A stretch of DNA of 32,000 bases from Balneolaceae bacterium UBA7797 (lineage in GTDB: Bacteria; Bacteroidota; Rhodothermia; Balneolales; Balneolaceae), in assembly GCA_002480645.1 (NCBI GenBank), contig DLCN01000003.1, positions 276,355-308,354 on the forward strand, written 5' to 3'. How positions within the stretch are numbered: the first letter of the stretch is position 1; every line of letters begins with the position of its first letter. Positions 1 to 32,000 of this stretch are shown piece after piece. The notes under the pieces are model-generated. The model was not told the DNA's origin. It worked only from the letters and a program-made list of their open reading frames with translations, and made no database searches. The translations under genes were made by a program, and so were the position numbers.

Positions 1-2408
1 AAGTCGGGCACGATACGTATCACCATACGTTGTTCGAAATGTTGGGTAACTGGTCTTTTGGTGATTATTTCAAAAAAGAAGCAATAAGTTGGGCATGGGA
101 ATTATTGGTTGATCGATGGGGGCTTGAGCCGGATCGGTTATATGCTACTGTTTTTGGCGGTGATGAGAACGATGGATTATCCGTTGATGAAGAAGCCATC
201 GAATTGTGGAAAAGTGAAACCTCTATTGCTGAGAACCACATCCTGAAATTCGGTAAAAAAGATAATTTCTGGGAAATGGGAGACACCGGCCCATGCGGAC
301 CTTGTTCTGAAGTACATATTGACCTGAGGCCGGATGCAGAACGTAAAAAACAGGATGGAGCCGAATTGGTTAATATGGATGATCCCAGAGTGATGGAGAT
401 CTGGAACCTGGTATTCATTCAGTTTAACCGACAGCCTGATGGAAAACTGGTTACTCTGCCTGCCCGGCATGTGGATACCGGAATGGGTTTTGAACGGGTA
501 TGTGCCGTTCTGCAGGGCAAGAGTTCTAACTACGATTCAGACGTTTTCACTCCTCTTTTGGATGAGATCTCCGGTTTAGCCGGGCTCACTTATGGAAATG
601 ATGAGGAGAAAGATATTGCAATGCGTGTGATCGCCGATCACATTCGTGCTGTCACTTTTTCAATAGCGGATGGAGCTTCTCCCGGCAATGATGGCCGAGG
701 ATATGTAATCCGTCGGATCCTTCGCCGGGCCATTCGTTATGGATGGGACAAACTTGGTTTTAAAGAACCTTTCTTCTACAAATTGGTTGCCGTATTAGCA
801 GAGCAGTTTAAGGAGGTATTTCCGGAAGTTGTTGCTCAGCAGGAATACATTACCAATGTGATCAAAGCTGAGGAAAAAAGCTTTCTGAAGACGCTCGGAC
901 AAGGAATTGAGATCTTCCATGAAATGGTGAAGGACAAAAAAATATCCGGTGCTGAGGCGTTTAAATTACATGATACATATGGCTTCCCGATCGATCTTAC
1001 CCAGTTGATGGCTCGTGAGATCGGTGTTGATGTAGATGTTGACGGGTTTGACCGGCACATGCAGGAACAAAAAGATCGTGCACGTGCAGCCGGTAAATTC
1101 AGTGTCGATCAAAGTAAGACCAATGAGTGGGTGCTGGTTAACGACGCTGATGATTTTGAGTTTGTAGGATATGATGATTTCGAGGCCAATGTTTTGATCA
1201 CTGCTTATCGAAAAGAAGGTGACAGGGTTGCCTTTAAATTAAATAAGACGCCGTTTTATGCTGAAAGTGGTGGTCAGGTCGCGGATACCGGATTGCTAAC
1301 AAACGGTGATGTATTCATACATGTTAAGGATGTACAAAAAGGAGCAGATGGTTTTATTCATTACACCGATTCGTTGCCTGAAGACCTTTCAGGAAACTGG
1401 AATGCTCAGATCGATCTGGAGCGTCGTTTAGAGATTCAAAAACATCACTCAGCAACTCATCTTGCACATGCGGCACTTCGAAATGTACTTGGTGATCATG
1501 TGACACAGAAAGGTTCGTTAGTTAACGAAAAGCATTTACGATTCGATTTTTCTCATTACGAAGCAATGACCCGGGAACAGCTGGATGCTGTTGAAAAGCA
1601 GGTGAATGATAAGATCCAGGAGAATATTCCGCTGATCGAGGAGAGGGATGTTCCCATTGAAGAGGCCCGTAAAAAAGGTGCTATGATGCTCTTTGGCGAG
1701 AAATATGGCGACTTTGTTCGTGTGATCACCTTTGATGAGGATTACTCGGTAGAGCTTTGTGGTGGTACCCATGTTGGTGCAACCGGAGAGATCGGTTATT
1801 TCCGGTTTCTCAGCGAAAGTTCAGCTGCAGCCGGTATAAGAAGGATTGAGGCCGTTACCGGTAAAACGGCGGATGAGTTACTCAGAAAAGAGAAATATCT
1901 GGTAAGTAATATTAAATCCACATTCGGTCAGACCGATGATCCGGTATCCAGTTTGCAAAAGCTGATGGACGAAAAGAAAGCTCTGGAAAAAGAACTGGAA
2001 AAGTTAAATATGCAGCAAACCGGTGCAGTCTTAGATCAATTGATCGCTGCAAGATCATCCTCTGATCTGGGCTTTGATATTGTGAAAGGAATAGTTCCCG
2101 GAGCTGATATGAATGCGTTAAAACAACTCGGTTACGATGCCATTGAAAAGACAAAGACCGGCACTATGATCGTATTGGGCGCCAAAGATATGGAAGCCGG
2201 AAAAGTATTTCTGATGGTAGCCTTGACCGAAGATCTTATCAAAGAAAAAGCACTGAAAGCCGGCGCATTGGTTGGGAAACTTGGCCGACTTGTAGGTGGC
2301 GGAGGTGGTGGCCAACCAAATCTGGCAACAGCAGGAGGAAAGAATCCTGAAAAATTAGAGGAAGCACTGGAAAAGGTGAATGAAATCGCCTCAGAATTCA
2401 TTAGTTAA
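1..2408 (+). CDS. alaS: Alanine--tRNA ligase (AlaRS), 5'-truncated by the window edge
   Basis: The frame is open from base 3 (VGHDTYHHTLFEMLGNWSFGDYFKKEAI), matching the AlaRS HHTFFEMLGN-SFGDYFK core motif. Editing-domain zinc motifs are present (HHSATHLAHAALR, CGGTHV), as is the Gly-rich C-terminal DHHA1-like tail (GGGGGGQPNLATAGG). Stop is at 2406-2408. The ATG at 30 in the ORF track is internal. Confidence 0.95.
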   Translation, partial: VGHDTYHHTLFEMLGNWSFGDYFKKEAISWAWELLVDRWGLEPDRLYATVFGGDENDGLSVDEEAIELWKSETSIAENHILKFGKKDNFWEMGDTGPCGPCSEVHIDLRPDAERKKQDGAELVNMDDPRVMEIWNLVFIQFNRQPDGKLVTLPARHVDTGMGFERVCAVLQGKSSNYDSDVFTPLLDEISGLAGLTYGNDEEKDIAMRVIADHIRAVTFSIADGASPGNDGRGYVIRRILRRAIRYGWDKLGFKEPFFYKLVAVLAEQFKEVFPEVVAQQEYITNVIKAEEKSFLKTLGQGIEIFHEMVKDKKISGAEAFKLHDTYGFPIDLTQLMAREIGVDVDVDGFDRHMQEQKDRARAAGKFSVDQSKTNEWVLVNDADDFEFVGYDDFEANVLITAYRKEGDRVAFKLNKTPFYAESGGQVADTGLLTNGDVFIHVKDVQKGADGFIHYTDSLPEDLSGNWNAQIDLERRLEIQKHHSATHLAHAALRNVLGDHVTQKGSLVNEKHLRFDFSHYEAMTREQLDAVEKQVNDKIQENIPLIEERDVPIEEARKKGAMMLFGEKYGDFVRVITFDEDYSVELCGGTHVGATGEIGYFRFLSESSAAAGIRRIEAVTGKTADELLRKEKYLVSNIKSTFGQTDDPVSSLQKLMDEKKALEKELEKLNMQQTGAVLDQLIAARSSSDLGFDIVKGIVPGADMNALKQLGYDAIEKTKTGTMIVLGAKDMEAGKVFLMVALTEDLIKEKALKAGALVGKLGRLVGGGGGGQPNLATAGGKNPEKLEEALEKVNEIASEFIS

Positions 2409-2447
2409 TCAGTGTAAACGATTCACAAAATCTTCTTAAAAAATCGG

Positions 2448-2455
2448 TATATTTG
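2448..2455 (+). promoter_or_regulatory. Candidate Bacteroidota-type -7 promoter box (TAnnTTTG) upstream of pdhA
   Basis: TATATTTG at 2448-2455 matches TAnnTTTG exactly and lies 41 nt upstream of the pdhA ATG (2497). No clear -33 TTTG partner was seen. This is motif-only evidence. Confidence 0.3.
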
Positions 2456-2496
2456 AGCCCTTTTTTCACAGAGGATCAGATATCAACAAATTACTT

Positions 2497-3597
2497 ATGG
2501 CTGAAAACAAGAAAGACGATATAGTATTTGCCCCGAAAGGCATTGGAGATGAAAAAGACGGAGCAGTTCAGAAGGGAGTGGATCTCCCGGCTCCTACACG
2601 AAAAAAACATAAAAGTCTTGGGCTTACCGAAGATGATCTTAAAGCAATGTACGAGCAAATGTACTTGCAACGTCGTTTCGAAGAACGCTCTATGCAACAG
2701 TATCAAAAAGGAAAATTCGGTGGTTTTCTGCACCTTTACATTGGGCAGGAAGCGATCTCAACCGGTACTGTGTTCGCGTTTGATGACAAAGACGATATCA
2801 TTACCGGTTACCGTGATCATGGCTGGGGATTATGTCGTGGTCTGACGGCTAAAGAAGGAATGGCTGAGCTTTTTGGAAAAGCTACCGGGTGTTCAAAAGG
2901 TAAAGGCGGTTCTATGCACTTTGCCAATGCGAAAGAACATTTTTGGGGTGGTTACGGTATTGTAGGTGGCCATATTCCGATAGGTGCCGGATTTGCTTTC
3001 GCAAATAAATACAAAGGAACAGGTAATATCTCTGCTACTTTCTTTGGTGACGGAGCGGTAGATCAGGGTGCATTACACGAGTCAATGAATATCGCCCAAC
3101 TCTGGAAATTACCGGTACTCTTCGTTGTAGAGAACAACGGATATTCAATGGGTACTGCGGCTAAGCGTCATACCGTGGCAGAGATCGTAGATCGTGCAAA
3201 AGGCTATGGAATGAAGAGTGCAGTGATCAACGGTATGGATGTATTCTCTGTGTATGAAAAGATGAAAGAGATCGCCGACGATGTGCGCGAAAACTCGGAA
3301 CCTTACTTTATAGAGATCAGAACCTATCGCTACCGTGGGCACTCAATGTCTGATCCACAAAAGTACCGAACCAAGGAAGAATTAGAAGAATACCAGAAGA
3401 TCGATCCTATTCTTAAACTCCGCGATTATATCTTATCAAATGATATTATGACGGAAGAGGAGATCACCGAAGTTGAGGACAAAGTAGAGGAGGAAGTATT
3501 AGAAGCCGTAGAATTTGCAGATAATTCCCCATTCCCGGATGATGATGAACTCTACGACGATATGTTTGCTGACGACGAACCATACTTCCACGTTTAA
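2497..3597 (+). CDS. pdhA: Pyruvate dehydrogenase (acetyl-transferring) E1 component, alpha subunit (heterotetrameric alpha/beta type)
   Basis: 366 aa. It has the ThDP-binding signature GDGAVDQGALHESMNIAQLWKLPVLFVVENNGYSMGT (GDG...NN motif), YRYRGHSMSDP (the region phosphorylated in eukaryotic E1alpha) and YRDHG. It is followed directly by the beta and E2 genes. Confidence 0.9.
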   Translation: MAENKKDDIVFAPKGIGDEKDGAVQKGVDLPAPTRKKHKSLGLTEDDLKAMYEQMYLQRRFEERSMQQYQKGKFGGFLHLYIGQEAISTGTVFAFDDKDDIITGYRDHGWGLCRGLTAKEGMAELFGKATGCSKGKGGSMHFANAKEHFWGGYGIVGGHIPIGAGFAFANKYKGTGNISATFFGDGAVDQGALHESMNIAQLWKLPVLFVVENNGYSMGTAAKRHTVAEIVDRAKGYGMKSAVINGMDVFSVYEKMKEIADDVRENSEPYFIEIRTYRYRGHSMSDPQKYRTKEELEEYQKIDPILKLRDYILSNDIMTEEEITEVEDKVEEEVLEAVEFADNSPFPDDDELYDDMFADDEPYFHV

Positions 3598-3617
3598 TCC
3601 AAAGATTTTAAAAGAAA

Positions 3618-4598
3618 ATGGCTGAACTACAATTTAGAGAAGCAATAAAACAGGCAATTGATGAAGAAATGGGCCGTGATGAAAATGTTTTCATCATGGG
3701 TGAAGAAGTTGCCGAATATAACGGAGCCTATAAAGTAACCGAAGGGTTGCTGGACAAATATGGCTATAAAAGAGTGATTGATACGCCGATCTCTGAGCTT
3801 GGGTTTGCAGGAATAGGGGTTGGTGCTGCCATGCATGGATTACGACCTATCGTTGAATTCATGACCTTCAACTTCGCTGTATTAGCTGCTGATCAGATCA
3901 TTAACCACGCCACTAAAGTAAAGTACATGACGGGTGGTCAGGCTGATGCTCCGATCGTATTCAGAGGGCCCAATGCGTCCGCGGGTCAGCTGGGTGCTAC
4001 ACACTCGGTAGCTTATGACTCAATGTATGCAATGTTCCCCGGTCTCAAAGTGATCTACACTTCTGAACCGGATGATGCGAAAGGGTTAATGAAATCAGCG
4101 ATCCGTGATGACAATCCGGTATTGTTCATGGAATCAGAGCAAATGTATGGTCTGAAAGGTGAAGTTTCTGAAGAAGAAGATTATATCATCCCAATTGGTA
4201 AAGGAAAGATCAAACGGGAAGGTTCTGATGTAACGATCATCGCACATGGTAAGATGTATCACGTCGCAAAACAGGCCGCGGCTCAGTTAGCTAAAGATGG
4301 AATTGAAGCCGAGATCATTGATCCACGCACGGTAAAACCACTGGATCTGCCGTTGATCGTGGAATCCATCAAAAAAACGAATCGATGTGTAGTAGTTGAC
4401 GAAGCTCATCCATTTGCCGGATTTGCTGCAGAAATTGGATTCCTGATCCAGAGAGAAGCATTTGATTATTTAGATGCACCGGTTCAGCGGGTTACGTTAC
4501 CGGATGTGAACGCTCCGTTCTCAAAGAAGTTATTTGATCTTTGGTTACCTAGTCCAAAGAATGTAATTGAAGCAGTAAATCAGGTAACTTACCGATAG
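3618..4598 (+). CDS. pdhB: Pyruvate dehydrogenase E1 component, beta subunit
   Basis: 326 aa. Transketolase-like pyrimidine-binding and C-terminal domains are recognisable (VFIMGEEVAEYNGAYKVTEGL, RVIDTPISELGFAGIGVGAAMHGLRPIVEFMTFNF, IIDPRTVKPLD). It starts 20 nt after pdhA. Confidence 0.9.
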   Translation: MAELQFREAIKQAIDEEMGRDENVFIMGEEVAEYNGAYKVTEGLLDKYGYKRVIDTPISELGFAGIGVGAAMHGLRPIVEFMTFNFAVLAADQIINHATKVKYMTGGQADAPIVFRGPNASAGQLGATHSVAYDSMYAMFPGLKVIYTSEPDDAKGLMKSAIRDDNPVLFMESEQMYGLKGEVSEEEDYIIPIGKGKIKREGSDVTIIAHGKMYHVAKQAAAQLAKDGIEAEIIDPRTVKPLDLPLIVESIKKTNRCVVVDEAHPFAGFAAEIGFLIQREAFDYLDAPVQRVTLPDVNAPFSKKLFDLWLPSPKNVIEAVNQVTYR

Positions 4599-4628
4599 AA
4601 ATTTAACCATTTATATAATTCTACCATT

Positions 4629-5879
4629 ATGGCTATTAAAATAGAAATGCCCAAGTTGAGCGATACCATGGAAGAAGGGGTGATCGCAAAATGGAATGTT
4701 AAAGAAGGGGATAAAGTAGAAGCCGGAGATATTATCGCCGAGGTTGAAACCGACAAAGCTACCATGGATGTGGAAGTGTTTGATGCCGGTACAATTTTGA
4801 AGATTGTTCCCGGCGAAGGTGACTCTGTTCCTTTAGGCGGTTTAATAGCCGTTATTGGTGAAGAGGGAGAAGATATCAGTGATCTGACCTCAGGTGATGA
4901 TCCAGGAGATAGTTCTTCATCTGAAAAAGAGGCAGAGAGCAAATCTGAGCCTGAAGCAGAAGAGAAGAAAGAGACTACAGCTCCTGCTTCTACTTCAGAT
5001 GAAGATGGTAGAATTAAAGCATCGCCACTGGCTCGCAAGATCGCAGAAGATAAAGGAATTAATCTTTCTGATGTAAATGGCTCCGGACCTGAAGGTCGGA
5101 TCATTAAAAAAGATGTGGAAGATTTCAGTCCTTCTAAAGGAGGGTTAACCAAACCTGAGGCTACATCTGCTTCTAAACCGGCTCCTGTATTCGATAATCT
5201 GGAGAGTAAAGAAGTAAAAGTTTCTCAGATGAGAAAAGTGATCGCCCGTCGTCTCTCGGAGAGTAAATTCACCAATCCACATTTCTATGAAACGATCGAT
5301 ATAGACATGAAAGCAGCAATGGCAGCAAGAAGTGCACTAAATGCTGCGAATGATGTGAAGATCAGCTTTAATGACATTGTTGTAAAAGCCTCTGCGATCG
5401 CTTTGACCCGCCATCAGGCAATTAACAGCTCATGGCACGATGATGTGATCATGGAACATGGTGACGTTCATATTGCGGTTGCAGTTGCTATCGATGAAGG
5501 GCTTATGACTCCTGTGATCGATCATGCCGACAAAAAAGGCCTGGCTCAGATCAGTTCCGAAACCCGTGAATTAGCCGGATTAGCCCGTGATCGTAAACTT
5601 CAGCCTGAACAAATGGAAGGCAGTACCTTTACGATCAGTAATCTGGGAATGTTTGGGATCGAAGAATTTACAGCCATCATAAATCCACCAAATGCCTGTA
5701 TCATGGCAGTAGGAGCGATCCGTGACGTACCTGTGGTTGAAAATGGGGAAGTAGTTCCAGGAAAGAGAATGAAAGTCACTTTATCAAGCGACCACCGTAT
5801 TGTGGATGGAGCGAAAGCGGCACAATTTCTCAATACCTTCAAAGAGCTCATGGAAAATCCACTTTCTATGCTACTGTAG
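4629..5879 (+). CDS. pdhC: Dihydrolipoamide acetyltransferase (E2) of the pyruvate dehydrogenase complex
   Basis: 416 aa. It has one lipoyl domain with the lipoyl-lysine motif (AEVETDKATMDVE) and an acidic/Ser-rich linker. A peripheral-subunit-binding domain follows (ASPLARKIAEDKGINLSDVNGSGPEGRIIKKDV), then a catalytic domain with DHRIVDGA. No E3 (lpd) gene is in the window. Confidence 0.9.
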   Translation: MAIKIEMPKLSDTMEEGVIAKWNVKEGDKVEAGDIIAEVETDKATMDVEVFDAGTILKIVPGEGDSVPLGGLIAVIGEEGEDISDLTSGDDPGDSSSSEKEAESKSEPEAEEKKETTAPASTSDEDGRIKASPLARKIAEDKGINLSDVNGSGPEGRIIKKDVEDFSPSKGGLTKPEATSASKPAPVFDNLESKEVKVSQMRKVIARRLSESKFTNPHFYETIDIDMKAAMAARSALNAANDVKISFNDIVVKASAIALTRHQAINSSWHDDVIMEHGDVHIAVAVAIDEGLMTPVIDHADKKGLAQISSETRELAGLARDRKLQPEQMEGSTFTISNLGMFGIEEFTAIINPPNACIMAVGAIRDVPVVENGEVVPGKRMKVTLSSDHRIVDGAKAAQFLNTFKELMENPLSMLL

Positions 5880-5909
5880 TTGTTTTAGAATAACCGTCAA
5901 AATTTTTAA

Positions 5910-5936
5910 AGGCTCATCTTGGATGGGCCTTTTTTG
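5910..5936. terminator. Bidirectional rho-independent terminator between the convergent pdh operon and the minus-strand cluster
   Basis: A 9-bp stem, AGGCTCATC (5910-5918) / GATGGGCCT (5922-5930, one G-U pair), encloses a 3-nt loop. It is followed by T6 on the + strand and preceded by an A/T-rich stretch (AATTTTTAAA), which reads as a partial U-tract on the - strand. It sits 31 nt after the E2 stop. Confidence 0.7.
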
Positions 5937-6009
5937 TTTGCGTTCAGTTGCAGGATGAGATTCGAACTAGTAGTGAACAGCTAGTGGTAGTCACTGTTCG
6001 ATAATGATC

Positions 6010-7815
6010 TTATGGATATTCTAAAAGGTAGATGACCGGCTCAGAACCACGATCAGCTAAACGACGGGCTAAAGCGTTTGCATCTCTGAAGGAGTTAAAG
6101 ATCTCAGATACCTGTACATAATAAAGCCCATTTTCCATCCCGAATACTCGGGTATCGATATTTAGGGCTTCTTTTAATGATTGTACGGCAGCTTCTGCGA
6201 GCTGTCGGTTCTCAAATACATTAATTTGTATCTGATATCTGGCCCGGTAATTTCTGAAATCTTCCGTATTTGGCTTGAGTTCGAGATTTCTGGTTAATCC
6301 CTTTTCCCTGATATTGTTAAGAACAGATAATGCATGATCCTGGCGGGTGTATGGTCCATTCACCACAAGAAAACGGTTTTCAGATTTTACGATATAGGAT
6401 TCGATCCCATAATCTCCAAGAATGGTAAATGAATAATCAATGGCATTTTGCTCTGAAGAGAATGAACCAAATTGGATTAGGTAAGTTAGGGTCTCTATTC
6501 TGTTACTTCCTGCATCACATCGGTGAACAAGATTCAGGTTTAACTCAGGCATCTCACTCTTAACAGTTCTGTAATCTTCAATTGCTTTGGTAAAGTTTTG
6601 ATCACCGGAAGAACGAATGGTATACAGGTCGTTATTAAAACCAATATTAAGTGCTACCCCGGTTCTTTCCGTTACTGAGTTTGAGACATCAAAAGCACTG
6701 TTTAAAGATCTGAAGCTGCCAACCTGAATTGCATAACTACAATTATCCCTGGAACCAAGTGAGAAAACAGCATTTGATGATACCGGTTCCGGATCAGGGG
6801 TTTCAGGCTGTTCAGTTACCTTTTCCGGTTGATCTGCAGCTAATGGTTCGTCAGCTTCAGCAATTTCTTCGTCCTCATCAGGAGTCTGTATGACCTCTTC
6901 TTCTGTATCAACCGTTGTAGCATTATTATTGCTAGCTGATGGGGGCTGAACGGGCTCCGGTAATGGTTTGATTGCCGGAATCGCATCAGATATAAACGTT
7001 AGAGAATCGCTAACAGTCAGGAATTGATTGGTCAGTGAATCTATGTTTGCATTTTGTAGAGAATCAGACTCTAACGAATCTGCCTCAGCAAGTAATTCCT
7101 CTTCCGGCTCAGGTTTTTCTTCCATAGAATAATACAAACGAAGCACTACTCTTCTGTTCATCTCCCTCGGAGCCTCAACCCGTTCGCCATTCTCATCGGT
7201 GATATATCTTGGTCGTGAATCCGCGTAACCTGAAGCCTTCAGGCGAGATTTATCAATGCCTTCTGAAATGAAATACTTGACCACATCTGCTGCCCGTGCT
7301 GTAGATAATTCCCAGTTAGATGGATAAATACGAGATGAGATCGGCACATCATCCGTATGGCCTTCAACATCAATATTATAATCGTCGTACTCATTTTTCC
7401 GGATGGCGACAACGATCTTATTCAAAATATCTTTAGCTGATGAAAGAAGGTTTGCACTTCCCGAATTAAAGAAAGAGTCACTGCTGAATCTGATCTTAAT
7501 ATCATTAAGATCACGGTTGATCTCGATCTTACCTGCCTCGATCTCGTCTACAAGGTAGATCTCCAGTTGACGCTGAACTTCTTCGATCGGGGTGGTTATA
7601 TACTCGGTTTCTATCACCGAGGAGTCGTATAAATTTGAGACGGAAAGGGGATCTTGTTTTGTGATCTGAGAGACGGAAAGTAATACGATCAAAAAACCAA
7701 GGATCACCGTAATGATATCGAGATAACTGATCTGCCAGCTATCCTCATCTTCTCCCTCAAAATGACTGTTGGGGAAGAGTGAATTTCTATTTCTATTGGA
7801 TGGTCCCGGACTCAA
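6010..7815 (-). CDS. MotB-like stator anchor: N-terminal MotB TM/plug, OmpA-like peptidoglycan-binding domain, acidic Pro-rich linker and three C-terminal SPOR repeats
   Basis: 601 aa. The TM segment WQISYLDIITVILGFLIVLL carries the single conserved Asp of MotB-type proteins (compare E. coli YADFMTAMMAFF). The OmpA_C-like core is IDVEGHTDDVPISSRIYPSNWELSTARAADVVKYF...GYADSRP...NRRVVLRL (about 7132-7503). Three SPOR-like units lie at about 6013-6741 (YAIQVGSFRS..., YLIQFGSFSS...LVVNGPYT, YQIQINVFEN...YYVQVSEIF). The start codon is TTG at 7815, 18 nt after the motA-like stop; no in-frame ATG precedes the TM helix. Confidence 0.8.
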   Translation of the reverse strand: MSPGPSNRNRNSLFPNSHFEGEDEDSWQISYLDIITVILGFLIVLLSVSQITKQDPLSVSNLYDSSVIETEYITTPIEEVQRQLEIYLVDEIEAGKIEINRDLNDIKIRFSSDSFFNSGSANLLSSAKDILNKIVVAIRKNEYDDYNIDVEGHTDDVPISSRIYPSNWELSTARAADVVKYFISEGIDKSRLKASGYADSRPRYITDENGERVEAPREMNRRVVLRLYYSMEEKPEPEEELLAEADSLESDSLQNANIDSLTNQFLTVSDSLTFISDAIPAIKPLPEPVQPPSASNNNATTVDTEEEVIQTPDEDEEIAEADEPLAADQPEKVTEQPETPDPEPVSSNAVFSLGSRDNCSYAIQVGSFRSLNSAFDVSNSVTERTGVALNIGFNNDLYTIRSSGDQNFTKAIEDYRTVKSEMPELNLNLVHRCDAGSNRIETLTYLIQFGSFSSEQNAIDYSFTILGDYGIESYIVKSENRFLVVNGPYTRQDHALSVLNNIREKGLTRNLELKPNTEDFRNYRARYQIQINVFENRQLAEAAVQSLKEALNIDTRVFGMENGLYYVQVSEIFNSFRDANALARRLADRGSEPVIYLLEYP

Positions 7816-7833
7816 AGTGTACGACTTTATACT

Positions 7834-8631
7834 TTATAGTTGTGTCTTATTCCGGCGCATATGGGCCTGCAGTTTATCGTAGATCTGTAATGAGGTTTTT
7901 TGATTTTCGATAAGTAAAACGCCTTCCAGTATCATTTTTTCACGAAAATATTGAAGTGAAGCAATATTATTCATTTTTCGGGCCATAGGAATGAATATGA
8001 AGTTACCAATGATGATCCCATATAAAGTGGTCATAAGCGCAGCTGCCAGTCCTGTAAGCAGAGACTCTACTTCGTTGAACCCTGAAAGCATCACAATAAG
8101 GCCAAAAAGTGTACCCAGCATTCCAAATACAGGGGCAGATTTACCCATGCTCATTATGATCTGATTGATCTGCAATTGTTTAGAGAAATTCTCCTCAATA
8201 TTTATCTCTCCCAATTCCCGGAGTTCCTCTGAACTATAGTTGGTATCCATCACAGAAAACAAATAGCCTTCGAAGGTTTCCATATAATCTTCACTTAATT
8301 GAGCAACCGCTTGTACCCGGTCTTCTTTGATCATTTTCTGCCATTCTAAGATACGTTGAATATCATCCTCTAAAAGGTCATCAGAGATGGTGCTGTGAGA
8401 GAATAAACGCAGGCTTTCCCGATAGGCTCTCAGTACATTTCTAAATGGGTAACTGATAAAGATACTGGCAGAGACACCACCGATCACAATAGCCAAACTT
8501 GGTAGATTCAGATATTCCAGTGTGGTTGGTATCAGCTCATATTGGGTAAAACCCATTACTAATAATGATCCCCACAGTAAAACCATCATGGAGATCAAAA
8601 AGCTGAGTATGTTTAAGATAGAAGTACGCAT
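7834..8631 (-). CDS. MotA/TolQ/ExbB-family proton-channel protein (MotA-like stator subunit)
   Basis: 265 aa. Two N-terminal TM helices are followed by a charged cytoplasmic loop of about 100 aa. The MotA_ExbB core is MGKSAPVFGMLGTLFGLIVML...LAAALMTTLYGIIIGNFIFIPMARKM, with the conserved Pro residues in TM3 and TM4. It lies immediately upstream of the MotB-like gene. Confidence 0.85.
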   Translation of the reverse strand: MRTSILNILSFLISMMVLLWGSLLVMGFTQYELIPTTLEYLNLPSLAIVIGGVSASIFISYPFRNVLRAYRESLRLFSHSTISDDLLEDDIQRILEWQKMIKEDRVQAVAQLSEDYMETFEGYLFSVMDTNYSSEELRELGEINIEENFSKQLQINQIIMSMGKSAPVFGMLGTLFGLIVMLSGFNEVESLLTGLAAALMTTLYGIIIGNFIFIPMARKMNNIASLQYFREKMILEGVLLIENQKTSLQIYDKLQAHMRRNKTQL

Positions 8632-8643
8632 AAGTGGTAATTC

Positions 8644-9147
8644 TTAAAAATTTTTCCTGAATTTGTCATCAAGCAAACCTTGATTCTGTAGCTCTCTGAG
8701 CACATAGTTTGAGTAGGAGAGCGGTAGATTTTCGTCCAGCTCTAAGGCTTTTCTCCAATCCCGTACAAAATTATCAACCGAACCTAATCCCAGAAAGATA
8801 CTACCTCTAAGAGCAAGAATATCTGCATTTTCTTTAAAACCGTACGCCTTGTTTATATAGTAAAGGGCCTGTTCATAATCTCCGTTATAATATCTCTGTT
8901 GAGCCAGGATATAGAATGTTGTAAGTCCGTTAGCCCTGGCCTGATATTCATTGTACAGATCGATCTTATATTGTTTTTTGATCTCGTTTCTTAATGAATC
9001 AGCTACCGAAGACCGATCACTGTCTTCGTTATCCTGTGTATCCTCAGGATCAGTAAAACTCTCAGCAGAGACATCATCCATCGCTTTTTCACTACTTTTA
9101 CACGAAAAAAGCAGGGCGTAGGCAGGAATCATCATGATCACACCCAA
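8644..9147 (-). CDS. Putative TPR-repeat lipoprotein
   Basis: 167 aa. The N-terminus is hydrophobic and ends in a lipobox-like LLFSC, followed by an acidic stretch. TPR-like helices follow (YNGDYEQALYYINKAYGFKENADILALRGSIFLGLGSVDNFVRDWRKALELD). The ORF-track start is TTG at 9147; alternative ATGs at 9135 and 9132 are in frame, so the start is uncertain. Confidence 0.5.
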   Translation of the reverse strand: MGVIMMIPAYALLFSCKSSEKAMDDVSAESFTDPEDTQDNEDSDRSSVADSLRNEIKKQYKIDLYNEYQARANGLTTFYILAQQRYYNGDYEQALYYINKAYGFKENADILALRGSIFLGLGSVDNFVRDWRKALELDENLPLSYSNYVLRELQNQGLLDDKFRKNF

Positions 9148-9181
9148 ATAGAATAGTGATATTTGACTCCTGTTTTTGATA

Positions 9182-11062
9182 TCAGTTTTCCTCTTTTACC
9201 AGTTCGCCTTTTTTATGAAGCTCCGCGTAATAACGGATAGACTTCATTAACATTGATTTGGCCGGATTGGTTGCTTTAATATCTTTGATCGGATTCTCCT
9301 GTAATTCCAACCGGATCAGGCGTTGCTCTCTGGAAGGTCGTACAGATAATATCCGGTCAAGGATTTTAGGTTCCAAACCTGCAACAGCTTCCAGTATAGT
9401 GCCTGTATTCAGTTCATTGGCAGCATGCTTAATGATCTCAATATCAAGATCCGGAATCTGTTCTATTGTGATGAATTGTTCTTTTAATGCTTCCGCAACC
9501 ACAGAGCCCGTAGCCTGGAGTTGCTCAATATATTGCCGCTGTTGGGTAACAGGAAGTTTTTCAAGAACCGGAAGGATGTTTTCGGTTCCTTTTCGTTCTT
9601 CTTTTTCCAGCTCGATCAATTCCATGGTTTTATCGAATAGCGAATTTGATATAACCCGATGCTGTTTATAGGTAAGATTATGTAGCGTAGCCATTTTTAA
9701 CATGATGTCAGCTACTCTGTCTCTGTCTAATTGATCCAGTATGGAAGCAGCCCGATATTCATCCAGATAATCAATGATCAGAGCTGCAGTTTGGGTATTC
9801 TCTGTTTTGAGCAATCTGAGAATAACTTTCTCAGATACGTGATCCAGAAAACGGAATAAATTAAGCTGGGAGTGTTTCTGCCTGTTTTCTGATTCACCTT
9901 TGTTACCACCCAGTAATTCGTTGAATTCTGTAGCTATTTGTTTTCGTTCTTCCGTACTGAGAGGGGGTAAGTTATCCAGAGCATCACTGATCGCCTGATA
10001 ATAATCCGGTCGTATATCTTTTTTCAGAGAACGAATAAGGTGTCGATCTACTGACGCAATGACCTGAGCGGCACGCCGGGCTCCCTGGTCCGCATGTTCA
10101 TCCATCCAGTATTCAAACAACAGAGAAATATCCTGTGGCTTATTGAAGAAATTCTGAATCAGAAGATCTACTTCATTCGCTTTATCCGGCTCTATAGTTT
10201 TCAGGATCACTGAATTTGAGGTCTGATCGTTTTTAACTTTTCCTTCAACAGTAAGATCACTTCTTAGATTGCTGCGCTGGGACCGGATTGTAGATTGATC
10301 GGTGGAAGATTTTCGGGTAAAGATGCGAGATATAACCAGAGCGATCAGAAACAATACAAAAAGAACCGCCAGAGGGATGTAATCATTAATGCTTTCAGCA
10401 AAAGTTTTTTCTACTTCGGGCTGATTATTCTGTTGAGGAAGTTGCGGGAGTTCCTGAGCCATATCATCCTGAAAATCAGGCATATTTAAGCGCCGAATGT
10501 TGATCACATCTCCACGATTATCATCTGTTTTAGCAGCGATACCTGTGATCAATCTCATAAATTCCAGTTCACGGGTGGTAAGAGATGAATCAGCATAAAT
10601 ATTAATTACCAGGCTATTCAGTTTAAGAGTACGAATGGTATTCTGATTCAGGATCTTTTCCGGATTATTCTCCACATTTTCATCCGGAAGAAGATTCTCT
10701 TCGGGTAAAAAAGGGAGTCCCGGCATGGTAATATTATTAGGTCGCTGCCTTATGACCTGATTTTGAGTAACGGTGAAGGTTTCGTCGACCATCTCGGCAC
10801 TGATATCAACATCTACAAAAAATGAGCGGGGGTCGAAATAATTGGAAAGTATCTGTAAGACCTGTGCATCGTAACGTTGTTCAAGGGTTGCAACTCTGAG
10901 TTCAAAAGAATCGGAAGTGGTTACATTTTCCCCGGTTTGGGCATAACTATTACCTCCAGCAAAAAGAATGATGAGAGTAAGAGCGAAAACCCAAAGTAAA
11001 TTACTGCTTAAGCCAAATCGTAAGTGCTTAAAATAGATGATTTTGCAATTATAGGTCGACAT
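9182..11062 (-). CDS. Membrane-anchored FliG-like protein: signal/TM, periplasmic domain of about 185 aa, one TM helix, then complete FliG N/M/C-like region
   Basis: 626 aa. The N-terminal h-region is LLWVFALTLIILFAGGNSYA-Q. The periplasmic segment is aa 42-227 (10382-10939) and the TM helix is YIPLAVLFVLFLIALVISRIF (10322-10381). Cytoplasmic aa 310-626 (9185-10135) align by eye with E. coli FliG recalled from memory. N domain: GARRAAQVIASVDRHLIRSL...LSTEERKQIATEF vs [20 protein letters not shown]...ISNKQLTDVLAEF. M domain: FRFLDHVSEKVILRLLKTENTQTAALIIDYLDEYRAASILDQLDRDRVADIMLKMATL vs [55 protein letters not shown]. C domain: SVRPSREQRLIRLELQENPIKDIKATNPAKSMLMKSIRYYAELHKKGELV vs NMSQRAADILRDDLANRGPVRLSQVENEQKAILLIVRRLAETGEMV. 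Confidence 0.7.
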   Translation of the reverse strand: MSTYNCKIIYFKHLRFGLSSNLLWVFALTLIILFAGGNSYAQTGENVTTSDSFELRVATLEQRYDAQVLQILSNYFDPRSFFVDVDISAEMVDETFTVTQNQVIRQRPNNITMPGLPFLPEENLLPDENVENNPEKILNQNTIRTLKLNSLVINIYADSSLTTRELEFMRLITGIAAKTDDNRGDVINIRRLNMPDFQDDMAQELPQLPQQNNQPEVEKTFAESINDYIPLAVLFVLFLIALVISRIFTRKSSTDQSTIRSQRSNLRSDLTVEGKVKNDQTSNSVILKTIEPDKANEVDLLIQNFFNKPQDISLLFEYWMDEHADQGARRAAQVIASVDRHLIRSLKKDIRPDYYQAISDALDNLPPLSTEERKQIATEFNELLGGNKGESENRQKHSQLNLFRFLDHVSEKVILRLLKTENTQTAALIIDYLDEYRAASILDQLDRDRVADIMLKMATLHNLTYKQHRVISNSLFDKTMELIELEKEERKGTENILPVLEKLPVTQQRQYIEQLQATGSVVAEALKEQFITIEQIPDLDIEIIKHAANELNTGTILEAVAGLEPKILDRILSVRPSREQRLIRLELQENPIKDIKATNPAKSMLMKSIRYYAELHKKGELVKEEN

Positions 11063-11102
11063 ATTGTAATGTTAGCCGTTTACGAACTTCAATACCATAA
11101 AT

Positions 11103-14102
11103 TTATTCTAATGATCCGCCTATATTTATGATCTGATCCAGAGCTTCCATTTCAGGAATATAAATATCCGGATTAAATCTTACAGCCATATTCCAATTCT
11201 CTCTGGCGAGCTCTTTCTCGCCTTTCAAATAGTGGAGGCTACCCTTTAGAGCGTATCCTTGTGCCGTCTTGAAAATGTCCAGCGATTCGTTAACCAGATC
11301 CATCGCCTGTTCAATTCTTTTTCTGTAGAATGCATTCTGTGCCATAATGATCAAACGTAACGAACGGTCCAGATCATTAAGTAAAGACTCTCTGTATGCG
11401 ACCAATTCTCTGTCTGTTTCTAAACTTGCCATGATCGTTTGAAGCGTATCATTCAGCGCTTCCTGCTCTTCATCATAATCTTTTGGAACGATCAGAAAGT
11501 GTAAGCCTTCTATAAAGTCACCTTCAGATTTTGCCTCCACTTCAATATCCAGTTTTTCGGGGATGGTTCTGGAACCAAGAAGATTCAGCTGACTTTGATC
11601 GACGGTAAGTTCATATTTACCCGGAGGGAGTTCATAATCGTAAAAAGTACCATCCGTAAACGTTCTGATGTCTTTTCTGAAGTCATTTTCAGTACCAACG
11701 ATATGGATATTCAATCCTCCCTGAGGCTGGGTATGACCCTCTTCGTATAACCGCTCTACATTACCTTCAATAACGCCCGATAAATAAAAGGGGATATCGA
11801 TCTTCTTAAAGCTGTTCGGGTCGGTTACAAGCGAGAATTTTTCCAGTTCCGGAACCAGCATCGGATTATTCAGCGAAGCCTTCATCATTTCCATATTGTA
11901 CCGGTAATATGACTGCATCTGCGTGTAATAAAGTACTCCGTTCTTATAGATGGGGAAAGAGCCGGACCTTCCGATCCTCATCTTACCTTCTGGTATCAGG
12001 TTATCTTCTTCTTTATCGTACGTATGATTGTTATTGTTATCTACAAACATACGAATCGCAGTTCCTGATTTACCGACCTGATTTCTGCTCGTGATAATGA
12101 AATTCTTATAGTTACTGTCGTAACCCACCGATCCGCGGACATTTTGTGTGGCCGTATAACTTGTTGAATTGGTGGTAAAGGTGGTGGTAGTTCTTGCTTT
12201 ATTGAATTCAAAAATAAAGCCGATTCTGAAATTTGTATTCTGTGTAATGAAATTCTGCCCCAAAGAAACCTGAATTCGGCCGGTTTTCATAACACTTTTC
12301 GAGATCATCATTTCCATGGATTCAGATTGTTTCAAATACGGTCGGTATCTGTAAGTACCTCTGAAAAATGTCCCGATAAGGAAATCAGGGATCTTTTGTT
12401 CTCTGGTTAAACTATAGGTTACAGAACTGTTAACGGAGGCCGCACGAGTCATCTCCAAAGGGTTGAAGGTATCAATCAGTCTGTCACTGTAGCCCAGTCT
12501 TAAGTTCATTTTCTTAACACGAGTGTTCAGATCCAGTCTGTAGTTTGAAAAATTCTCGTTATCTCTGAAGCGGGTATAGGTAGAAGCCCTCACATTTAAC
12601 GGGAAATTGCCGATCCTGAAAGGATAAAATCCGCTTAAGCTGAGCTGACTACTATTTCCACCTTGATTATACAATCCGGATTGTGCAATAAAGTTTGTGT
12701 AATTAACGCTAAAACTGGAGCTGTTTGCGTATATGGCATTAATTCCGGACCTGAAAAATCCATTTGAGATAGCTTCCATGGTTACAATGTAATTTGTAAG
12801 CAGACGCCCTGATACTTTGGAAGTAATGCTGGGACCGGGATTGGAGACTAACCCGTCAAAATACTCAAATCCGGCTCCGGCTGTCAGCCAGTTTGTAACC
12901 CCCACAGTGGTTTTTCCCTGTACAGTATAATTGCGATCTTCAGATCCTATAAGTGAATTTTTTAGCCTTCCTGCGTTTAAGTGATAGGTGACTTCGCCTT
13001 TAGGATTAAAGTTGAATGGAACCTGTACACGTCTCGATTCCTGAATGATCTGTCCCGTAGGACCGTAAATTCTAAGGTCTAATTGTGAGGATCCATAATA
13101 TAACGGTGCAATAAAACGATATCTCCCCAGATCATCCGCTTTTTGAAAATCGATAAGTGAATTGTTTAAGTACAATTCTACTTCTGATTGTGGAGTCACA
13201 TAACCCTGAACTTCGTATTCATCAAAAAACTGACGGCTTTCAATGGGCTCATTAGTTAAACGCACACCAACATATTGCGAATTCAATGCTCCGTCCAGCG
13301 TATTGTCACCAACAGCTACTTTTGTTATTAGCGGTGTATCTCTGATAATATATCGCCAGCGTAGGTTATTAGTGGCGAAGGTCGAGAATTCCGAATTAAC
13401 TGCTGCAATTGTTGAACCCTGCAGATCCCCACCGGCTAATTGAAGACCAATGTTATTACTCATATTAAAGGTAGTAGAGCTTTGACTATTGATCGCAGAA
13501 ATGGAGTAGTCCATGAAGCCTCCATCAAATGCACTCCATTTCCGGTCAAATTCCAGTGGAAAGAATTCGGTGGTAGTTCGGTAACCACGTTGCATATTCT
13601 CTCTTTTTGCCGTTCTTACCGTTCTTTCGATACGTGGAATAGGAATATTGGTCTCCAGATCTAATGCAAGGTTATTGAAATCAACCGTAAAATTTAGCCC
13701 AAAGATATTTTTAAAAATGTCTGGATGTAAGAAATAGTCCAGCTCTTTGATCAGAACCTCTTCCGGTTTGATCTCTGTAGAGGTACCATCAAATGTAATT
13801 GTATAATTTTCAAGATCGATTCGATACGGAATCTGATCGAGCCCAAAATTTCCCTGGACTACCAGACCATTTACATTGGCTTCGAAATCGAGCGTAGAAA
13901 AAAGACCGTTAACAGGCAGGTAGAAAACATCGTCAAGGTAGTAAGAAGTGACGATGCTGTTAATTACACCACGGTGTCTGAATGCAAGATATACCTCGAA
14001 ACTATCATCCTCGTCTACCTGAGCAACACTGTTAACAGGAAACAGTAATCCAAGTAGCAGAGAAAGAATTAAATAACGGGCAAAATTGCATCTTACATTC
14101 AC
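11103..14102 (-). CDS. Outer-membrane fimbrial usher-like protein with a C-terminal CarboxypepD_reg-like domain and TPR-like tail
   Basis: 999 aa with signal peptide LILSLLLGLLFPVNSVAQ. The segment VQGYVTPQSEVELYLNNSLIDFQKADDLGRYRFIAPLYYGSSQLDLRIYGPTGQIIQESRRVQVPFNFNPKGEVTYHLNAGRL (about 12960-13215) follows the usher pattern seen in PapC/FimD (G.a.p.a.V.v.qNG..i....V.pGpF.i.dl....sGdL.v.v.e.dG......v.vp....l..G...Y.l..Gr). A long region of alternating beta-strand-like sequence follows. The C-terminal part has GVIEGNV...TFTDGTFYDYELPPGKYELTV and a TPR-like end (AQGYALKGSLHYLKGEKELARENWNMAVRFNPD). The start is GTG at 14102 and overlaps the chaperone stop (GTGA). Confidence 0.65.
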   Translation of the reverse strand: MNVRCNFARYLILSLLLGLLFPVNSVAQVDEDDSFEVYLAFRHRGVINSIVTSYYLDDVFYLPVNGLFSTLDFEANVNGLVVQGNFGLDQIPYRIDLENYTITFDGTSTEIKPEEVLIKELDYFLHPDIFKNIFGLNFTVDFNNLALDLETNIPIPRIERTVRTAKRENMQRGYRTTTEFFPLEFDRKWSAFDGGFMDYSISAINSQSSTTFNMSNNIGLQLAGGDLQGSTIAAVNSEFSTFATNNLRWRYIIRDTPLITKVAVGDNTLDGALNSQYVGVRLTNEPIESRQFFDEYEVQGYVTPQSEVELYLNNSLIDFQKADDLGRYRFIAPLYYGSSQLDLRIYGPTGQIIQESRRVQVPFNFNPKGEVTYHLNAGRLKNSLIGSEDRNYTVQGKTTVGVTNWLTAGAGFEYFDGLVSNPGPSITSKVSGRLLTNYIVTMEAISNGFFRSGINAIYANSSSFSVNYTNFIAQSGLYNQGGNSSQLSLSGFYPFRIGNFPLNVRASTYTRFRDNENFSNYRLDLNTRVKKMNLRLGYSDRLIDTFNPLEMTRAASVNSSVTYSLTREQKIPDFLIGTFFRGTYRYRPYLKQSESMEMMISKSVMKTGRIQVSLGQNFITQNTNFRIGFIFEFNKARTTTTFTTNSTSYTATQNVRGSVGYDSNYKNFIITSRNQVGKSGTAIRMFVDNNNNHTYDKEEDNLIPEGKMRIGRSGSFPIYKNGVLYYTQMQSYYRYNMEMMKASLNNPMLVPELEKFSLVTDPNSFKKIDIPFYLSGVIEGNVERLYEEGHTQPQGGLNIHIVGTENDFRKDIRTFTDGTFYDYELPPGKYELTVDQSQLNLLGSRTIPEKLDIEVEAKSEGDFIEGLHFLIVPKDYDEEQEALNDTLQTIMASLETDRELVAYRESLLNDLDRSLRLIIMAQNAFYRKRIEQAMDLVNESLDIFKTAQGYALKGSLHYLKGEKELARENWNMAVRFNPDIYIPEMEALDQIINIGGSLE

Positions 14103-14926
14103 CGGATTGAGATCGTTTCTGAAGCAGTGACCGGATCCATCTGGATCAGATCATTTGAAGATAAATCTGGCCTTTGAGATTCAAACAGGGCAGATACACG
14201 GTAAGTGCCGGGAGCAAGGTCGGTAAGATCGAAATCCTGACGATAAACGCCATCGAAGTACATAGAGGTAGAAATGAAACTACGTCGTACTTCTTCTCCC
14301 GCCGGGTTAAACAAAGAAAGTGTAACTGAACCTAAAAAAGGAGAGTTTCCCGTTCTGTTATAATCCACCATAACAGCGAGACTTCCGTCATCATTTAAAG
14401 AAGAACGAATTCCTTCAATTTCAATTCCGGTTGAAACGTCTCCTTTTTTATAAAAAAGTCCGGTTACCTGTTCTACGGTTATACCAACAGTTGCACTAAC
14501 TACCTCAGAGGTTTGGAGCTCTAAGGGTGGTGCTTCCGGTGACGATTTTGTCTTGATTCTTGCCCAGTAGGTGCCATCATTCAGATCATTAGGAGGGGTT
14601 ACTCTTAAACGAACCATCTGGCGTTGACCCGGTGATAACGTGAAGTTCTGAGGGAAAGCTCTGATATAATCCGCAATAGAATATTGTTGCTGAACCAGGC
14701 TATCATCAACTACAGCAGAGCGGTTGCCATCGTTATCAGTACTGCTATAGGCAAAGAAAAAATCTATCGACACTTCCTGAGTTTGGTTTCCGCCATTAAC
14801 CACCATGTAGGACCCAAACCGTGAATTGGCATCAAGAAATAGATTTGTAGGGGCAATAGTAACCTGAGCAAAGGCTACAGAACCAAACAAAAAACAAGCA
14901 AAGACTGTAATTGATATTCGTTTCAT
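14099..14926 (-). CDS. Periplasmic pilus chaperone (PapD-like, two Ig-like domains)
   Basis: 275 aa with signal peptide FACFLFGSVAFAQ. The N-domain pattern VTIAPTNLFLDANSRFGSYMVVNGGNQTQEVSIDFFF...FPQNFTLSPGQRQMVRLRV...DGTYWARIKT resembles the PapD_N signature (v.i.PtR.i......sl.v.N.g..p..vq......f.v.PP.f.l.pg..q.vRi). A second Ig-like half follows. Its stop overlaps the usher-like gene's start. Confidence 0.7.
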   Translation of the reverse strand: MKRISITVFACFLFGSVAFAQVTIAPTNLFLDANSRFGSYMVVNGGNQTQEVSIDFFFAYSSTDNDGNRSAVVDDSLVQQQYSIADYIRAFPQNFTLSPGQRQMVRLRVTPPNDLNDGTYWARIKTKSSPEAPPLELQTSEVVSATVGITVEQVTGLFYKKGDVSTGIEIEGIRSSLNDDGSLAVMVDYNRTGNSPFLGSVTLSLFNPAGEEVRRSFISTSMYFDGVYRQDFDLTDLAPGTYRVSALFESQRPDLSSNDLIQMDPVTASETISIR

Positions 14927-15014
14927 CGAATTTTTTTTTGTTTTAAAAACTAGGTCAATCTAATAAAAAATCAATTTCAGTGTTCAATTATTTATTAGTT
15001 GAAAAATCACCCCT

Positions 15015-15047
15015 AAAAAAAAAGTCTCACAAAATTGTGAGACTTTT
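15015..15047 (-). terminator. Strong rho-independent terminator directly after the putative major pilin gene
   Basis: Perfect stem GTCTCACA (15024-15031) / TGTGAGAC (15036-15043), extendable by A-T pairs, with a 4-nt loop. On the - strand transcript the hairpin is followed by U9 (A9 at 15015-23 on +). It lies 21 nt downstream of the stop at 15069. T4 on the + side makes it weakly bidirectional. Confidence 0.75.
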
Positions 15048-15068
15048 AAATTCTGTTTTACTGTTTGA

Positions 15069-15590
15069 TTATTGGTAATCAACAGTGATCGCGATATCGT
15101 CTCCACCAGTGTTTGAAGTAGAGTAGTTACCGGCAGTTTCAGTACCTGCGAAGTTGATAGTTCCACCAACATACACATCCAGAGTACCACCGGAAAGAGC
15201 AGTTGCGTGAGCACCATCACTATCAACAGTTGTGCCGTCAAAGATCTCAACATCCATAGTAGGTAGCGGAGTTGTTCCGTCGGTAAGAGTTGCAGATACA
15301 TCATAAGTAATATCGATTGCAGAGTTGCCAGTACCTGTAATGGTAATTCGACCGCGCTGAGAACCGGTTCCGGCACCAGCATCAACTCCGTCAGCACCTA
15401 CAGTAACGTTACCTGAAGTACCGGTTGCAATAGCACCGAAAGATACCGTATCAACTACAGTGATGTTAAGAGAAGCAAGAACGTTTGCAGCTGCACCAAC
15501 GTTGTCAGATGCACTTGTTTGAGCGAAAGCAGCAGTAGAAGCGATAGCAACTACAGCAAGAACAGCGAATATATTTTTGAAAGATTTCAT
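15069..15590 (-). CDS. DUF4402-type pilin-like secreted protein, putative major subunit
   Basis: The preferred start is the ATG at 15590 (MKSFKNIFAVLAVVAIASTAAFAQ, a classic signal peptide), not the ORF-track start at 15641. The mature protein is Thr/Gly/Ala-rich and has the DUF4402-like layout: N-terminal ...LNITVVDTVSFGAIA..., ...RGRITITGTGNSAIDITY..., and a C-terminal ...VYVGGTINFAGTETAGNYS...IAITVDYQ ending. It is flanked by a promoter-like box and a strong terminator. Confidence 0.7.
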   Translation of the reverse strand: MKSFKNIFAVLAVVAIASTAAFAQTSASDNVGAAANVLASLNITVVDTVSFGAIATGTSGNVTVGADGVDAGAGTGSQRGRITITGTGNSAIDITYDVSATLTDGTTPLPTMDVEIFDGTTVDSDGAHATALSGGTLDVYVGGTINFAGTETAGNYSTSNTGGDDIAITVDYQ

Positions 15591-15626
15591 AGTGTGTGGA
15601 CTAAGTGTTGTTTTGAGTTTCTGATA

Positions 15627-15634
15627 CAAAGTTA
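15627..15634 (-). promoter_or_regulatory. Candidate -7 promoter box (TAnnTTTG) for the major pilin-like gene
   Basis: The minus strand reads TAACTTTG (+ strand CAAAGTTA at 15627-15634), an exact TAnnTTTG match 36 nt upstream of the ATG at 15590. No well-spaced -33 TTTG was found. This is motif-only evidence. Confidence 0.3.
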
Positions 15635-15700
15635 GGAGCAATCAGCAAATACAACAAGTTAGATTCTATTAATCAATTTAGGGAGTTTTTAATGTACTCT

Positions 15701-16225
15701 TTAGTCATAAGAAACAATAAGTAAGGCCTCTCCGGAATAGCTTCCGTTTGGGATGTTTCCAATGTTAATTGCCCCTGTTACATATACAAATACATCTTTC
15801 CAGTAATCGGTATTTGCCCCTGTTGTGCTTGCAAAATTGGTCATGTTAATAAAGCCATAGTTATTTGCCAGTAATTTGGAATCAAAAGGGTCGTCCCCTG
15901 AATTGTTATAATAGATATTCAGATCCAGGGGAATATTATCTTCGATAGTAGGATCAGAATGGCTAAGTGCATCGGGATAATCTAATTCGATAGTAAGACT
16001 TTGAGTCCGGTAGGTTCTGATCTTGAATATTCCAAGACTGAGATCATCGAGACCAATTCTGGTAATTCCGGAGTTTGTGGTGAGCGTACCGAAATTTAAT
16101 TCCTGTTCCACCTCAATGGTCAATTCCGGTTCAACATCAATTTCGATATCTATGATCTGGGCGTTTACAAAGATGGGGCAAATAGACAGAATTATGAGAA
16201 CAGAAAAGAATCTTGCTCTAATCAT
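15701..16225 (-). CDS. DUF4402-like pilin paralogue (minor subunit candidate)
   Basis: 174 aa with signal peptide FFSVLIILSICPIFVNAQ. It has ...ELNFGTLTT... early in the mature protein and the C-terminal family ending VYVTGAINIGNIPNGSYSGEALLIVSYD. Its ATG overlaps the upstream gene's stop by 8 nt (ATGATTAG). Confidence 0.6.
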   Translation of the reverse strand: MIRARFFSVLIILSICPIFVNAQIIDIEIDVEPELTIEVEQELNFGTLTTNSGITRIGLDDLSLGIFKIRTYRTQSLTIELDYPDALSHSDPTIEDNIPLDLNIYYNNSGDDPFDSKLLANNYGFINMTNFASTTGANTDYWKDVFVYVTGAINIGNIPNGSYSGEALLIVSYD

Positions 16226-16820
16226 AACTTACCATGATTGTGATCTGACCCTCGTACGTTCCGGCATCAATTGAGCCCACATTCAATGCCCCATATATAT
16301 AGATGTAAGCTGTCTCGTTGTATAATGCCGGGTTATATCCGCTATATACCGGAGTAGGGGGCGGACCCGGTGGATTATTACCACGATATTTGATCGGGAA
16401 CTGAGCACTTGCAATATTTGAAGCTATACTCATTGTGATAGCCTGACTGGTATTATTGAGCCCTCTGTTTGCGTAAGCGGCATTCAATGTAAAGGGTAAC
16501 CGGCAACTGGGGTCACTTACACAGGCAAGATTTCCATTCAATAGCAGGTAGTCGTCGGCGGTGATATCCACAATAACATCTAAATACTTTACGCCTTCAA
16601 TAGACAGAACCTTGGCATCATTAATATCTTTTGAAACCATGCCTTCATTCATGATCACAATACCAAAATCAAGGTCAGAACCGGGAGACAAATCAGAGAG
16701 AGTCACTGAATAAGAAGAACTATATGAACCGAAGTCTATTTCCTGCGCATAACTATGGTTCAATGAAAAAACTACAAGTAGTACCAGATATATAAAAAGG
16801 ATATGTGGTTTTCTTGACAT
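16218..16820 (-). CDS. DUF4402-like pilin paralogue with a Cys-loop and Pro-rich insertion (tip/adhesin subunit candidate)
   Basis: 200 aa with signal peptide ILFIYLVLLVVFSLNHSYAQ. It has ...DLDFGIVIM... and the C-terminal ending IYIYGALNVGSIDAGTYEGQITIMVSYD. It alone carries NGNLACVSDPSCRLPF (two Cys) and NNPPGPPPTPVYSGYNP. Confidence 0.6.
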   Translation of the reverse strand: MSRKPHILFIYLVLLVVFSLNHSYAQEIDFGSYSSSYSVTLSDLSPGSDLDFGIVIMNEGMVSKDINDAKVLSIEGVKYLDVIVDITADDYLLLNGNLACVSDPSCRLPFTLNAAYANRGLNNTSQAITMSIASNIASAQFPIKYRGNNPPGPPPTPVYSGYNPALYNETAYIYIYGALNVGSIDAGTYEGQITIMVSYD

Positions 16821-16829
16821 TATGATCTA

Positions 16830-17330
16830 TCAGATATAATCGATCTCAATTTTAAATTCGCCTCTGTAGTTTCCCGGTGCTGCATTTTCAAGATTTACTC
16901 TGCCGCCAACCCAGAAATAGAAACGACCCTCTGTATTAAATCGTTGAACTTCATCCTGATTCTCGATAATAATGGATGTAGCCTGTTCTTCGATATTATT
17001 TCTGGAGATCTCGTAAACAAAGGTCAGAGTCCCGGTTTCCTGTTGATTGGTGAGAGTAACTTCTTCGTTATAATCTAACCTGAATTCTGAACGGGGTGTT
17101 CCTATTGCGATCATGAACCCGGCATTGGTGTCCATGATCGGATTTACATAAAGTTCGGTTTGTCCCGGTCTTACCCGACCAAAGGTCATTGTATTTACCG
17201 TGATCAACTCGATGGTTTGAACCATCGTGGTCTTAACGCCAATATTAGCGGTGATCTCGGCAGATTTTTGAGCCTGAGCATCCGTAAAAGCGATGGTAAA
17301 TAATAAAAGTATCGTGAAGATATACTTCAT
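16830..17330 (-). CDS. DUF4402-like pilin paralogue
   Basis: 166 aa with signal peptide IFTILLLFTIAFTDAQAQ. It has ...TMTFGRVRPG... and the C-terminal ending FYFWVGGRVNLENAAPGNYRGEFKIEIDYI, the same G-x-Y-x-G...Y-x end pattern as the three downstream paralogues. Confidence 0.6.
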   Translation of the reverse strand: MKYIFTILLLFTIAFTDAQAQKSAEITANIGVKTTMVQTIELITVNTMTFGRVRPGQTELYVNPIMDTNAGFMIAIGTPRSEFRLDYNEEVTLTNQQETGTLTFVYEISRNNIEEQATSIIIENQDEVQRFNTEGRFYFWVGGRVNLENAAPGNYRGEFKIEIDYI

Positions 17331-17427
17331 AAAATTGCCGGGAGAATCTTTTTGTATAAAGATTGCATTTACAACACTTTTAAGCCAGTTAATCTTTCTT
17401 AATTAACTGATTGTAATTACTACCCCG

Positions 17428-17820
17428 TTACCAGGAGAAAGCGTTGAAGTAAAGAGGGGTCAGATCTATTTCCCGACCCTGTAATTGTAATGACCGTGGT
17501 AAGACCTCGGTTCTGGTCTGGCCATTTACCGTCATGAAATAATTGTAGGTAAGCGACTTATTTCGGTACCGACTTGAAAAATTTACTGTGATGGAATAGA
17601 CACTGTCAATTGGCTCATCGTCTACCATTACTAAACCTCTGGGATTATTAAGAGGGTAGAAGTCTCCTTTGATCTCCAGCACGTCTCCGCGTGATGGTAC
17701 AAAGACACTATCTTCCAGCTCAGATCTCATATCAACATTGAAGGTTATCTTTGACTGTGCGAAGGCAGAGCCTGAGATCAACAACGAGAATAGTAGCAAA
17801 AGTAATGCTCTGAATTTCAT
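17428..17820 (-). CDS. Small secreted protein, probable beta-sandwich (CBM/Ig-like), function unknown
   Basis: 130 aa with signal peptide ALLLLLFSLLISGSAFAQ. The mature part (ITFNVDMRSELEDSVFVPSRGDVLEIKGDFYPLNNPRGLVMVDDEPIDSVYSITVNF) resembles the VTF.VDM...G.FN.W....M.D..gDg.Y.. pattern of starch-binding/early-set-like beta-sandwich modules. That assignment is tentative. It starts 15 nt after the upstream gene. Confidence 0.4.
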   Translation of the reverse strand: MKFRALLLLLFSLLISGSAFAQSKITFNVDMRSELEDSVFVPSRGDVLEIKGDFYPLNNPRGLVMVDDEPIDSVYSITVNFSSRYRNKSLTYNYFMTVNGQTRTEVLPRSLQLQGREIDLTPLYFNAFSW

Positions 17821-17835
17821 GAAGATATTTTGTGA

Positions 17836-19368
17836 TTATTGCCCGGTAGTGGTTGTTGTTCCATCACTATCGTCCTTTTCCGTGGTGGTAGTAGCCGGAA
17901 CTTCTTTAACTTTATCTTTCCAATACACTACAGAGAATACGCTCTCACGAGGAAAAGCAGGGGGAATGTACCCTTTTAGACGGGCATCGTATTGATAGTT
18001 TTTTGAATACCCGGAAACCGCCTGATTGGTATTAGCATTAAAAGTACCAACCGGACCACGATTCTTTTGAACAATTCCACCAAATAGATTTATGGTGCCT
18101 TTTAGCCCCCCGGAACTGTTATTATAATTTTCAACATAGAAAGATGAATTCAGTGCCATGATGGAAGCCTGAATATCAATATCCTGCGTACCACTATCTC
18201 TGTGTGCATTCTGGTCAACAACAACATCACTTTCGCTTACAAGCCCCAAAATATCTGTAGTTACGCTATCCACTCTCGGATCGGTATAATAGGTGATGTC
18301 GCCAATGATATCGATGTCATCTTCGGCGTGTACAGTGATCTCACCTTTAACAATTCCTTTTACCTCAGCTTTACCGGAGGTAGAGATGATACCGTTAAAC
18401 TCGTTCATGGTATAGGATTCAGTTTCTTCAGATTCCACATTGTAGGTCCAGCAACCGAACCAACCGCAACGTACTTCCTGGGTTACGGTAGTAGTGATGA
18501 TGTCAACATATCCGAGCTCATCATCAGCGCTGAACATTACTTTAATGTCGTTATCGAAACGAAGCCCGCCATCGTCGGCAGCAGTAACGAGTTTTTCTAA
18601 TTCATAATTAGTCGGAGCTTCTTTTTCCGGTGCATTAAAGTTAGAACCTCCGTAGAAATTCGGGTTTGTCGGATTAGTTTCGTGAGCAACCCAATTATTC
18701 GGGCTGGTGATCAGACCATAAAACGTTGGGTCTCCGGACATTCTGAATGTTCCGTTTGTATGAATCGGACCGTAGATCTCATCCCCGCTAAAGAACCAGA
18801 TCTCCTGTCCATCAGCTCCCAGTTCAGATTGGGTCATGTATGCATACTTACTGAAAGAATCGCGCTGCATCAGAACCTCAGTTTTAACTTCCACATCCTG
18901 GAAAGTGGTGGCGCTTACGAAAAGGGCTTTGTACTGATCCCAGGTACCAACACTATTATCCGTTGGTATATTTTCACTGCTTTGTGTATATGTAGTTAAA
19001 AGGCCACTTACGGTTGTTCCAACCGTAGATACCACATTTGAATTATCATCAGCGGAATAATTGGCTGTTGATGTAATATTGCCAATAGTTCGGAGGGTTT
19101 TGTCGGTTAATGTACTTGTGAGGTTAGAAGTAATATCACTGACATTGGCTACCTCATTAATATCAATAGTACCCGTCCAGTCATTATCCTTTTTCATATG
19201 CTCGATAGCATTATCGATAAGACTCTTGGATAAATTTCTTGCCTGTTGTTCCTGATAATAACTGATCGTTTTTTCAGGGATGGTCTCCATACGTTTGGCA
19301 TTATTCACCTGTACAAGACCAGTGATAATTGTTAAGCCGCTAACTAGAAAAAGTAAACTTTTACCCAT
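17836..19368 (-). CDS. PilX-N-like pilus-associated protein (set 2, large member)
   Basis: 510 aa. The single N-terminal hydrophobic helix is MGKSLLFLVSGLTIITGLVQV, followed by QQARNLSKSLIDNAIEHMKKD. This parallels the set-1 paralogue (SKNTAHSAIQLAMEKINQD) and the PilX_N pattern. The C-terminal part is beta-helix-like (GIVKGEITVHAEDDIDIIGDITYY...INLFGGIV...YQYDARLKGYIPPAFP) with a Thr-rich tail. Confidence 0.5.
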   Translation of the reverse strand: MGKSLLFLVSGLTIITGLVQVNNAKRMETIPEKTISYYQEQQARNLSKSLIDNAIEHMKKDNDWTGTIDINEVANVSDITSNLTSTLTDKTLRTIGNITSTANYSADDNSNVVSTVGTTVSGLLTTYTQSSENIPTDNSVGTWDQYKALFVSATTFQDVEVKTEVLMQRDSFSKYAYMTQSELGADGQEIWFFSGDEIYGPIHTNGTFRMSGDPTFYGLITSPNNWVAHETNPTNPNFYGGSNFNAPEKEAPTNYELEKLVTAADDGGLRFDNDIKVMFSADDELGYVDIITTTVTQEVRCGWFGCWTYNVESEETESYTMNEFNGIISTSGKAEVKGIVKGEITVHAEDDIDIIGDITYYTDPRVDSVTTDILGLVSESDVVVDQNAHRDSGTQDIDIQASIMALNSSFYVENYNNSSGGLKGTINLFGGIVQKNRGPVGTFNANTNQAVSGYSKNYQYDARLKGYIPPAFPRESVFSVVYWKDKVKEVPATTTTEKDDSDGTTTTTGQ

Positions 19369-19377
19369 GACTACACC

Positions 19378-19962
19378 TCAGAAAGGTAAATTGATGTTAT
19401 TTGGAACAAATATCCTTTTCCAAACACTTTTAGGATATTCTTTCACTGAACTTGAAACGGAATAAGGTTCTCCGGTTTCTACAATAAGCTGAACCTCAAC
19501 CTGTCGAACAAATTCGGGATTGGATGTTTCGGTGCCATTTCCAGTGTAATACTTGAGCTGGAAAAAGGTCGCCGGAAATTTAATGGTACCGTATGAATTG
19601 GCACTGGTAGGCCCTACACGCTTCAGATAATAATCATTAGGATTAGAAGTGGTGGTAACCGGGTCGGAGGTATCGAGATACCATCTTACATTGGTTACCC
19701 CAAAATTATCGGTGTCGTGCGCATCAGATTGAAAGATGATATCGTCATCATCTATTCTTGAAAACGGATCAGAAGATCCGGTGTTAAAACCAATGCGATT
19801 AAAATCATTGGTCATAACCGTTACAATATCATTGATATTATTTTGATTGATGGAGTTTAGGGTAAGTTCCTGTGTGGTAAGTAATACCTGCTGGTTAAAA
19901 CTTAAAATGGAGATCAGGAAAATTCCACCTACTAAAAATGTTGTTACAATACCTACGTTCAT
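19378..19962 (-). CDS. Pilin/pseudopilin-like protein (set 2, PilW/GspJ-like member)
   Basis: 194 aa. The N-terminal hydrophobic helix begins right after MNVG (IVTTFLVGGIFLISILSF), followed by MTNDFNRIGFNTG. It is a paralogue of the 204-aa set-1 protein (LTYDFPKIGYNRN; shared ...PNPNDY/F.LKR...). No Glu is found near the N-terminus. Confidence 0.45.
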   Translation of the reverse strand: MNVGIVTTFLVGGIFLISILSFNQQVLLTTQELTLNSINQNNINDIVTVMTNDFNRIGFNTGSSDPFSRIDDDDIIFQSDAHDTDNFGVTNVRWYLDTSDPVTTTSNPNDYYLKRVGPTSANSYGTIKFPATFFQLKYYTGNGTETSNPEFVRQVEVQLIVETGEPYSVSSSVKEYPKSVWKRIFVPNNINLPF

Positions 19963-19971
19963 GCTTTCACC

Positions 19972-20391
19972 TTAGTAACTATATGATTTAACATAATTAA
20001 GGGTGATAAAGATATCGGGATCGAAAGTGGTGTTTACCACTGTTACCCCAACCTGATAGCGACGTATTGAACCGTCATCTTCGATCATTTCCGATTCTGC
20101 ATACAAGTAAAAATCATCGGAATACTGATCACTTGAGCCATAATTATAAGTGATCGTTTTCGGGTAATCACTGTAAATATAGCGTCCATCATCCGGGTCG
20201 AGCTCTTCTTCAGCATAGATCCACTGAACCTTGTCCAATTCATCCTGTGCGATAGCAATAGCCCTGTATTCGGCTTCAGCTCTGTAAAGAGTCTGCCGGG
20301 ACTGGTTATAGCTCCGGGATGTATTTATGGCCAGCATGGAGAAGACCATCATGGCAGCCGTTAAAAAGATTATTTCAGCGTAGCTCGACAT
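19972..20391 (-). CDS. Pilin/pseudopilin-like protein (set 2, small member)
   Basis: 139 aa. The N-terminus MSSYAEIIFLTAAMMVFSMLAI resembles a shortened prepilin signature (Y-x-E-I instead of F-T-L-I-E). AIAIAQDELD is shared with the set-1 small paralogue (VIAIAQDFID). Confidence 0.45.
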   Translation of the reverse strand: MSSYAEIIFLTAAMMVFSMLAINTSRSYNQSRQTLYRAEAEYRAIAIAQDELDKVQWIYAEEELDPDDGRYIYSDYPKTITYNYGSSDQYSDDFYLYAESEMIEDDGSIRRYQVGVTVVNTTFDPDIFITLNYVKSYSY

Positions 20392-20525
20392 TTTCAGAGT
20401 TTATTATATTTGAAAATACTCAATGTTCGCCCCTTATGTAATTAGACTGTATTAATTAAAATAATCTAAAAAAGCTATTTAAGTCTGCTAAAATTACCAA
20501 TCAGCTCCTAAAATGAAAAGGGCGG

Positions 20526-21635
20526 CTATTCAAAGGTACTTACCAGATTATACCGGTTCTGTTTTAAGTGATTTGCAGATGCCGTTCTTGCATAATCAAT
20601 GGCTAAACAATCATATTGGATATGGATGTTTCCACTCAGGTCCACATCCAGTGTGTTATTATTGTCGTCAGTATTTCCGATCAGAACTGACCCGTTAAGA
20701 TCTGGAGTACCTTTACCATCGAAGTCGAACGCATTTTCGAATACGATCAAACCGTTGAATGTAAAGTTACCGGCTACAGAAAGCGCCCCTTCATACTCCA
20801 GTTCTCCGCCGGAACGGATAACCAAAATTCCATAACCATCAGAGATACCACCCGTTAACTTTGCATAAGATTCTACAAAAAATATACCCGGATCGTCCGC
20901 AGAACCAAATTCCCCCTTATAATTCCCGCTGATGTGCTGAACTCCGGGTTGACCGGCAAGTCGTGCAATTAATTCATCTACCGGCTTGTAGGAGATGTCC
21001 GGATCGATGGAAATCTTATCAACGCTACTTTCCAGGTCACCATACTTACCGAATGCACCGGTTGTTACTTCCGCATAGCTGGAAAGATCAGGAACCGTGA
21101 TCGCGGGAATATCGGGACAGGTGCCACTGGCATCGTTTCCACTAATGGATGAGCTGCCTCCCATGCTAAAAGTGAAATTATCAGAGGCAAAGCCTAATCC
21201 GCCTTTTGGTTCGGGAACGAAATTCAACGCTGATTTAATGTAAGTACTGATCACCGTATGACTGGTGGAAGAGCTTTTGTATGAGGCTGAGCCTTTGGTT
21301 CCTTGTCCTCCGTACCAGGAAGTACTGTAAATTCTTATGGTATCCGGATCTAATATGGTTGCGCCTGCTGCTATCACATCATAATAAAGTTCAGTGTACG
21401 CTCCGTCGATCTCGTTTTCCCAGGGATTATTCACACTCGGCGACCAGGACGGATCCTGATTGATCTTTTCCATTGCCAATTGAATGGCACTGTGAGCTGT
21501 ATTCTTTGACTGTATCTCTTTGGCGTATTCAGAGGTGAGGCGTTGTACACGTTCTCGTTGGCTGTACATGCCGAGCCGGATGATCCCCAGCACCATGATT
21601 GCGCCAACCGATAAAATTACCATTCCACGTCCCAT
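20526..21635 (-). CDS. PilX-N-like pilus-associated protein (set 1, large member)
   Basis: 369 aa. The N-terminal helix is MGRGMVILSVGAIMVLGIIRLGM, followed by AKEIQSKNTAHSAIQLAMEKI. The C-terminal part is beta-helix-like (GILVIRSGGELEYEGALSVAGNFTFNGLIVFENAFDFDGKGTPDLNGSVLIGN). Confidence 0.5.
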   Translation of the reverse strand: MGRGMVILSVGAIMVLGIIRLGMYSQRERVQRLTSEYAKEIQSKNTAHSAIQLAMEKINQDPSWSPSVNNPWENEIDGAYTELYYDVIAAGATILDPDTIRIYSTSWYGGQGTKGSASYKSSSTSHTVISTYIKSALNFVPEPKGGLGFASDNFTFSMGGSSSISGNDASGTCPDIPAITVPDLSSYAEVTTGAFGKYGDLESSVDKISIDPDISYKPVDELIARLAGQPGVQHISGNYKGEFGSADDPGIFFVESYAKLTGGISDGYGILVIRSGGELEYEGALSVAGNFTFNGLIVFENAFDFDGKGTPDLNGSVLIGNTDDNNNTLDVDLSGNIHIQYDCLAIDYARTASANHLKQNRYNLVSTFE

Positions 21636-21646
21636 AGAACTACTCC

Positions 21647-22261
21647 TTAGTTATCCCGAAGGTTTACTGGTGAGAATCTTTTCGTCCATGAGGTGCTTAC
21701 GTATGAGTCGTTTGAAAAACTATTACGTTTTAAGCCCACAGAACTCTGTGTATTCATGATTATCTCGATCTGAGTGATAGAATCAATCGTGGATTTTGCA
21801 GTTTTTGCATAGATGGGAGTCGGGAGCGGGGTAGTGCTTCCTAGGGATGAATAATACCGGATCTCGAAATCAACAACACCAGTATTCATTTCAACGGTAC
21901 TGCCATTTACTGTTCTTTTAAGAACAAAATCGTTTGGGTTTGGTGTGGATGTGACGGAATCACTTGTAAACTCCCACCGGATCAATTCAAGGGATTCATC
22001 CGCACTGTTGTCTATATTGGCATAGAATTCAATAAAATCATCCCCCGCAGCTCTGATCAGGGTGTCCGGTAATGAATTCCGGTTATAACCGATCTTCGGA
22101 AAATCGTAGGTAAGAGTCTCGACAACTTCTGAGACTTTAGTTTTTTGGATTTCCTGAAGTGTTAATTCATTTCCGCTAAAGTTAGTGTTATAGCCAACTG
22201 TGGTAATGATCACGATCAGAAATCCTGCAATGATATAGCTGAGTATTAATCCAAAGTTCAT
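21647..22261 (-). CDS. Pilin/pseudopilin-like protein (set 1, PilW/GspJ-like member)
   Basis: 204 aa with N-terminus MNFGLILSYIIAGFLIVIITTV. It is a paralogue of the 194-aa protein, starts 5 nt after the upstream gene and ends 11 nt before the downstream gene. Confidence 0.45.
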   Translation of the reverse strand: MNFGLILSYIIAGFLIVIITTVGYNTNFSGNELTLQEIQKTKVSEVVETLTYDFPKIGYNRNSLPDTLIRAAGDDFIEFYANIDNSADESLELIRWEFTSDSVTSTPNPNDFVLKRTVNGSTVEMNTGVVDFEIRYYSSLGSTTPLPTPIYAKTAKSTIDSITQIEIIMNTQSSVGLKRNSFSNDSYVSTSWTKRFSPVNLRDN

Positions 22262-22266
22262 AGTGA

Positions 22267-22770
22267 TCAGTCAGCGTAAAAGCTTCGAAGAAACTTAAAA
22301 TGATAGTTGTTTGCAGAGCCGTTATTCTCCAGTATGTCGGAAGAAATAGTGATCTCCATTATTTTAAGTGTCGAAAAGCTATTAATCACATTCGATCCGT
22401 CATAATAATCAACAGAGATCGACACTTCGTAATCAACACCACCTGAAGTAGTGATTGTTTGGGTCCAGCCATCATAGTCATCAAAATCATCGAAATTTGC
22501 GCGGGTAGCTTCTCCGGCTTCAGGGCCCAGATTTGCGGTAAATCCTGAAGGTATATTAACCGGAACTCCACCATCGGTGGTTTCTTCATCAAAGGTAGTG
22601 GAACGGGATTCATCTATAAAATCCTGAGCAATGGCAATGACCTGATCCTCCAGTTCTCCCTCGACCATACTTTGGGTGTTGGTGATAATAGCCCGGTTCG
22701 AGTTCATAACAAGAAATGAAACCAGAATTAATGCTAAGATTGTTTGAAGTATTTCAGTGTATCCACTCAT
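22267..22770 (-). CDS. Pilin/pseudopilin-like protein (set 1, small member)
   Basis: 167 aa. The N-terminus MSGYTEILQTILALILVSFLVM has Gly then Y-T-E-I-L, like a prepilin G/FTLIE site shortened by two residues. It is a paralogue of the 139-aa protein. Confidence 0.45.
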   Translation of the reverse strand: MSGYTEILQTILALILVSFLVMNSNRAIITNTQSMVEGELEDQVIAIAQDFIDESRSTTFDEETTDGGVPVNIPSGFTANLGPEAGEATRANFDDFDDYDGWTQTITTSGGVDYEVSISVDYYDGSNVINSFSTLKIMEITISSDILENNGSANNYHFKFLRSFYAD

Positions 22771-22809
22771 ACAGTATAATACGATGCCTCAAATGACTTG
22801 GATTGTTCT

Positions 22810-22840
22810 ATTATATTAAAAAATTTTAATATTAAGTCAA
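22810..22840 (-). promoter_or_regulatory. Weak sigma70-like promoter candidate upstream of pseudopilin set 1
   Basis: The minus strand reads TTGACT (22840-22835), a 19-nt spacer, then TATAAT (22815-22810), about 40 nt upstream of the ATG at 22770. The spacer is long and no TAnnTTTG box is present, so this is speculative. Confidence 0.2.
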
Positions 22841-22894
22841 GTTAATTTATTGAAAGAGGCAGCGACAGAAGGGAATGTTACAAATCGATCTGAA

Positions 22895-25800
22895 TTATTT
22901 TATGAGAGTGAATCGTTTAACGATATTCTTTGAATCGGTAACCAATCGATAGAAATATACACCACTTGCCAGATTATCTGCCCGGAAGGTAACTTCATAT
23001 TTTCCGGGGTTTTTGATCTCATTTACCAGTGTTTTTACTTTCCTTCCCAGAATATCATAAACAATCAGAGATACATTGGTATTGGTATCTACTCCATAGG
23101 GTATGATAGTGGAAGGGTTGAACGGATTAGGGTAATTCTGATCGAGGTATACTTCGGTTGGTACATTCGATTCTATCTCTTCCGTACTGATCTTCAGGGT
23201 AAATCTGGTCGATTTGGAATCAGCTTTCTTCATAATAGAAGAACTTTTATACCGGGGATTAGCTGAGTATAATTTTGTTTTGGTTGTATGGAAGAAGGTA
23301 TAGGATAATTCTTCCATTACATTGATCTCGGTACCGGTATCATTATCAACGAGAGTGATCACCCAATCCGCAGGGATATTTCTCAACCCACTCCACTTAA
23401 TGGTCATTTCTCCGGAGTACGGATCTCCTCCTTCGTAGGCATTAAGCTGAATCGGGATAAAATACCGGCTATCAAAATCGAATGGCAAGTTGTTGATCGC
23501 TAATTCAGTACCGTCATCAAGGAGTGTGTAAAATTCAATATGCGAACTGGACAAGGGGAGAAGTCGGTACGCATCGTAGGTATCTTTGCCAGTAGCAGCC
23601 TCATCAGAGAACATGATATTGGTTCTTTTAGAACGACCGGCATCAGATTCGACCATTAATTGAAGGATAGGTATACCGGCGATCTTCTCTTTACTCTTTG
23701 TGGTATCCTGTGATTGAATGTCATCGGTGGATGCAGTTTTTCTCATAAAACTACCACCGGTGGTCTTGGCCTCTTTCTTAACTTTAAGTACCGGGCTATT
23801 GCCATTTGCTTTTACCCAGAAGCCCTGGAATGGAGCGATCAAACCACCGCCCGGATGTGTTCCCGTAACTCCGTTCCATGTCAGATATTCGCCACTGCCA
23901 CCGTTAGCTGATGGATCCCAGATATAAATAGTTGATTCAACATTGGTCTTCGTCCAGTTCGGTGAATCGTCCCAATCGATGGTTGCCAGATATGGGTTCC
24001 CAACCAGGTTCCAGCCGGAATCGGCCGAAGTGGTGTATGTGATACCAAAATCAACTTCAGCACCATCTCCTCTGAAAGCACGTCCTTCAACATCTAAGGT
24101 ATCCGGAAGCGGGTCGTTGTAAAGTGGGTCGGCAGGAATATCACCAAACAGATAAACGAACATACCCTGACCTTCAGTAACTTTTTGGGAAGTACTGGTT
24201 GGAGTACGGTACCGCTGATTATCTGTTCCGGCATAACTTTCTACATAGGTCAACACATTTGGTTGGAGAGTGTCTCCCGGGTTTGAACCTGTGCTGTAAA
24301 AAGCTCCGGAATAACCCTGAGTTATGATTCCATCGAGAAAATCTCCATACGTGGTATCCAGCGGGGAAGATATGATGCGCCATCCGCGGGATCCCTGGAA
24401 TCTGCGTTGCATTCGCACCGTTCCGGTACCATATAACTCATAATTGCTTACTAAGTTTGTTCCGCTTGGCATGAACAGGGTGCCCGAGGTAAGCTTCAAG
24501 GTGTCGTTAACGATCAGATTACTGAAGAAATCAGCACCGTTAGAATTATCGAGTTCAAGGTTGGAGTACTCGTTCGGACTTGTAACATCCTGATTGGTGG
24601 TTCCATTCAGGATCACAAAACCGAGTGTCACATCAGAAACATCAAAATTACCACCTATCGACAGAGAATCTGTATTACTGCCGGTTATTGAACCACCGCC
24701 GGAAGCTTTATCAGTTACTACAAAATGAATTCCTCCTGAAACAGTAACGGAAGCACCGGATTCAATTGATATCAGCTCGATGGTTGTATTTGTTGAGCTG
24801 ATCACCGGTTGTTCATTACCAACAGATGGATTTGCCGGAATAAGGATCTTATCGCCGGATACAGGGACACTATTTGTTGACCAGTTGGAATTATCATCCC
24901 AGTTTCTGGCATCGGTAACGGTACCAACCTGAGATTGCCATACATTATCAAATTCAGCGAATTCTACGGTTGCCTCGTCGTTTATGGCGCCCCCGTTCAG
25001 CGTTCCGGAAATAGTAGCAATTCCTGCAGCGATCGATGAGGTTAAAGTGGCAGAGTAAGTACCATCACCATTATTTGTTACTGATCCGAGTGTGCCATCC
25101 GTAGTTGATAGTGCAATGGTCGACGGGCTGGTTGTTAAATTGTTCTCGTAATGATCTTTAAGCTGTACGGTAATGGTTGAAGTTGAGAAACCATCGTTTT
25201 GAATGATCGTGGGATTCGCAGTGATAGTTGTTGTTGAAGCATCAGCTGACCCCGGACTTACAACAAAGGTATTACTTGTACCGGTTTCAGATCCTGAGGA
25301 ATTCGTTGCCGTGATAGTACAGGTTCCCGTACTGGTGATCATCATCGATTTTGGAGTGAGCACGCCACTCGTAAATGCTGCTGAGGTTCCCTGGCCAACA
25401 CCAATATCACAGTTTGAAGTAACCACAACGGTCCCTGTAAAGCTGGTTACGGTATCCTGAAGCCCATCTGCTGCAATTATACTGATGTTAAATGTCTGTC
25501 CGGCTAATTTATCAGAGATATTACCGGAAGGTACCCGCTGAATAATAAACTGTGTAAGCTCGCCGGCAGTAACTACATCAAACTCTGTACTTGTTGTATC
25601 TGTAAGACCGGAACTCGAAGCTGTAAGTGTATAAGTACCGATTGCATCCACGTTGATGTCGTCGAATTCGGCAATACCGAACAGATTCGTTTGTTCAGTT
25701 GTGGTTCCTGCTAAACTGCCTGATCCGCTTACCTGATTGAGAGCCAGACTGATATCGACCCTGCTTTCCTCTACTGCGTTTCCATATTGATCGATCAGCT

Positions 25801-32000: not shown

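What the first reader, a model, noticed from the sequence alone, without database searches (positions are those of the whole stretch)
6010..30931. A MotAB-type stator and a FliG homologue sit in one co-directional cluster with a chaperone-usher pilus, two pseudopilin sets and T9SS adhesins
Seen in the sequence:
- 19 consecutive minus-strand genes run from 32000 to 6010.
- Intergenic distances, in transcription order, are 97, 124, 5, 11, 134, 9, 9, 15, 97, 9, -8, 110, 142, -4, 40, 34, 12 and 18 nt.
- The run ends at a bidirectional terminator that faces housekeeping genes.
- The modules normally belong to separate machines. They are a MotA channel, a MotB/OmpA anchor and a FliG-like protein (flagellar rotor-stator interface). 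There are also a PapD-like chaperone, an usher-like porin and four DUF4402 pilin-like subunits (chaperone-usher fibre). Finally there are six proteins with pilin-like N-terminal helices (type IV filament minor-pilin-like) and two Por-CTD proteins (T9SS cargo).
- Missing from the window are fliM/fliN/fliF/flhA/flagellin and any PilB/PilC/PilQ/GspE-type genes.

Inference: the stator and FliG-like pair may deliver proton-motive-force energy (rotation or conformational work) to assembly, rotation, retraction or anchoring of a surface fibre or adhesin. I do not recognise this combination as a described system.
Basis: partly seen in the sequence, partly recalled or inferred. Interest (0 to 1): 0.9.

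Follow-up and report, generated by a model that had tools for sequence, protein, structure and literature searches.

The report
Flagellar-type motor wired to an usher pilus
A marine Balneolaceae bacterium encodes, in one tight operon with a pilus-secreting outer-membrane usher, a single protein that fuses the flagellar ring proteins FliF and FliG, plus MotA/MotB stators; this looks like a flagellum-derived ion-driven motor put to a non-flagellar use, which has not been described.

Summary
Nineteen minus-strand genes run at the stated coordinates, all 18 intergenic distances reproduce, and HMMs confirm MotA, MotB(plug+OmpA+SPOR), FliG, DUF4402 and two T9SS tails.

What tools add:
- The "FliG homologue" (9182-11062) is a natural FliF-FliG fusion. 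It has a signal peptide, a periplasmic domain whose model matches the FliF RBM3/collar ring, one membrane helix, then full-length FliG.
- The 999-aa protein is an usher by fold, with an extra C-terminal TPR domain.
- About 168 clusters (50% identity) of such fusion proteins exist. They fall into two gene contexts:
  - pilins, chaperone, TPR-usher, FliFG, TPR, MotA, MotB: 35 Balneolaceae loci and 3 contigs at only 21-36% identity.
  - a stand-alone five-gene module with a small outer-membrane-like protein.
- Ushers without the motor carry SPOR instead of TPR (3 of 3). In two contigs the TPR protein is fused to FliFG.
- No other flagellar gene lies within 10 kb of any of 70 loci.
- The pilin-like triads and T9SS adhesins are variable accessories, and a conserved terminator follows the last pilin gene.

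Best reading: an ion-driven rotor-stator coupled through TPR domains to the usher. Function is inferred, not shown.

The parts
6010..7815 (-). g19, MotB-type stator B subunit (601 aa). Transmembrane helix and plug at residues 21-54, with Asp33. OmpA-type peptidoglycan-binding domain at 115-212. Low-complexity linker, then C-terminal SPOR domains at 444-506 and about 525-588.
   Evidence: Pfam MotB_plug, OmpA and SPOR. The best NCBIfam matches are flagellar MotD/MotB/MotS, all below cut-off. The best solved-structure sequence matches are flagellar MotB, MotS and PomB. Asp33 is invariant in 64 orthologues.
7834..8631 (-). g18, MotA-type stator A subunit (265 aa), with a long cytoplasmic insert between TM2 and TM3.
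   Evidence: Pfam MotA_ExbB. The best NCBIfam matches are MotP, MotA and PomA. All 10 solved-structure sequence matches are flagellar stators (8ucs 8e-23, PomA 8e-18); none is ExbB or TolQ. It is 66-75% identical across type A loci.
8644..9147 (-). g17, small TPR lipoprotein (lipobox LLFSC), the proposed periplasmic adaptor.
   Evidence: Weak TPR_1/2/8 hits. A homologous gene lies between FliFG and MotA in nearly all type A and type B loci. It is fused in frame to FliFG in L066 and L067. It is 25% identical over 64 aa to the usher C-terminus.
9182..11062 (-). g16, FliF-FliG fusion 'rotor' protein (626 aa).
   Evidence: AlphaFold model with pLDDT 75.7. Foldseek against PDB. Profile against PDB sequences. 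hhalign against E. coli FliG, probability 96%. The family has 168 clusters at E<=1e-30.
10487..10906 (-). Periplasmic ring-building domain of g16 (residues about 53-192): alpha, long beta hairpin, alpha, beta. It resembles the FliF RBM3/beta-collar.
   Evidence: Foldseek matches to FliF S-ring/RBM3 structures (6sd1_A, 8zdt_A, 7d84_A, 8z5v_A) at E 2e-5 to 1e-4 and TM-score on the target 0.55-0.57. There is no sequence-level match to E. coli FliF RBM3.
10316..10402 (-). The single transmembrane helix of g16 (residues about 221-249).
   Evidence: Helix in the model. Hydrophobic stretch in all family members.
9203..10177 (-). Cytoplasmic FliG-like part of g16 (residues about 296-620): N, M and C domains, including the torque helix SREQRLIRLELQ.
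   Evidence: About 315 columns align to full-length FliG (8wiw_3, 8umx_B, 3hjl) at E 2e-8 to 5e-7. T. maritima FliG 1lkv at E 7e-24; FliG_N (5tdy_B) at E 0.006. Arg578 equals E. coli R281 and Glu586 equals D289; both are invariant. The EHPQR FliM-binding motif is degenerate.
11478..14000 (-). g15 usher core (residues 35-875): N-terminal domain, beta-barrel with plug, and two Ig-like C-terminal domains.
   Evidence: AlphaFold model with pLDDT 82.3. The top 18 Foldseek matches are all FimD/PapC ushers, E 1e-29 to 9e-9, with 500-900 aligned columns. Pfam Usher matches only 2 of 45 orthologues.
11112..11471 (-). C-terminal TPR extension of the usher (residues 878-997), absent from classical ushers.
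   Evidence: Helical repeats in the model. Matches to consensus TPR proteins. It is 34-44% identical to the TPR lipoprotein of type B modules. It is present in every motor-linked usher and replaced by SPOR in motor-less ushers.
14099..14926 (-). g14, periplasmic two-Ig-domain protein in the chaperone position. Its stop overlaps the usher start by 4 nt.
   Evidence: Conserved in 35 loci and in L066-L068 at E 1e-49 to 1e-61. PapD_N is only weak, in 4 of 25 orthologues.
15020..15047 (-). Intrinsic-terminator-like hairpin (12 bp stem plus T9), 22 nt after the g13 stop.
   Evidence: An equivalent hairpin plus T-run, with different stem sequences, occurs in 24 of 24 loci.
15069..15590 (-). g13, Ala/Thr/Gly-rich DUF4402 subunit, probably the major fibre subunit.
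   Evidence: Pfam DUF4402 at 1.2e-12. C-terminal G...Y motif with a penultimate Tyr. Followed by the conserved terminator.
15701..17330 (-). g12, g11 and g10, three further DUF4402-type subunits (174, 200 and 166 aa).
   Evidence: g10 has Pfam DUF4402 at 3.9e-7. g12 and g11 match the family HMM at E 3e-14 and 1.5e-5 and share the C-terminal end. All three are syntenic in 33 loci.
17428..22770 (-). Accessory genes: two triads of proteins anchored by an N-terminal helix (139/194/510 aa and 167/204/369 aa), plus a 130-aa secreted protein.
   Evidence: N-termini are conserved but there is no prepilin motif or HMM hit; only DUF4900 is found, in the 510-aa protein. The triads are absent from about 12 type A loci and from L066-L068, and present in the motor-less L064.
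22895..31961 (-). Accessory genes: a giant T9SS-tailed repeat protein (2678 aa) and a 310-aa T9SS-tailed protein.
   Evidence: Pfam domains. The giant gene neighbours the fibre genes in Balneolaceae with or without the motor. It is missing from L066 and L068.

Best explanation
Genes g14-g19 encode a flagellum-derived but non-flagellar rotor-stator machine that is built into a chaperone-usher fibre system.

Proposed mechanism:
- g16 is exported by a cleavable signal peptide. It sits in the inner membrane with one helix and oligomerises through its FliF-RBM3-like periplasmic domain into a ring. Each subunit hangs a complete FliG into the cytoplasm.
- MotA/MotB-type units are anchored to peptidoglycan by OmpA and SPOR domains. 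They conduct H+ or Na+ through the invariant Asp33 and push on the FliG torque helix (Arg578, Glu586), turning the ring in one direction. There is no FliM/FliN switch.
- On the periplasmic side, the TPR lipoprotein g17 and the usher's own C-terminal TPR domain tie the ring to the outer-membrane usher, which secretes a fibre of four DUF4402 subunits.
- Inner-membrane ion-motive force thereby reaches the usher, to gate or drive fibre secretion, or to turn, tension or retract the fibre.

Shown here: domain identities, folds of the models, conservation of catalytic and torque residues, and the gene linkage.

Inferred: ring formation, rotation, the TPR bridge, and which step of fibre biology is powered.
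For: Parts:
- FliF-RBM3 plus full-length FliG in one chain.
- The stator's nearest solved relatives are all flagellar.
- Asp33 is invariant in 64 MotB orthologues. Arg578 and Glu586, equal to E. coli R281 and D289, are invariant in 68 sequences.
- Usher fold.

Linkage:
- g14-g19 have gaps of -4, 40, 34, 12 and 18 nt.
- g10-g19 are syntenic in 35 Balneolaceae loci.
- The order pilins, chaperone, usher, FliFG, (TPR), MotA, MotB recurs in three contigs. Protein identity there is only 21-36% and GC is 55, 49 and 40% against 42% in the window.

Domain co-variation:
- Every motor-linked usher ends in a TPR domain related to the motor's TPR protein.
- All three motor-less ushers examined lack it and carry SPOR instead. 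In the motor version SPOR sits on MotB.

Fusion evidence:
- In L066 and L067 the TPR lipoprotein is fused in frame to the C-terminus of FliFG, behind a signal-peptide-like helix.

Not a relic:
- The family has 168 clusters at E<=1e-30.
- Two paralogous copies occur per genome in several complete chromosomes.
Against: - Nothing functional was tested.
- The fibre genes work without the motor in Gracilimonas. The motor occurs without fibre genes as a five-gene module. The two are therefore separable, and the motor's primary job may be something else.
- The chaperone-usher pathway is known to need no energy input (established knowledge).
- The MotA loop charges that pair with FliG in flagella are only moderately conserved, and E. 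coli D288 and R297 are not kept.
- The RBM3 assignment rests on a predicted structure with Foldseek E about 1e-5. There is no sequence-level match to FliF RBM3.
- A ring tied by TPR domains to a barrel in the outer membrane could not spin freely unless the barrel turns too or the contact is transient.
- Balneola vulgaris is reported to be flagellated (PMC5167729). I could not check whether this genome has a flagellar regulon.
Confidence: 0.55

Rival explanations
1. These are two independent systems that happen to be neighbours. The FliFG-TPR-MotAB module does an envelope job of its own, for example a Tol-Pal-like task at the division septum or energising its own outer-membrane partner. The fibre cluster is an ordinary energy-independent chaperone-usher system.
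For: - The modules are separable. Motor-less fibre clusters exist, and stand-alone five-gene motor modules with their own small outer-membrane-like protein occur in 24 Balneolaceae loci and in L065, L069 and L070.
- OmpA, SPOR and a TPR lipoprotein recall TolR, Pal and CpoB (PMC12204202).
- A conserved terminator separates the pilin genes from g14-g19.
Against: - Chaperone, usher, FliFG, TPR, MotA and MotB form one tightly spaced unit.
- That unit is retained at 21-36% identity in three unrelated contigs.
- The usher's TPR tail tracks the presence of the motor: 38 ushers with both, 3 with neither.
- The same TPR type is fused to FliFG in two contigs.
Confidence: 0.2
2. The FliFG ring is a static scaffold or sensor, not a rotor. 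It positions or anchors the usher, for example at poles or septa through SPOR. Alternatively it works as a load or ion-flux sensor that feeds the neighbouring two-component systems, with MotAB acting as a peptidoglycan anchor.
For: - A covalent or TPR-mediated tie between the ring and an outer-membrane barrel argues against free rotation.
- Histidine kinase and response regulator genes lie next to the module in L002, L065, L066 and L067.
- SPOR domains imply placement at denuded peptidoglycan (established knowledge).
- Loop charges in MotA are only moderately conserved.
Against: - The channel Asp33, both MotA prolines and the two central torque-helix charges are invariant over a very divergent family. 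That is hard to explain without ion-coupled work on FliG.
- No two-component genes are linked in the window or in the Balneolaceae type A loci.
Confidence: 0.15
3. These genes are a decaying remnant of a flagellar locus, or auxiliary parts (an extra stator and an extra FliG) of a canonical flagellum encoded elsewhere in the genome.
For: - All three proteins are most similar to flagellar proteins.
- One member of the family, Balneola vulgaris, is described as flagellated (PMC5167729).
- Automatic annotations call the protein FliG.
Against: - E. coli FliE/F/H/I/J/K/L/M/N/P/Q/R, FlhA/B and CheA/W give no hit in 1.43 Mb around 70 loci.
- The architecture lacks RBM1 and RBM2, which hold the export gate, and the FliM-binding motif is degenerate.
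- The proteins are intact and conserved in 168 clusters.
- The stand-alone module is in Gracilimonas tropica DSM 19535, listed as non-motile.
Confidence: 0.04

Closest known systems
Bacterial flagellar motor core: FliF MS-ring, FliG, MotA5B2 or PomA5B2 stator
   Same: - FliG N, M and C domains with the torque-helix Arg and acidic residue.
- An RBM3/collar-like ring-building domain.
- A one-to-one FliF:FliG arrangement.
- A stator with the channel Asp, plug, both MotA prolines and a peptidoglycan-binding domain.
- Nearest sequence and fold relatives are all flagellar.
   Different: - No RBM1 or RBM2.
- One membrane helix instead of two.
- No FliM/FliN, export gate, rod, hook or filament nearby.
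- The EHPQR motif is degenerate.
- SPOR domains on MotB.
- Operonic with an usher and a TPR lipoprotein.
Engineered FliF-FliG fusions (Salmonella, Vibrio) and the natural Chlamydiaceae FliF-FliG fusion (Bergeron 2016, PMC4768692)
   Same: One polypeptide carries both the ring-building and the FliG parts. The engineered fusions assemble rings and can be functional.
   Different: - The engineered fusions keep all three RBMs and work in a flagellum.
- The chlamydial protein is about 330 aa, keeps RBM2 plus one unidentified RBM-like motif and only the FliG M region, and has no linked MotAB. It is thought to relate to the injectisome.
- The window protein has RBM3 only, a complete FliG and a dedicated stator.
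Chaperone-usher pili (FimD/PapC type; the archaic Csu-like branch is recalled from memory and was not tested)
   Same: - Usher with N-terminal domain, plugged barrel and two C-terminal domains.
- A two-Ig-domain periplasmic protein directly upstream.
- Several small secreted subunits with a C-terminal Gly...Tyr end.
- A terminator after the major subunit gene, as in the pap and fim operons (established knowledge).
   Different: - The usher carries a C-terminal TPR (or SPOR) domain.
- The sequences are so divergent that Pfam Usher and PapD_N models almost never fire.
- The subunits belong to DUF4402.
- The system is linked to an ion-driven motor, whereas the classical pathway uses no external energy.
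Other 5:2 motor-driven envelope systems: Tol-Pal (with the TPR protein CpoB), ExbBD-TonB, GldLM/PorLM of the T9SS, AglRQS-Glt gliding
   Same: Inner-membrane ion-driven units that deliver work to the outer membrane. TPR and OmpA-type partners are present. These are examples of motors reused for non-swimming tasks (PMC12204202; PMC12505986).
   Different: - Those motors act through a TolA/TonB/GldM-type arm, not on a FliG ring.
- Their A subunits belong to the non-flagellar group, whereas g18 aligns over its whole length with flagellar MotA/PomA and with no ExbB or TolQ.

Membership tests
Bacterial flagellar motor | FliG with N, M and C domains and the charged torque helix | tested here: met
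   Pfam FliG_M/N/C. Foldseek to full-length FliG at E 2e-8. hhalign to E. coli FliG at 96% probability; R281 and D289 equivalents are invariant, D288 and R297 are not kept.
Bacterial flagellar motor | FliF MS-ring protein with RBM1, RBM2 and RBM3 and two membrane helices | tested here: not met
   Only an RBM3/collar-like domain is present, found by fold. There is no room for RBM1 or RBM2, since the periplasmic part is about 180 aa. No YscJ_FliF Pfam hit. hhalign to E. coli FliF finds only a weak match to the C-terminal tail.
Bacterial flagellar motor | MotA/MotB-type stator with channel Asp and peptidoglycan-binding domain | tested here: met
   All NCBIfam flagellar equivalog scores are far below their cut-offs, so these are relatives, not orthologues, of named flagellar stators.
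Bacterial flagellar motor | FliM/FliN switch, FlhA/FlhB/FliPQR export gate, rod, hook and filament genes | tested here: not met
   None in the window. No tblastn hit for the FliM/FliN switch or FlhA/FlhB/FliPQR export-gate proteins, among the 20 E. coli flagellar and chemotaxis proteins tried, in the window plus 70 loci, 1.43 Mb; FlgB-L rod/hook proteins and flagellin were not among the queries. The rest of the genome could not be searched.
Chaperone-usher pathway | Outer-membrane usher: N-terminal domain, 24-strand barrel with plug, two C-terminal domains | tested here: met
   Model pLDDT 82. FimD and PapC are the top 18 Foldseek hits, E down to 1e-29. The sequence HMM is positive in only 2 of 45 orthologues.
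Chaperone-usher pathway | PapD-like periplasmic chaperone (two Ig-like domains, basic cleft residues) | tested here: inconclusive
   No match to any solved-structure sequence. PapD_N matches 4 of 25 orthologues at E >= 0.004, alongside other Ig-like families. Position and 4-nt overlap with the usher fit.
Chaperone-usher pathway | Secreted subunits completed by donor-strand exchange | not testable with these tools
   Four DUF4402-type proteins with signal peptides and a shared C-terminal G...Y...xY end. No solved relative by sequence. An incomplete Ig fold was not examined.
Type IV filament / T2SS pseudopilins | Class III signal peptide (G-1, F/M+1, E+5), N_methyl HMM, and a prepilin peptidase, ATPase and platform | tested here: not met
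   No N_methyl, PilX_N or T2SS HMM hit. The conserved N-termini are M[SA][SG]Y[AT]EI, MN[VI]G[LI]ITT and MG[KR]S, with no leader ending in Gly. No PilB/C/D/Q gene in the window. Triad sizes resemble GspI/J/K, but that is a resemblance only.
T9SS cargo | C-terminal Por_Secre_tail sorting domain | tested here: met
   g02 residues 2600-2674 (6.1e-8) and g01 residues 232-306 (2e-10), both above the Pfam cut-off.
Tol-Pal / ExbBD-TonB | TolQ/ExbB-type A subunit, TolR/ExbD B subunit, TolA/TonB transducer | tested here: not met
   g18 matches flagellar MotA/PomA only among solved structures. The sole ExbB model hit is E 0.0036 against 2e-30 for MotP. The B subunit has MotB_plug plus OmpA. No TolA/TonB-type gene in the cluster.

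The most novel reading that the evidence does not exclude
The DUF4402 chaperone-usher fibre is actually turned, or wound and unwound, by a flagellar-type rotor-stator. The usher barrel would act as the rotating outer-membrane element. This would be a second, independently assembled kind of rotary surface filament, built without a type III export apparatus, and possibly a living analogue of an early stage of flagellar evolution. The 'flagella' reported for some Balneolaceae might in part be such fibres.
Probability: 0.1. Interest if true: 0.97.

Novelty: categorically new. Interest (0 to 1): 0.88.

Why it matters
FliG and the FliF ring are regarded as flagellum-specific. Outside flagella, the ion-driven 5:2 motors are known to act through TolA, TonB or GldM-type arms, never on a FliG ring.

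A widespread family of one-chain FliF-FliG rotors with dedicated flagellar-type stators and no export gate, switch, rod or filament would matter for three reasons:
- The rotor-stator core would be shown to be a portable module.
- It would be a minimal natural system for studying torque generation.
- It bears directly on how the flagellar motor arose, that is, whether a rotor-stator pair existed or can exist apart from type III secretion.

Its hard-wiring to an usher would also challenge the textbook view that chaperone-usher fibres are assembled and operated without energy from the inner membrane.

The system is testable now. Cultured carriers exist: Balneola sp. EhC07 for the usher-linked form and Gracilimonas tropica DSM 19535 for the stand-alone form.

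Tried and rejected
Sequence-level searches that gave little:
- Usher: profile against PDB sequences found only the TPR tail. Pfam Usher fired in 2 of 45 orthologues. The usher was settled by fold instead.
- Chaperone: profile against PDB sequences found nothing, and Pfam gave weak mixed Ig-like hits.
- DUF4402 profile against PDB sequences found nothing.
- hhalign of the type B outer-membrane-like protein against the usher showed no relation, probability 0.4%.
- hhalign of the family against E. coli FliF gave no RBM3 match, only a weak tail match.
- Pfam on the type B 360-aa protein gave only faint beta-barrel hits.

Searches that were unproductive or unavailable:
- The third homology search, with an alignment of distant fusions, returned 6 proteins and no organism names.
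- Two cluster look-ups gave almost no taxonomy. One member is labelled Elusimicrobiota.

Literature searches:
- DUF4402, FliG-like non-flagellar proteins, natural FliF-FliG fusions, and FliG with usher were all searched.
- They found nothing on this system apart from engineered fusions and the chlamydial case.

Ideas rejected:
- The reading as one 19-gene operon was rejected because of the conserved terminator after g13.
- Zorya-type defence and GldLM were considered from memory and dropped. The A subunit aligns end to end with flagellar stators, and the partner is FliG.


Full report
**Observation.**
The window (42% GC) has alaS and three pyruvate dehydrogenase genes on the + strand (30-5879). 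Nineteen consecutive minus-strand ORFs run from 31961 to 6010.

Pfam and NCBIfam accept the following:
- MotB_plug, OmpA and SPOR at 6010-7815.
- MotA_ExbB at 7834-8631.
- FliG_M, FliG_N and FliG_C at 9182-11062.
- DUF4402 at 15069-15590 and 16830-17330.
- DUF4900, DUF2341, Laminin_G_3 and Invasin_D3.
- Two Por_Secre_tail domains.

They do not recognise the 999-aa 'usher', the 275-aa 'chaperone', two of the four 'pilins' or any of the six 'pseudopilins'.

**The FliG homologue is a FliF-FliG fusion.**
Sixty-eight close relatives, all about 600 aa and named Balneola or Balneolaceae where a source gives a name, were aligned. The AlphaFold model has mean pLDDT 75.7. Its parts, in order:
- An N-terminal hydrophobic segment ending in a conserved Ala-Gln.
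- A well-modelled domain of helix, long beta hairpin, helix and strand (residues 53-192).
- One long helix (residues 221-249).
- An all-helical part (residues 296-620).

Foldseek against the PDB aligns about 315 columns of the helical part with full-length FliG (8wiw_3, 8umx_B, 3hjl; E 2e-8 to 5e-7). It aligns the periplasmic domain with the RBM3/collar (S-ring) of FliF (6sd1_A, 8zdt_A, 7d84_A, 8z5v_A; E 2e-5 to 1e-4; TM-score on the target 0.55-0.57).

The family profile finds T. maritima FliG at E 7e-24 and a FliG N domain at E 0.006. hhalign to E. coli FliG gives 96% probability. It places invariant Arg578 on R281 and invariant Glu586 on D289 of the torque helix. D288 and R297 are not kept. 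The EHPQR motif that binds FliM is degenerate.

A short, statistically weak match (E 0.019, probability 2.4%) aligns the conserved stretch PQ(E/D)I(A/S)LLFEYW, just after the membrane helix, with the C-terminal FliG-binding tail of E. coli FliF. It is in the expected order but is only a hint.

The protein is therefore FliF without RBM1 and RBM2, joined to a complete FliG. In flagella, RBM1 and RBM2 hold the export gate (established knowledge).

**The stator.**
All ten solved-structure sequence matches to the A subunit are flagellar stators: C. sporogenes MotA at 8e-23, and PomA at 8e-18. They align over nearly its whole length, including the cytoplasmic insert. No ExbB or TolQ appears. The best NCBIfam models are MotP, MotA and PomA, and MotD, MotB and MotS, all far below their equivalog cut-offs. 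In 64 orthologues the channel Asp33 of the B subunit is invariant and both conserved MotA prolines are kept. The loop charges that face FliG in flagella are only moderately conserved.

**The fibre genes.**
The model of the 999-aa protein (pLDDT 82.3) has four parts: an N-terminal domain, a barrel with an inserted plug, two Ig-like domains and a helical repeat tail. Its top 18 Foldseek hits are FimD and PapC ushers (E 1e-29 to 9e-9). The tail (residues 878-997) is TPR.

The 275-aa protein overlaps the usher start by 4 nt and is conserved everywhere. Its PapD assignment rests on weak hits in 4 of 25 orthologues. Its position fits a chaperone, but the fold is untested.

g10 and g13 are DUF4402. 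g12 and g11 match an HMM built from their orthologues. All four end in a shared Gly...Tyr...x-Tyr-x motif.

A 12-bp hairpin with a T9 tail follows g13. An equivalent hairpin, with different stem sequences, follows the g13 orthologue in 24 of 24 loci. As in pap and fim operons, this marks g13 as the likely major subunit. It also splits the run into at least two transcription units. The downstream unit, g14-g19, has gaps of -4, 40, 34, 12 and 18 nt.

**Comparative genomics.**
A scan of one genome per species returned 60 loci, and tblastn of the window proteins sorted them.

*Type A* (FliFG 40-48% identical, 35 loci): g10-g19 are always present in the same order next to alaS and the pyruvate dehydrogenase genes. 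The exceptions are a few loci where the low-complexity g13 falls below the tblastn cut-off and contigs that end within the cluster. The second pilin-like triad and g09 are missing from about 12 of these loci, where the giant T9SS gene directly abuts g10. The first triad is rarer still.

*Type B* (22-25% identical, 24 loci, often in the same genome as type A): this is a five-gene module of FliFG, a roughly 360-aa secreted protein ending in an outer-membrane-type aromatic residue, a TPR lipoprotein, MotA, and a short MotB. It is present in Gracilimonas tropica DSM 19535, which is listed as non-motile.

An exhaustive profile search found 168 clusters (50% identity) at E<=1e-30, mostly 580-810 aa and matched end to end.

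Six distant members were placed on contigs:
- L065, L069 (a MAG labelled Elusimicrobiota) and L070 carry the type B module among housekeeping genes.
- L066, L067 and L068 carry DUF4402-like genes, one or two chaperone-like genes, an usher, FliFG, MotA and MotB in that order.

HMMs from the Balneolaceae alignments confirm the usher (E 1e-234 to 1e-250), the chaperone-like protein (1e-49 to 1e-61) and the pilins. Identities to the window are 30-32%, 30-33%, 21-23% and 35-36% for usher, chaperone, FliFG and MotA. GC is 55, 49 and 40%.

None of E. coli's FliE/F/H/I/J/K/L/M/N/P/Q/R, FlhA/B or CheA/W finds anything in the window plus 70 loci (1.43 Mb). Only FliG, MotA, MotB and CheY-like receivers hit.

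**Evidence that motor and usher touch.**
1. The usher's C-terminal TPR is related to the motor's TPR protein: 34-44% to type B TPR genes and 25% over 64 aa to g17.
2. It is present in every motor-linked usher, including L066-L068. It is absent from the three motor-less Gracilimonas ushers examined. Those clusters end at the usher, and the usher carries SPOR domains instead.
3. In the Balneolaceae motor version the SPOR domains sit on MotB.
4. In L066 and L067 there is no separate TPR gene. The TPR domain is fused in frame to the end of FliFG, behind a positively charged, hydrophobic, lipobox-bearing segment with the orientation of a signal peptide. That places the TPR domain in the periplasm next to the ring.

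These are domain-fusion and co-variation arguments, not measurements.

**Mechanism (inferred).**
The ring-building domain, the one-to-one FliG, the invariant torque-helix charges and the invariant channel Asp point to an ion-driven stator turning a FliFG ring in one direction, without a switch. The periplasmic TPR domains point to a link from that ring to the usher. I cannot say what the link does. Candidates are gating or driving secretion, or turning, tensioning, retracting or positioning the fibre.

The main difficulty is mechanical. A ring tethered to an outer-membrane barrel cannot spin unless the barrel turns with it or the contact is cyclic. The main biological caveat is that each half exists without the other. 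The motor may therefore have a general envelope role that the usher version has borrowed.

**Comparison with what is known.**
The parts are homologous to the flagellar motor core, but the flagellum's other defining parts were looked for and not found nearby. The usher part belongs to the chaperone-usher kind by fold.

The only natural FliF-FliG fusion I found in the literature is the roughly 330-aa chlamydial protein with a FliG M region and no stator (PMC4768692). All others are engineered. Recent surveys of MotAB relatives and of 5:2-motor force transducers do not mention a FliG-containing non-flagellar system (PMC12505986; PMC12204202). Five further searches found nothing. The library lacks most subscription journals, so prior description cannot be excluded.

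**Verdict.**
The pilin-like triads and T9SS proteins are accessories, and their type IV filament membership is not supported. The system appears undescribed and is of high interest. Its function remains a hypothesis.

Noticed in passing
L039 10001-15145 (Gracilimonas tropica DSM 19535); L040-L063; L002, L065, L069, L070: A paralogous stand-alone five-gene module: FliF-FliG fusion, a roughly 360-aa secreted protein with an outer-membrane-type C-terminus, a TPR lipoprotein, MotA, and a short MotB. It often sits in the same genome as the usher-linked copy and is present in a strain listed as non-motile.
   Followed up: partly
window 15020-15047, and the equivalent position in 24 loci (e.g. L004 about 5974-6003): A strong hairpin plus T-run lies 16-23 nt after the last DUF4402 gene in 24 of 24 loci. 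The stems differ in sequence but keep pairing, which fits a conserved terminator or attenuator after the major subunit gene.
   Followed up: yes
L066 5844-8267; L067 10001-12265: The TPR lipoprotein reading frame is joined in frame to the end of the FliF-FliG gene, with an internal lipobox (LLAGC, FWTSC). It could be a second membrane helix or a site cut by signal peptidase II. The L066 protein also has an N-terminal LysM domain.
   Followed up: partly
L064 10001-13516; L073 6001-9516; L074 6001-10188: Gracilimonas ushers of the same family end in SPOR domains instead of TPR. Their clusters stop at the usher with no motor genes. In the window the SPOR domains are on MotB.
   Followed up: yes
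window 10099-10167 (g16 residues 302-324): The conserved motif FF..PQ(E/D)I(A/S)LLFEYW lies just inside the membrane helix. It aligns weakly (E 0.019) with the FliG-binding C-terminal tail of E. coli FliF (residues 529-551).
   Followed up: partly
window 19972-20391 and 22267-22770, with orthologues: The small members of the two triads start M[SA][SG]Y[AT]EI followed by a hydrophobic helix. After loss of Met1 the Glu would be residue 5, as in mature type IV pilins, but there is no leader peptide. I found no family for them.
   Followed up: partly
L002 7447-9432; L065 7512-9902; L066 9755-11928; L067 13859-16080: Histidine kinase and response regulator genes lie directly beside the motor module in several distant loci. 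This is not the case in the window.
   Followed up: no
window 22895-30931: The giant T9SS protein contains at least six copies of a roughly 130-aa repeat (...LAYNSGD...ITS...D.DD.NL..A...ITS....ED.L.F....GITGS......G.LTLTG....NYQ.ALR.VTY.N...), seen in the translation. Pfam calls it only a weak calsyntenin-like match.
   Followed up: no
window, signal peptides of g02 and g09-g16: Nearly every secreted protein of the cluster has a signal peptide ending in Ala-Gln (AFAQ, SYAQ, VNAQ, SVAQ). This fits the Bacteroidota habit of an N-terminal Gln after signal peptidase I, which I recall from memory.
   Followed up: no
window 14984-15397 (-) and 9258-9671 (+): These ORFs overlap g13 and g16 in other frames. 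They have low-complexity translations and no homologues, so they are almost certainly not genes.
   Followed up: no

What the first reader, a model, noticed from the sequence alone, without database searches (positions are those of the whole stretch)
6010..8631. Stator pair keeps the catalytic hallmarks, but its MotB carries three SPOR repeats after the OmpA domain
The MotA-like protein has the 4-TM layout, the charged cytoplasmic loop and the TM3/TM4 prolines (APVFGMLGT, FIFIPMA). The MotB-like protein has the single TM Asp (SYLDIIT) and an OmpA_C-like domain, so the pair looks proton-competent.

Unusually, MotB continues into an acidic Pro-rich linker of about 115 aa (PEPEEE...EPLAADQPEKVTEQPETPDPEP) and three SPOR-like units (6013-6741). 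SPOR domains are known to bind denuded glycan strands, which are enriched at division septa. This suggests the stator is tethered or targeted to particular peptidoglycan sites.

The gene also appears to start with TTG (7815).
Basis: partly seen in the sequence, partly recalled or inferred. Interest (0 to 1): 0.6.

Follow-up and report, generated by a model that had tools for sequence, protein, structure and literature searches.

The report
Non-flagellar stator with triple SPOR tail
This gene pair encodes a flagellar-type ion motor (MotA/MotB) that works outside the flagellum, beside a pilus-like fibre system; its MotB ends in three cell-wall-binding SPOR domains, and in relatives without the motor genes the same tail sits on the fibre's outer-membrane pore protein.

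Summary
The 265-aa MotA-like and 601-aa MotB-like genes are real, and Pfam MotA_ExbB, MotB_plug, OmpA and SPOR all score above threshold. The channel Asp33 is invariant in 34 orthologues. AlphaFold, hhalign and Pfam together support three SPOR units behind a 125-aa disordered acidic linker. The TTG start is the only usable start, and 17 of 18 orthologous genes also start with TTG or GTG.

This is not the flagellar stator. The genome has a separate flagellar locus with an ordinary 251-aa MotB. In addition, 25 of the 41 family genomes that carry the long MotB have no FlhA match. The pair always closes an operon: giant adhesin, pilins, chaperone, usher, FliG-like membrane protein, TPR lipoprotein, MotA, MotB-SPOR.

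The main addition is that 51 related genomes lack the motor genes, and their usher is about 170-570 aa longer. Every one of the 17 extensions I checked is the same acidic linker plus three SPOR units. So the tail belongs to the fibre machine as a whole. When a motor is present, the stator carries it.

Septal or polar targeting remains plausible but untested. The ion may be Na+ rather than H+.

The scan had already found this system, and this same tail swap, on other DNA. I found no published description.

The parts
7834..8631 (-). motA-like gene (265 aa): four TM helices, four short cytoplasmic helices, continuous TM3
   Evidence: Pfam MotA_ExbB 61 bits. Best NCBIfam matches are MotP, MotA and PomA; ExbB scores only 17 bits. 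AlphaFold pLDDT 87.9. The top 23 Foldseek hits are all PomA/MotA; ExbB appears only at E>=2.7e-3 with TM 0.47.
7987..8154 (-). MotA TM3-TM4 channel region (aa 160-215): P167, G170xxG173xxxG177, T174, T201, T202, P215
   Evidence: These residues are invariant in 36 relatives. They sit in the same register as PomA P151, G154-G161, T158, T185, T186 and P199.
6010..7815 (-). motB-like gene (601 aa) with an OmpA-like domain, a linker and three SPOR units
7813..7815 (-). TTG start codon, 18 nt after the motA stop codon, which is in the same frame
   Evidence: It is the only canonical start before the conserved N-terminus. In 18 orthologous genes the start is TTG in 10, GTG in 7 and ATG in 1.
7660..7734 (-). 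MotB transmembrane helix (aa 28-52) with the channel Asp33 (codon 7717-7719) in WQISYLDIIT
   Evidence: D33 is invariant in 34/34 orthologues. It aligns with the TM Asp of Clostridium sporogenes MotB.
7123..7587 (-). OmpA-like peptidoglycan-binding domain (aa 77-231)
   Evidence: Pfam OmpA 66.8 bits. Foldseek target TM-scores 0.84-0.86 to TssL anchor 4b62, PomB 3wpw and MotS 9ljm. D155, N167, R174 and R221 are invariant.
6748..7122 (-). Disordered acidic, Pro-rich linker (aa 232-356)
   Evidence: pLDDT 31-38. Composition is 26% D/E and 12% P. Its length ranges from 17 to 157 aa among orthologues.
6508..6747 (-). SPOR unit 1 (aa 357-436) with invariant Cys359 and Cys433 and Gln364
   Evidence: Pfam alone is sub-threshold at 13.1 bits. 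hhalign gives 95.5% to unit 2 and 96.7% to unit 3. AlphaFold fold with pLDDT 83-94. Invariant residues.
6262..6495 (-). SPOR unit 2 (aa 441-518), Gln448 invariant
   Evidence: Pfam SPOR 28.5 bits alone. NCBIfam RlpA-family match at 441-507. Weak match to FtsN SPOR 1uta.
6013..6255 (-). SPOR unit 3 (aa 521-601), Gln530
   Evidence: Pfam SPOR 30.6 bits alone. Match to CwlC SPOR 1x60, E 0.0087, over the whole unit. NCBIfam RlpA match at 525-588.
8644..9147 (-). TPR lipoprotein gene between the FliG-like gene and motA (context)
   Evidence: Weak TPR matches. The position is conserved in all motor-bearing loci examined.
9182..11062 (-). Membrane-anchored FliG-like protein, the presumed rotor partner (context)
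   Evidence: Pfam FliG_N, FliG_M and FliG_C. Always upstream of TPR-motA-motB.
11103..14102 (-). Usher-like gene of form A. It ends in a TPR-like domain (11106-11495) at the place where motor-less relatives carry the linker plus 3xSPOR tail.

Best explanation
The pair is a flagellar-type (PomAB/MotPS-like) stator unit that is not part of the flagellum. It belongs to a small rotor-stator module (membrane-anchored FliG-like protein, TPR lipoprotein, MotA, MotB) at the end of a chaperone-usher fibre operon of Balneolaceae.

Inferred from solved homologues:
- A MotA5MotB2 complex conducts ions past MotB Asp33 and MotA T174/T201/T202/P167/P215.
- The MotA ring then turns against the FliG-like domain.

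MotB is fixed to peptidoglycan by an intact OmpA-like domain. It also carries a flexible acidic linker and three SPOR domains that most likely bind glycan strands stripped of peptides. That gives six SPOR domains per MotB dimer.

The linker plus 3xSPOR tail is a module of the fibre machine, not of the stator as such. In operons without the motor genes the usher carries it. In operons with the motor, MotB carries it and the usher has a TPR-like end instead. So the wall anchor sits on whichever part has to stay fixed.

Shown here: the domains, residue conservation, gene order, independence from the flagellum, mutually exclusive placement of the tail, and purifying selection on it.

Inferred, not shown: stoichiometry, rotation, glycan binding, and what the motor does to the fibre.
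For: Stator identity.

Asp33 and the channel residues are invariant.

Three SPOR units.

Not flagellar:
- The genome has its own fliF, fliG, flhA, motA and a 251-aa motB without SPOR on another contig.
- 25 of 41 genomes with the long MotB have no FlhA match. This includes all 11 genomes of genus g11 and all 11 g34 genomes that carry the long MotB; all but two of the 25 are at least 97% complete.

Synteny is conserved in 10 motor-bearing operons (the window and 9 fetched loci) from at least 7 genera.

Tail on the usher:
- 41 genomes have a short usher (about 1000 aa) and 51 have a long one (1077-1567 aa).
- All 41 genomes with the long MotB have the short form, and no long-usher genome has the long MotB.
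- 8/8 long-usher extensions scanned have Pfam SPOR at 32-72 bits.
- They share the layout: linker, Cys pair in unit 1, three units, and a C-terminal PVIxLxE-like end.
- 9 further extensions matched by sequence.

The tail begins where short MotB paralogues (about 223-245 aa) end.

Approximate dN/dS in the closest pairs: N-terminal half 0.01-0.02, SPOR units 0.04-0.05, linker 0.10-0.18.

All 34 orthologues keep three units of 80-82, 78-79 and 81-82 aa, while the linker varies from 17 to 157 aa.
Against:
- A third operon form in genus g5 has usher, FliG-like protein, MotA and a short MotB with no SPOR anywhere in the locus. The tail is therefore not essential to a motorised operon.
- The plug segment after the TM helix is divergent. 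MotB_plug matches only profile positions 12-45, and the helix at 60-69 has low confidence.
- The canonical MotA Arg/Glu rotor-contact pair could not be mapped with confidence.
- SPOR unit 1 is below the Pfam threshold on its own.
- Which protein had the tail first is unresolved.
Confidence: 0.6

Rival explanations
1. The SPOR tail is mainly a placement device. It binds the denuded glycans made at the division septum, so the machine is installed at division sites and ends up at the new poles. The AMIN domains of the PilQ secretin do this for type IV pili. This is the first reader's idea extended to the whole machine, and it can coexist with the anchor reading.
For: - The beta1 Gln that contacts the glycan in RlpA, FtsN and DamX is kept in all three units (>=31/34).
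- Units 1 and 2 of this protein have the Q-x-G-S-F pattern. FtsN S254, the equivalent Ser, matters for septal localisation.
- Precedent: three AMIN domains of PilQ recruit the pilus machine to septal and polar wall (PMC10653833 and PMC5285504, found).
- The OmpA-like domain already supplies a general wall anchor, so a second module specific for a glycan type could add positional information.
Against: - There are no localisation data.
- The Ser/Ala position after the Gln is not conserved among orthologues.
- Six SPOR domains per stator dimer would also simply raise avidity.
- The g5 operons work without any SPOR.
Confidence: 0.3
2. The pair is an auxiliary flagellar stator (like MotCD, MotPS or LafTU) that docks on the genome's own flagellar motor.
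For: This genome has a full flagellar locus. The best NCBIfam matches are MotD and MotP, all below cut-off.
Against: - 25 of 41 genomes with the gene have no FlhA match.
- It is always encoded after its own FliG-like protein inside the fibre operon.
- The flagellar locus has its own MotA/MotB.
Confidence: 0.03
3. The pair acts like ExbBD-TonB or TolQR-TolA. It would pass energy across the periplasm to the outer-membrane usher through the TPR proteins, without turning a ring.
For: The usher sits in the outer membrane, where no ATP is available. TPR proteins and a TPR-like usher end are part of the module. Relatives with MotB fused to TPR exist.
Against: MotA is structurally of the flagellar type, with four TM helices, a four-helix cytoplasmic domain and a continuous TM3. 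Its neighbour is a FliG-like protein with N, M and C domains. No TonB- or TolA-like protein is in the operon.
Confidence: 0.07
4. The tail on MotB is a functionless passenger left by recombination between operon variants.
For: - Tail identity among orthologues is low, 27-30%.
- Operon variants have been exchanged repeatedly.
- The g5 form lacks the tail.
Against: - All 34 orthologues keep three units of nearly fixed length.
- The Cys pair, R401 and Q448 are invariant, and Q364 and Q530 are kept in 31/34.
- dN/dS is about 0.04-0.05 in the closest pairs, lower than in the linker.
Confidence: 0.03

Closest known systems
PomAB / MotPS / MotAB flagellar stator units (the 'FIT', four-helix TGI4 type of PMC12505986)
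   Same: - Adjacent A and B genes.
- MotA has four TM helices, four short cytoplasmic helices and a continuous TM3, with the TM3 and TM4 prolines.
- MotB has a single TM helix with the channel Asp and an OmpA-like wall-binding domain.
- Best sequence and fold matches are to these structures.
   Different: - It is not tied to a flagellum.
- Its partner is a membrane-anchored FliG-like protein in a fibre operon.
- MotB has an extra 370-aa linker plus 3xSPOR tail.
- The plug region is divergent.
- All NCBIfam flagellar models score below their cut-offs.
SPOR-domain division proteins FtsN, DamX, DedD, RlpA and CwlC
   Same: - RNP-like beta-alpha-beta-beta-alpha-beta fold.
- Conserved beta1 Gln.
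- A Cys pair in unit 1, which recalls the FtsN disulfide linked to wall binding.
   Different: - Three units in tandem.
- Attached to a motor stator (or, in relatives, to an usher) rather than to a division protein or wall hydrolase.
- The Cys positions differ from those of FtsN.
T6SS membrane-complex protein TssL/DotU with a C-terminal wall anchor
   Same: It is an inner-membrane component of an envelope machine that carries a peptidoglycan anchor. In that family the anchor is OmpA/MotB-like in 339 proteins and SPOR in 14 (PMC3326028). The top Foldseek hit of the OmpA part is the TssL-type anchor 4b62.
   Different: There the anchor is either OmpA-like or SPOR. Here both are in one chain. The machine is also unrelated.
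PilQ secretin with three AMIN domains
   Same: An outer-membrane fibre pore carries three tandem wall-binding domains that recognise septal wall and place the machine (PMC10653833, PMC5285504). This parallels the usher-3xSPOR form found here.
   Different: AMIN and SPOR are unrelated folds. PilQ is a secretin, not an usher. No motor is involved.
Periplasmic stator scaffolds MotX/MotY (Vibrio T-ring) and PflA/PflB (Campylobacter)
   Same: Repeat proteins of the TPR/Sel1 type and extra wall-binding domains help hold stator units in place. This rests on my own knowledge and was not tested here.
   Different: Those are separate proteins of true flagellar motors. Here the extra wall-binding module is fused to MotB.

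Membership tests
MotB/PomB (stator B subunit) | Single N-terminal TM helix with a conserved channel Asp | tested here: met
   D33 is invariant in 34/34 orthologues and aligns with the TM Asp of C. sporogenes MotB.
MotB/PomB (stator B subunit) | Plug helix directly after the TM helix | tested here: inconclusive
   MotB_plug scores 26.8 bits but covers only profile positions 12-45. The AlphaFold helix at 60-69 has pLDDT 42-46. A conserved segment (S58, S60, F63, E71, T74-P76) is present.
MotB/PomB (stator B subunit) | OmpA-like peptidoglycan-binding domain with binding residues | tested here: met
   Pfam OmpA 66.8 bits. Target TM-scores 0.84-0.86 to PomB and MotS. D155, N167, R174 and R221 are invariant.
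MotB/PomB (stator B subunit) | Works on the flagellar rotor | tested here: not met
   It is encoded in a fibre operon with its own FliG-like protein. 25 of 41 carrier genomes have no FlhA match. The genome has a separate flagellar motAB.
MotA/PomA (FIT type, PMC12505986) | Four TM helices, cytoplasmic domain of at least four helices, continuous TM3 | tested here: met
   AlphaFold helices: 5-26, 43-60; 63-73, 84-103, 105-115, 120-128; 134-183; 188-242. The Foldseek top 23 hits are all PomA/MotA.
MotA/PomA (FIT type, PMC12505986) | Conserved prolines in TM3 and TM4 | tested here: met
   P167 and P215 are invariant in 36 sequences, including the genome's flagellar MotA.
MotA/PomA (FIT type, PMC12505986) | Arg/Glu pair facing FliG (E. 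coli R90/E98) | tested here: inconclusive
   The region aligns poorly. Two alignments give different equivalents. Conserved D90, W97, K/R99 and K102 are present, but no secure pair could be assigned.
Sodium-driven stator units | Three threonines PomA T158, T185, T186 (PMC10374538) | tested here: met
   T174, T201 and T202 are in the same register and invariant. This is a sequence signature only; ion use was not tested.
SPOR domain (PF05036) | Profile match above the gathering score | tested here: met
   Whole protein 57.7 bits. Unit 2 scores 28.5 and unit 3 30.6. Unit 1 scores only 13.1 but is homologous to units 2 and 3 by hhalign.
SPOR domain (PF05036) | RNP-like fold with the conserved beta1 Gln | tested here: met
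   Three beta-alpha-beta-beta-alpha-beta modules with pLDDT 80-95. Q364 31/34, Q448 34/34, Q530 31/34.
SPOR domain (PF05036) | Binds peptidoglycan glycan strands lacking stem peptides | not testable with these tools
   Needs binding assays with sacculi or synthetic glycans.
ExbBD / TolQR | Three-TM A subunit with a small cytoplasmic domain; B subunit of ExbD/TolR type without an OmpA domain | tested here: not met
   ExbB NCBIfam 17 bits. Foldseek ExbB TM 0.47 and TolQ 0.37-0.40. MotB has OmpA and no ExbD match. The genome's ExbBD-TonB lies elsewhere.
Zorya anti-phage system (ZorAB) | ZorA with a long C-terminal tail, plus ZorC/ZorD or other partner genes | tested here: not met
   PADLOC finds no ZorA match for MotA. 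MotB matches ZorB only weakly (67 bits, against 146 for MotD). No Zor partner genes are present.
Pal/OmpA-type lipoproteins | Signal peptide with a lipobox, no TM Asp | tested here: not met
   The N-terminus is a 27-aa hydrophilic segment followed by a TM helix with D33, and there is no lipobox.

The most novel reading that the evidence does not exclude
The position of the SPOR tail marks which part of the machine is bolted to the cell wall. In motor-less fibres that part is the outer-membrane usher. In motorised operons the usher loses the anchor and gains a TPR-like coupling domain, and the stator takes the anchor. On this reading the usher and its fibre are set free to be turned or pulled by a flagellar-type, possibly sodium-driven, motor. 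That would be an ion-powered chaperone-usher fibre, a pathway thought to need no cellular energy.
Probability: 0.2. Interest if true: 0.9.

Novelty: new variant of a known kind. Interest (0 to 1): 0.65.

Why it matters
Flagellar-type stators are treated as a hallmark of flagella. PMC12505986 separates them structurally from non-flagellar relatives. Here a stator with all of those flagellar features that I could test (the plug was inconclusive) is kept in many genomes with no FlhA match, and it is wired to a pilus-type system.

The SPOR tail gives a concrete experimental handle. It is a discrete module that nature has placed either on the outer-membrane usher or on the stator. That points to which component is the fixed one, and it can be cut, swapped and localised.

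If SPOR-mediated placement is confirmed, it would extend the 'pre-install at the septum' logic known for type IV pili to a new machine. It would also add MotB and ushers to the short list of SPOR carriers outside cell division.

Tried and rejected
I relied on Pfam, hhalign, phmmer to CwlC/FtsN and the predicted topology.
- Mapping the MotA R90/E98 equivalents: two alignments disagree, so this is left open.
- Direction of the tail transfer:
  - The usher-body tree strongly rejects motor operons as one group (at least 6 changes; AU p 1.6e-109).
  - The tail tree does not reject it (p 0.43), and 10 of 12 usher tails cluster.
  - The motor-gene tree is poorly resolved.
  - So the operon halves have been recombined, but which protein had the tail first is undecided.
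- Tail outside the family: in 253 other Bacteroidota genomes only one weak single-SPOR hit appeared. An earlier scan note of an usher-3xSPOR in Bacteroidales could not be confirmed this way.
- dN/dS: synonymous sites are saturated in most pairs, so only the three closest pairs are usable and even those are rough.
- Rejected readings: Zorya, ExbBD/TolQR, Pal-like lipoprotein, auxiliary flagellar stator.
- Literature: searches for MotB plus SPOR, for FliG-like non-flagellar systems, and for SPOR domain architectures found no description of this architecture.
Full report
**What is there.** On the minus strand, a 265-aa MotA-like gene (7834-8631) is followed 18 nt later by a 601-aa MotB-like gene (6010-7815).

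Pfam results:
- MotA_ExbB for the first gene, 61 bits.
- MotB_plug for the second gene, 26.8 bits against a cut-off of 24.
- OmpA, 66.8 bits.
- SPOR, 57.7 bits over two stretches.

NCBIfam ranks the proteins with MotD/MotB/MotS and with MotP/MotA/PomA. All are below the curated cut-offs, and ExbB scores only 17 bits.

Sequence searches of solved structures return only flagellar stator subunits for MotA (C. sporogenes MotA 8e-23, PomA 8e-18). For the N-terminal half of MotB they return MotB, MotS and PomB. The TM Asp33 aligns with the MotB channel Asp.

**Structure predictions.** The MotB model has:
- a TM helix at 31-52;
- a confident OmpA-like domain;
- a disordered stretch at 232-356 (pLDDT 31-38);
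- three confident beta-alpha-beta-beta-alpha-beta modules at 359-433, 445-515 and 524-600.

Foldseek places the OmpA part next to the TssL anchor 4b62, PomB 3wpw and MotS 9ljm, with target TM-scores of 0.84-0.86.

The MotA model (pLDDT 87.9) has four TM helices, four short cytoplasmic helices between TM2 and TM3, and an unbroken TM3 helix. Its first 23 Foldseek matches are all PomA or MotA. ExbB appears only at E>=2.7e-3 with TM 0.47. These are the features that PMC12505986 uses to define flagellar-type stators.

**The three SPOR units.** Scanned separately, unit 2 (28.5 bits) and unit 3 (30.6 bits) pass Pfam, and unit 1 does not (13.1 bits). Profile-profile comparison of orthologue alignments links the units: 1-2 at 95.5%, 1-3 at 96.7% and 2-3 at 98.8%. 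Unit 3 matches the CwlC SPOR domain over its full length (E 0.0087), and unit 2 weakly matches FtsN.

Each unit keeps the beta1 glutamine that contacts the glycan in RlpA and is needed for septal localisation of FtsN and DamX (PMC6895207). The counts are Q364 31/34, Q448 34/34 and Q530 31/34. Unit 1 has two invariant cysteines (C359, C433). This recalls the disulfide of the FtsN SPOR domain, although the positions differ.

**Conservation.** The architecture MotB_plug + OmpA + SPOR recurs in nearly all of the best 120 homologues, and the named ones are Balneolaceae.

In 34 orthologues:
- Asp33 inside WQxSYLDIIT is invariant.
- The OmpA binding-site residues are invariant.
- All have three units of nearly fixed length (80-82, 78-79 and 81-82 aa).
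- The acidic linker varies from 17 to 157 aa.

Rough dN/dS values in the three closest pairs are 0.01-0.02 for the N-terminal half, 0.04-0.05 for the SPOR units and 0.10-0.18 for the linker. Synonymous sites are near saturation.

In an exhaustive search of 1.84 billion cluster representatives, only about 16 clusters have the long form. The next relatives are ordinary 220-300-aa MotBs, and a few are MotB-TPR fusions.

**Start codon.** The motA stop codon (7834-7836) is in the motB frame, and TTG 7815 is the only ATG/GTG/TTG before the conserved N-terminus. In 18 genomes the equivalent start is TTG in 10, GTG in 7 and ATG in 1. A weak start on the B subunit would fit a lower B:A ratio (2:5 in known stators). 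That is inference only.

**Not the flagellar stator.** The same genome has a normal flagellar locus on another contig. It includes fliF, fliG, flhA, a 292-aa MotA and a 251-aa MotB without SPOR.

In 151 genomes of the family:
- 41 carry the long MotB.
- 25 of those 41 have no FlhA match. This includes all 11 genomes of genus g11 and all 11 g34 genomes that carry the long MotB. All but two of the 25 are at least 97% complete.

In 10 motor-bearing operons (the window and 9 fetched loci) from at least 7 genera the order is the same: giant T9SS protein, pilin-like genes, DUF4402 pilins, chaperone, usher, FliG-like membrane protein, TPR lipoprotein, MotA, MotB-SPOR. PADLOC finds no ZorA, so this is not Zorya.

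**The tail also occurs on the usher.** A search with the window's usher shows two forms in the family:
- 41 genomes have a protein of about 1000 aa that matches to its end.
- 51 genomes have an open frame of 1077-1567 aa that matches only to about residue 880.

All 41 genomes with the long MotB have the short usher. For one of them the usher match is cut by a contig end. No long-usher genome has the long MotB.

The 12 long ushers I fetched have no FliG-like, TPR, MotA or MotB gene downstream. Their extra C-terminal part is an acidic or Pro-rich linker of about 10-450 aa followed by three SPOR units. These have the same Cys pair in unit 1 and the same C-terminal motif. Eight of eight scanned have Pfam SPOR at 32-72 bits. 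Nine more match by sequence.

The window's own usher ends instead in a TPR-like segment and has no SPOR. In G070 the usher-SPOR operon lies next to the pyruvate dehydrogenase E2 gene, as the MotB gene does in the window.

The MotB tail starts exactly where short MotB paralogues (about 223-245 aa) end.

**History.**
- The usher-body tree groups sequences largely by genus and interleaves the two forms. It needs at least 6 changes, and holding the motor operons together is rejected (AU p 1.6e-109).
- The tail tree does not reject one group of MotB tails (p 0.43), and 10 of 12 usher tails cluster with 85/94 support.

So the operon's front half and its motor-plus-tail end have been recombined repeatedly. 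I cannot say which protein had the tail first.

A third, divergent form in genus g5 has usher, FliG-like protein, MotA and a short MotB with no SPOR. A separate orphan module (FliG-like, 369-aa protein, TPR, MotA, short MotB) exists in other genomes.

**How it most likely works.** By homology with solved MotA5B2 and PomA5B2 units, ions pass Asp33 and the MotA TM3/TM4 cleft, and the MotA ring turns against the FliG-like C-domain.

MotA has T174, T201 and T202 in exact register with PomA T158, T185 and T186. PMC10374538 reports these as conserved in all sodium-driven units, with two of them replaced by alanine in two proton-driven ones. Sodium use is therefore possible, and 'proton-competent' is not established.

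MotB is held to the wall by its OmpA-like domain and, through a flexible linker, by three SPOR domains per chain. The same tail sits on the usher when no motor is present. I therefore read it as the wall anchor, possibly also the placement signal, of the whole fibre machine. It is carried by whichever component must stay fixed.

Septal or polar pre-installation, as for PilQ AMIN domains (PMC10653833, PMC5285504), is plausible but untested. A precedent for SPOR as an alternative to an OmpA-like anchor exists in TssL/DotU proteins (PMC3326028).

**Known or new.** Literature searches found no description of MotB with SPOR domains, of usher-SPOR fusions, or of this motor-fibre operon.

The scan itself had already noted the system and the tail swap on other genomes. 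I reached the usher result independently before reading that note.

I file the pair as a new variant of the flagellar-type stator. It works like a MotAB/PomAB unit, but it fails the membership feature 'acts on the flagellum'.

Noticed in passing
L024:5603-10661 (also L025, L026): A second, paralogous module in other Balneolaceae genomes. It has a FliG-like membrane protein (608 aa), an unknown 369-aa protein, a TPR protein, MotA (42-45% identical) and a short 230-aa MotB without SPOR. It is not next to any usher and is also present in genomes with no FlhA match. What it drives is unknown. The window's own genome lacks it.
   Followed up: partly
L042:1-5560 and L043:1-4924 (genus g5): A third operon form: an usher with a TPR-like end, a divergent FliG-like protein (about 640 aa), a protein of 163-175 aa, MotA (35%) and a short MotB (223-232 aa). 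No SPOR tail is present on either protein.
   Followed up: partly
window 7813-7815 and orthologous loci L005-L028: The non-ATG start of motB is conserved: TTG in 10, GTG in 7 and ATG in 1 of 18 genomes. This may tune the MotB:MotA ratio.
   Followed up: yes
L001:3912-7691 (own genome, contig C25): A 604-aa protein with an HU-like N-terminal domain and a C-terminal SPOR domain lies directly upstream of an ExbB-ExbD-TonB set. This is another pairing of SPOR with a MotA/ExbB-family motor in the same genome.
   Followed up: no
P0261, P0297, P0275: Some of the nearest short MotB relatives carry a C-terminal TPR repeat region (MotB_plug + OmpA + TPR). This suggests that TPR proteins are regular partners of this stator class.
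   Followed up: no
window 11106-11495: The C-terminal ~120 aa of the usher resemble the TPR lipoprotein of the same operon (25-30% identity in tblastn cross-hits). They occupy the place where motor-less ushers carry the SPOR tail.
   Followed up: partly
window 5908-5932: An 11-bp-stem terminator-like hairpin lies in the 130-nt gap between the convergent pyruvate dehydrogenase E2 gene and motB. It could end both transcripts.
   Followed up: no
G105:C1:599117-599362: A MotB-like fragment (81 aa) with four stop codons, in a genome whose fibre operon is of the usher-SPOR form. It is probably a decayed copy of the short paralogue.
   Followed up: no
L040:6810-7649 (G128, contig of 8.6 kb): A triple-SPOR tail match (21% identity) lies in an open frame of about 410 aa with no MotB or usher part detected upstream. 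Its architecture is unresolved.
   Followed up: no

Follow-up and report, generated by a model that had tools for sequence, protein, structure and literature searches.

The fusion gene analyzed here lies in a block of ten co-directional genes that is syntenic in 44–48 of 49 Balneolaceae species genomes, as seen in a genome scan that used closer homolog sequences as query. Within the window (the whole 32-kb stretch of DNA that was analyzed), the block and its features are as follows.

6010–7815, minus strand: MotB-type stator B subunit, with plug, transmembrane (TM) segment, OmpA-like peptidoglycan-binding domain, acidic linker and two SPOR domains
7834–8631, minus strand: MotA-type stator A subunit, 265 amino acids, with a PomA/MotP-like short cytoplasmic domain (Pfam, NCBIfam)
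8644–9147, minus strand: TPR lipoprotein with a conserved lipobox Cys, directly downstream of the rotor gene
9182–11062, minus strand: FliF(RBM3)–FliG fusion protein, the whole ORF, 626 amino acids
11103–14102, minus strand: outer-membrane usher, 999 amino acids, with a C-terminal TPR domain (AF2 and Foldseek)
14099–14926, minus strand: periplasmic two-domain Ig-like protein, 275 amino acids, a candidate chaperone whose stop overlaps the usher start
15020–15047, minus strand: terminator- or attenuator-like hairpin with T-run (consensus scan only), directly 3′ of the candidate major subunit gene
15069–15641, minus strand: DUF4402 secreted protein, candidate major fiber subunit (Pfam DUF4402, 1.2e-12)
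15701–17330, minus strand: three more secreted small β-proteins of 174, 200 and 166 amino acids (two are of DUF4402 type), which share the synteny of the module

From N to C terminus, the fusion protein consists of a predicted signal peptide, an RBM3/β-collar domain, a single TM helix, a linker, a helix like that at the FliF C terminus, and FliG N, M and C domains, a layout common to 68 homolog clusters (569–635 amino acids). A sequence-only reading of this DNA had described a complete FliG-like N/M/C region behind a periplasmic domain and a TM helix. That interpretation of the gene is supported, with Pfam, profile searches and many independent assemblies bearing out the description. The parts of the protein are listed below.

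10940–11062, minus strand: predicted N-terminal signal peptide, amino acids 1–41, cleaved between SYA and Q (hydropathy and an invariant junction)
10487–10906, minus strand: FliF-RBM3/β-collar-like periplasmic domain, amino acids 53–192 (AF2, Foldseek, hhalign)
10703–10726, minus strand: MPGLPFLP motif, amino acids 113–120, with invariant residues in a low-confidence collar loop
10322–10381, minus strand: TM helix, N-out/C-in, amino acids 228–247, by hydropathy, aligning with FliF TM2
10154–10321, minus strand: variable cytoplasmic linker, amino acids 248–303, with 18% mean pairwise identity and varying length
10088–10153, minus strand: candidate homolog of the FliF C-terminal (FliG-binding) helix, amino acids 304–325 (...PQDISLLFEYWMDEH) (hmmsearch, hhalign)
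9899–10102, minus strand: FliG N-domain-like region, amino acids ~321–388 (profile against 5tdy_B)
9563–9859, minus strand: FliG middle domain, amino acids ~402–500 (Pfam, PDB profile, hhalign)
9221–9523, minus strand: FliG C-terminal domain, amino acids 514–614 (Pfam, PDB profile, hhalign)
9293–9340, minus strand: torque-helix equivalent, amino acids 575–590, RPSREQRLIRLELQEN, with R578 and E586 invariant

The protein contains only two hydrophobic segments (amino acids 14–41 and 222–252). The first, which the earlier reading had left as a signal or TM segment, ends with Ala or Ser followed by Gln in 35 of 35 homologs; this junction and the hydropathy indicate that it is probably a cleaved signal peptide, with a TM1 helix less likely (for the Q-rule, which bears on signal cleavage before Gln, see PMC5837995 and PMC10653852). 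The TM helix proposed at nucleotides 10322–10381 is confirmed by hydropathy, with five Lys and Arg residues after it and one before, consistent with the positive-inside rule. Together with the signal peptide and the homology to a periplasmic ring domain, this charge distribution places the N-terminal ~230 amino acids outside the cytoplasm.

The AF2 model of the periplasmic domain (pLDDT >90 in its structured parts) has the layout of an RBM3/collar, in which an α-β-β unit is followed by collar hairpins and a loop, then by an α-β unit that closes on an invariant RGD (H14–34/E42–63 ... E96–119/H124–138/E147–153 in model numbering). When this model was searched with Foldseek against the PDB, the top 18 matches were all FliF RBM3/collar (E 6e-8 to 4e-7), and the predicted fold corresponds only to this S-ring part of FliF. 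The two helix-then-strand units that had been pointed out from the sequence are both real and their likeness to ring-building motifs was right, but each is one half of a single split RBM3, so that there is one RBM and not two. By hhalign, the domain matches canonical FliF with a probability of 88–97%, a profile of distant members matched canonical FliF at E ~4e-9 among 5.8 billion sequences (7 matches returned), and distant members of the family match Pfam YscJ_FliF_C directly. This homology came to light only by comparison of folds, with wider profiles and through distant members: the profile of the periplasmic domain alone found no match among PDB sequences, and single-sequence hhalign against E. 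coli FliF aligned nothing beyond the C-terminal helix. The "FliF-FliG-fusion-like topology" of the sequence-only reading is therefore literal, given the RBM3/collar fold, the hhalign match to FliF and the weakly matching C-terminal helix before FliG_N. Its description of a FliG-like module without FliF was wrong, because the protein carries part of FliF. RBM1 and RBM2 are absent, since there is no Pfam YscJ_FliF match and the mature N terminus would lie only ~11 residues before RBM3 helix 1; in FliF, these SctJ-like domains build the inner ring that surrounds the export gate. Within the collar loop, P114, G115, L116, P117 and P120 of MPGLPFLP are invariant. The motif, whose counterpart in an alignment with a canonical FliF is the "IPGY" loop, is a candidate partner-binding surface. 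The match of the C-terminal-like helix to FliF is weak (Salmonella FliF 540–559, E 0.048 by hmmsearch; E. coli FliF 530–551, E 0.0039 and probability 8.6% by hhalign); this helix is 52% conserved, with W319 near-invariant.

The FliG part is covalently fused behind the TM helix, rather than soluble and docked non-covalently. All three Pfam domains exceed their gathering scores (FliG_M, amino acids 412–480, E 1.1e-12, 48.4 bits; FliG_C, amino acids 514–614, E 6.3e-7; FliG_N, E 3.8e-10), the family profile matches T. maritima FliG M and C end to end (E 2e-23) and, at amino acids ~322–388, the FliG N domain (5tdy_B residues 3–69, E 5.8e-4), and hhalign against E. coli FliG gives 96%. MgtE_N, to which this half of the protein might have belonged, was rejected, as it scores 23.9 bits, under the cut-off of 25.9, whereas the FliG domains pass. 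Scores fall short of the curated FliG equivalogs (TIGR00207, 56.4 bits against 226.7; PRK05686, 29.3 against 550). As had been seen by eye, an Arg occupies the position of E. coli R281 and an acidic residue that of D289: hmmsearch and hhalign agree in placing R578 and E586 there, and both are invariant in the family. E. coli D288 aligns with L585, and the equivalents of K264 and R297 are not conserved. Mean pairwise identity is 45–59% in the structured domains and 18–20% in the linkers, and the torque helix, at 64%, is the best-conserved segment of the protein. The EHPQR motif, which binds FliM, is degenerate (E421-N-T-Q424, with Lys at the R160 position), and neither the window nor related loci yielded a FliM or FliN.

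The motA/motB pair noted downstream consists of the second and third genes after the fusion gene, following the TPR gene. The MotA protein matches Pfam MotA_ExbB (1.3e-16) and, in NCBIfam, MotP/PomA/MotA models at 1e-24 to 1e-30, compared with above 1e-3 for ExbB/TolQ. P173 and P222 are conserved. Of the R90/E98 charge pair that faces FliG in flagellar MotA, the R90 position is always Arg or Lys, and the E98 position is variable and loosely acidic, with acidic residues nearby. Within the block, motA is also the best-conserved gene (64–74%). MotB matches flagellar MotB/MotD models at 1e-42, and its TM segment bears a conserved channel Asp (SYLDIIT). Although both proteins score far under the NCBIfam equivalog cut-offs, by sequence the pair is a flagellar-type MotA/MotB, as judged from the channel domain, P173/P222, the plug, the TM Asp and the peptidoglycan-binding domain. 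The TPR lipoprotein is paralogous to the C-terminal TPR domain of the usher, and in three lineages its gene and that of the rotor form one in-frame fusion.

A chaperone-usher fiber operon as the setting of the fusion gene was missing from the sequence-only reading. Upstream of the fusion gene, the usher (in this class, a 24-strand barrel with plug and with periplasmic domains at both termini) is structurally clear as one of the FimD/PapC type: its AF2 model (pLDDT 81) has FimD/PapC as its top 19 Foldseek matches, with E down to 3.6e-30 over 730–930 aligned columns. Pfam Usher was matched in 2 of 31 usher homologs (E 5.9e-6), and single-sequence hhalign against E. coli FimD gave nothing significant. 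The 275-amino-acid protein is possibly a chaperone. Its homologs show a weak PapD_N match in 4 of 21 (best E 0.0024) and a Por_Secre_tail-like match in 12 of 21; the protein itself had no match among PDB sequences, and hhalign against E. coli FimC was not significant (E 0.23). The DUF4402 proteins, which we take to be related to SCPU/Csu pilins, likewise had no match among PDB sequences. A scan of the window against Rfam returned no match, and a sigma-70 promoter scan did not rise above shuffles.

The fusion gene is carried by 49 Balneolaceae species genomes, complete chromosomes among them, and by much more distant lineages. Among 10 distinct distant loci, MotAB adjoins in nine, and usher, chaperone-like and DUF4402 homologs do so in six of them; loci of type B have no usher nearby. 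One variant (L059) keeps the ring protein, TPR and usher, lacks FliG and MotAB, and adds a peptidoglycan-binding LysM domain, which also occurs on some fusions that retain the motor (P0203 and P0283). The locus analyzed here is rich in SPOR and OmpA anchors. The earlier remark that the fusion gene lies outside any flagellar locus holds across the 32 kb, where no flagellar gene besides motA and motB, and no export gate, rod, hook or filament gene, was found. In the literature available without subscription, we found neither this rotor family nor a stator/FliG module within an usher operon described.

Computed directly were the identity of each domain, the conservation of functional residues and of the operon, and the fold of the usher. 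These results sit with a picture in which a flagellar-type, ion-driven motor, as our analysis suggests, has been reused for a non-flagellar task in the mostly non-flagellated Balneolaceae. We consider it fairly probable that the locus encodes a proton-driven rotor–stator module serving a chaperone-usher fiber, what the module drives being our inference. In favor of this reading are the FliF and FliG matches of the rotor, the constraint on its domains and torque helix, the conserved stator residues, the preserved linkage of the block, the fusions and paralogy of the TPR gene, the presence of the module in a species described as non-motile, and the precedent of engineered FliF–FliG fusions that assemble rings and function. 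After cleavage of the signal peptide, the RBM3/collar domain would oligomerize into an S-ring-like ring, as in FliF. The TM helix and flexible linker would lead to the FliF-C-terminal helix packed on FliG_N, and each ring subunit would thereby hold a single FliG N/M/C unit under the membrane. MotA/MotB would be held to peptidoglycan through the OmpA and SPOR domains of MotB, protons would pass via the conserved MotB Asp, and the stator would push on the FliG_C torque helix with its invariant Arg and Glu, such that the ring would be turned or at least forced. With RBM1 and RBM2 missing and neither an export gate nor FliM/FliN among the genes here, the ring can serve neither as a platform for export nor as a switch for chemotaxis. 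The output would instead be the periplasmic collar with its MPGLPFLP loop and the TPR lipoprotein, which may link the rotor to the fiber system of the same operon, namely the TPR-tailed usher, the putative chaperone and the DUF4402 subunits.

If so, what would the motor do for the fiber? One tentative proposal, which we would not yet call probable, is a new kind of motor-driven surface organelle, in which a chaperone-usher fiber takes the place of type III export, the usher acts as an outer-membrane bushing, and the fiber is turned or cyclically forced by the FliF-RBM3/FliG ring and MotAB, coupled through the paralogous TPR modules. Several points count against the rotor–stator reading itself. 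No periplasm-spanning shaft was identified in the locus; chaperone-usher assembly is known to need no inner-membrane energy, so that the need for a motor is unexplained; the variant without FliG and MotAB implies that the ring can function without torque; and loci of type B have no usher nearby. Also against it are the loosely acidic E98 position of MotA, the unconserved equivalents of FliG D288, K264 and R297, and the FliG and MotA/MotB scores far under the equivalog cut-offs.

It is also conceivable, although we think it unlikely, that the assembly does not rotate but is a force transducer or scaffold. Here, a static platform joining inner membrane and peptidoglycan would use FliG and MotAB in the manner of ExbBD-TonB or TolQRA, for pulls that depend on the proton motive force, for gating (such as opening of the usher plug) or for load sensing. 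The unmotorized variant is consistent with this, as it keeps ring, TPR and usher while adding a LysM domain that would oppose rotation; so are the LysM domains on motorized fusions, the plentiful SPOR and OmpA anchors, the missing switch complex and the degenerate EHPQR. However, what has been kept is precisely the torque interface of the flagellum, its torque helix conserved best of all, and MotB is flagellar-type and plug-bearing. Moreover, every RBM3/collar ring known to us belongs to a rotor.

An accessory or paralogous rotor part for a true flagellum encoded elsewhere in the genome is very improbable. Second FliG copies occur in spirochaetes, and some Balneolaceae have many flagellar genes (Aliifodinibius) or are described as flagellated (B. 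vulgaris, whose strain DSM 17893 is reported to have no flagellar-assembly KOs). However, the module is present in Gracilimonas tropica DSM 19535 (L044), a species described as non-motile in which genes for flagellar assembly are reported to be missing, and Balneolaceae synteny fixes it with its own MotAB in an usher/DUF4402 setting. In addition, because RBM1 and RBM2 are absent, the rotor protein cannot house an export gate.

Scattered flagellar KOs in Balneolaceae (fliG, motA, motB and others) have been read as gene loss in progress, a broken flagellar pathway (PMC9909488), in which case the fusion would be a decaying remnant of an ancestral flagellum. We regard this as effectively refuted: the ORFs are intact in 49 species at 35–48% identity with invariant functional residues, conservation falls on domains and not on linkers, and synteny with non-flagellar genes is fixed. 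The architecture also recurs in much more distant lineages, and added fusions and domains (LysM, TPR) indicate ongoing adaptive evolution.

Two further explanations have next to no probability. MotAB homologs outside flagellar loci often belong to Zorya, and the MotB here matches ZorB models (E 1e-14 to 4e-19); a Zorya-like or other MotAB-based anti-phage defense was nonetheless rejected, since there are no ZorA, ZorC or ZorD matches, the likeness of MotB to ZorB is generic and weaker than that to the flagellar models (1e-42), MotA is short (265 amino acids) and flagellar-type, and the neighbors are secreted fiber genes rather than nucleases or helicases. An assembly error or frameshift joining two genes, which the sequence-only reading had raised against itself, is refuted by a sequence-identical 626-amino-acid protein on 10 contigs from different samples and by the fusion's persistence in 68 clusters and 49 genomes, with nothing found in its favor.

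Returning to a rotor–stator module that serves a fiber system, the interface between the FliG torque helix and MotA has, to our knowledge, been known only inside flagella. Here it is under clear constraint, with its own stator, in a fiber operon whose locus has no export apparatus, rod or switch. The fusion offers structural and biophysical studies a natural minimal rotor, in which S-ring and FliG form a single chain, and provides a testable case of flagellar-motor modularity that bears on the evolution of the motor in relation to the type III export core. It also makes the abundant marine and hypersaline Balneolaceae candidates for a motor-driven surface system, and cultured carriers (Gracilimonas tropica DSM 19535 and Balneola sp. 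EhC07) make experiments feasible. Genome annotations in which the genes figure as FliG/MotAB leftovers from a broken flagellar pathway need correction. Should the fiber indeed be turned as an organelle, it would represent a second, export-gate-free route to a rotary appendage, and the rotor–stator pair would be a transferable module, either exapted from flagella or reflecting a stage before the type III secretion system.

Compared with flagellar FliF/FliG and MotA5B2, the module shares the order of RBM3/collar, TM helix, a weakly matching FliF C-terminal helix and FliG N/M/C, the R281 and D289 equivalents, a plug-bearing MotB with channel Asp, and the MotA prolines. Flagellar FliF forms a ring of ~33–34 subunits. 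Unlike the flagellar rotor, this one is a single polypeptide instead of two, with a signal peptide probably replacing TM1, and its gene sits in a chaperone-usher operon; within the window, RBM1/RBM2, the export gate, FliM/FliN, and rod, hook and filament genes are absent. Its FliG also differs in the degenerate EHPQR, the lost equivalents of D288, K264 and R297, and scores under the equivalog cut-offs.

FliF has been joined head-to-tail to FliG by engineering in Salmonella (Francis 1992; Thomas 2001) and in Vibrio (FliFG, PDB 8z4d/8z4g), and proteins fused in this way assemble into S-rings and allow rotation (PMC4768692, PMC11481574). Those are laboratory-made and contain full-length FliF in a complete flagellum, whereas the present fusion is natural, cut to RBM3 and encoded in a non-flagellar locus. 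Its junction is seamless, as the FliF-like match ends at amino acid ~325 and the FliG_N match begins at ~322. Chlamydiaceae, which also lack flagella, have a natural FliF–FliG fusion (Bergeron 2016, PMC4768692) of ~330 amino acids, with RBM2, an RBM-like domain and a FliG-M-like domain only. It lacks a SpoIIIAG-like RBM3, the torque helix and dedicated MotAB, and is thought to be injectisome-related (PMC4768692). The two retain different domains, and the Balneolaceae protein does not fit the chlamydial description in length, RBM2 or restriction to FliG-M.

As in GldLM (of the T9SS), ExbBD-TonB and TolQRA, a MotAB-family motor is encoded with, and presumably powers, an outer-membrane or surface system, although this is an analogy only. 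Those systems send force through a B-subunit partner or through TonB, TolA or GldM shafts, and we know of none in which a FliG torque interface or FliF ring takes part. Nor do we know of a chaperone-usher system with an inner-membrane motor. The usher here differs from those of chaperone-usher pili (FimD/PapC; archaic Csu/CupE) in its C-terminal TPR (or SPOR) extension, and the chaperone and subunits have no detectable sequence relation to FimC or known pilins. What the locus shares with these pili is the usher fold (E 3.6e-30) and the gene order of subunits, attenuator-like hairpin, chaperone-like gene and usher.

Minus-strand ORF 9182–11062 encodes a 626-aa protein in which a periplasmic domain, a TM helix and a FliG-like region share one chain, as a sequence-only reading had proposed. 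Since the identical protein occurs on 10 contigs and its layout is common to 68 homolog clusters (569–635 aa), the fusion gene is not an assembly artefact. Among 16 Balneolaceae sequences, identity is 45–59% in the structured parts, 52% in the FliF-C helix and 64% in the torque helix (aa 575–590, equivalent to the FliG helix facing MotA), and 18–20% in the signal peptide, pre-TM segment and cytoplasmic linker.

The cytoplasmic half contains the FliG N, M and C domains that had been aligned by eye. FliG_N (E 3.8e-10), FliG_M (aa 412–480, E 1.1e-12) and FliG_C (aa 514–614, E 6.3e-7) all exceed their Pfam gathering scores; MgtE_N, the alternative named at the outset, falls below its own Pfam cut-off. 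A profile of 35 family members matches the middle and C-terminal domains of T. maritima FliG over their full length (E 2e-23), and hhalign places E. coli FliG 113–315 on fusion aa 410–613 with 96% probability. The N-domain match is weaker but specific (aa ~322–388 against FliG residues 3–69 of 5tdy_B, E 5.8e-4). Both FliG alignments pair R578 with E. coli R281 and E586 with D289, the Arg and acidic residue already recognized; neither residue varies within the family. The D288 position is Leu, K264 and R297 are unconserved, the FliM-binding EHPQ motif reads E-N-T-Q, and the fusion scores 56 bits with the NCBIfam FliG equivalog, far below the cut-off of 227. This half is homologous to FliG without being an orthodox FliG.

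An AlphaFold2 model of aa 40–230 (mean pLDDT 74, exceeding 90 where structured) has the order helix, long hairpin, low-confidence loop, long hairpin, helix, strand. By Foldseek, FliF MS-rings supply all of the top 18 PDB matches, each in the RBM3/beta-collar region (E 6e-8 to 4e-7, probability 1.0), followed by SpoIIIAG (2.6e-3) and PrgK-type rings (8e-3). A divergent-member profile retrieves canonical FliF (Pfam YscJ_FliF plus YscJ_FliF_C; E ~4e-9 in 5.8 billion sequences), hhalign to canonical FliF gives 96.9% probability for the beta-alpha-beta '...ERGD...' segment and 88% for FliF 277–385 against aa 91–195, and several distant family members match Pfam YscJ_FliF_C directly. Predicted fold and sequence evidence agree in identifying the periplasmic half with the S-ring part of FliF; RBM1 and RBM2 are absent from the fusion. 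The two RBM-like helix-strand units of the sequence-only reading do resemble an RBM, but in the model they are halves of one split RBM rather than separate units.

The best PDB match of aa 150–330 is Salmonella FliF 419–559, marginal (E 0.048) yet colinear: it takes in the RGD strand, the TM helix lies on TM2, and 'PkeiallfeyWidede' aligns on the extreme FliF C-terminus 'PRVVALVIRQWMSNDH'. The same 22 C-terminal columns are found against E. coli FliF with hhalign, and the FliG_N match starts within a few residues of the FliF C-terminal match. The junction thus looks like a seamless FliF–FliG join. In E. coli the fliF and fliG genes share an 8-nt overlap, so a fusion of this kind could arise simply by losing the fliF stop; laboratory FliF–FliG fusions assemble and function (PMC4768692). 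The fusion has two hydrophobic segments only. The first ends [A/S]|Q in 35 of 35 homologs, as in seven secreted neighbours, and the TM helix is flanked by five K/R after and one before. These features suggest a cleaved signal peptide and a single-pass N-out/C-in protein, in line with the extracytoplasmic N-terminal part and TM helix first proposed. The signal-peptide reading agrees with literature on the Bacteroidetes Q-rule (PMC5837995, PMC10653852).

The motA/motB pair noticed downstream occupies the second and third gene positions after the fusion. No gene of the block is more conserved than motA, whose 265-aa product scores 1e-24 to 1e-30 with MotP/PomA/MotA models and worse than 1e-3 with ExbB/TolQ. 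MotB carries two SPOR domains besides its plug and OmpA-like domain. All members keep the channel Asp of MotB and P173/P222 of MotA; the residue at the MotA R90 position is invariably basic, and that at E98 only loosely acidic. MotB (6010–7815, minus strand) is unusually long at 601 aa, with an acidic, Pro-rich linker of ~200 residues between the OmpA-like domain and the two C-terminal SPOR domains; in distant loci it is of ordinary size (220–237 aa).

By sequence, nothing in the PDB is related to the 999-aa protein encoded upstream. Its model (pLDDT 81) matches FimD/PapC ushers by Foldseek (E down to 3.6e-30, 730–930 columns), and two of its homologs reach Pfam Usher. It ends in a TPR domain, replaced in Gracilimonas by SPOR, where the usher is 1171–1549 aa long. 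Its gene is preceded by that of a 275-aa two-domain Ig-like protein (14099–14926, minus strand) with a weak PapD_N signal and no significant hhalign match to E. coli FimC (E 0.23). In 12 of 21 homologs of this protein, the C-terminal domain is similar to a T9SS sorting domain in fold (Por_Secre_tail, best E 2e-5). Four small secreted proteins, three of them DUF4402-type, also precede the usher. Directly after the last DUF4402 gene (15069–15641) lies a terminator-like hairpin (15020–15047; 12-bp stem, T-runs on both strands). Hairpins of this kind are typical behind a major pilin gene, and this one resembles the attenuators that follow such genes in chaperone–usher operons.

The usher TPR tail (11103–11480, aa ~875–999) and the small TPR lipoprotein (8644–9147), whose lipobox Cys is always present, are paralogs (HMM cross-matches 1e-9 to 1e-21). 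In three lineages the TPR protein is fused in-frame behind FliG_C, its signal sequence placed to serve as a second TM helix. This paralogy and these fusions point to a physical rotor–TPR partnership and, possibly, a TPR-mediated link to the usher. The ORFs concerned (P0263, P0237 and P0203, from loci L064, L063 and L058, which have no separate TPR gene) run past FliG_C into a hydrophobic segment, a lipobox-like Cys and a TPR-like domain; they could encode three-part fusions with a second TM helix or, through an internal start, a separate lipoprotein.

A scan of genomes yielded 49 loci at species level, essentially all in Balneolaceae; gene order and direction are the same in 44–48 of them: three to four DUF4402-type genes, 275-aa protein, usher, fusion, TPR, MotA, MotB. 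An exhaustive profile search gave 182 representatives of the periplasmic-domain family at 50% clustering, only 19 of them close. In those distant members that were sampled, FliG_M and FliG_C are present again, and some have LysM at the N-terminus; the loci of these members form three groups:

Type A (L057, L058, L063–L065): DUF4402 genes, then two homologs of the 275-aa protein, an usher homolog (HMM E 1e-210 to 1e-258), the fusion, an optional TPR gene, MotA and MotB.
Type B (L003, L056, L062): fusion, ~360-aa putative outer-membrane protein, TPR lipoprotein, MotA, MotB.
Unmotorised form (L059): usher, LysM-RBM3 ring protein, TPR; no FliG or MotAB.

The ring protein of L059/L060 (GCA_030684735.1) has 322 aa. 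The conserved ~360-aa protein, encoded between the fusion and TPR genes of the usher-less loci (L003 11838–12923, L056 2550–3650, L062 10846–11922), has a signal peptide, ends in ...RF or ...RL, matches no Pfam family and is possibly an outer-membrane beta-barrel. L061 (8001–12495) is split into a 532-aa YscJ_FliF_C plus TPR protein, a 372-aa TPR protein and a separate 594-aa FliG-type protein, then MotA and MotB. CheR directly follows MotB in L056 (6180–7001), an AraC-type response regulator and histidine kinase follow it in L058 and L063, and PAS kinases and a response regulator lie upstream of the module in L003.

Farther upstream (17836–22770, minus strand) are two trios in tandem, made up of small proteins whose hydrophobic N-termini resemble those of pilins (MSGYTEIL..., MSSYAEII..., and PilX-like proteins of 369 aa and 510 aa with DUF4900); besides DUF4900, only a faint ComGG match was found in Pfam. 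These putative type IV pilins have Glu at +3; in canonical type IV pilins it is at +5. The second trio and a 130-aa secreted protein are syntenic upstream of the module in 26–28 of 49 loci. Beyond them, a 2678-aa protein (22895–30931, minus strand; Laminin_G_3, DUF2341, Invasin_D3) and a 310-aa protein (31029–31961, minus strand) both carry T9SS sorting domains at the C-terminus. The giant gene takes the place of the pilin-like set in 10 loci, where it lies immediately before the DUF4402 genes.

Matches of fliG/motA/motB type in Balneolaceae have been read as a broken flagellar pathway (PMC9909488). The module is present in Gracilimonas tropica DSM 19535 (L044), a species listed without motility (PMC5167729) and without flagellar-assembly genes (PMC9909488), and its conservation argues against such decay. 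Balneola vulgaris, which is not represented among the 49 loci, is described as motile with flagella (PMC5167729), yet a KEGG survey in which B. vulgaris DSM 17893 stands for the genus lists Balneola as lacking flagellar-assembly genes (PMC9909488). A Zorya system was excluded by PADLOC.

The fusion is a homolog of both FliF and FliG that lacks several defining features of each, and can be regarded as a variant of the flagellar rotor. At the level of the system, gene linkage alone supports a candidate motor that would serve a chaperone–usher fibre; ring formation, rotation and coupling are inferred. In the literature open to search we found no description of this fusion family, nor of any motor encoded within an usher operon. 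The only natural FliF–FliG fusion that we found described, that of chlamydiae, keeps different domains and, unlike the protein encoded at 9182–11062, has neither torque helix nor stator (PMC4768692).

What the first reader, a model, noticed from the sequence alone, without database searches (positions are those of the whole stretch)
17836..22770. Tandem duplication of a three-gene pilin-like set with non-canonical N-termini and no type IV filament core genes nearby
Two consecutive triplets (167/204/369 aa and 139/194/510 aa) are pairwise paralogous in the same order:
- Small members: MSGYTEIL.. and MSSYAEII.., both with AIAIAQD.
- Middle members: MNFG-LILSY.. and MNVG-IVTTF.., both with DF(P/N)(K/R)IG(Y/F)N.
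- Large members: PilX_N-like helix plus a beta-helix-like C-terminus.

The order and sizes recall minor-pilin or tip-complex sets (PilV/W/X, GspI/J/K). However, the prepilin motif is altered: Y-x-E-I with Glu at +3 after the Gly/Ser, rather than G/FTLIE with Glu at +5. The middle and large members have no Glu at all.

No prepilin peptidase, ATPase, platform or secretin gene lies within the 32 kb. Instead the sets sit between an MshQ-like giant protein and a chaperone-usher module. They may be a divergent type IV filament tip that depends on genes elsewhere. Alternatively they may be membrane-anchored components repurposed for this cluster.
Basis: partly seen in the sequence, partly recalled or inferred. 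Interest (0 to 1): 0.7.

Follow-up and report, generated by a model that had tools for sequence, protein, structure and literature searches.

The report
Two divergent minor-pilin triplets, leader almost absent
Six neighbouring genes in a marine Balneolaceae bacterium encode two old copies of a three-protein set that looks like the tip complex of type IV pili, belongs to a large unannotated family, and has almost no signal leader, so it may mark a pilus lineage built differently from the textbook one.

Summary
Six minus-strand genes (167/204/369 aa and 139/194/510 aa) form two tightly packed small-middle-large (S-M-L) triplets that are pairwise paralogous in the same order.

No Pfam or NCBIfam pilin profile matches any of them. 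The evidence for pilin-likeness is structural and contextual:
- The middle protein models confidently (pLDDT 89) as a 54-residue helix plus beta-sheet. Its only credible PDB matches are XcpW/GspJ, a type II secretion minor pseudopilin.
- The S-M-L order is universal in about 140 related loci.
- In Coatesbacteria and several metagenome contigs the triplet lies inside a type IV pilus-like cluster, between PilB-like and PilT-like ATPases.

The N-termini are conserved and non-canonical. A 1-3-residue leader ends in Gly. The small member has Y4 and E6 in 51-52 of 53 orthologues.

The duplication is ancient and typical of the family, not recent.

In Balneolaceae no pilus core gene lies within 10 kb of any triplet. 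Instead the sets sit in a conserved adhesin/DUF4402/FliG-like/MotAB cluster. I could not establish whether core genes exist elsewhere in these genomes.

Verdict: a new variant of a known kind. Interest 0.62.

The parts
22267..22770 (-). S1, small member of set A (167 aa). N-terminus MSGYTEIL; predicted 54-residue helix plus 4-stranded sheet.
   Evidence: ORF. (family alignment). G3 in 51/53, Y4 in 51/53, E6 in 52/53 orthologues. AF2 pLDDT 82; no significant PDB fold match.
21647..22261 (-). M1, middle member of set A (204 aa). N-terminus MNFG-LILSY; GspJ/XcpW-like pilin fold.
   Evidence: invariant M1, G4, D53, I57, G58, W96, N108, P109, R116. AF2 pLDDT 89, helix 3-56 plus beta-sheet; top 7 PDB hits are all XcpW, probability 0.91-1.00; 845 cluster representatives in the family.
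20526..21635 (-). L1, large member of set A (369 aa). N-terminus MGRGMVIL, a helix homologous to that of L2, and a Gly-rich C-terminal domain.
   Evidence: (M-G-R invariant in 56 orthologues). No Pfam or PDB sequence match. Structure not modelled.
19972..20391 (-). S2, small member of set B (139 aa). N-terminus MSSYAEII.
   Evidence: 33% identity to S1; position 3 is S or D, [YF] at 4, [DE] at 6 in 22 of 22 orthologues; weak sub-threshold hits to ComGG (E 0.068) and GspI (E 0.16).
19378..19962 (-). M2, middle member of set B (194 aa). N-terminus MNVG-IVTTF.
   Evidence: 28% identity to M1 over the full length, E 1e-21. (M-N-x-G in 21/24).
17836..19368 (-). L2, large member of set B (510 aa). 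N-terminal helix plus DUF4900 and a beta-solenoid-like C-terminal domain.
   Evidence: DUF4900 E 1.2e-9, above the cut-off; family hits to DUF4900 18/19, Bactofilin 9/19, FapA 4/19; the L2 type is conserved at 135-256 bits in distant lineages, including the pilus-cluster-embedded locus L124.
17428..17820 (-). p130, a small secreted protein (signal peptide plus about 110 aa) that travels with set B as a fourth gene.
   Evidence: p130 follows L2 in nearly every Balneolaceae locus that has set B, whichever order the two sets take. No profile match.
22895..30931 (-). Context: giant surface protein (2678 aa) with DUF2341 and Laminin_G_3 (as in MshQ), Invasin_D3 and a type IX secretion C-terminal sorting domain. 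It lies directly upstream of S1.
   Evidence: domains; conserved upstream of the triplets in Balneolaceae (28 of 104 adjacent genes carry the sorting domain, against 21 of 383 other genes), but not in distant lineages (2/96 against 7/341).

Best explanation
The six genes encode two ancient paralogous copies of a three-protein module, S-M-L. I read these as very divergent type IV pilin-like minor subunits, the counterpart of GspI-GspJ-GspK in type II secretion or PilV-PilW-PilX in type IVa pili.

Proposed mechanism:
- Each protein is held in the inner membrane by an N-terminal hydrophobic helix. This is shown by prediction for S and M.
- The three are inferred to assemble into a heterotrimer that primes and caps a filament.
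- L would sit outermost. It has no acidic residue in its helix, as in GspK, and carries a variable beta-solenoid domain that would give binding specificity.
- The filament would be polymerised by a PilB/PilC-type machine from a major subunit. In relatives that subunit is a family beginning MGQQQLLLIVL.
- Two sets would give two alternative tips.

The signal is a degenerate class III type. The leader is only Met plus 0-2 residues and ends in Gly. One conserved acidic residue lies near the N-terminus of either S (in Balneolaceae) or M (elsewhere).

In Balneolaceae the machine must be encoded more than 10 kb away, if it exists. The triplets are instead co-located, and probably co-expressed, with a giant type IX-secreted adhesin. 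That points to an adhesion role.

Shown here: paralogy, motif conservation, the fold of M, and gene context in relatives. Inferred: trimer formation, tip position, processing, and dependence on a distant machine.
For: - Fold. The AF2 model of M1 (pLDDT 89, pTM 0.79) has a helix at 3-56 plus an antiparallel sheet. Its top 7 Foldseek PDB hits are all XcpW/GspJ (E 2e-3 to 0.1, probability 0.91-1.00). Every other hit has probability below 0.2.
- S1 model (pLDDT 82) has the same helix 3-56 followed by a 4-stranded sheet.
- Gene order. S then M then L in all of about 140 loci.
- Pilus clusters. The triplet lies between PilB-like and PilT-like ATPases, with PilC-like, secretin and MGQQQ pilin-like genes, in L056/L057 (Coatesbacteria), L075 and L124; next to the same genes in L116; and partly in L069, L077, L079, L085, L103 and L128. 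ATPase, platform and secretin identities come from NCBIfam.
- Direct sequence link. The L of L124 scores 225 bits against the Balneolaceae L2 family HMM.
- N-termini are conserved, and the ORFs begin exactly there with no upstream extension.
- In distant lineages M begins MGFSTLID, close to the canonical G|FTLIE.
- The acidic residue is in M in 95/95 non-Balneolaceae S-M pairs and in S in 77/77 Balneolaceae pairs.
- Standalone triplets occur in unrelated housekeeping contexts, as expected for a module served by a machine encoded elsewhere.
- The Melioribacter roseus genome paper reports pilT, pilQ, pilB and pilC but no recognisable pilA or pilD (PMC3534657). That fits pilins which escape the standard profiles.
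Against: - No pilin-related profile matches any of the six proteins or their families at E<=1. This covers N_methyl/TIGR02532, PilX_N, T2SSJ, T2SSK and GspI. PDB sequence-profile searches are also empty.
- The S1 model has no significant fold match. Best E is 0.16; minor pilin PilA of S. sanguinis and EpsI appear only at probability 0.25-0.47.
- L was not modelled, and no trimer was modelled.
- The Foldseek E-values for M are modest and TM-scores are 0.4-0.56.
- The leader has no basic residue in S or M, and S2 lacks the Gly.
- No Peptidase_A24 gene is in any of the pilus-like clusters examined.
- No pilus core gene lies within 10 kb of any Balneolaceae triplet, and I could not test the rest of those genomes.
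- Only about 14 of 87 non-Balneolaceae loci show core genes beside the triplet.
Confidence: 0.62

Rival explanations
1. Repurposed membrane anchors. In Balneolaceae the S-M-L proteins are uncleaved bitopic inner-membrane proteins. They no longer build a filament. Instead they form a periplasmic scaffold for the co-encoded surface apparatus: the giant type IX-secreted adhesin, four DUF4402-like secreted subunits, the 275-aa and 999-aa proteins, and a membrane-anchored FliG-like protein with MotA/MotB.
For: - Conserved synteny across Balneola, Gracilimonas, Fodinibius and Halalkalibaculum: giant protein, S1-M1-L1, optionally S2-M2-L2-p130, four DUF4402-like genes, p275, p999, FliG-like.
- Genes with a type IX sorting domain are enriched next to the triplets only in this family.
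- No pilus core genes within 10 kb in 53 loci.
- The leader is nearly absent, and in this family M has lost the acidic residue.
Against: - The same genera also carry standalone S-M-L triplets in unrelated contexts.
- Outside Balneolaceae the triplet is never next to DUF4402, p275, p999, FliG-like or MotAB genes, but it is repeatedly inside pilus-like clusters.
- The L2 type is conserved at 135-256 bits with those lineages, which argues for a retained function.
Confidence: 0.2
2. Pseudopilus tip of a secretion system. The triplet is the GspI-J-K equivalent of a type II secretion-like machine, so the filament stays periplasmic and pushes substrates out rather than forming a surface pilus.
For: - The only credible structural match is a type II secretion pseudopilin, XcpW.
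- The set has three members, as in the GspIJK tip.
- The platform protein scores best to GspF (E 1.8e-42), and the ATPase scores nearly as well to GspE as to PilB.
Against: - The clusters contain a PilT-family retraction ATPase (306.6 bits against a 319.1 cut-off), which type II secretion systems lack.
- The secretin scores best to PilQ, and the ATPase best to PilB.
- No GspC, GspL or GspM profile hits were seen.
Confidence: 0.12
3. Not pilin-related. These are unrelated signal-anchored periplasmic proteins whose long N-terminal helix and beta-sheet merely resemble pilins.
For: - No profile match.
- No significant fold hit for S.
- Modest Foldseek statistics for M.
Against: - Repeated embedding between PilB-like and PilT-like genes.
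- An exclusive run of XcpW hits for M.
- The MGFSTLID N-terminus in distant M proteins resembles G|FTLIE.
Confidence: 0.06

Closest known systems
GspI-GspJ-GspK (XcpV-XcpW-XcpX) minor pseudopilin tip complex of type II secretion
   Same: - Three adjacent genes in small, middle, large order.
- The middle protein has the GspJ/XcpW fold.
- The large protein has no acidic residue in its N-terminal helix and carries an extra domain.
- The set is encoded as one tight unit.
   Different: - No sequence-profile similarity.
- The leader is 1-3 residues without basic residues.
- The acidic residue is at precursor position 6, in only one of S or M.
- The extra domain of L is beta-solenoid/DUF4900-like, not the alpha-domain of GspK.
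- The associated clusters contain a PilT-like ATPase.
FimU-PilV-PilW-PilX(-PilY1) minor pilin operons of type IVa pili, including the multiple alternative sets in Myxococcus xanthus (from my own knowledge of the field)
   Same: - The operon is often separate from pilBCD and pilMNOPQ.
- There are several paralogous sets per genome.
- A large non-pilin adhesin gene lies beside the set. Here that is the giant protein in Balneolaceae and a Big_1/Invasin_D3 lipoprotein after the L genes in L075.
   Different: - Three members rather than four.
- No canonical class III signal.
- The adjacent adhesin carries a type IX secretion sorting domain, so it is exported independently of any pilus.
MSHA pilus mshO-mshP-mshQ region of Vibrio (from my own knowledge)
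   Same: A large DUF2341 plus Laminin-G protein (as in MshQ) is encoded beside small pilin-like genes.
   Different: - The gene order is reversed.
- The giant protein is more than twice as long and ends in a type IX sorting domain.
- No mshE, mshG or mshL genes are nearby.
- Homology of S, M or L to MshO or MshP was not tested.

Membership tests
Type IV pilins (class III signal peptide proteins) | Match to the N-terminal methylation/cleavage profile (Pfam N_methyl, NCBIfam TIGR02532) | tested here: not met
   No hit at E<=1 for any of the six proteins, nor for members of the S family (NCBIfam) or the L and M families (Pfam).
Type IV pilins (class III signal peptide proteins) | Short basic leader ending in Gly(-1), followed by about 20 hydrophobic residues | tested here: inconclusive
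   A hydrophobic stretch is present. Gly is conserved at position 3 in S1 (51/53), position 4 in M (50/59) and position 2 in L (56/56). However, the leader is only 1-3 residues, has no basic residue in S or M, and S2 has Ser or Asp instead of Gly.
Type IV pilins (class III signal peptide proteins) | Glu at +5 of the mature protein | tested here: not met
   S has Glu or Asp at precursor position 6. That is +3 from the Gly, or +5 only if Met alone were removed. M and L have no acidic residue in this window. In other lineages M has Asp and S has none.
Type IV pilins (class III signal peptide proteins) | Fold: an alpha-1 helix of about 53 residues packed on an antiparallel beta-sheet | tested here: met
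   M1 has a helix at 3-56 plus a sheet (pLDDT 89), and its PDB matches are XcpW only. S1 has the same topology but no significant match. L was not modelled.
Type IV pilins (class III signal peptide proteins) | Cleavage and N-methylation by a prepilin peptidase | not testable with these tools
   This needs N-terminal proteomics. No Peptidase_A24 gene is in the related clusters, and the M. roseus paper found no pilD.
Type IV pilins (class III signal peptide proteins) | Genetic association with an assembly ATPase, platform protein and secretin | tested here: inconclusive
   Met in relatives: L056/57, L075, L116, L124 and partial loci. Not met in the window or in 53 Balneolaceae loci within 10 kb. 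The rest of the genome could not be searched.
GspI-J-K / PilV-W-X minor pilin core complex | Adjacent co-oriented genes in small, middle, large order | tested here: met
   the order is invariant in about 140 loci.
GspI-J-K / PilV-W-X minor pilin core complex | Profile membership (T2SSI, T2SSJ, T2SSK, PilW, PilX_N) | tested here: not met
   Only isolated sub-threshold hits: gspI E 0.16 and ComGG E 0.068 for S2; T2SSJ E 0.099 for 1 of 70 M proteins.
GspI-J-K / PilV-W-X minor pilin core complex | Formation of a heterotrimer that caps the filament | not testable with these tools
   No multimer prediction was available.
   Only DUF4402 matches, in two of the four small proteins. The 275-aa and 999-aa proteins have no Pfam, NCBIfam or PDB match beyond noise.

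The most novel reading that the evidence does not exclude
The triplets are the tip module of a widespread, undescribed branch of the type IV filament superfamily, seen so far in Ignavibacteria, Bacteroidota-like MAGs, Coatesbacteria and Balneolaceae.

In this branch every subunit has lost the basic leader:
- the major pilin begins MGQQQLLLIVL;
- M begins MGFSTLID;
- L begins MGR or MGK;
- S begins MNTGQ or MxGYxE.

No prepilin peptidase is encoded with the machine. The subunits would therefore be either unprocessed or processed by something other than a PilD-type enzyme. In Balneolaceae this module would have been recruited next to a type IX-secreted giant adhesin and a FliG-like/MotAB cluster.
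Probability: 0.3. Interest if true: 0.85.

Novelty: new variant of a known kind. Interest (0 to 1): 0.62.

Why it matters
- Defining traits at stake. The class III signal peptide and its dedicated peptidase define the type IV filament superfamily, and they are what genome annotation uses to find pilins. Here three co-operonic protein families escape every profile. A fourth, putative major-pilin family (at least 6090 clusters at 90% identity) carries no precomputed Pfam domain in the hits listed and is at best named 'PilE' by IMG. Yet all four sit in pilus-like clusters.
- An old puzzle. This may explain why genomes such as Melioribacter roseus were reported to have pilB, pilC, pilT and pilQ but no pilA or pilD.
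- A testable question. Can a type IV filament be assembled from subunits with a two-residue leader, with or without PilD?
- For Balneolaceae, which are abundant marine bacteria (the source scaffold recurs in many samples), the finding points to an unrecognised adhesion apparatus.

Tried and rejected
- Pfam and NCBIfam scans of the six proteins, and of members of the S, M, L1 and L2 family alignments, found nothing pilin-related.
- PDB sequence-profile searches with four family alignments were empty.
- The broad M alignments were too divergent for locus scans.
- A metagenome scan with the FliG-like protein found no relatives.
- Look-ups of the 310-aa and giant proteins failed, probably because the recorded start codons differ.
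- Promoter and terminator scans were at background level.
- Literature searches for Balneolaceae pili, for a FliG-like non-flagellar motor and for DUF4900 found nothing relevant.
- I asked whether type IX sorting-domain genes are generally linked to the triplets. They are not; the link is specific to Balneolaceae.
- I rejected a recent tandem duplication. The two sets are separate ancient types.
- The profile search with the MGQQQ pilin family did not reveal whether Balneolaceae have it, because the top 120 of more than 6000 hits carried few names.

Full report
**What is in the window**

The minus strand carries one long co-directional cluster. In order:
- a 310-aa protein with a type IX secretion sorting domain (31961-31029);
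- a 2678-aa giant protein with DUF2341, Laminin_G_3, Invasin_D3 and the same sorting domain (30931-22895);
- the six genes of the finding;
- a 130-aa secreted protein;
- four small secreted proteins, two of which match DUF4402;
- a 275-aa and a 999-aa protein without any profile match;
- a 626-aa protein with an N-terminal periplasmic part, one membrane helix and FliG middle and C-terminal domains;
- a small TPR protein;
- MotA, and a MotB with OmpA and SPOR domains.

The plus strand at the left end holds alaS and pyruvate dehydrogenase genes. An identical cluster lies on a 757-kb TARA Oceans scaffold that recurs in many samples. Relatives place it in Balneolaceae.

**Check of the observation**

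The six ORFs have the stated coordinates and lengths. Gaps within each triplet are 5-11 nt, and 134 nt separate the triplets.

Pairwise comparison confirms paralogy in the same order:
- Small pair: 33% identity over 85 aa, E 4e-11.
- Middle pair: 28% over the full length, E 1e-21.
- Large pair: only the first 69 residues by BLAST. Family profiles align over 290 columns at 99% probability, with most of the confidence in the N-terminal helix.

The quoted motifs are present. The beta-helix idea is supported for L2, whose family hits DUF4900 (18/19), Bactofilin (9/19) and the FapA beta-solenoid (4/19).

**Are they pilin-like?**

By sequence profiles, no. Neither the six proteins nor members of the family alignments match N_methyl, TIGR02532, PilX_N, T2SSJ, T2SSK or any other pilin model at E<=1. 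PDB sequence-profile searches are also empty.

By structure, M is:
- With a 27-sequence alignment, AlphaFold2 gives pLDDT 89 and pTM 0.79. The model has a continuous helix from residue 3 to 56, followed by an antiparallel sheet.
- Foldseek against the PDB returns XcpW, the GspJ of Pseudomonas type II secretion, as the top seven hits. Probabilities are 0.91-1.00 and target-normalised TM-scores 0.43-0.56. Nothing else exceeds probability 0.2.

S1 models at pLDDT 82 with the same 54-residue helix and a four-stranded sheet. It has no significant PDB match. Minor pilin PilA of S. sanguinis and EpsI appear only weakly.

L could not be modelled.

**The N-termini**

In 53 Balneolaceae loci the ORFs start exactly at these N-termini, with no upstream extension. 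The conserved patterns are:

| Member | N-terminal pattern | Conservation |
|---|---|---|
| S1 | M-x-G-Y-x-E | G 51/53, Y 51/53, E 52/53 |
| S2 | M-x-[SD]-[YF]-x-[DE] | acidic residue in 22/22 |
| M | M-N-x-G | G 50/59 |
| L | M-G-[RK] | G 56/56 |

In distant lineages the patterns differ: S begins MNTGQ, M begins MGFSTLIDILGS, and L begins MGR or MGK. MG|FSTLID is close to the canonical G|FTLIE with a leader cut down to Met-Gly.

The acidic residue shows a clean swap. It is in M in 95 of 95 non-Balneolaceae S-M pairs, and absent from S in 85 of them. It is in S in 77 of 77 Balneolaceae pairs, and absent from the equivalent position of M. The simplest reading is that one acidic residue per S-M pair is required, as expected for helix-helix charge pairing in a filament. 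This is inference.

**Family size and gene context**

- A profile search with the M family finds 845 representatives of 50%-identity clusters, 586 of them below E 1e-10.
- A genome scan returns 53 loci, almost all labelled Balneolaceae or one of its genera (two carry only the broader labels Rhodothermia and Bacteroidota).
- A metagenome scan with distant members finds 483 relatives, of which 80 loci were kept.
- In every locus with room, the order is S, M, L.
- Runs of two or three triplets are common in distant lineages: L062, L065, L071, L088, L097, L099, L100, L106, L109, L118, L122, L125, L129 and L132.
- The L2 type with DUF4900 is conserved at 135-256 bits far outside Balneolaceae.

The two sets in the window are therefore two old types, not a recent local duplication. 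Within Balneolaceae set B is optional, always brings the 130-aa gene, and can lie before or after set A. One genome has three sets.

**Link to type IV pilus machinery**

In Candidatus Coatesbacteria (L056/L057) the gene order is:
- a sigma-54 response regulator;
- a 137-aa protein beginning MGQQQLLLIVL;
- T2SSF (platform protein);
- T2SSE, 594 aa;
- S, M, L;
- T2SSE, 420 aa;
- a TPR protein;
- a 297-aa protein;
- a secretin.

NCBIfam scores the two ATPases best to PilB and to the PilT family, and the secretin best to PilQ. The platform protein scores best to GspF (E 1.8e-42), with PilC models close behind (E 5.6e-39). All are below the trusted cut-offs.

The same arrangement recurs in L075 and L124, and partly in six shorter contigs. 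In L116 the triplet lies just upstream of the MGQQQ, PilC-like, PilB-like and PilT-like genes. L055 has a PilB-like gene directly after L. About 14 of 87 non-Balneolaceae loci show such core genes. The rest are standalone, as in Ignavibacteriales.

None of these clusters contains a Peptidase_A24 gene.

The MGQQQ family has at least 6090 clusters at 90% identity and no Pfam domain. IMG sometimes names its members PilE.

The Melioribacter roseus genome paper reported pilT, pilQ, pilB and pilC but no pilA or pilD (PMC3534657). That is what one would expect if the pilins are of this unrecognised kind.

**The Balneolaceae setting**

No T2SSE, T2SSF, secretin or MGQQQ gene lies within 10 kb of any triplet in 53 loci.

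The main copy is embedded in a conserved cluster: giant protein, S1-M1-L1, optionally S2-M2-L2-p130, four DUF4402-like genes, p275, p999, and the FliG-like gene. Several genera also have standalone S1-M1-L1 copies among housekeeping genes.

Genes with the type IX sorting domain are enriched next to the triplets in Balneolaceae (28/104 against 21/383) but not elsewhere (2/96 against 7/341). Outside this family the triplet is never next to DUF4402, p275, p999, FliG-like or MotAB genes. The juxtaposition is therefore lineage-specific.

I could not search the rest of any Balneolaceae genome. Whether a pilus machine exists there is the main open point.

**Conclusion**

The best-supported reading is that the six genes encode two alternative sets of a highly divergent minor-pilin-like tip or priming module of a type IV pilus-like system. 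The signal peptide is reduced to one to three residues.

The second (repurposing for the local cluster) remains possible for Balneolaceae.

Membership in the curated pilin families fails on profiles and on the Glu+5 rule. The claim 'works like GspIJK or PilVWX' rests on three things: the fold of M, the gene order, and the context in relatives.

The finding is a new variant of a known kind. A more novel reading remains open: a whole filament lineage without a PilD-type signal.

Noticed in passing
window 9182-11062 (-), with 8644-9147, 7834-8631 and 6010-7815 (-): A 626-aa protein has a signal-like N-terminus, a periplasmic part of about 200 aa, one membrane helix, and FliG middle and C-terminal domains (PDB FliG hits at E 4e-8). 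The conserved Arg of the torque helix is retained; the acidic pair is only partly retained. It is followed by a TPR protein, a flagellar-type MotA, and a MotB with OmpA and SPOR domains. No other flagellar gene is in the window. This looks like a rotor-stator pair outside a flagellum.
   Followed up: partly
It consists of four small secreted proteins, only two of which match DUF4402, plus a 275-aa and a 999-aa protein. The latter two have no Pfam, NCBIfam or PDB match beyond a weak KdgM porin hit. The chaperone and usher assignments are unverified.
   Followed up: partly
L056 2926-3339; L075 4304-5254; L124 2176-6044; L116 12682-13750; L068 576-1441: A family of 126-137-aa proteins has the invariant N-terminus MGQQQLLLIVL. 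One to three copies lie next to PilC-like and PilB-like genes. The family has at least 6090 clusters at 90% identity and no Pfam domain, and IMG sometimes names members PilE. It is probably the major subunit of this pilus-like system.
   Followed up: partly
N-termini of S and M in about 170 S-M pairs (window, L002-L141): The single acidic residue near the N-terminus sits in M in all 95 non-Balneolaceae pairs and in S in all 77 Balneolaceae pairs. This is a clean swap between the two subunits.
   Followed up: yes
L124 1053-1631 (-) and 2646-4655 (-): An ICMT/PEMT-family membrane methyltransferase, and a 669-aa polytopic membrane protein without any profile match, lie among the MGQQQ pilin genes. 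They are possible pilin-modifying enzymes in a cluster that has no PilD.
   Followed up: no
L075 9134-9997 and 13102-14820: In one pilus-like cluster a response-regulator gene is inserted between S and M. A 572-aa protein with a lipoprotein-like N-terminus and Big_1/Invasin_D3 domains follows two tandem L genes. The giant protein next to the window's triplets also has an Invasin_D3 domain.
   Followed up: no
window 17428-17820 (-): A 130-aa secreted protein with no profile match is a constant fourth gene of set B across Balneolaceae. It moves with set B when the order of the two sets is reversed.
   Followed up: partly
L010 and L019: One Balneolaceae genome has three triplets: one of set A and two of set B. 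Another has an extra truncated L1 copy (277 aa) between its two sets.
   Followed up: no

Follow-up and report, generated by a model that had tools for sequence, protein, structure and literature searches.

A gene for a giant protein in Balneolaceae bacterium UBA7797 joins a DUF2341/LamG head to a T9SS sorting tail and lies directly upstream of pilin-like genes. This arrangement raises the question of whether the protein is the adhesin of the gene cluster and, if so, which of its neighbours it works with. We analysed the gene within a window of 32,000 nucleotides (contig DLCN01000003.1, positions 276,355 to 308,354), as well as its own genome and the genomes of relatives. Intact, stop-free orthologues of 2500–2724 amino acids occur in 19 other Balneolaceae genomes, which marks the open frame as a genuine gene rather than a chance ORF. 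Features of the window are listed in Table 1.

From the N terminus to the C terminus, the protein comprises a signal peptide, DUF2341, Laminin_G_3, two repeats, a LamG-like domain, three repeats, another LamG-like domain, Invasin_D3 and a type A T9SS tail. The preliminary description had proposed both ends of this layout, and profile searches bear them out: PF10102 and PF13385 match adjacent segments at the N terminus, each above its gathering score, and the sorting-domain match at the C terminus, also above cut-off, stops 4 residues short of the stop. In the structure model, this C-terminal sorting domain (CTD) superposes on the CTDs of RemA (8gl6_D) and PorZ (Foldseek). The five repeats of ~134 amino acids, grouped 2 + 3, match one another with phmmer E values of 1e-35 to 1e-42; they were mapped by comparison of fragments with phmmer, and a whole-protein blastp self-comparison gave the identity match alone. 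Cadherin_3 and CLSTN_C match the repeats only weakly. An NCBIfam search of the giant returned TIGR04183, a weak tandem-95 match and nothing else, and Pfam gave no match to a vWA domain. Neither the head nor the final 598 amino acids gave a meaningful match in sequence searches of the PDB, and Foldseek searches with the C-terminal model recovered only generic Ig/FnIII/adhesin matches and T9SS CTDs.

Table 1 Features of the giant gene and its operon neighbours (window positions; aa, amino acids)
Feature	Position	Strand	Evidence
First operon gene, C-terminal 323 aa	31029..32000	-	Por_Secre_tail 41.1 bits
Giant T9SS cargo gene, 2678 aa	22895..30931	-	ORF list and translation
Sec signal peptide, aa 1-26	30854..30931	-	Sequence reading MRRYFKLLFLIIVVQMLAAYQQNVFAQ; lipobox cysteine absent; AF2 N-terminal helix aa 2-21
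DUF2341, aa 77-141	30509..30703	-	PF10102, 30.8 bits (cut-off 23.4); 38.4 bits in genome scan
LamG-1 (Laminin_G_3), aa 200-333	29933..30334	-	PF13385, 61.3 bits (cut-off 27.6); AF2 pLDDT 92.8; Foldseek
Repeats 1-2 of ~134-aa module, aa 352-620	29072..29878	-	phmmer self-comparison
LamG-2, aa 695-868	28328..28849	-	Laminin_G_3 below cut-off: E 0.001, 19.7 bits, profile 1-148/151
Repeats 3-5 of ~134-aa module, aa 886-1290	27062..28276	-	Self-comparison
LamG-3, aa 1409-1521	26369..26707	-	Laminin_G_3 below cut-off: E 0.006, 17.2 bits
Conserved body, first part, aa ~1526-2085	24677..26356	-	Collinear with N termini of headless orthologues
Invasin_D3, aa 1897-1992	within 24677..26356	-	Pfam, 81.6 bits
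Pre-CTD module of ~410 aa, aa 2176-2588, all-beta	23168..24406	-	No Pfam model; AF2 beta-sandwiches
T9SS type A C-terminal sorting domain, aa 2600-2674	22910..23134	-	PF18962 Por_Secre_tail 33.3 bits (cut-off 27); TIGR04183 36 bits (cut-off 23)
Two pilin-like triplets (167/204/369 aa; 139/194/510 aa)	17836..22770	-	N-terminal hydrophobic helices; DUF4900 in the 510-aa protein
Constant core: four DUF4402-type subunits, 275-aa chaperone-like and 999-aa usher-like proteins	11103..17330	-	DUF4402 matches
FliG-domain protein (626 aa), TPR, MotA-like and MotB/OmpA/SPOR proteins	6010..11062	-	Pfam matches; subset of operons

The AF2 model of the head (pLDDT 92.8, pTM 0.88) packs DUF2341 and Laminin_G_3 as a single unit, in which LamG-1 has the fold of a concanavalin-A-like jelly-roll (Foldseek matches with E values of about 1e-11). 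Foldseek also paired the head with the lectin-like jelly-roll sub-domain found in binding domains of clostridial neurotoxins and with a GH43 arabinanase domain, at 12–20% identity. These matches reflect the ConA-like fold only, and kinship of the head to toxins was rejected because the giant is without a catalytic or translocation domain. The head is common to 747 giant homologues from bacteria and archaea that have very diverse bodies. MshQ, from the MSHA pilus of Vibrio cholerae, is annotated with a DUF2341 and LamG layout at its N terminus. The preliminary description had placed DUF2341 modules beside both proton-driven channels and pilins, and the literature agrees on both counts: MotA/ExbB-type proteins bearing DUF2341 have been reported (PMC12505986), and archaeal type IV pilus loci encode DUF2341 proteins, one of which is required for pilus-dependent transformation (PMC4858521, PMC10133366).

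The giant consists of a head block of ~1520 amino acids joined to a body of ~1150 amino acids. Headless orthologues of 1256–1761 amino acids start at the equivalent of giant residue ~1525–1550, are collinear with the giant to the C terminus and occupy the equivalent first operon position in other genomes. The C-terminal ~1150 amino acids are a conserved ‘operon-head cargo’ body that is also free-standing in other Balneolaceae, and the N-terminal ~1520 amino acids are an optional lectin-type extension. The body opens with an N-terminal domain that carries an SGFEWDTGG motif, followed by Ig-like modules including Invasin_D3, and also contains a beta-helix-like stretch, the pre-CTD beta-sandwich module and the type A CTD. 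Residues 1570–2100 have no paralogue elsewhere in the same genome. The pre-CTD module, by comparison, is found in 13 CTD proteins encoded here and in 21,058 clusters formed at 50% identity, and among the matches listed it ends ~100 residues before the C terminus; being generic, it cannot alone specify attachment to a fibre. Cargo genes are present in 0–3 copies per operon, arranged in tandem, and the giants form two size classes (A and B).

Export of the giant by a T9SS had been proposed from its tail, and the genome encodes central parts of such a system. SprA (the translocon; SprA_N, 334.8 bits), PorU (the sortase; 1077.7 bits against a cut-off of 420) and PorV (the shuttle; 300.1 bits against a cut-off of 250) were identified over curated cut-offs, with porU directly upstream of porV, and 82 ORFs of the genome end in the same T9SS CTD. 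In studied T9SS systems, cargo exits the periplasm via SprA and the CTD is removed by PorU. The Gld part of the proposed gene set was not recovered: searches for GldK/L/M/N with TIGR03517, PF12081, TIGR03513 and PF19841 matched nothing in the genome, and flavobacterial GldL/M/N sequences had no phmmer match in it. Across the phylum, the GldM model exceeded its cut-off in 14 of 61 genomes, with one weak sub-threshold match in the Rhodothermia (G103) and none in 8 Balneolaceae genomes. The GldK model exceeded its cut-off in 0 of the 41 genomes of the class, so that divergence and absence look alike. A possible gldLMN-like operon in G103 had no counterpart match in the genome studied here. Several candidates for T9SS components were rejected. 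The 1059-amino-acid gene after porV, considered as PorU, belongs to NF052323, a T9SS-dependent inactive M6-like protease; the TIGR03525 match is a 244-amino-acid generic FGE-sulfatase; a marginal GldL match is a chemotaxis receptor; and a candidate GldK/L/M/N locus in G151 is a CTD-bearing FGE-sulfatase protein.

Within the cluster, the giant gene is the second of a co-directional array of 19 genes that includes the DUF4402, chaperone-like and usher-like genes. The gene before it, which reaches the window as its C-terminal part, was correctly recognized as a second T9SS protein; at full length in the genome it encodes a T9SS cargo of 1211 amino acids with the pre-CTD module (406.9 bits). The two cargo genes open their own operon, with divergent genes on their upstream side. 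Terminator prediction placed no intrinsic terminator in the interval from the cargo genes to the triplets, and a promoter scan returned no informative promoter.

Among 81 genomes of the family, class A or B giants occur in 20, the usher-like gene in 60 and an orthologue of the 626-amino-acid FliG-domain protein in 18. Linkage of the giant to the downstream cluster, to which the preliminary description had drawn attention, is conserved: in 16 of the 20 giant-bearing genomes the giant shares both contig and strand with the usher-like or FliG-domain gene, and the other 4 assemblies are too fragmented to show this either way. In the 12 DUF2341 operons that were fetched, giants occupy the 5′ end, with triplets or DUF4402 genes after them. 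We inspected 27 operons, which derive from related genomes picked through matches and are not an independent random sample. A CTD cargo with the shared body opens 22 of them; the remaining 5 (G011, G024, G058, G070 and G071) have no cargo gene at their head, so cargo is not a strict requirement for the fibre core. Every complete operon among those inspected has the genes for DUF4402a–c and for the chaperone-like and usher-like proteins (the G036 operon runs off its contig and that of G028 is interrupted), and the pilin-like triplets vary across genomes (19 of 27 operons). Head and triplets occur together in 11 operons, the head only in 1 (G056), triplets only in 8 and neither in 7, and the class and copy number of the giants do not track the type or number of triplets. 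On these counts, the suggested tie between the DUF2341/LamG head and the pseudopilin-like sets does not hold; what is conserved is the C-terminal body. What accompanies the cargo gene constantly is the DUF4402/chaperone/usher-like core rather than the triplets, and the DUF2341 head is not the conserved partner of the fibre genes.

‘Adhesin of the cluster’ is still the best reading of the giant. On balance, and with modest confidence, we favour a Sec/T9SS-exported giant surface adhesin that acts with the downstream DUF4402 fibre as a T9SS-delivered accessory adhesin. Sec would carry the protein over the inner membrane, and SprA together with PorV would take it across the outer one; PorU would then cut off the CTD and anchor the new C terminus at the cell surface or on a partner. 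This would leave the DUF2341/LamG head at the distal tip of a rod of roughly 100 nm (an estimate from domain counts, not a measurement), where it may bind a glycan-type ligand. Conserved gene order and the analogy with Mfa5 suggest that the giant works with the downstream DUF4402 chaperone-usher-like fibre.

Mfa5, from the Mfa1 fimbria of P. gingivalis, is the closest analogue of the giant. Each is a large adhesin-type protein that has a Sec signal as well as a T9SS CTD and is encoded inside a fimbrial or fibre operon, and in both the C-terminal half with its CTD is conserved, the N-terminal part is variable or missing and tandem copies occur in some strains (for mfa5, PMC8512630). Mfa5 no longer functions when its CTD or porU is lost (PMC8512630, PMC7835359). 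The mfa5 gene is the last of its operon, whereas the Balneolaceae cargo genes come first, and Mfa5 has vWA and isopeptide-stabilized Ig-like domains in place of the DUF2341/LamG domains and ~134-amino-acid repeats of the giant. The partner of Mfa5 is a type V fimbria of the Bacteroidia; that of the giant would be a DUF4402 chaperone-usher-like system, which is not of the Mfa1–4 type and which in some genomes is accompanied by a FliG/MotAB module and pilin-like triplets. Mfa5 has been shown to be incorporated into its fibre, whereas the giant is a candidate for this. With neither a vWA domain nor type V partners, the giant is at best Mfa5-like in its working and is not a member of that family. 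If the cargo joins the fibre, it would add to Mfa5 a second, independent example of a fimbria that is built by one pathway and completed by a T9SS substrate, and the usher-type pathway used here would point to a general means by which Bacteroidota mount large adhesins on thin fibres.

It is conceivable, if rather unlikely, that the giant instead acts independently, as a T9SS adhesin or glycan-capture protein that shares only the neighbourhood, and perhaps the regulation, of the fibre genes; the operon head would then be a hot spot for variable adhesins with no physical link to the fibre. Giants from the Cytophagales (Roseivirga sp. and Ekhidna sp.; ‘DUF2341 domain-containing protein’ at NCBI) are in keeping with such independence. 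They are ~2170 amino acids in length, have heads with 42–44% identity over amino acids 1–350 and the same type A tail, and carry four DUF2341/LamG units without the Balneolaceae body; their genes stand alone among unrelated neighbours, with no pilin genes. The range of bodies behind the head in the 747 giant proteins, the generic nature of the pre-CTD module and the free variation of cargo class and copy number, down to none in 5 of 27 operons, point the same way. A loose association is harder to reconcile with the body, which keeps its first position and orientation in 22 of 27 operons, spanning many genera, and which, over amino acids ~1526–2100, is without a paralogue elsewhere in its own genome (other genomes were inspected at operon heads only). 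Furthermore, in 0 of the 20 genomes with class A or B giants is the giant demonstrably outside the fibre context.

Two further readings assign the giant to other parts of the cluster. As an MshQ/PilY1-like partner, which we consider very improbable, it would be a DUF2341/LamG protein on a tip complex formed by the pilin-like triplets. MshQ is likewise a large secreted protein encoded beside three minor-pilin-like genes, the archaeal type IV pilus loci encode DUF2341 proteins (PMC4858521, PMC10133366), head and triplets coincide in 11 of 27 operons, and PilB/PilT-type ATPases are encoded elsewhere in the genome. However, head and triplets are not strictly co-inherited, as would be expected of such a partner, and the giants do not match the triplets in class or number. 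Unlike MSHA, the cluster contains no type IV filament machinery, an A24 prepilin peptidase was not detected, and the export route differs, as T9SS cargo leaves through SprA. The mshQ gene follows mshDOP (PMC12918778), whereas the giant gene is upstream of the triplets in all 11 head-bearing operons that have them. MshQ and PilC/PilY1 are reported or predicted to be held by a beta-strand, at their free extreme C terminus, that complements a PilK-type pilin (PMC12918778), whereas the C terminus of the giant is a cleavable T9SS signal; because MshQ docks through its free C terminus, the giant is unlikely to dock at the tip of a type IV pilus as MshQ or PilY1 would. The other reading, to which we give equally little credence, is that of a mobile adhesin similar to SprB, dragged or rotated by the FliG-domain/MotAB-type motor of the operon in a gliding-type or fibre-rotating apparatus. 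SprB and RemA of Flavobacterium johnsoniae are also giant, repetitive surface adhesins delivered by the T9SS, and SprB, which has a type B CTD, is moved by GldLM-driven machinery. Here, a repetitive T9SS adhesin is encoded in the same co-directional array as a FliG-domain protein and a MotA/MotB pair, and the canonical gldL and gldM motor genes were not detected. DUF2341 giants occur in 14 of the 18 genomes with an orthologue of the FliG-domain protein, an enrichment that may merely mirror genome relatedness. Yet giants are found in operons without motor genes (G006 and G008) and motor-bearing operons are found without giants (G033, G067, G069 and G071). The CTD of the giant is type A rather than type B, sequence similarity to SprB and RemA does not extend beyond the CTD, and no track or coupling protein was identified.

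A hybrid organelle, in which giants are the distal adhesins on a DUF4402 chaperone-usher-like fibre decorated by T9SS cargo, with a flagellar-type rotor drive where FliG-domain and MotAB genes are present, seems to us improbable. Were it real, it would be an adhesion or motility machine not described before, joining three envelope systems in a lineage without detectable gldLM. By itself, the giant gene encodes an ordinary, though very large, T9SS adhesin. DUF2341/LamG heads occur on hundreds of giant bacterial and archaeal proteins with no ligand assigned, and the conserved body with its swappable 1520-amino-acid lectin-type head and 0–3 copies provides an easy experimental system for the ligands of such heads.

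The 2678-aa open frame on the minus strand has the DUF2341 and LamG-like N-terminus and the Por/T9SS C-terminus given in the preliminary description, with Pfam matches at the expected positions (see the table) and an NCBIfam match to the type A sorting domain TIGR04183 (36 bits). Read from the sequence, the protein starts with a Sec signal peptide of typical form that has no lipobox. A module of ~134 aa is present five times (E 1e-25 to 1e-42, copy versus copy; fragment searched against the whole), and a LamG-type domain precedes each block of repeats. LamG-like domains 2 and 3 match Laminin_G_3 at E 0.001 and 0.006 only, and the repeats have only weak, cadherin-like matches. No enzymatic domain was found anywhere in this giant protein. 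As first described, the ORF upstream also has this sorting domain at its end; its full length in the genome is 1211 aa.

Coordinates of the giant, its parts and other features (G000, genome that contains the window; C, contig number; CTD, C-terminal sorting domain)
Feature	Location	Basis
Giant, open frame	window 22895-30931 (-)
DUF2341	giant aa 77-141	Pfam, 30.8 bits, cut-off 23.4
Laminin_G_3	giant aa 200-333	Pfam, 61.3 bits
~134-aa repeats	giant aa ~352-486, 486-620, 886-1020, 1020-1154, 1154-1290	phmmer
Invasin_D3	giant aa 1897-1992	Pfam, 81.6 bits
Pre-CTD module	giant aa 2176-2588; window 23168-24406 (-)
Por_Secre_tail	giant aa 2600-2674	Pfam, 33.3 bits
Upstream T9SS cargo	window 31029-32000
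130-aa secreted protein	window 17428-17820 (-)
Usher-like gene	window 11103-14102 (-)
porU, porV, NF052323 gene	G000:C13:33959-41774
PilB/GspE-type and PilT-type ATPases	G000:C2:187461-190497
Second DUF2341 and LamG giant, locus	G000:C7:70418-109550

The genome (99.2% complete, 32 contigs; the window lies at C8:276355-308354) encodes SprA (SprA_N, 334.8 bits, in a 2432-aa frame ~40 kb away from the window), PorU (1077.7 bits, cut-off 420) and, directly after porU, PorV (300.1 bits, cut-off 250), followed by a 1059-aa T9SS-dependent inactive M6-like metalloprotease (NF052323, 1238 bits). An HMM built by iteration from the tail of the giant finds a type A CTD at the end of 82 ORFs; these results therefore speak against absence of a T9SS from the genome. 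The wider set of components proposed for it was recovered in part: sprA, porU and porV are present, and GldK, GldL, GldM and GldN gave no match in this genome from five models, nor did flavobacterial GldL/M/N used as queries. The GldM model exceeds its cut-off in 14 of 61 genomes of the phylum, with one weak sub-cut-off match in the class Rhodothermia (genome G103) and none in any of the 8 Balneolaceae genomes searched; the GldK model exceeds its cut-off in 0 of 41 genomes of the class. Because neither model passes its cut-off in any genome of the class that was searched, the missing matches may reflect divergence rather than loss: in Rhodothermia, either PorKLMN is very divergent or the T9SS runs without it. 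At least eight further PorV-like (FadL-like) paralogues are encoded in the genome.

We surveyed 81 Balneolaceae genomes, our own and 80 drawn evenly from the family. The head (aa 1-360) has a match of any kind in 23 of them; giants, which fall into class A (~2660-2724 aa) and class B (~2512-2541 aa), occur in 20, counting two cut by contig ends, an orthologue of the 626-aa FliG-domain protein (E < 1e-100) in 18 and the usher-like gene (E <= 1e-30) in 60. Giants share contig and strand with an usher-like or FliG-domain gene in 16 of the 20 genomes that bear them; the other four assemblies are fragmented at that place, and no giant among the 20 lies demonstrably outside the fibre-gene context. 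We fetched 27 operons and annotated them by BLAST against the window's proteins; the compared genomes are relatives and the operons were picked through matches, and the counts describe this sample and are not independent statistics. The usual order is one or more T9SS cargo genes, zero to three pilin-like three-gene sets (triplets, of A or B type), DUF4402 genes (all complete operons have three, and most have a fourth) and chaperone-like and usher-like genes, continuing in a subset with genes for a FliG-domain protein, a TPR protein, MotA and MotB. In our genome the 1211-aa cargo comes first, the genes past it lie on the opposite strand, and the stretch from the cargo genes to the triplets has no predicted intrinsic terminator. 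This co-location and the common layout therefore establish the proposed linkage of the giant to its downstream cluster as conserved.

Several variations on this layout were seen. Over the 60 family genomes the usher-like protein falls into two length classes, one of ~1000 aa, whose C-terminal ~120 aa are matched only in operons that continue with FliG-domain/MotAB genes, and one of ~1150-1240 aa, from operons that lack those genes. In one genome (L039-L040, G028:C13:182000-221999), the operon breaks off behind its third DUF4402 gene, with the usher-like gene ~30 kb further on. Cargo-less operons in G058 (L238), G070 (L231-L232) and G071 (L032-L034) have two ORFs in place of a cargo gene, of ~360 aa and ~500 aa, that look like a conserved pair and adjoin the DUF4402 genes on the 5' side. 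In the fetched operons, 13 of 16 B-type triplets have the gene of the 130-aa secreted protein behind them, and the B set is thus often a four-gene unit; this gene was seen neither behind A-type triplets nor in operons that have no triplets. In G006 (L037, G006:C24), the gene of the 510-aa triplet type is split into ORFs of 214 and 201 aa, which suggests decay.

A T9SS cargo stands first in 22 of the 27 operons, with a DUF2341 head on 12 of these cargos. The other ten are headless (1256-2449 aa), and in most of them the part behind the signal peptide corresponds to the giant from residue ~1525-1550 onwards, collinear as far as the C-terminus; the 1256-aa protein of G077, for example, is 41-43% identical to giant residues 1526-2678. 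The largest and most divergent, from G039 (1758 aa) and G055 (2449 aa), have only Ig-like repeats and the C-terminal ~570 aa in common with it. Judged by this collinearity, the giant is an N-terminal block of ~1520 aa added onto a conserved body of ~1150 aa. Residues 1570-2100 have no paralogue elsewhere in our genome. Directly before the CTD lies an all-beta module of ~380-410 aa that recurs in 13 of the 82 CTD proteins of the genome and, in a profile search of 1.84 billion representatives, in 21,058 clusters (15,536 at E <= 1e-10). The match ends ~95-100 residues short of the C-terminus in nearly all of the best 150 of the 21,058; named members are Balneola or Balneolaceae 'T9SS type A sorting domain-containing' or hypothetical proteins, and no Pfam model matched. 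This module is a generic part of the giant and a candidate new domain family of T9SS cargo.

AlphaFold2 predicts the head (aa 1-360; alignment of 58 metagenomic head sequences) with high confidence (pLDDT 92.8, pTM 0.88) as two beta-sandwich domains that pack tightly together, preceded by a signal helix. Foldseek matches the model to concanavalin-A-like jelly rolls in the PDB, including the lectin-like sub-domain of the clostridial neurotoxin binding domain and domain 4 of the arabinanase AbnA (E ~1e-11, 12-20% identity, ~200-240 aligned columns), a predicted likeness at the level of fold only that is typical of LamG and carbohydrate-binding modules. The last 598 aa (15 Balneolales sequences; pLDDT 75) are modelled as a short beta-helix-like stretch, two beta-sandwich regions and the CTD; matches are only generic Ig/FnIII-type adhesin and S-layer chains, and T9SS CTDs (RemA-CTD, 8gl6_D, and PorZ).

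In studied systems PorU removes the CTD of T9SS cargo. Alongside the architecture, export signals, translocon and sortase genes, conserved operon position and modular build observed here, we lean towards reading the giant as a Sec/T9SS-exported adhesin that is accessory to the DUF4402 fibre. It would cross the inner membrane by Sec and pass through SprA with PorV, and PorU would remove the CTD and fix the protein at the cell surface; of this proposed route, the export signals and the translocon and sortase genes were found, and the steps themselves we infer. With its anchor at the C-terminus, the giant would form a rod of ~20 beta-rich domains whose distal end bears the lectin-type head. More tentatively, the conserved body may associate with the fibre. 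The closest analogue, by likeness of mechanism and not family membership, is Mfa5, a product of the mfa1 fimbrial operon that carries both a signal peptide and a type IX CTD (PMC7835359); deletion of its CTD or of porU traps it in the cell and leaves few fimbriae, without accessory proteins (PMC7835359, PMC8512630). Alleles of mfa5 vary highly in length: the C-terminal half and CTD are present in all of them, the N-terminal vWA part is missing from some, and two copies in tandem occur in many strains (PMC8512630). The Balneolaceae cargo genes likewise combine a conserved C-terminal body, an optional head and zero to three tandem copies as operon cargo. Unlike Mfa5, they stand first in the operon, lack a vWA domain and accompany a fibre of the DUF4402/chaperone/usher type, not type V. 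The main rival, an independent adhesin that has only neighbourhood and regulation in common with the fibre genes, draws on the five of 27 operons without any cargo gene and on the generic pre-CTD module; we consider it rather unlikely. A SprB-like, motor-driven role is highly improbable. By itself, the gene is a further member of the T9SS adhesins that have a DUF2341/LamG head, for which NCBI already has a name in Cytophagales; what sets it apart is that such cargo is coupled, in a conserved way, to a fibre operon of usher type and that its alleles behave like those of mfa5.

The suggestion that the giant is an MshQ-like partner of the triplets was reasonable given that archaeal DUF2341 proteins are linked genetically to type IV pili (PMC4858521, PMC10133366) and that DUF2341 forms an N-terminal extension of MotA/ExbB-type proteins (PMC12505986). 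However, head and triplets are not strictly inherited together: 11 of the 27 operons have both, one (G056) has the head without triplets, eight (G005, G011, G021, G024, G030, G046, G067 and G077) have triplets without the head, and seven have neither; nor does the number (0-3) or class of giants track the number or type of triplets. The same head is found outside the family on 747 large proteins with very different bodies, among them RHS/YD proteins, proteins of Patescibacteria, Acidobacteriia, Planctomycetota and Omnitrophica, and archaeal proteins; in Roseivirga and Ekhidna it is combined with a T9SS tail in stand-alone genes with unrelated neighbours. The MshQ gene lies downstream of mshDOP, and the prediction for MshQ, as for PilC/PilY1, is that insertion of the extreme C-terminal strand into a PilK-type pilin retains the protein (PMC12918778). 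The giant, by contrast, is encoded upstream of the triplets, and its C-terminus is the T9SS signal. T9SS cargo also leaves the periplasm by a route other than that of type IV pili. Gene order, C-terminus, export route and patchy co-occurrence therefore make an MshQ-like mechanism very unlikely. Genes for ATPases of PilB/GspE type (594-aa frame) and PilT type (413-aa frame) lie on another contig, a long way from the window, and no A24 prepilin peptidase was detected in the genome, which fits pilin-like proteins with almost no leader.

A second DUF2341 and LamG giant (3153 aa, head 37% identical) is encoded on contig 7 of our genome, in what may be another surface-structure locus; its C-terminus is DUF11-like by eye, without a T9SS tail. 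Its neighbours are a 2388-aa ORF and a series of ~460-aa ORFs, five in number, with two ~590-aa ORFs in between; the same locus encodes a 2537-aa CTD cargo with the pre-CTD module.
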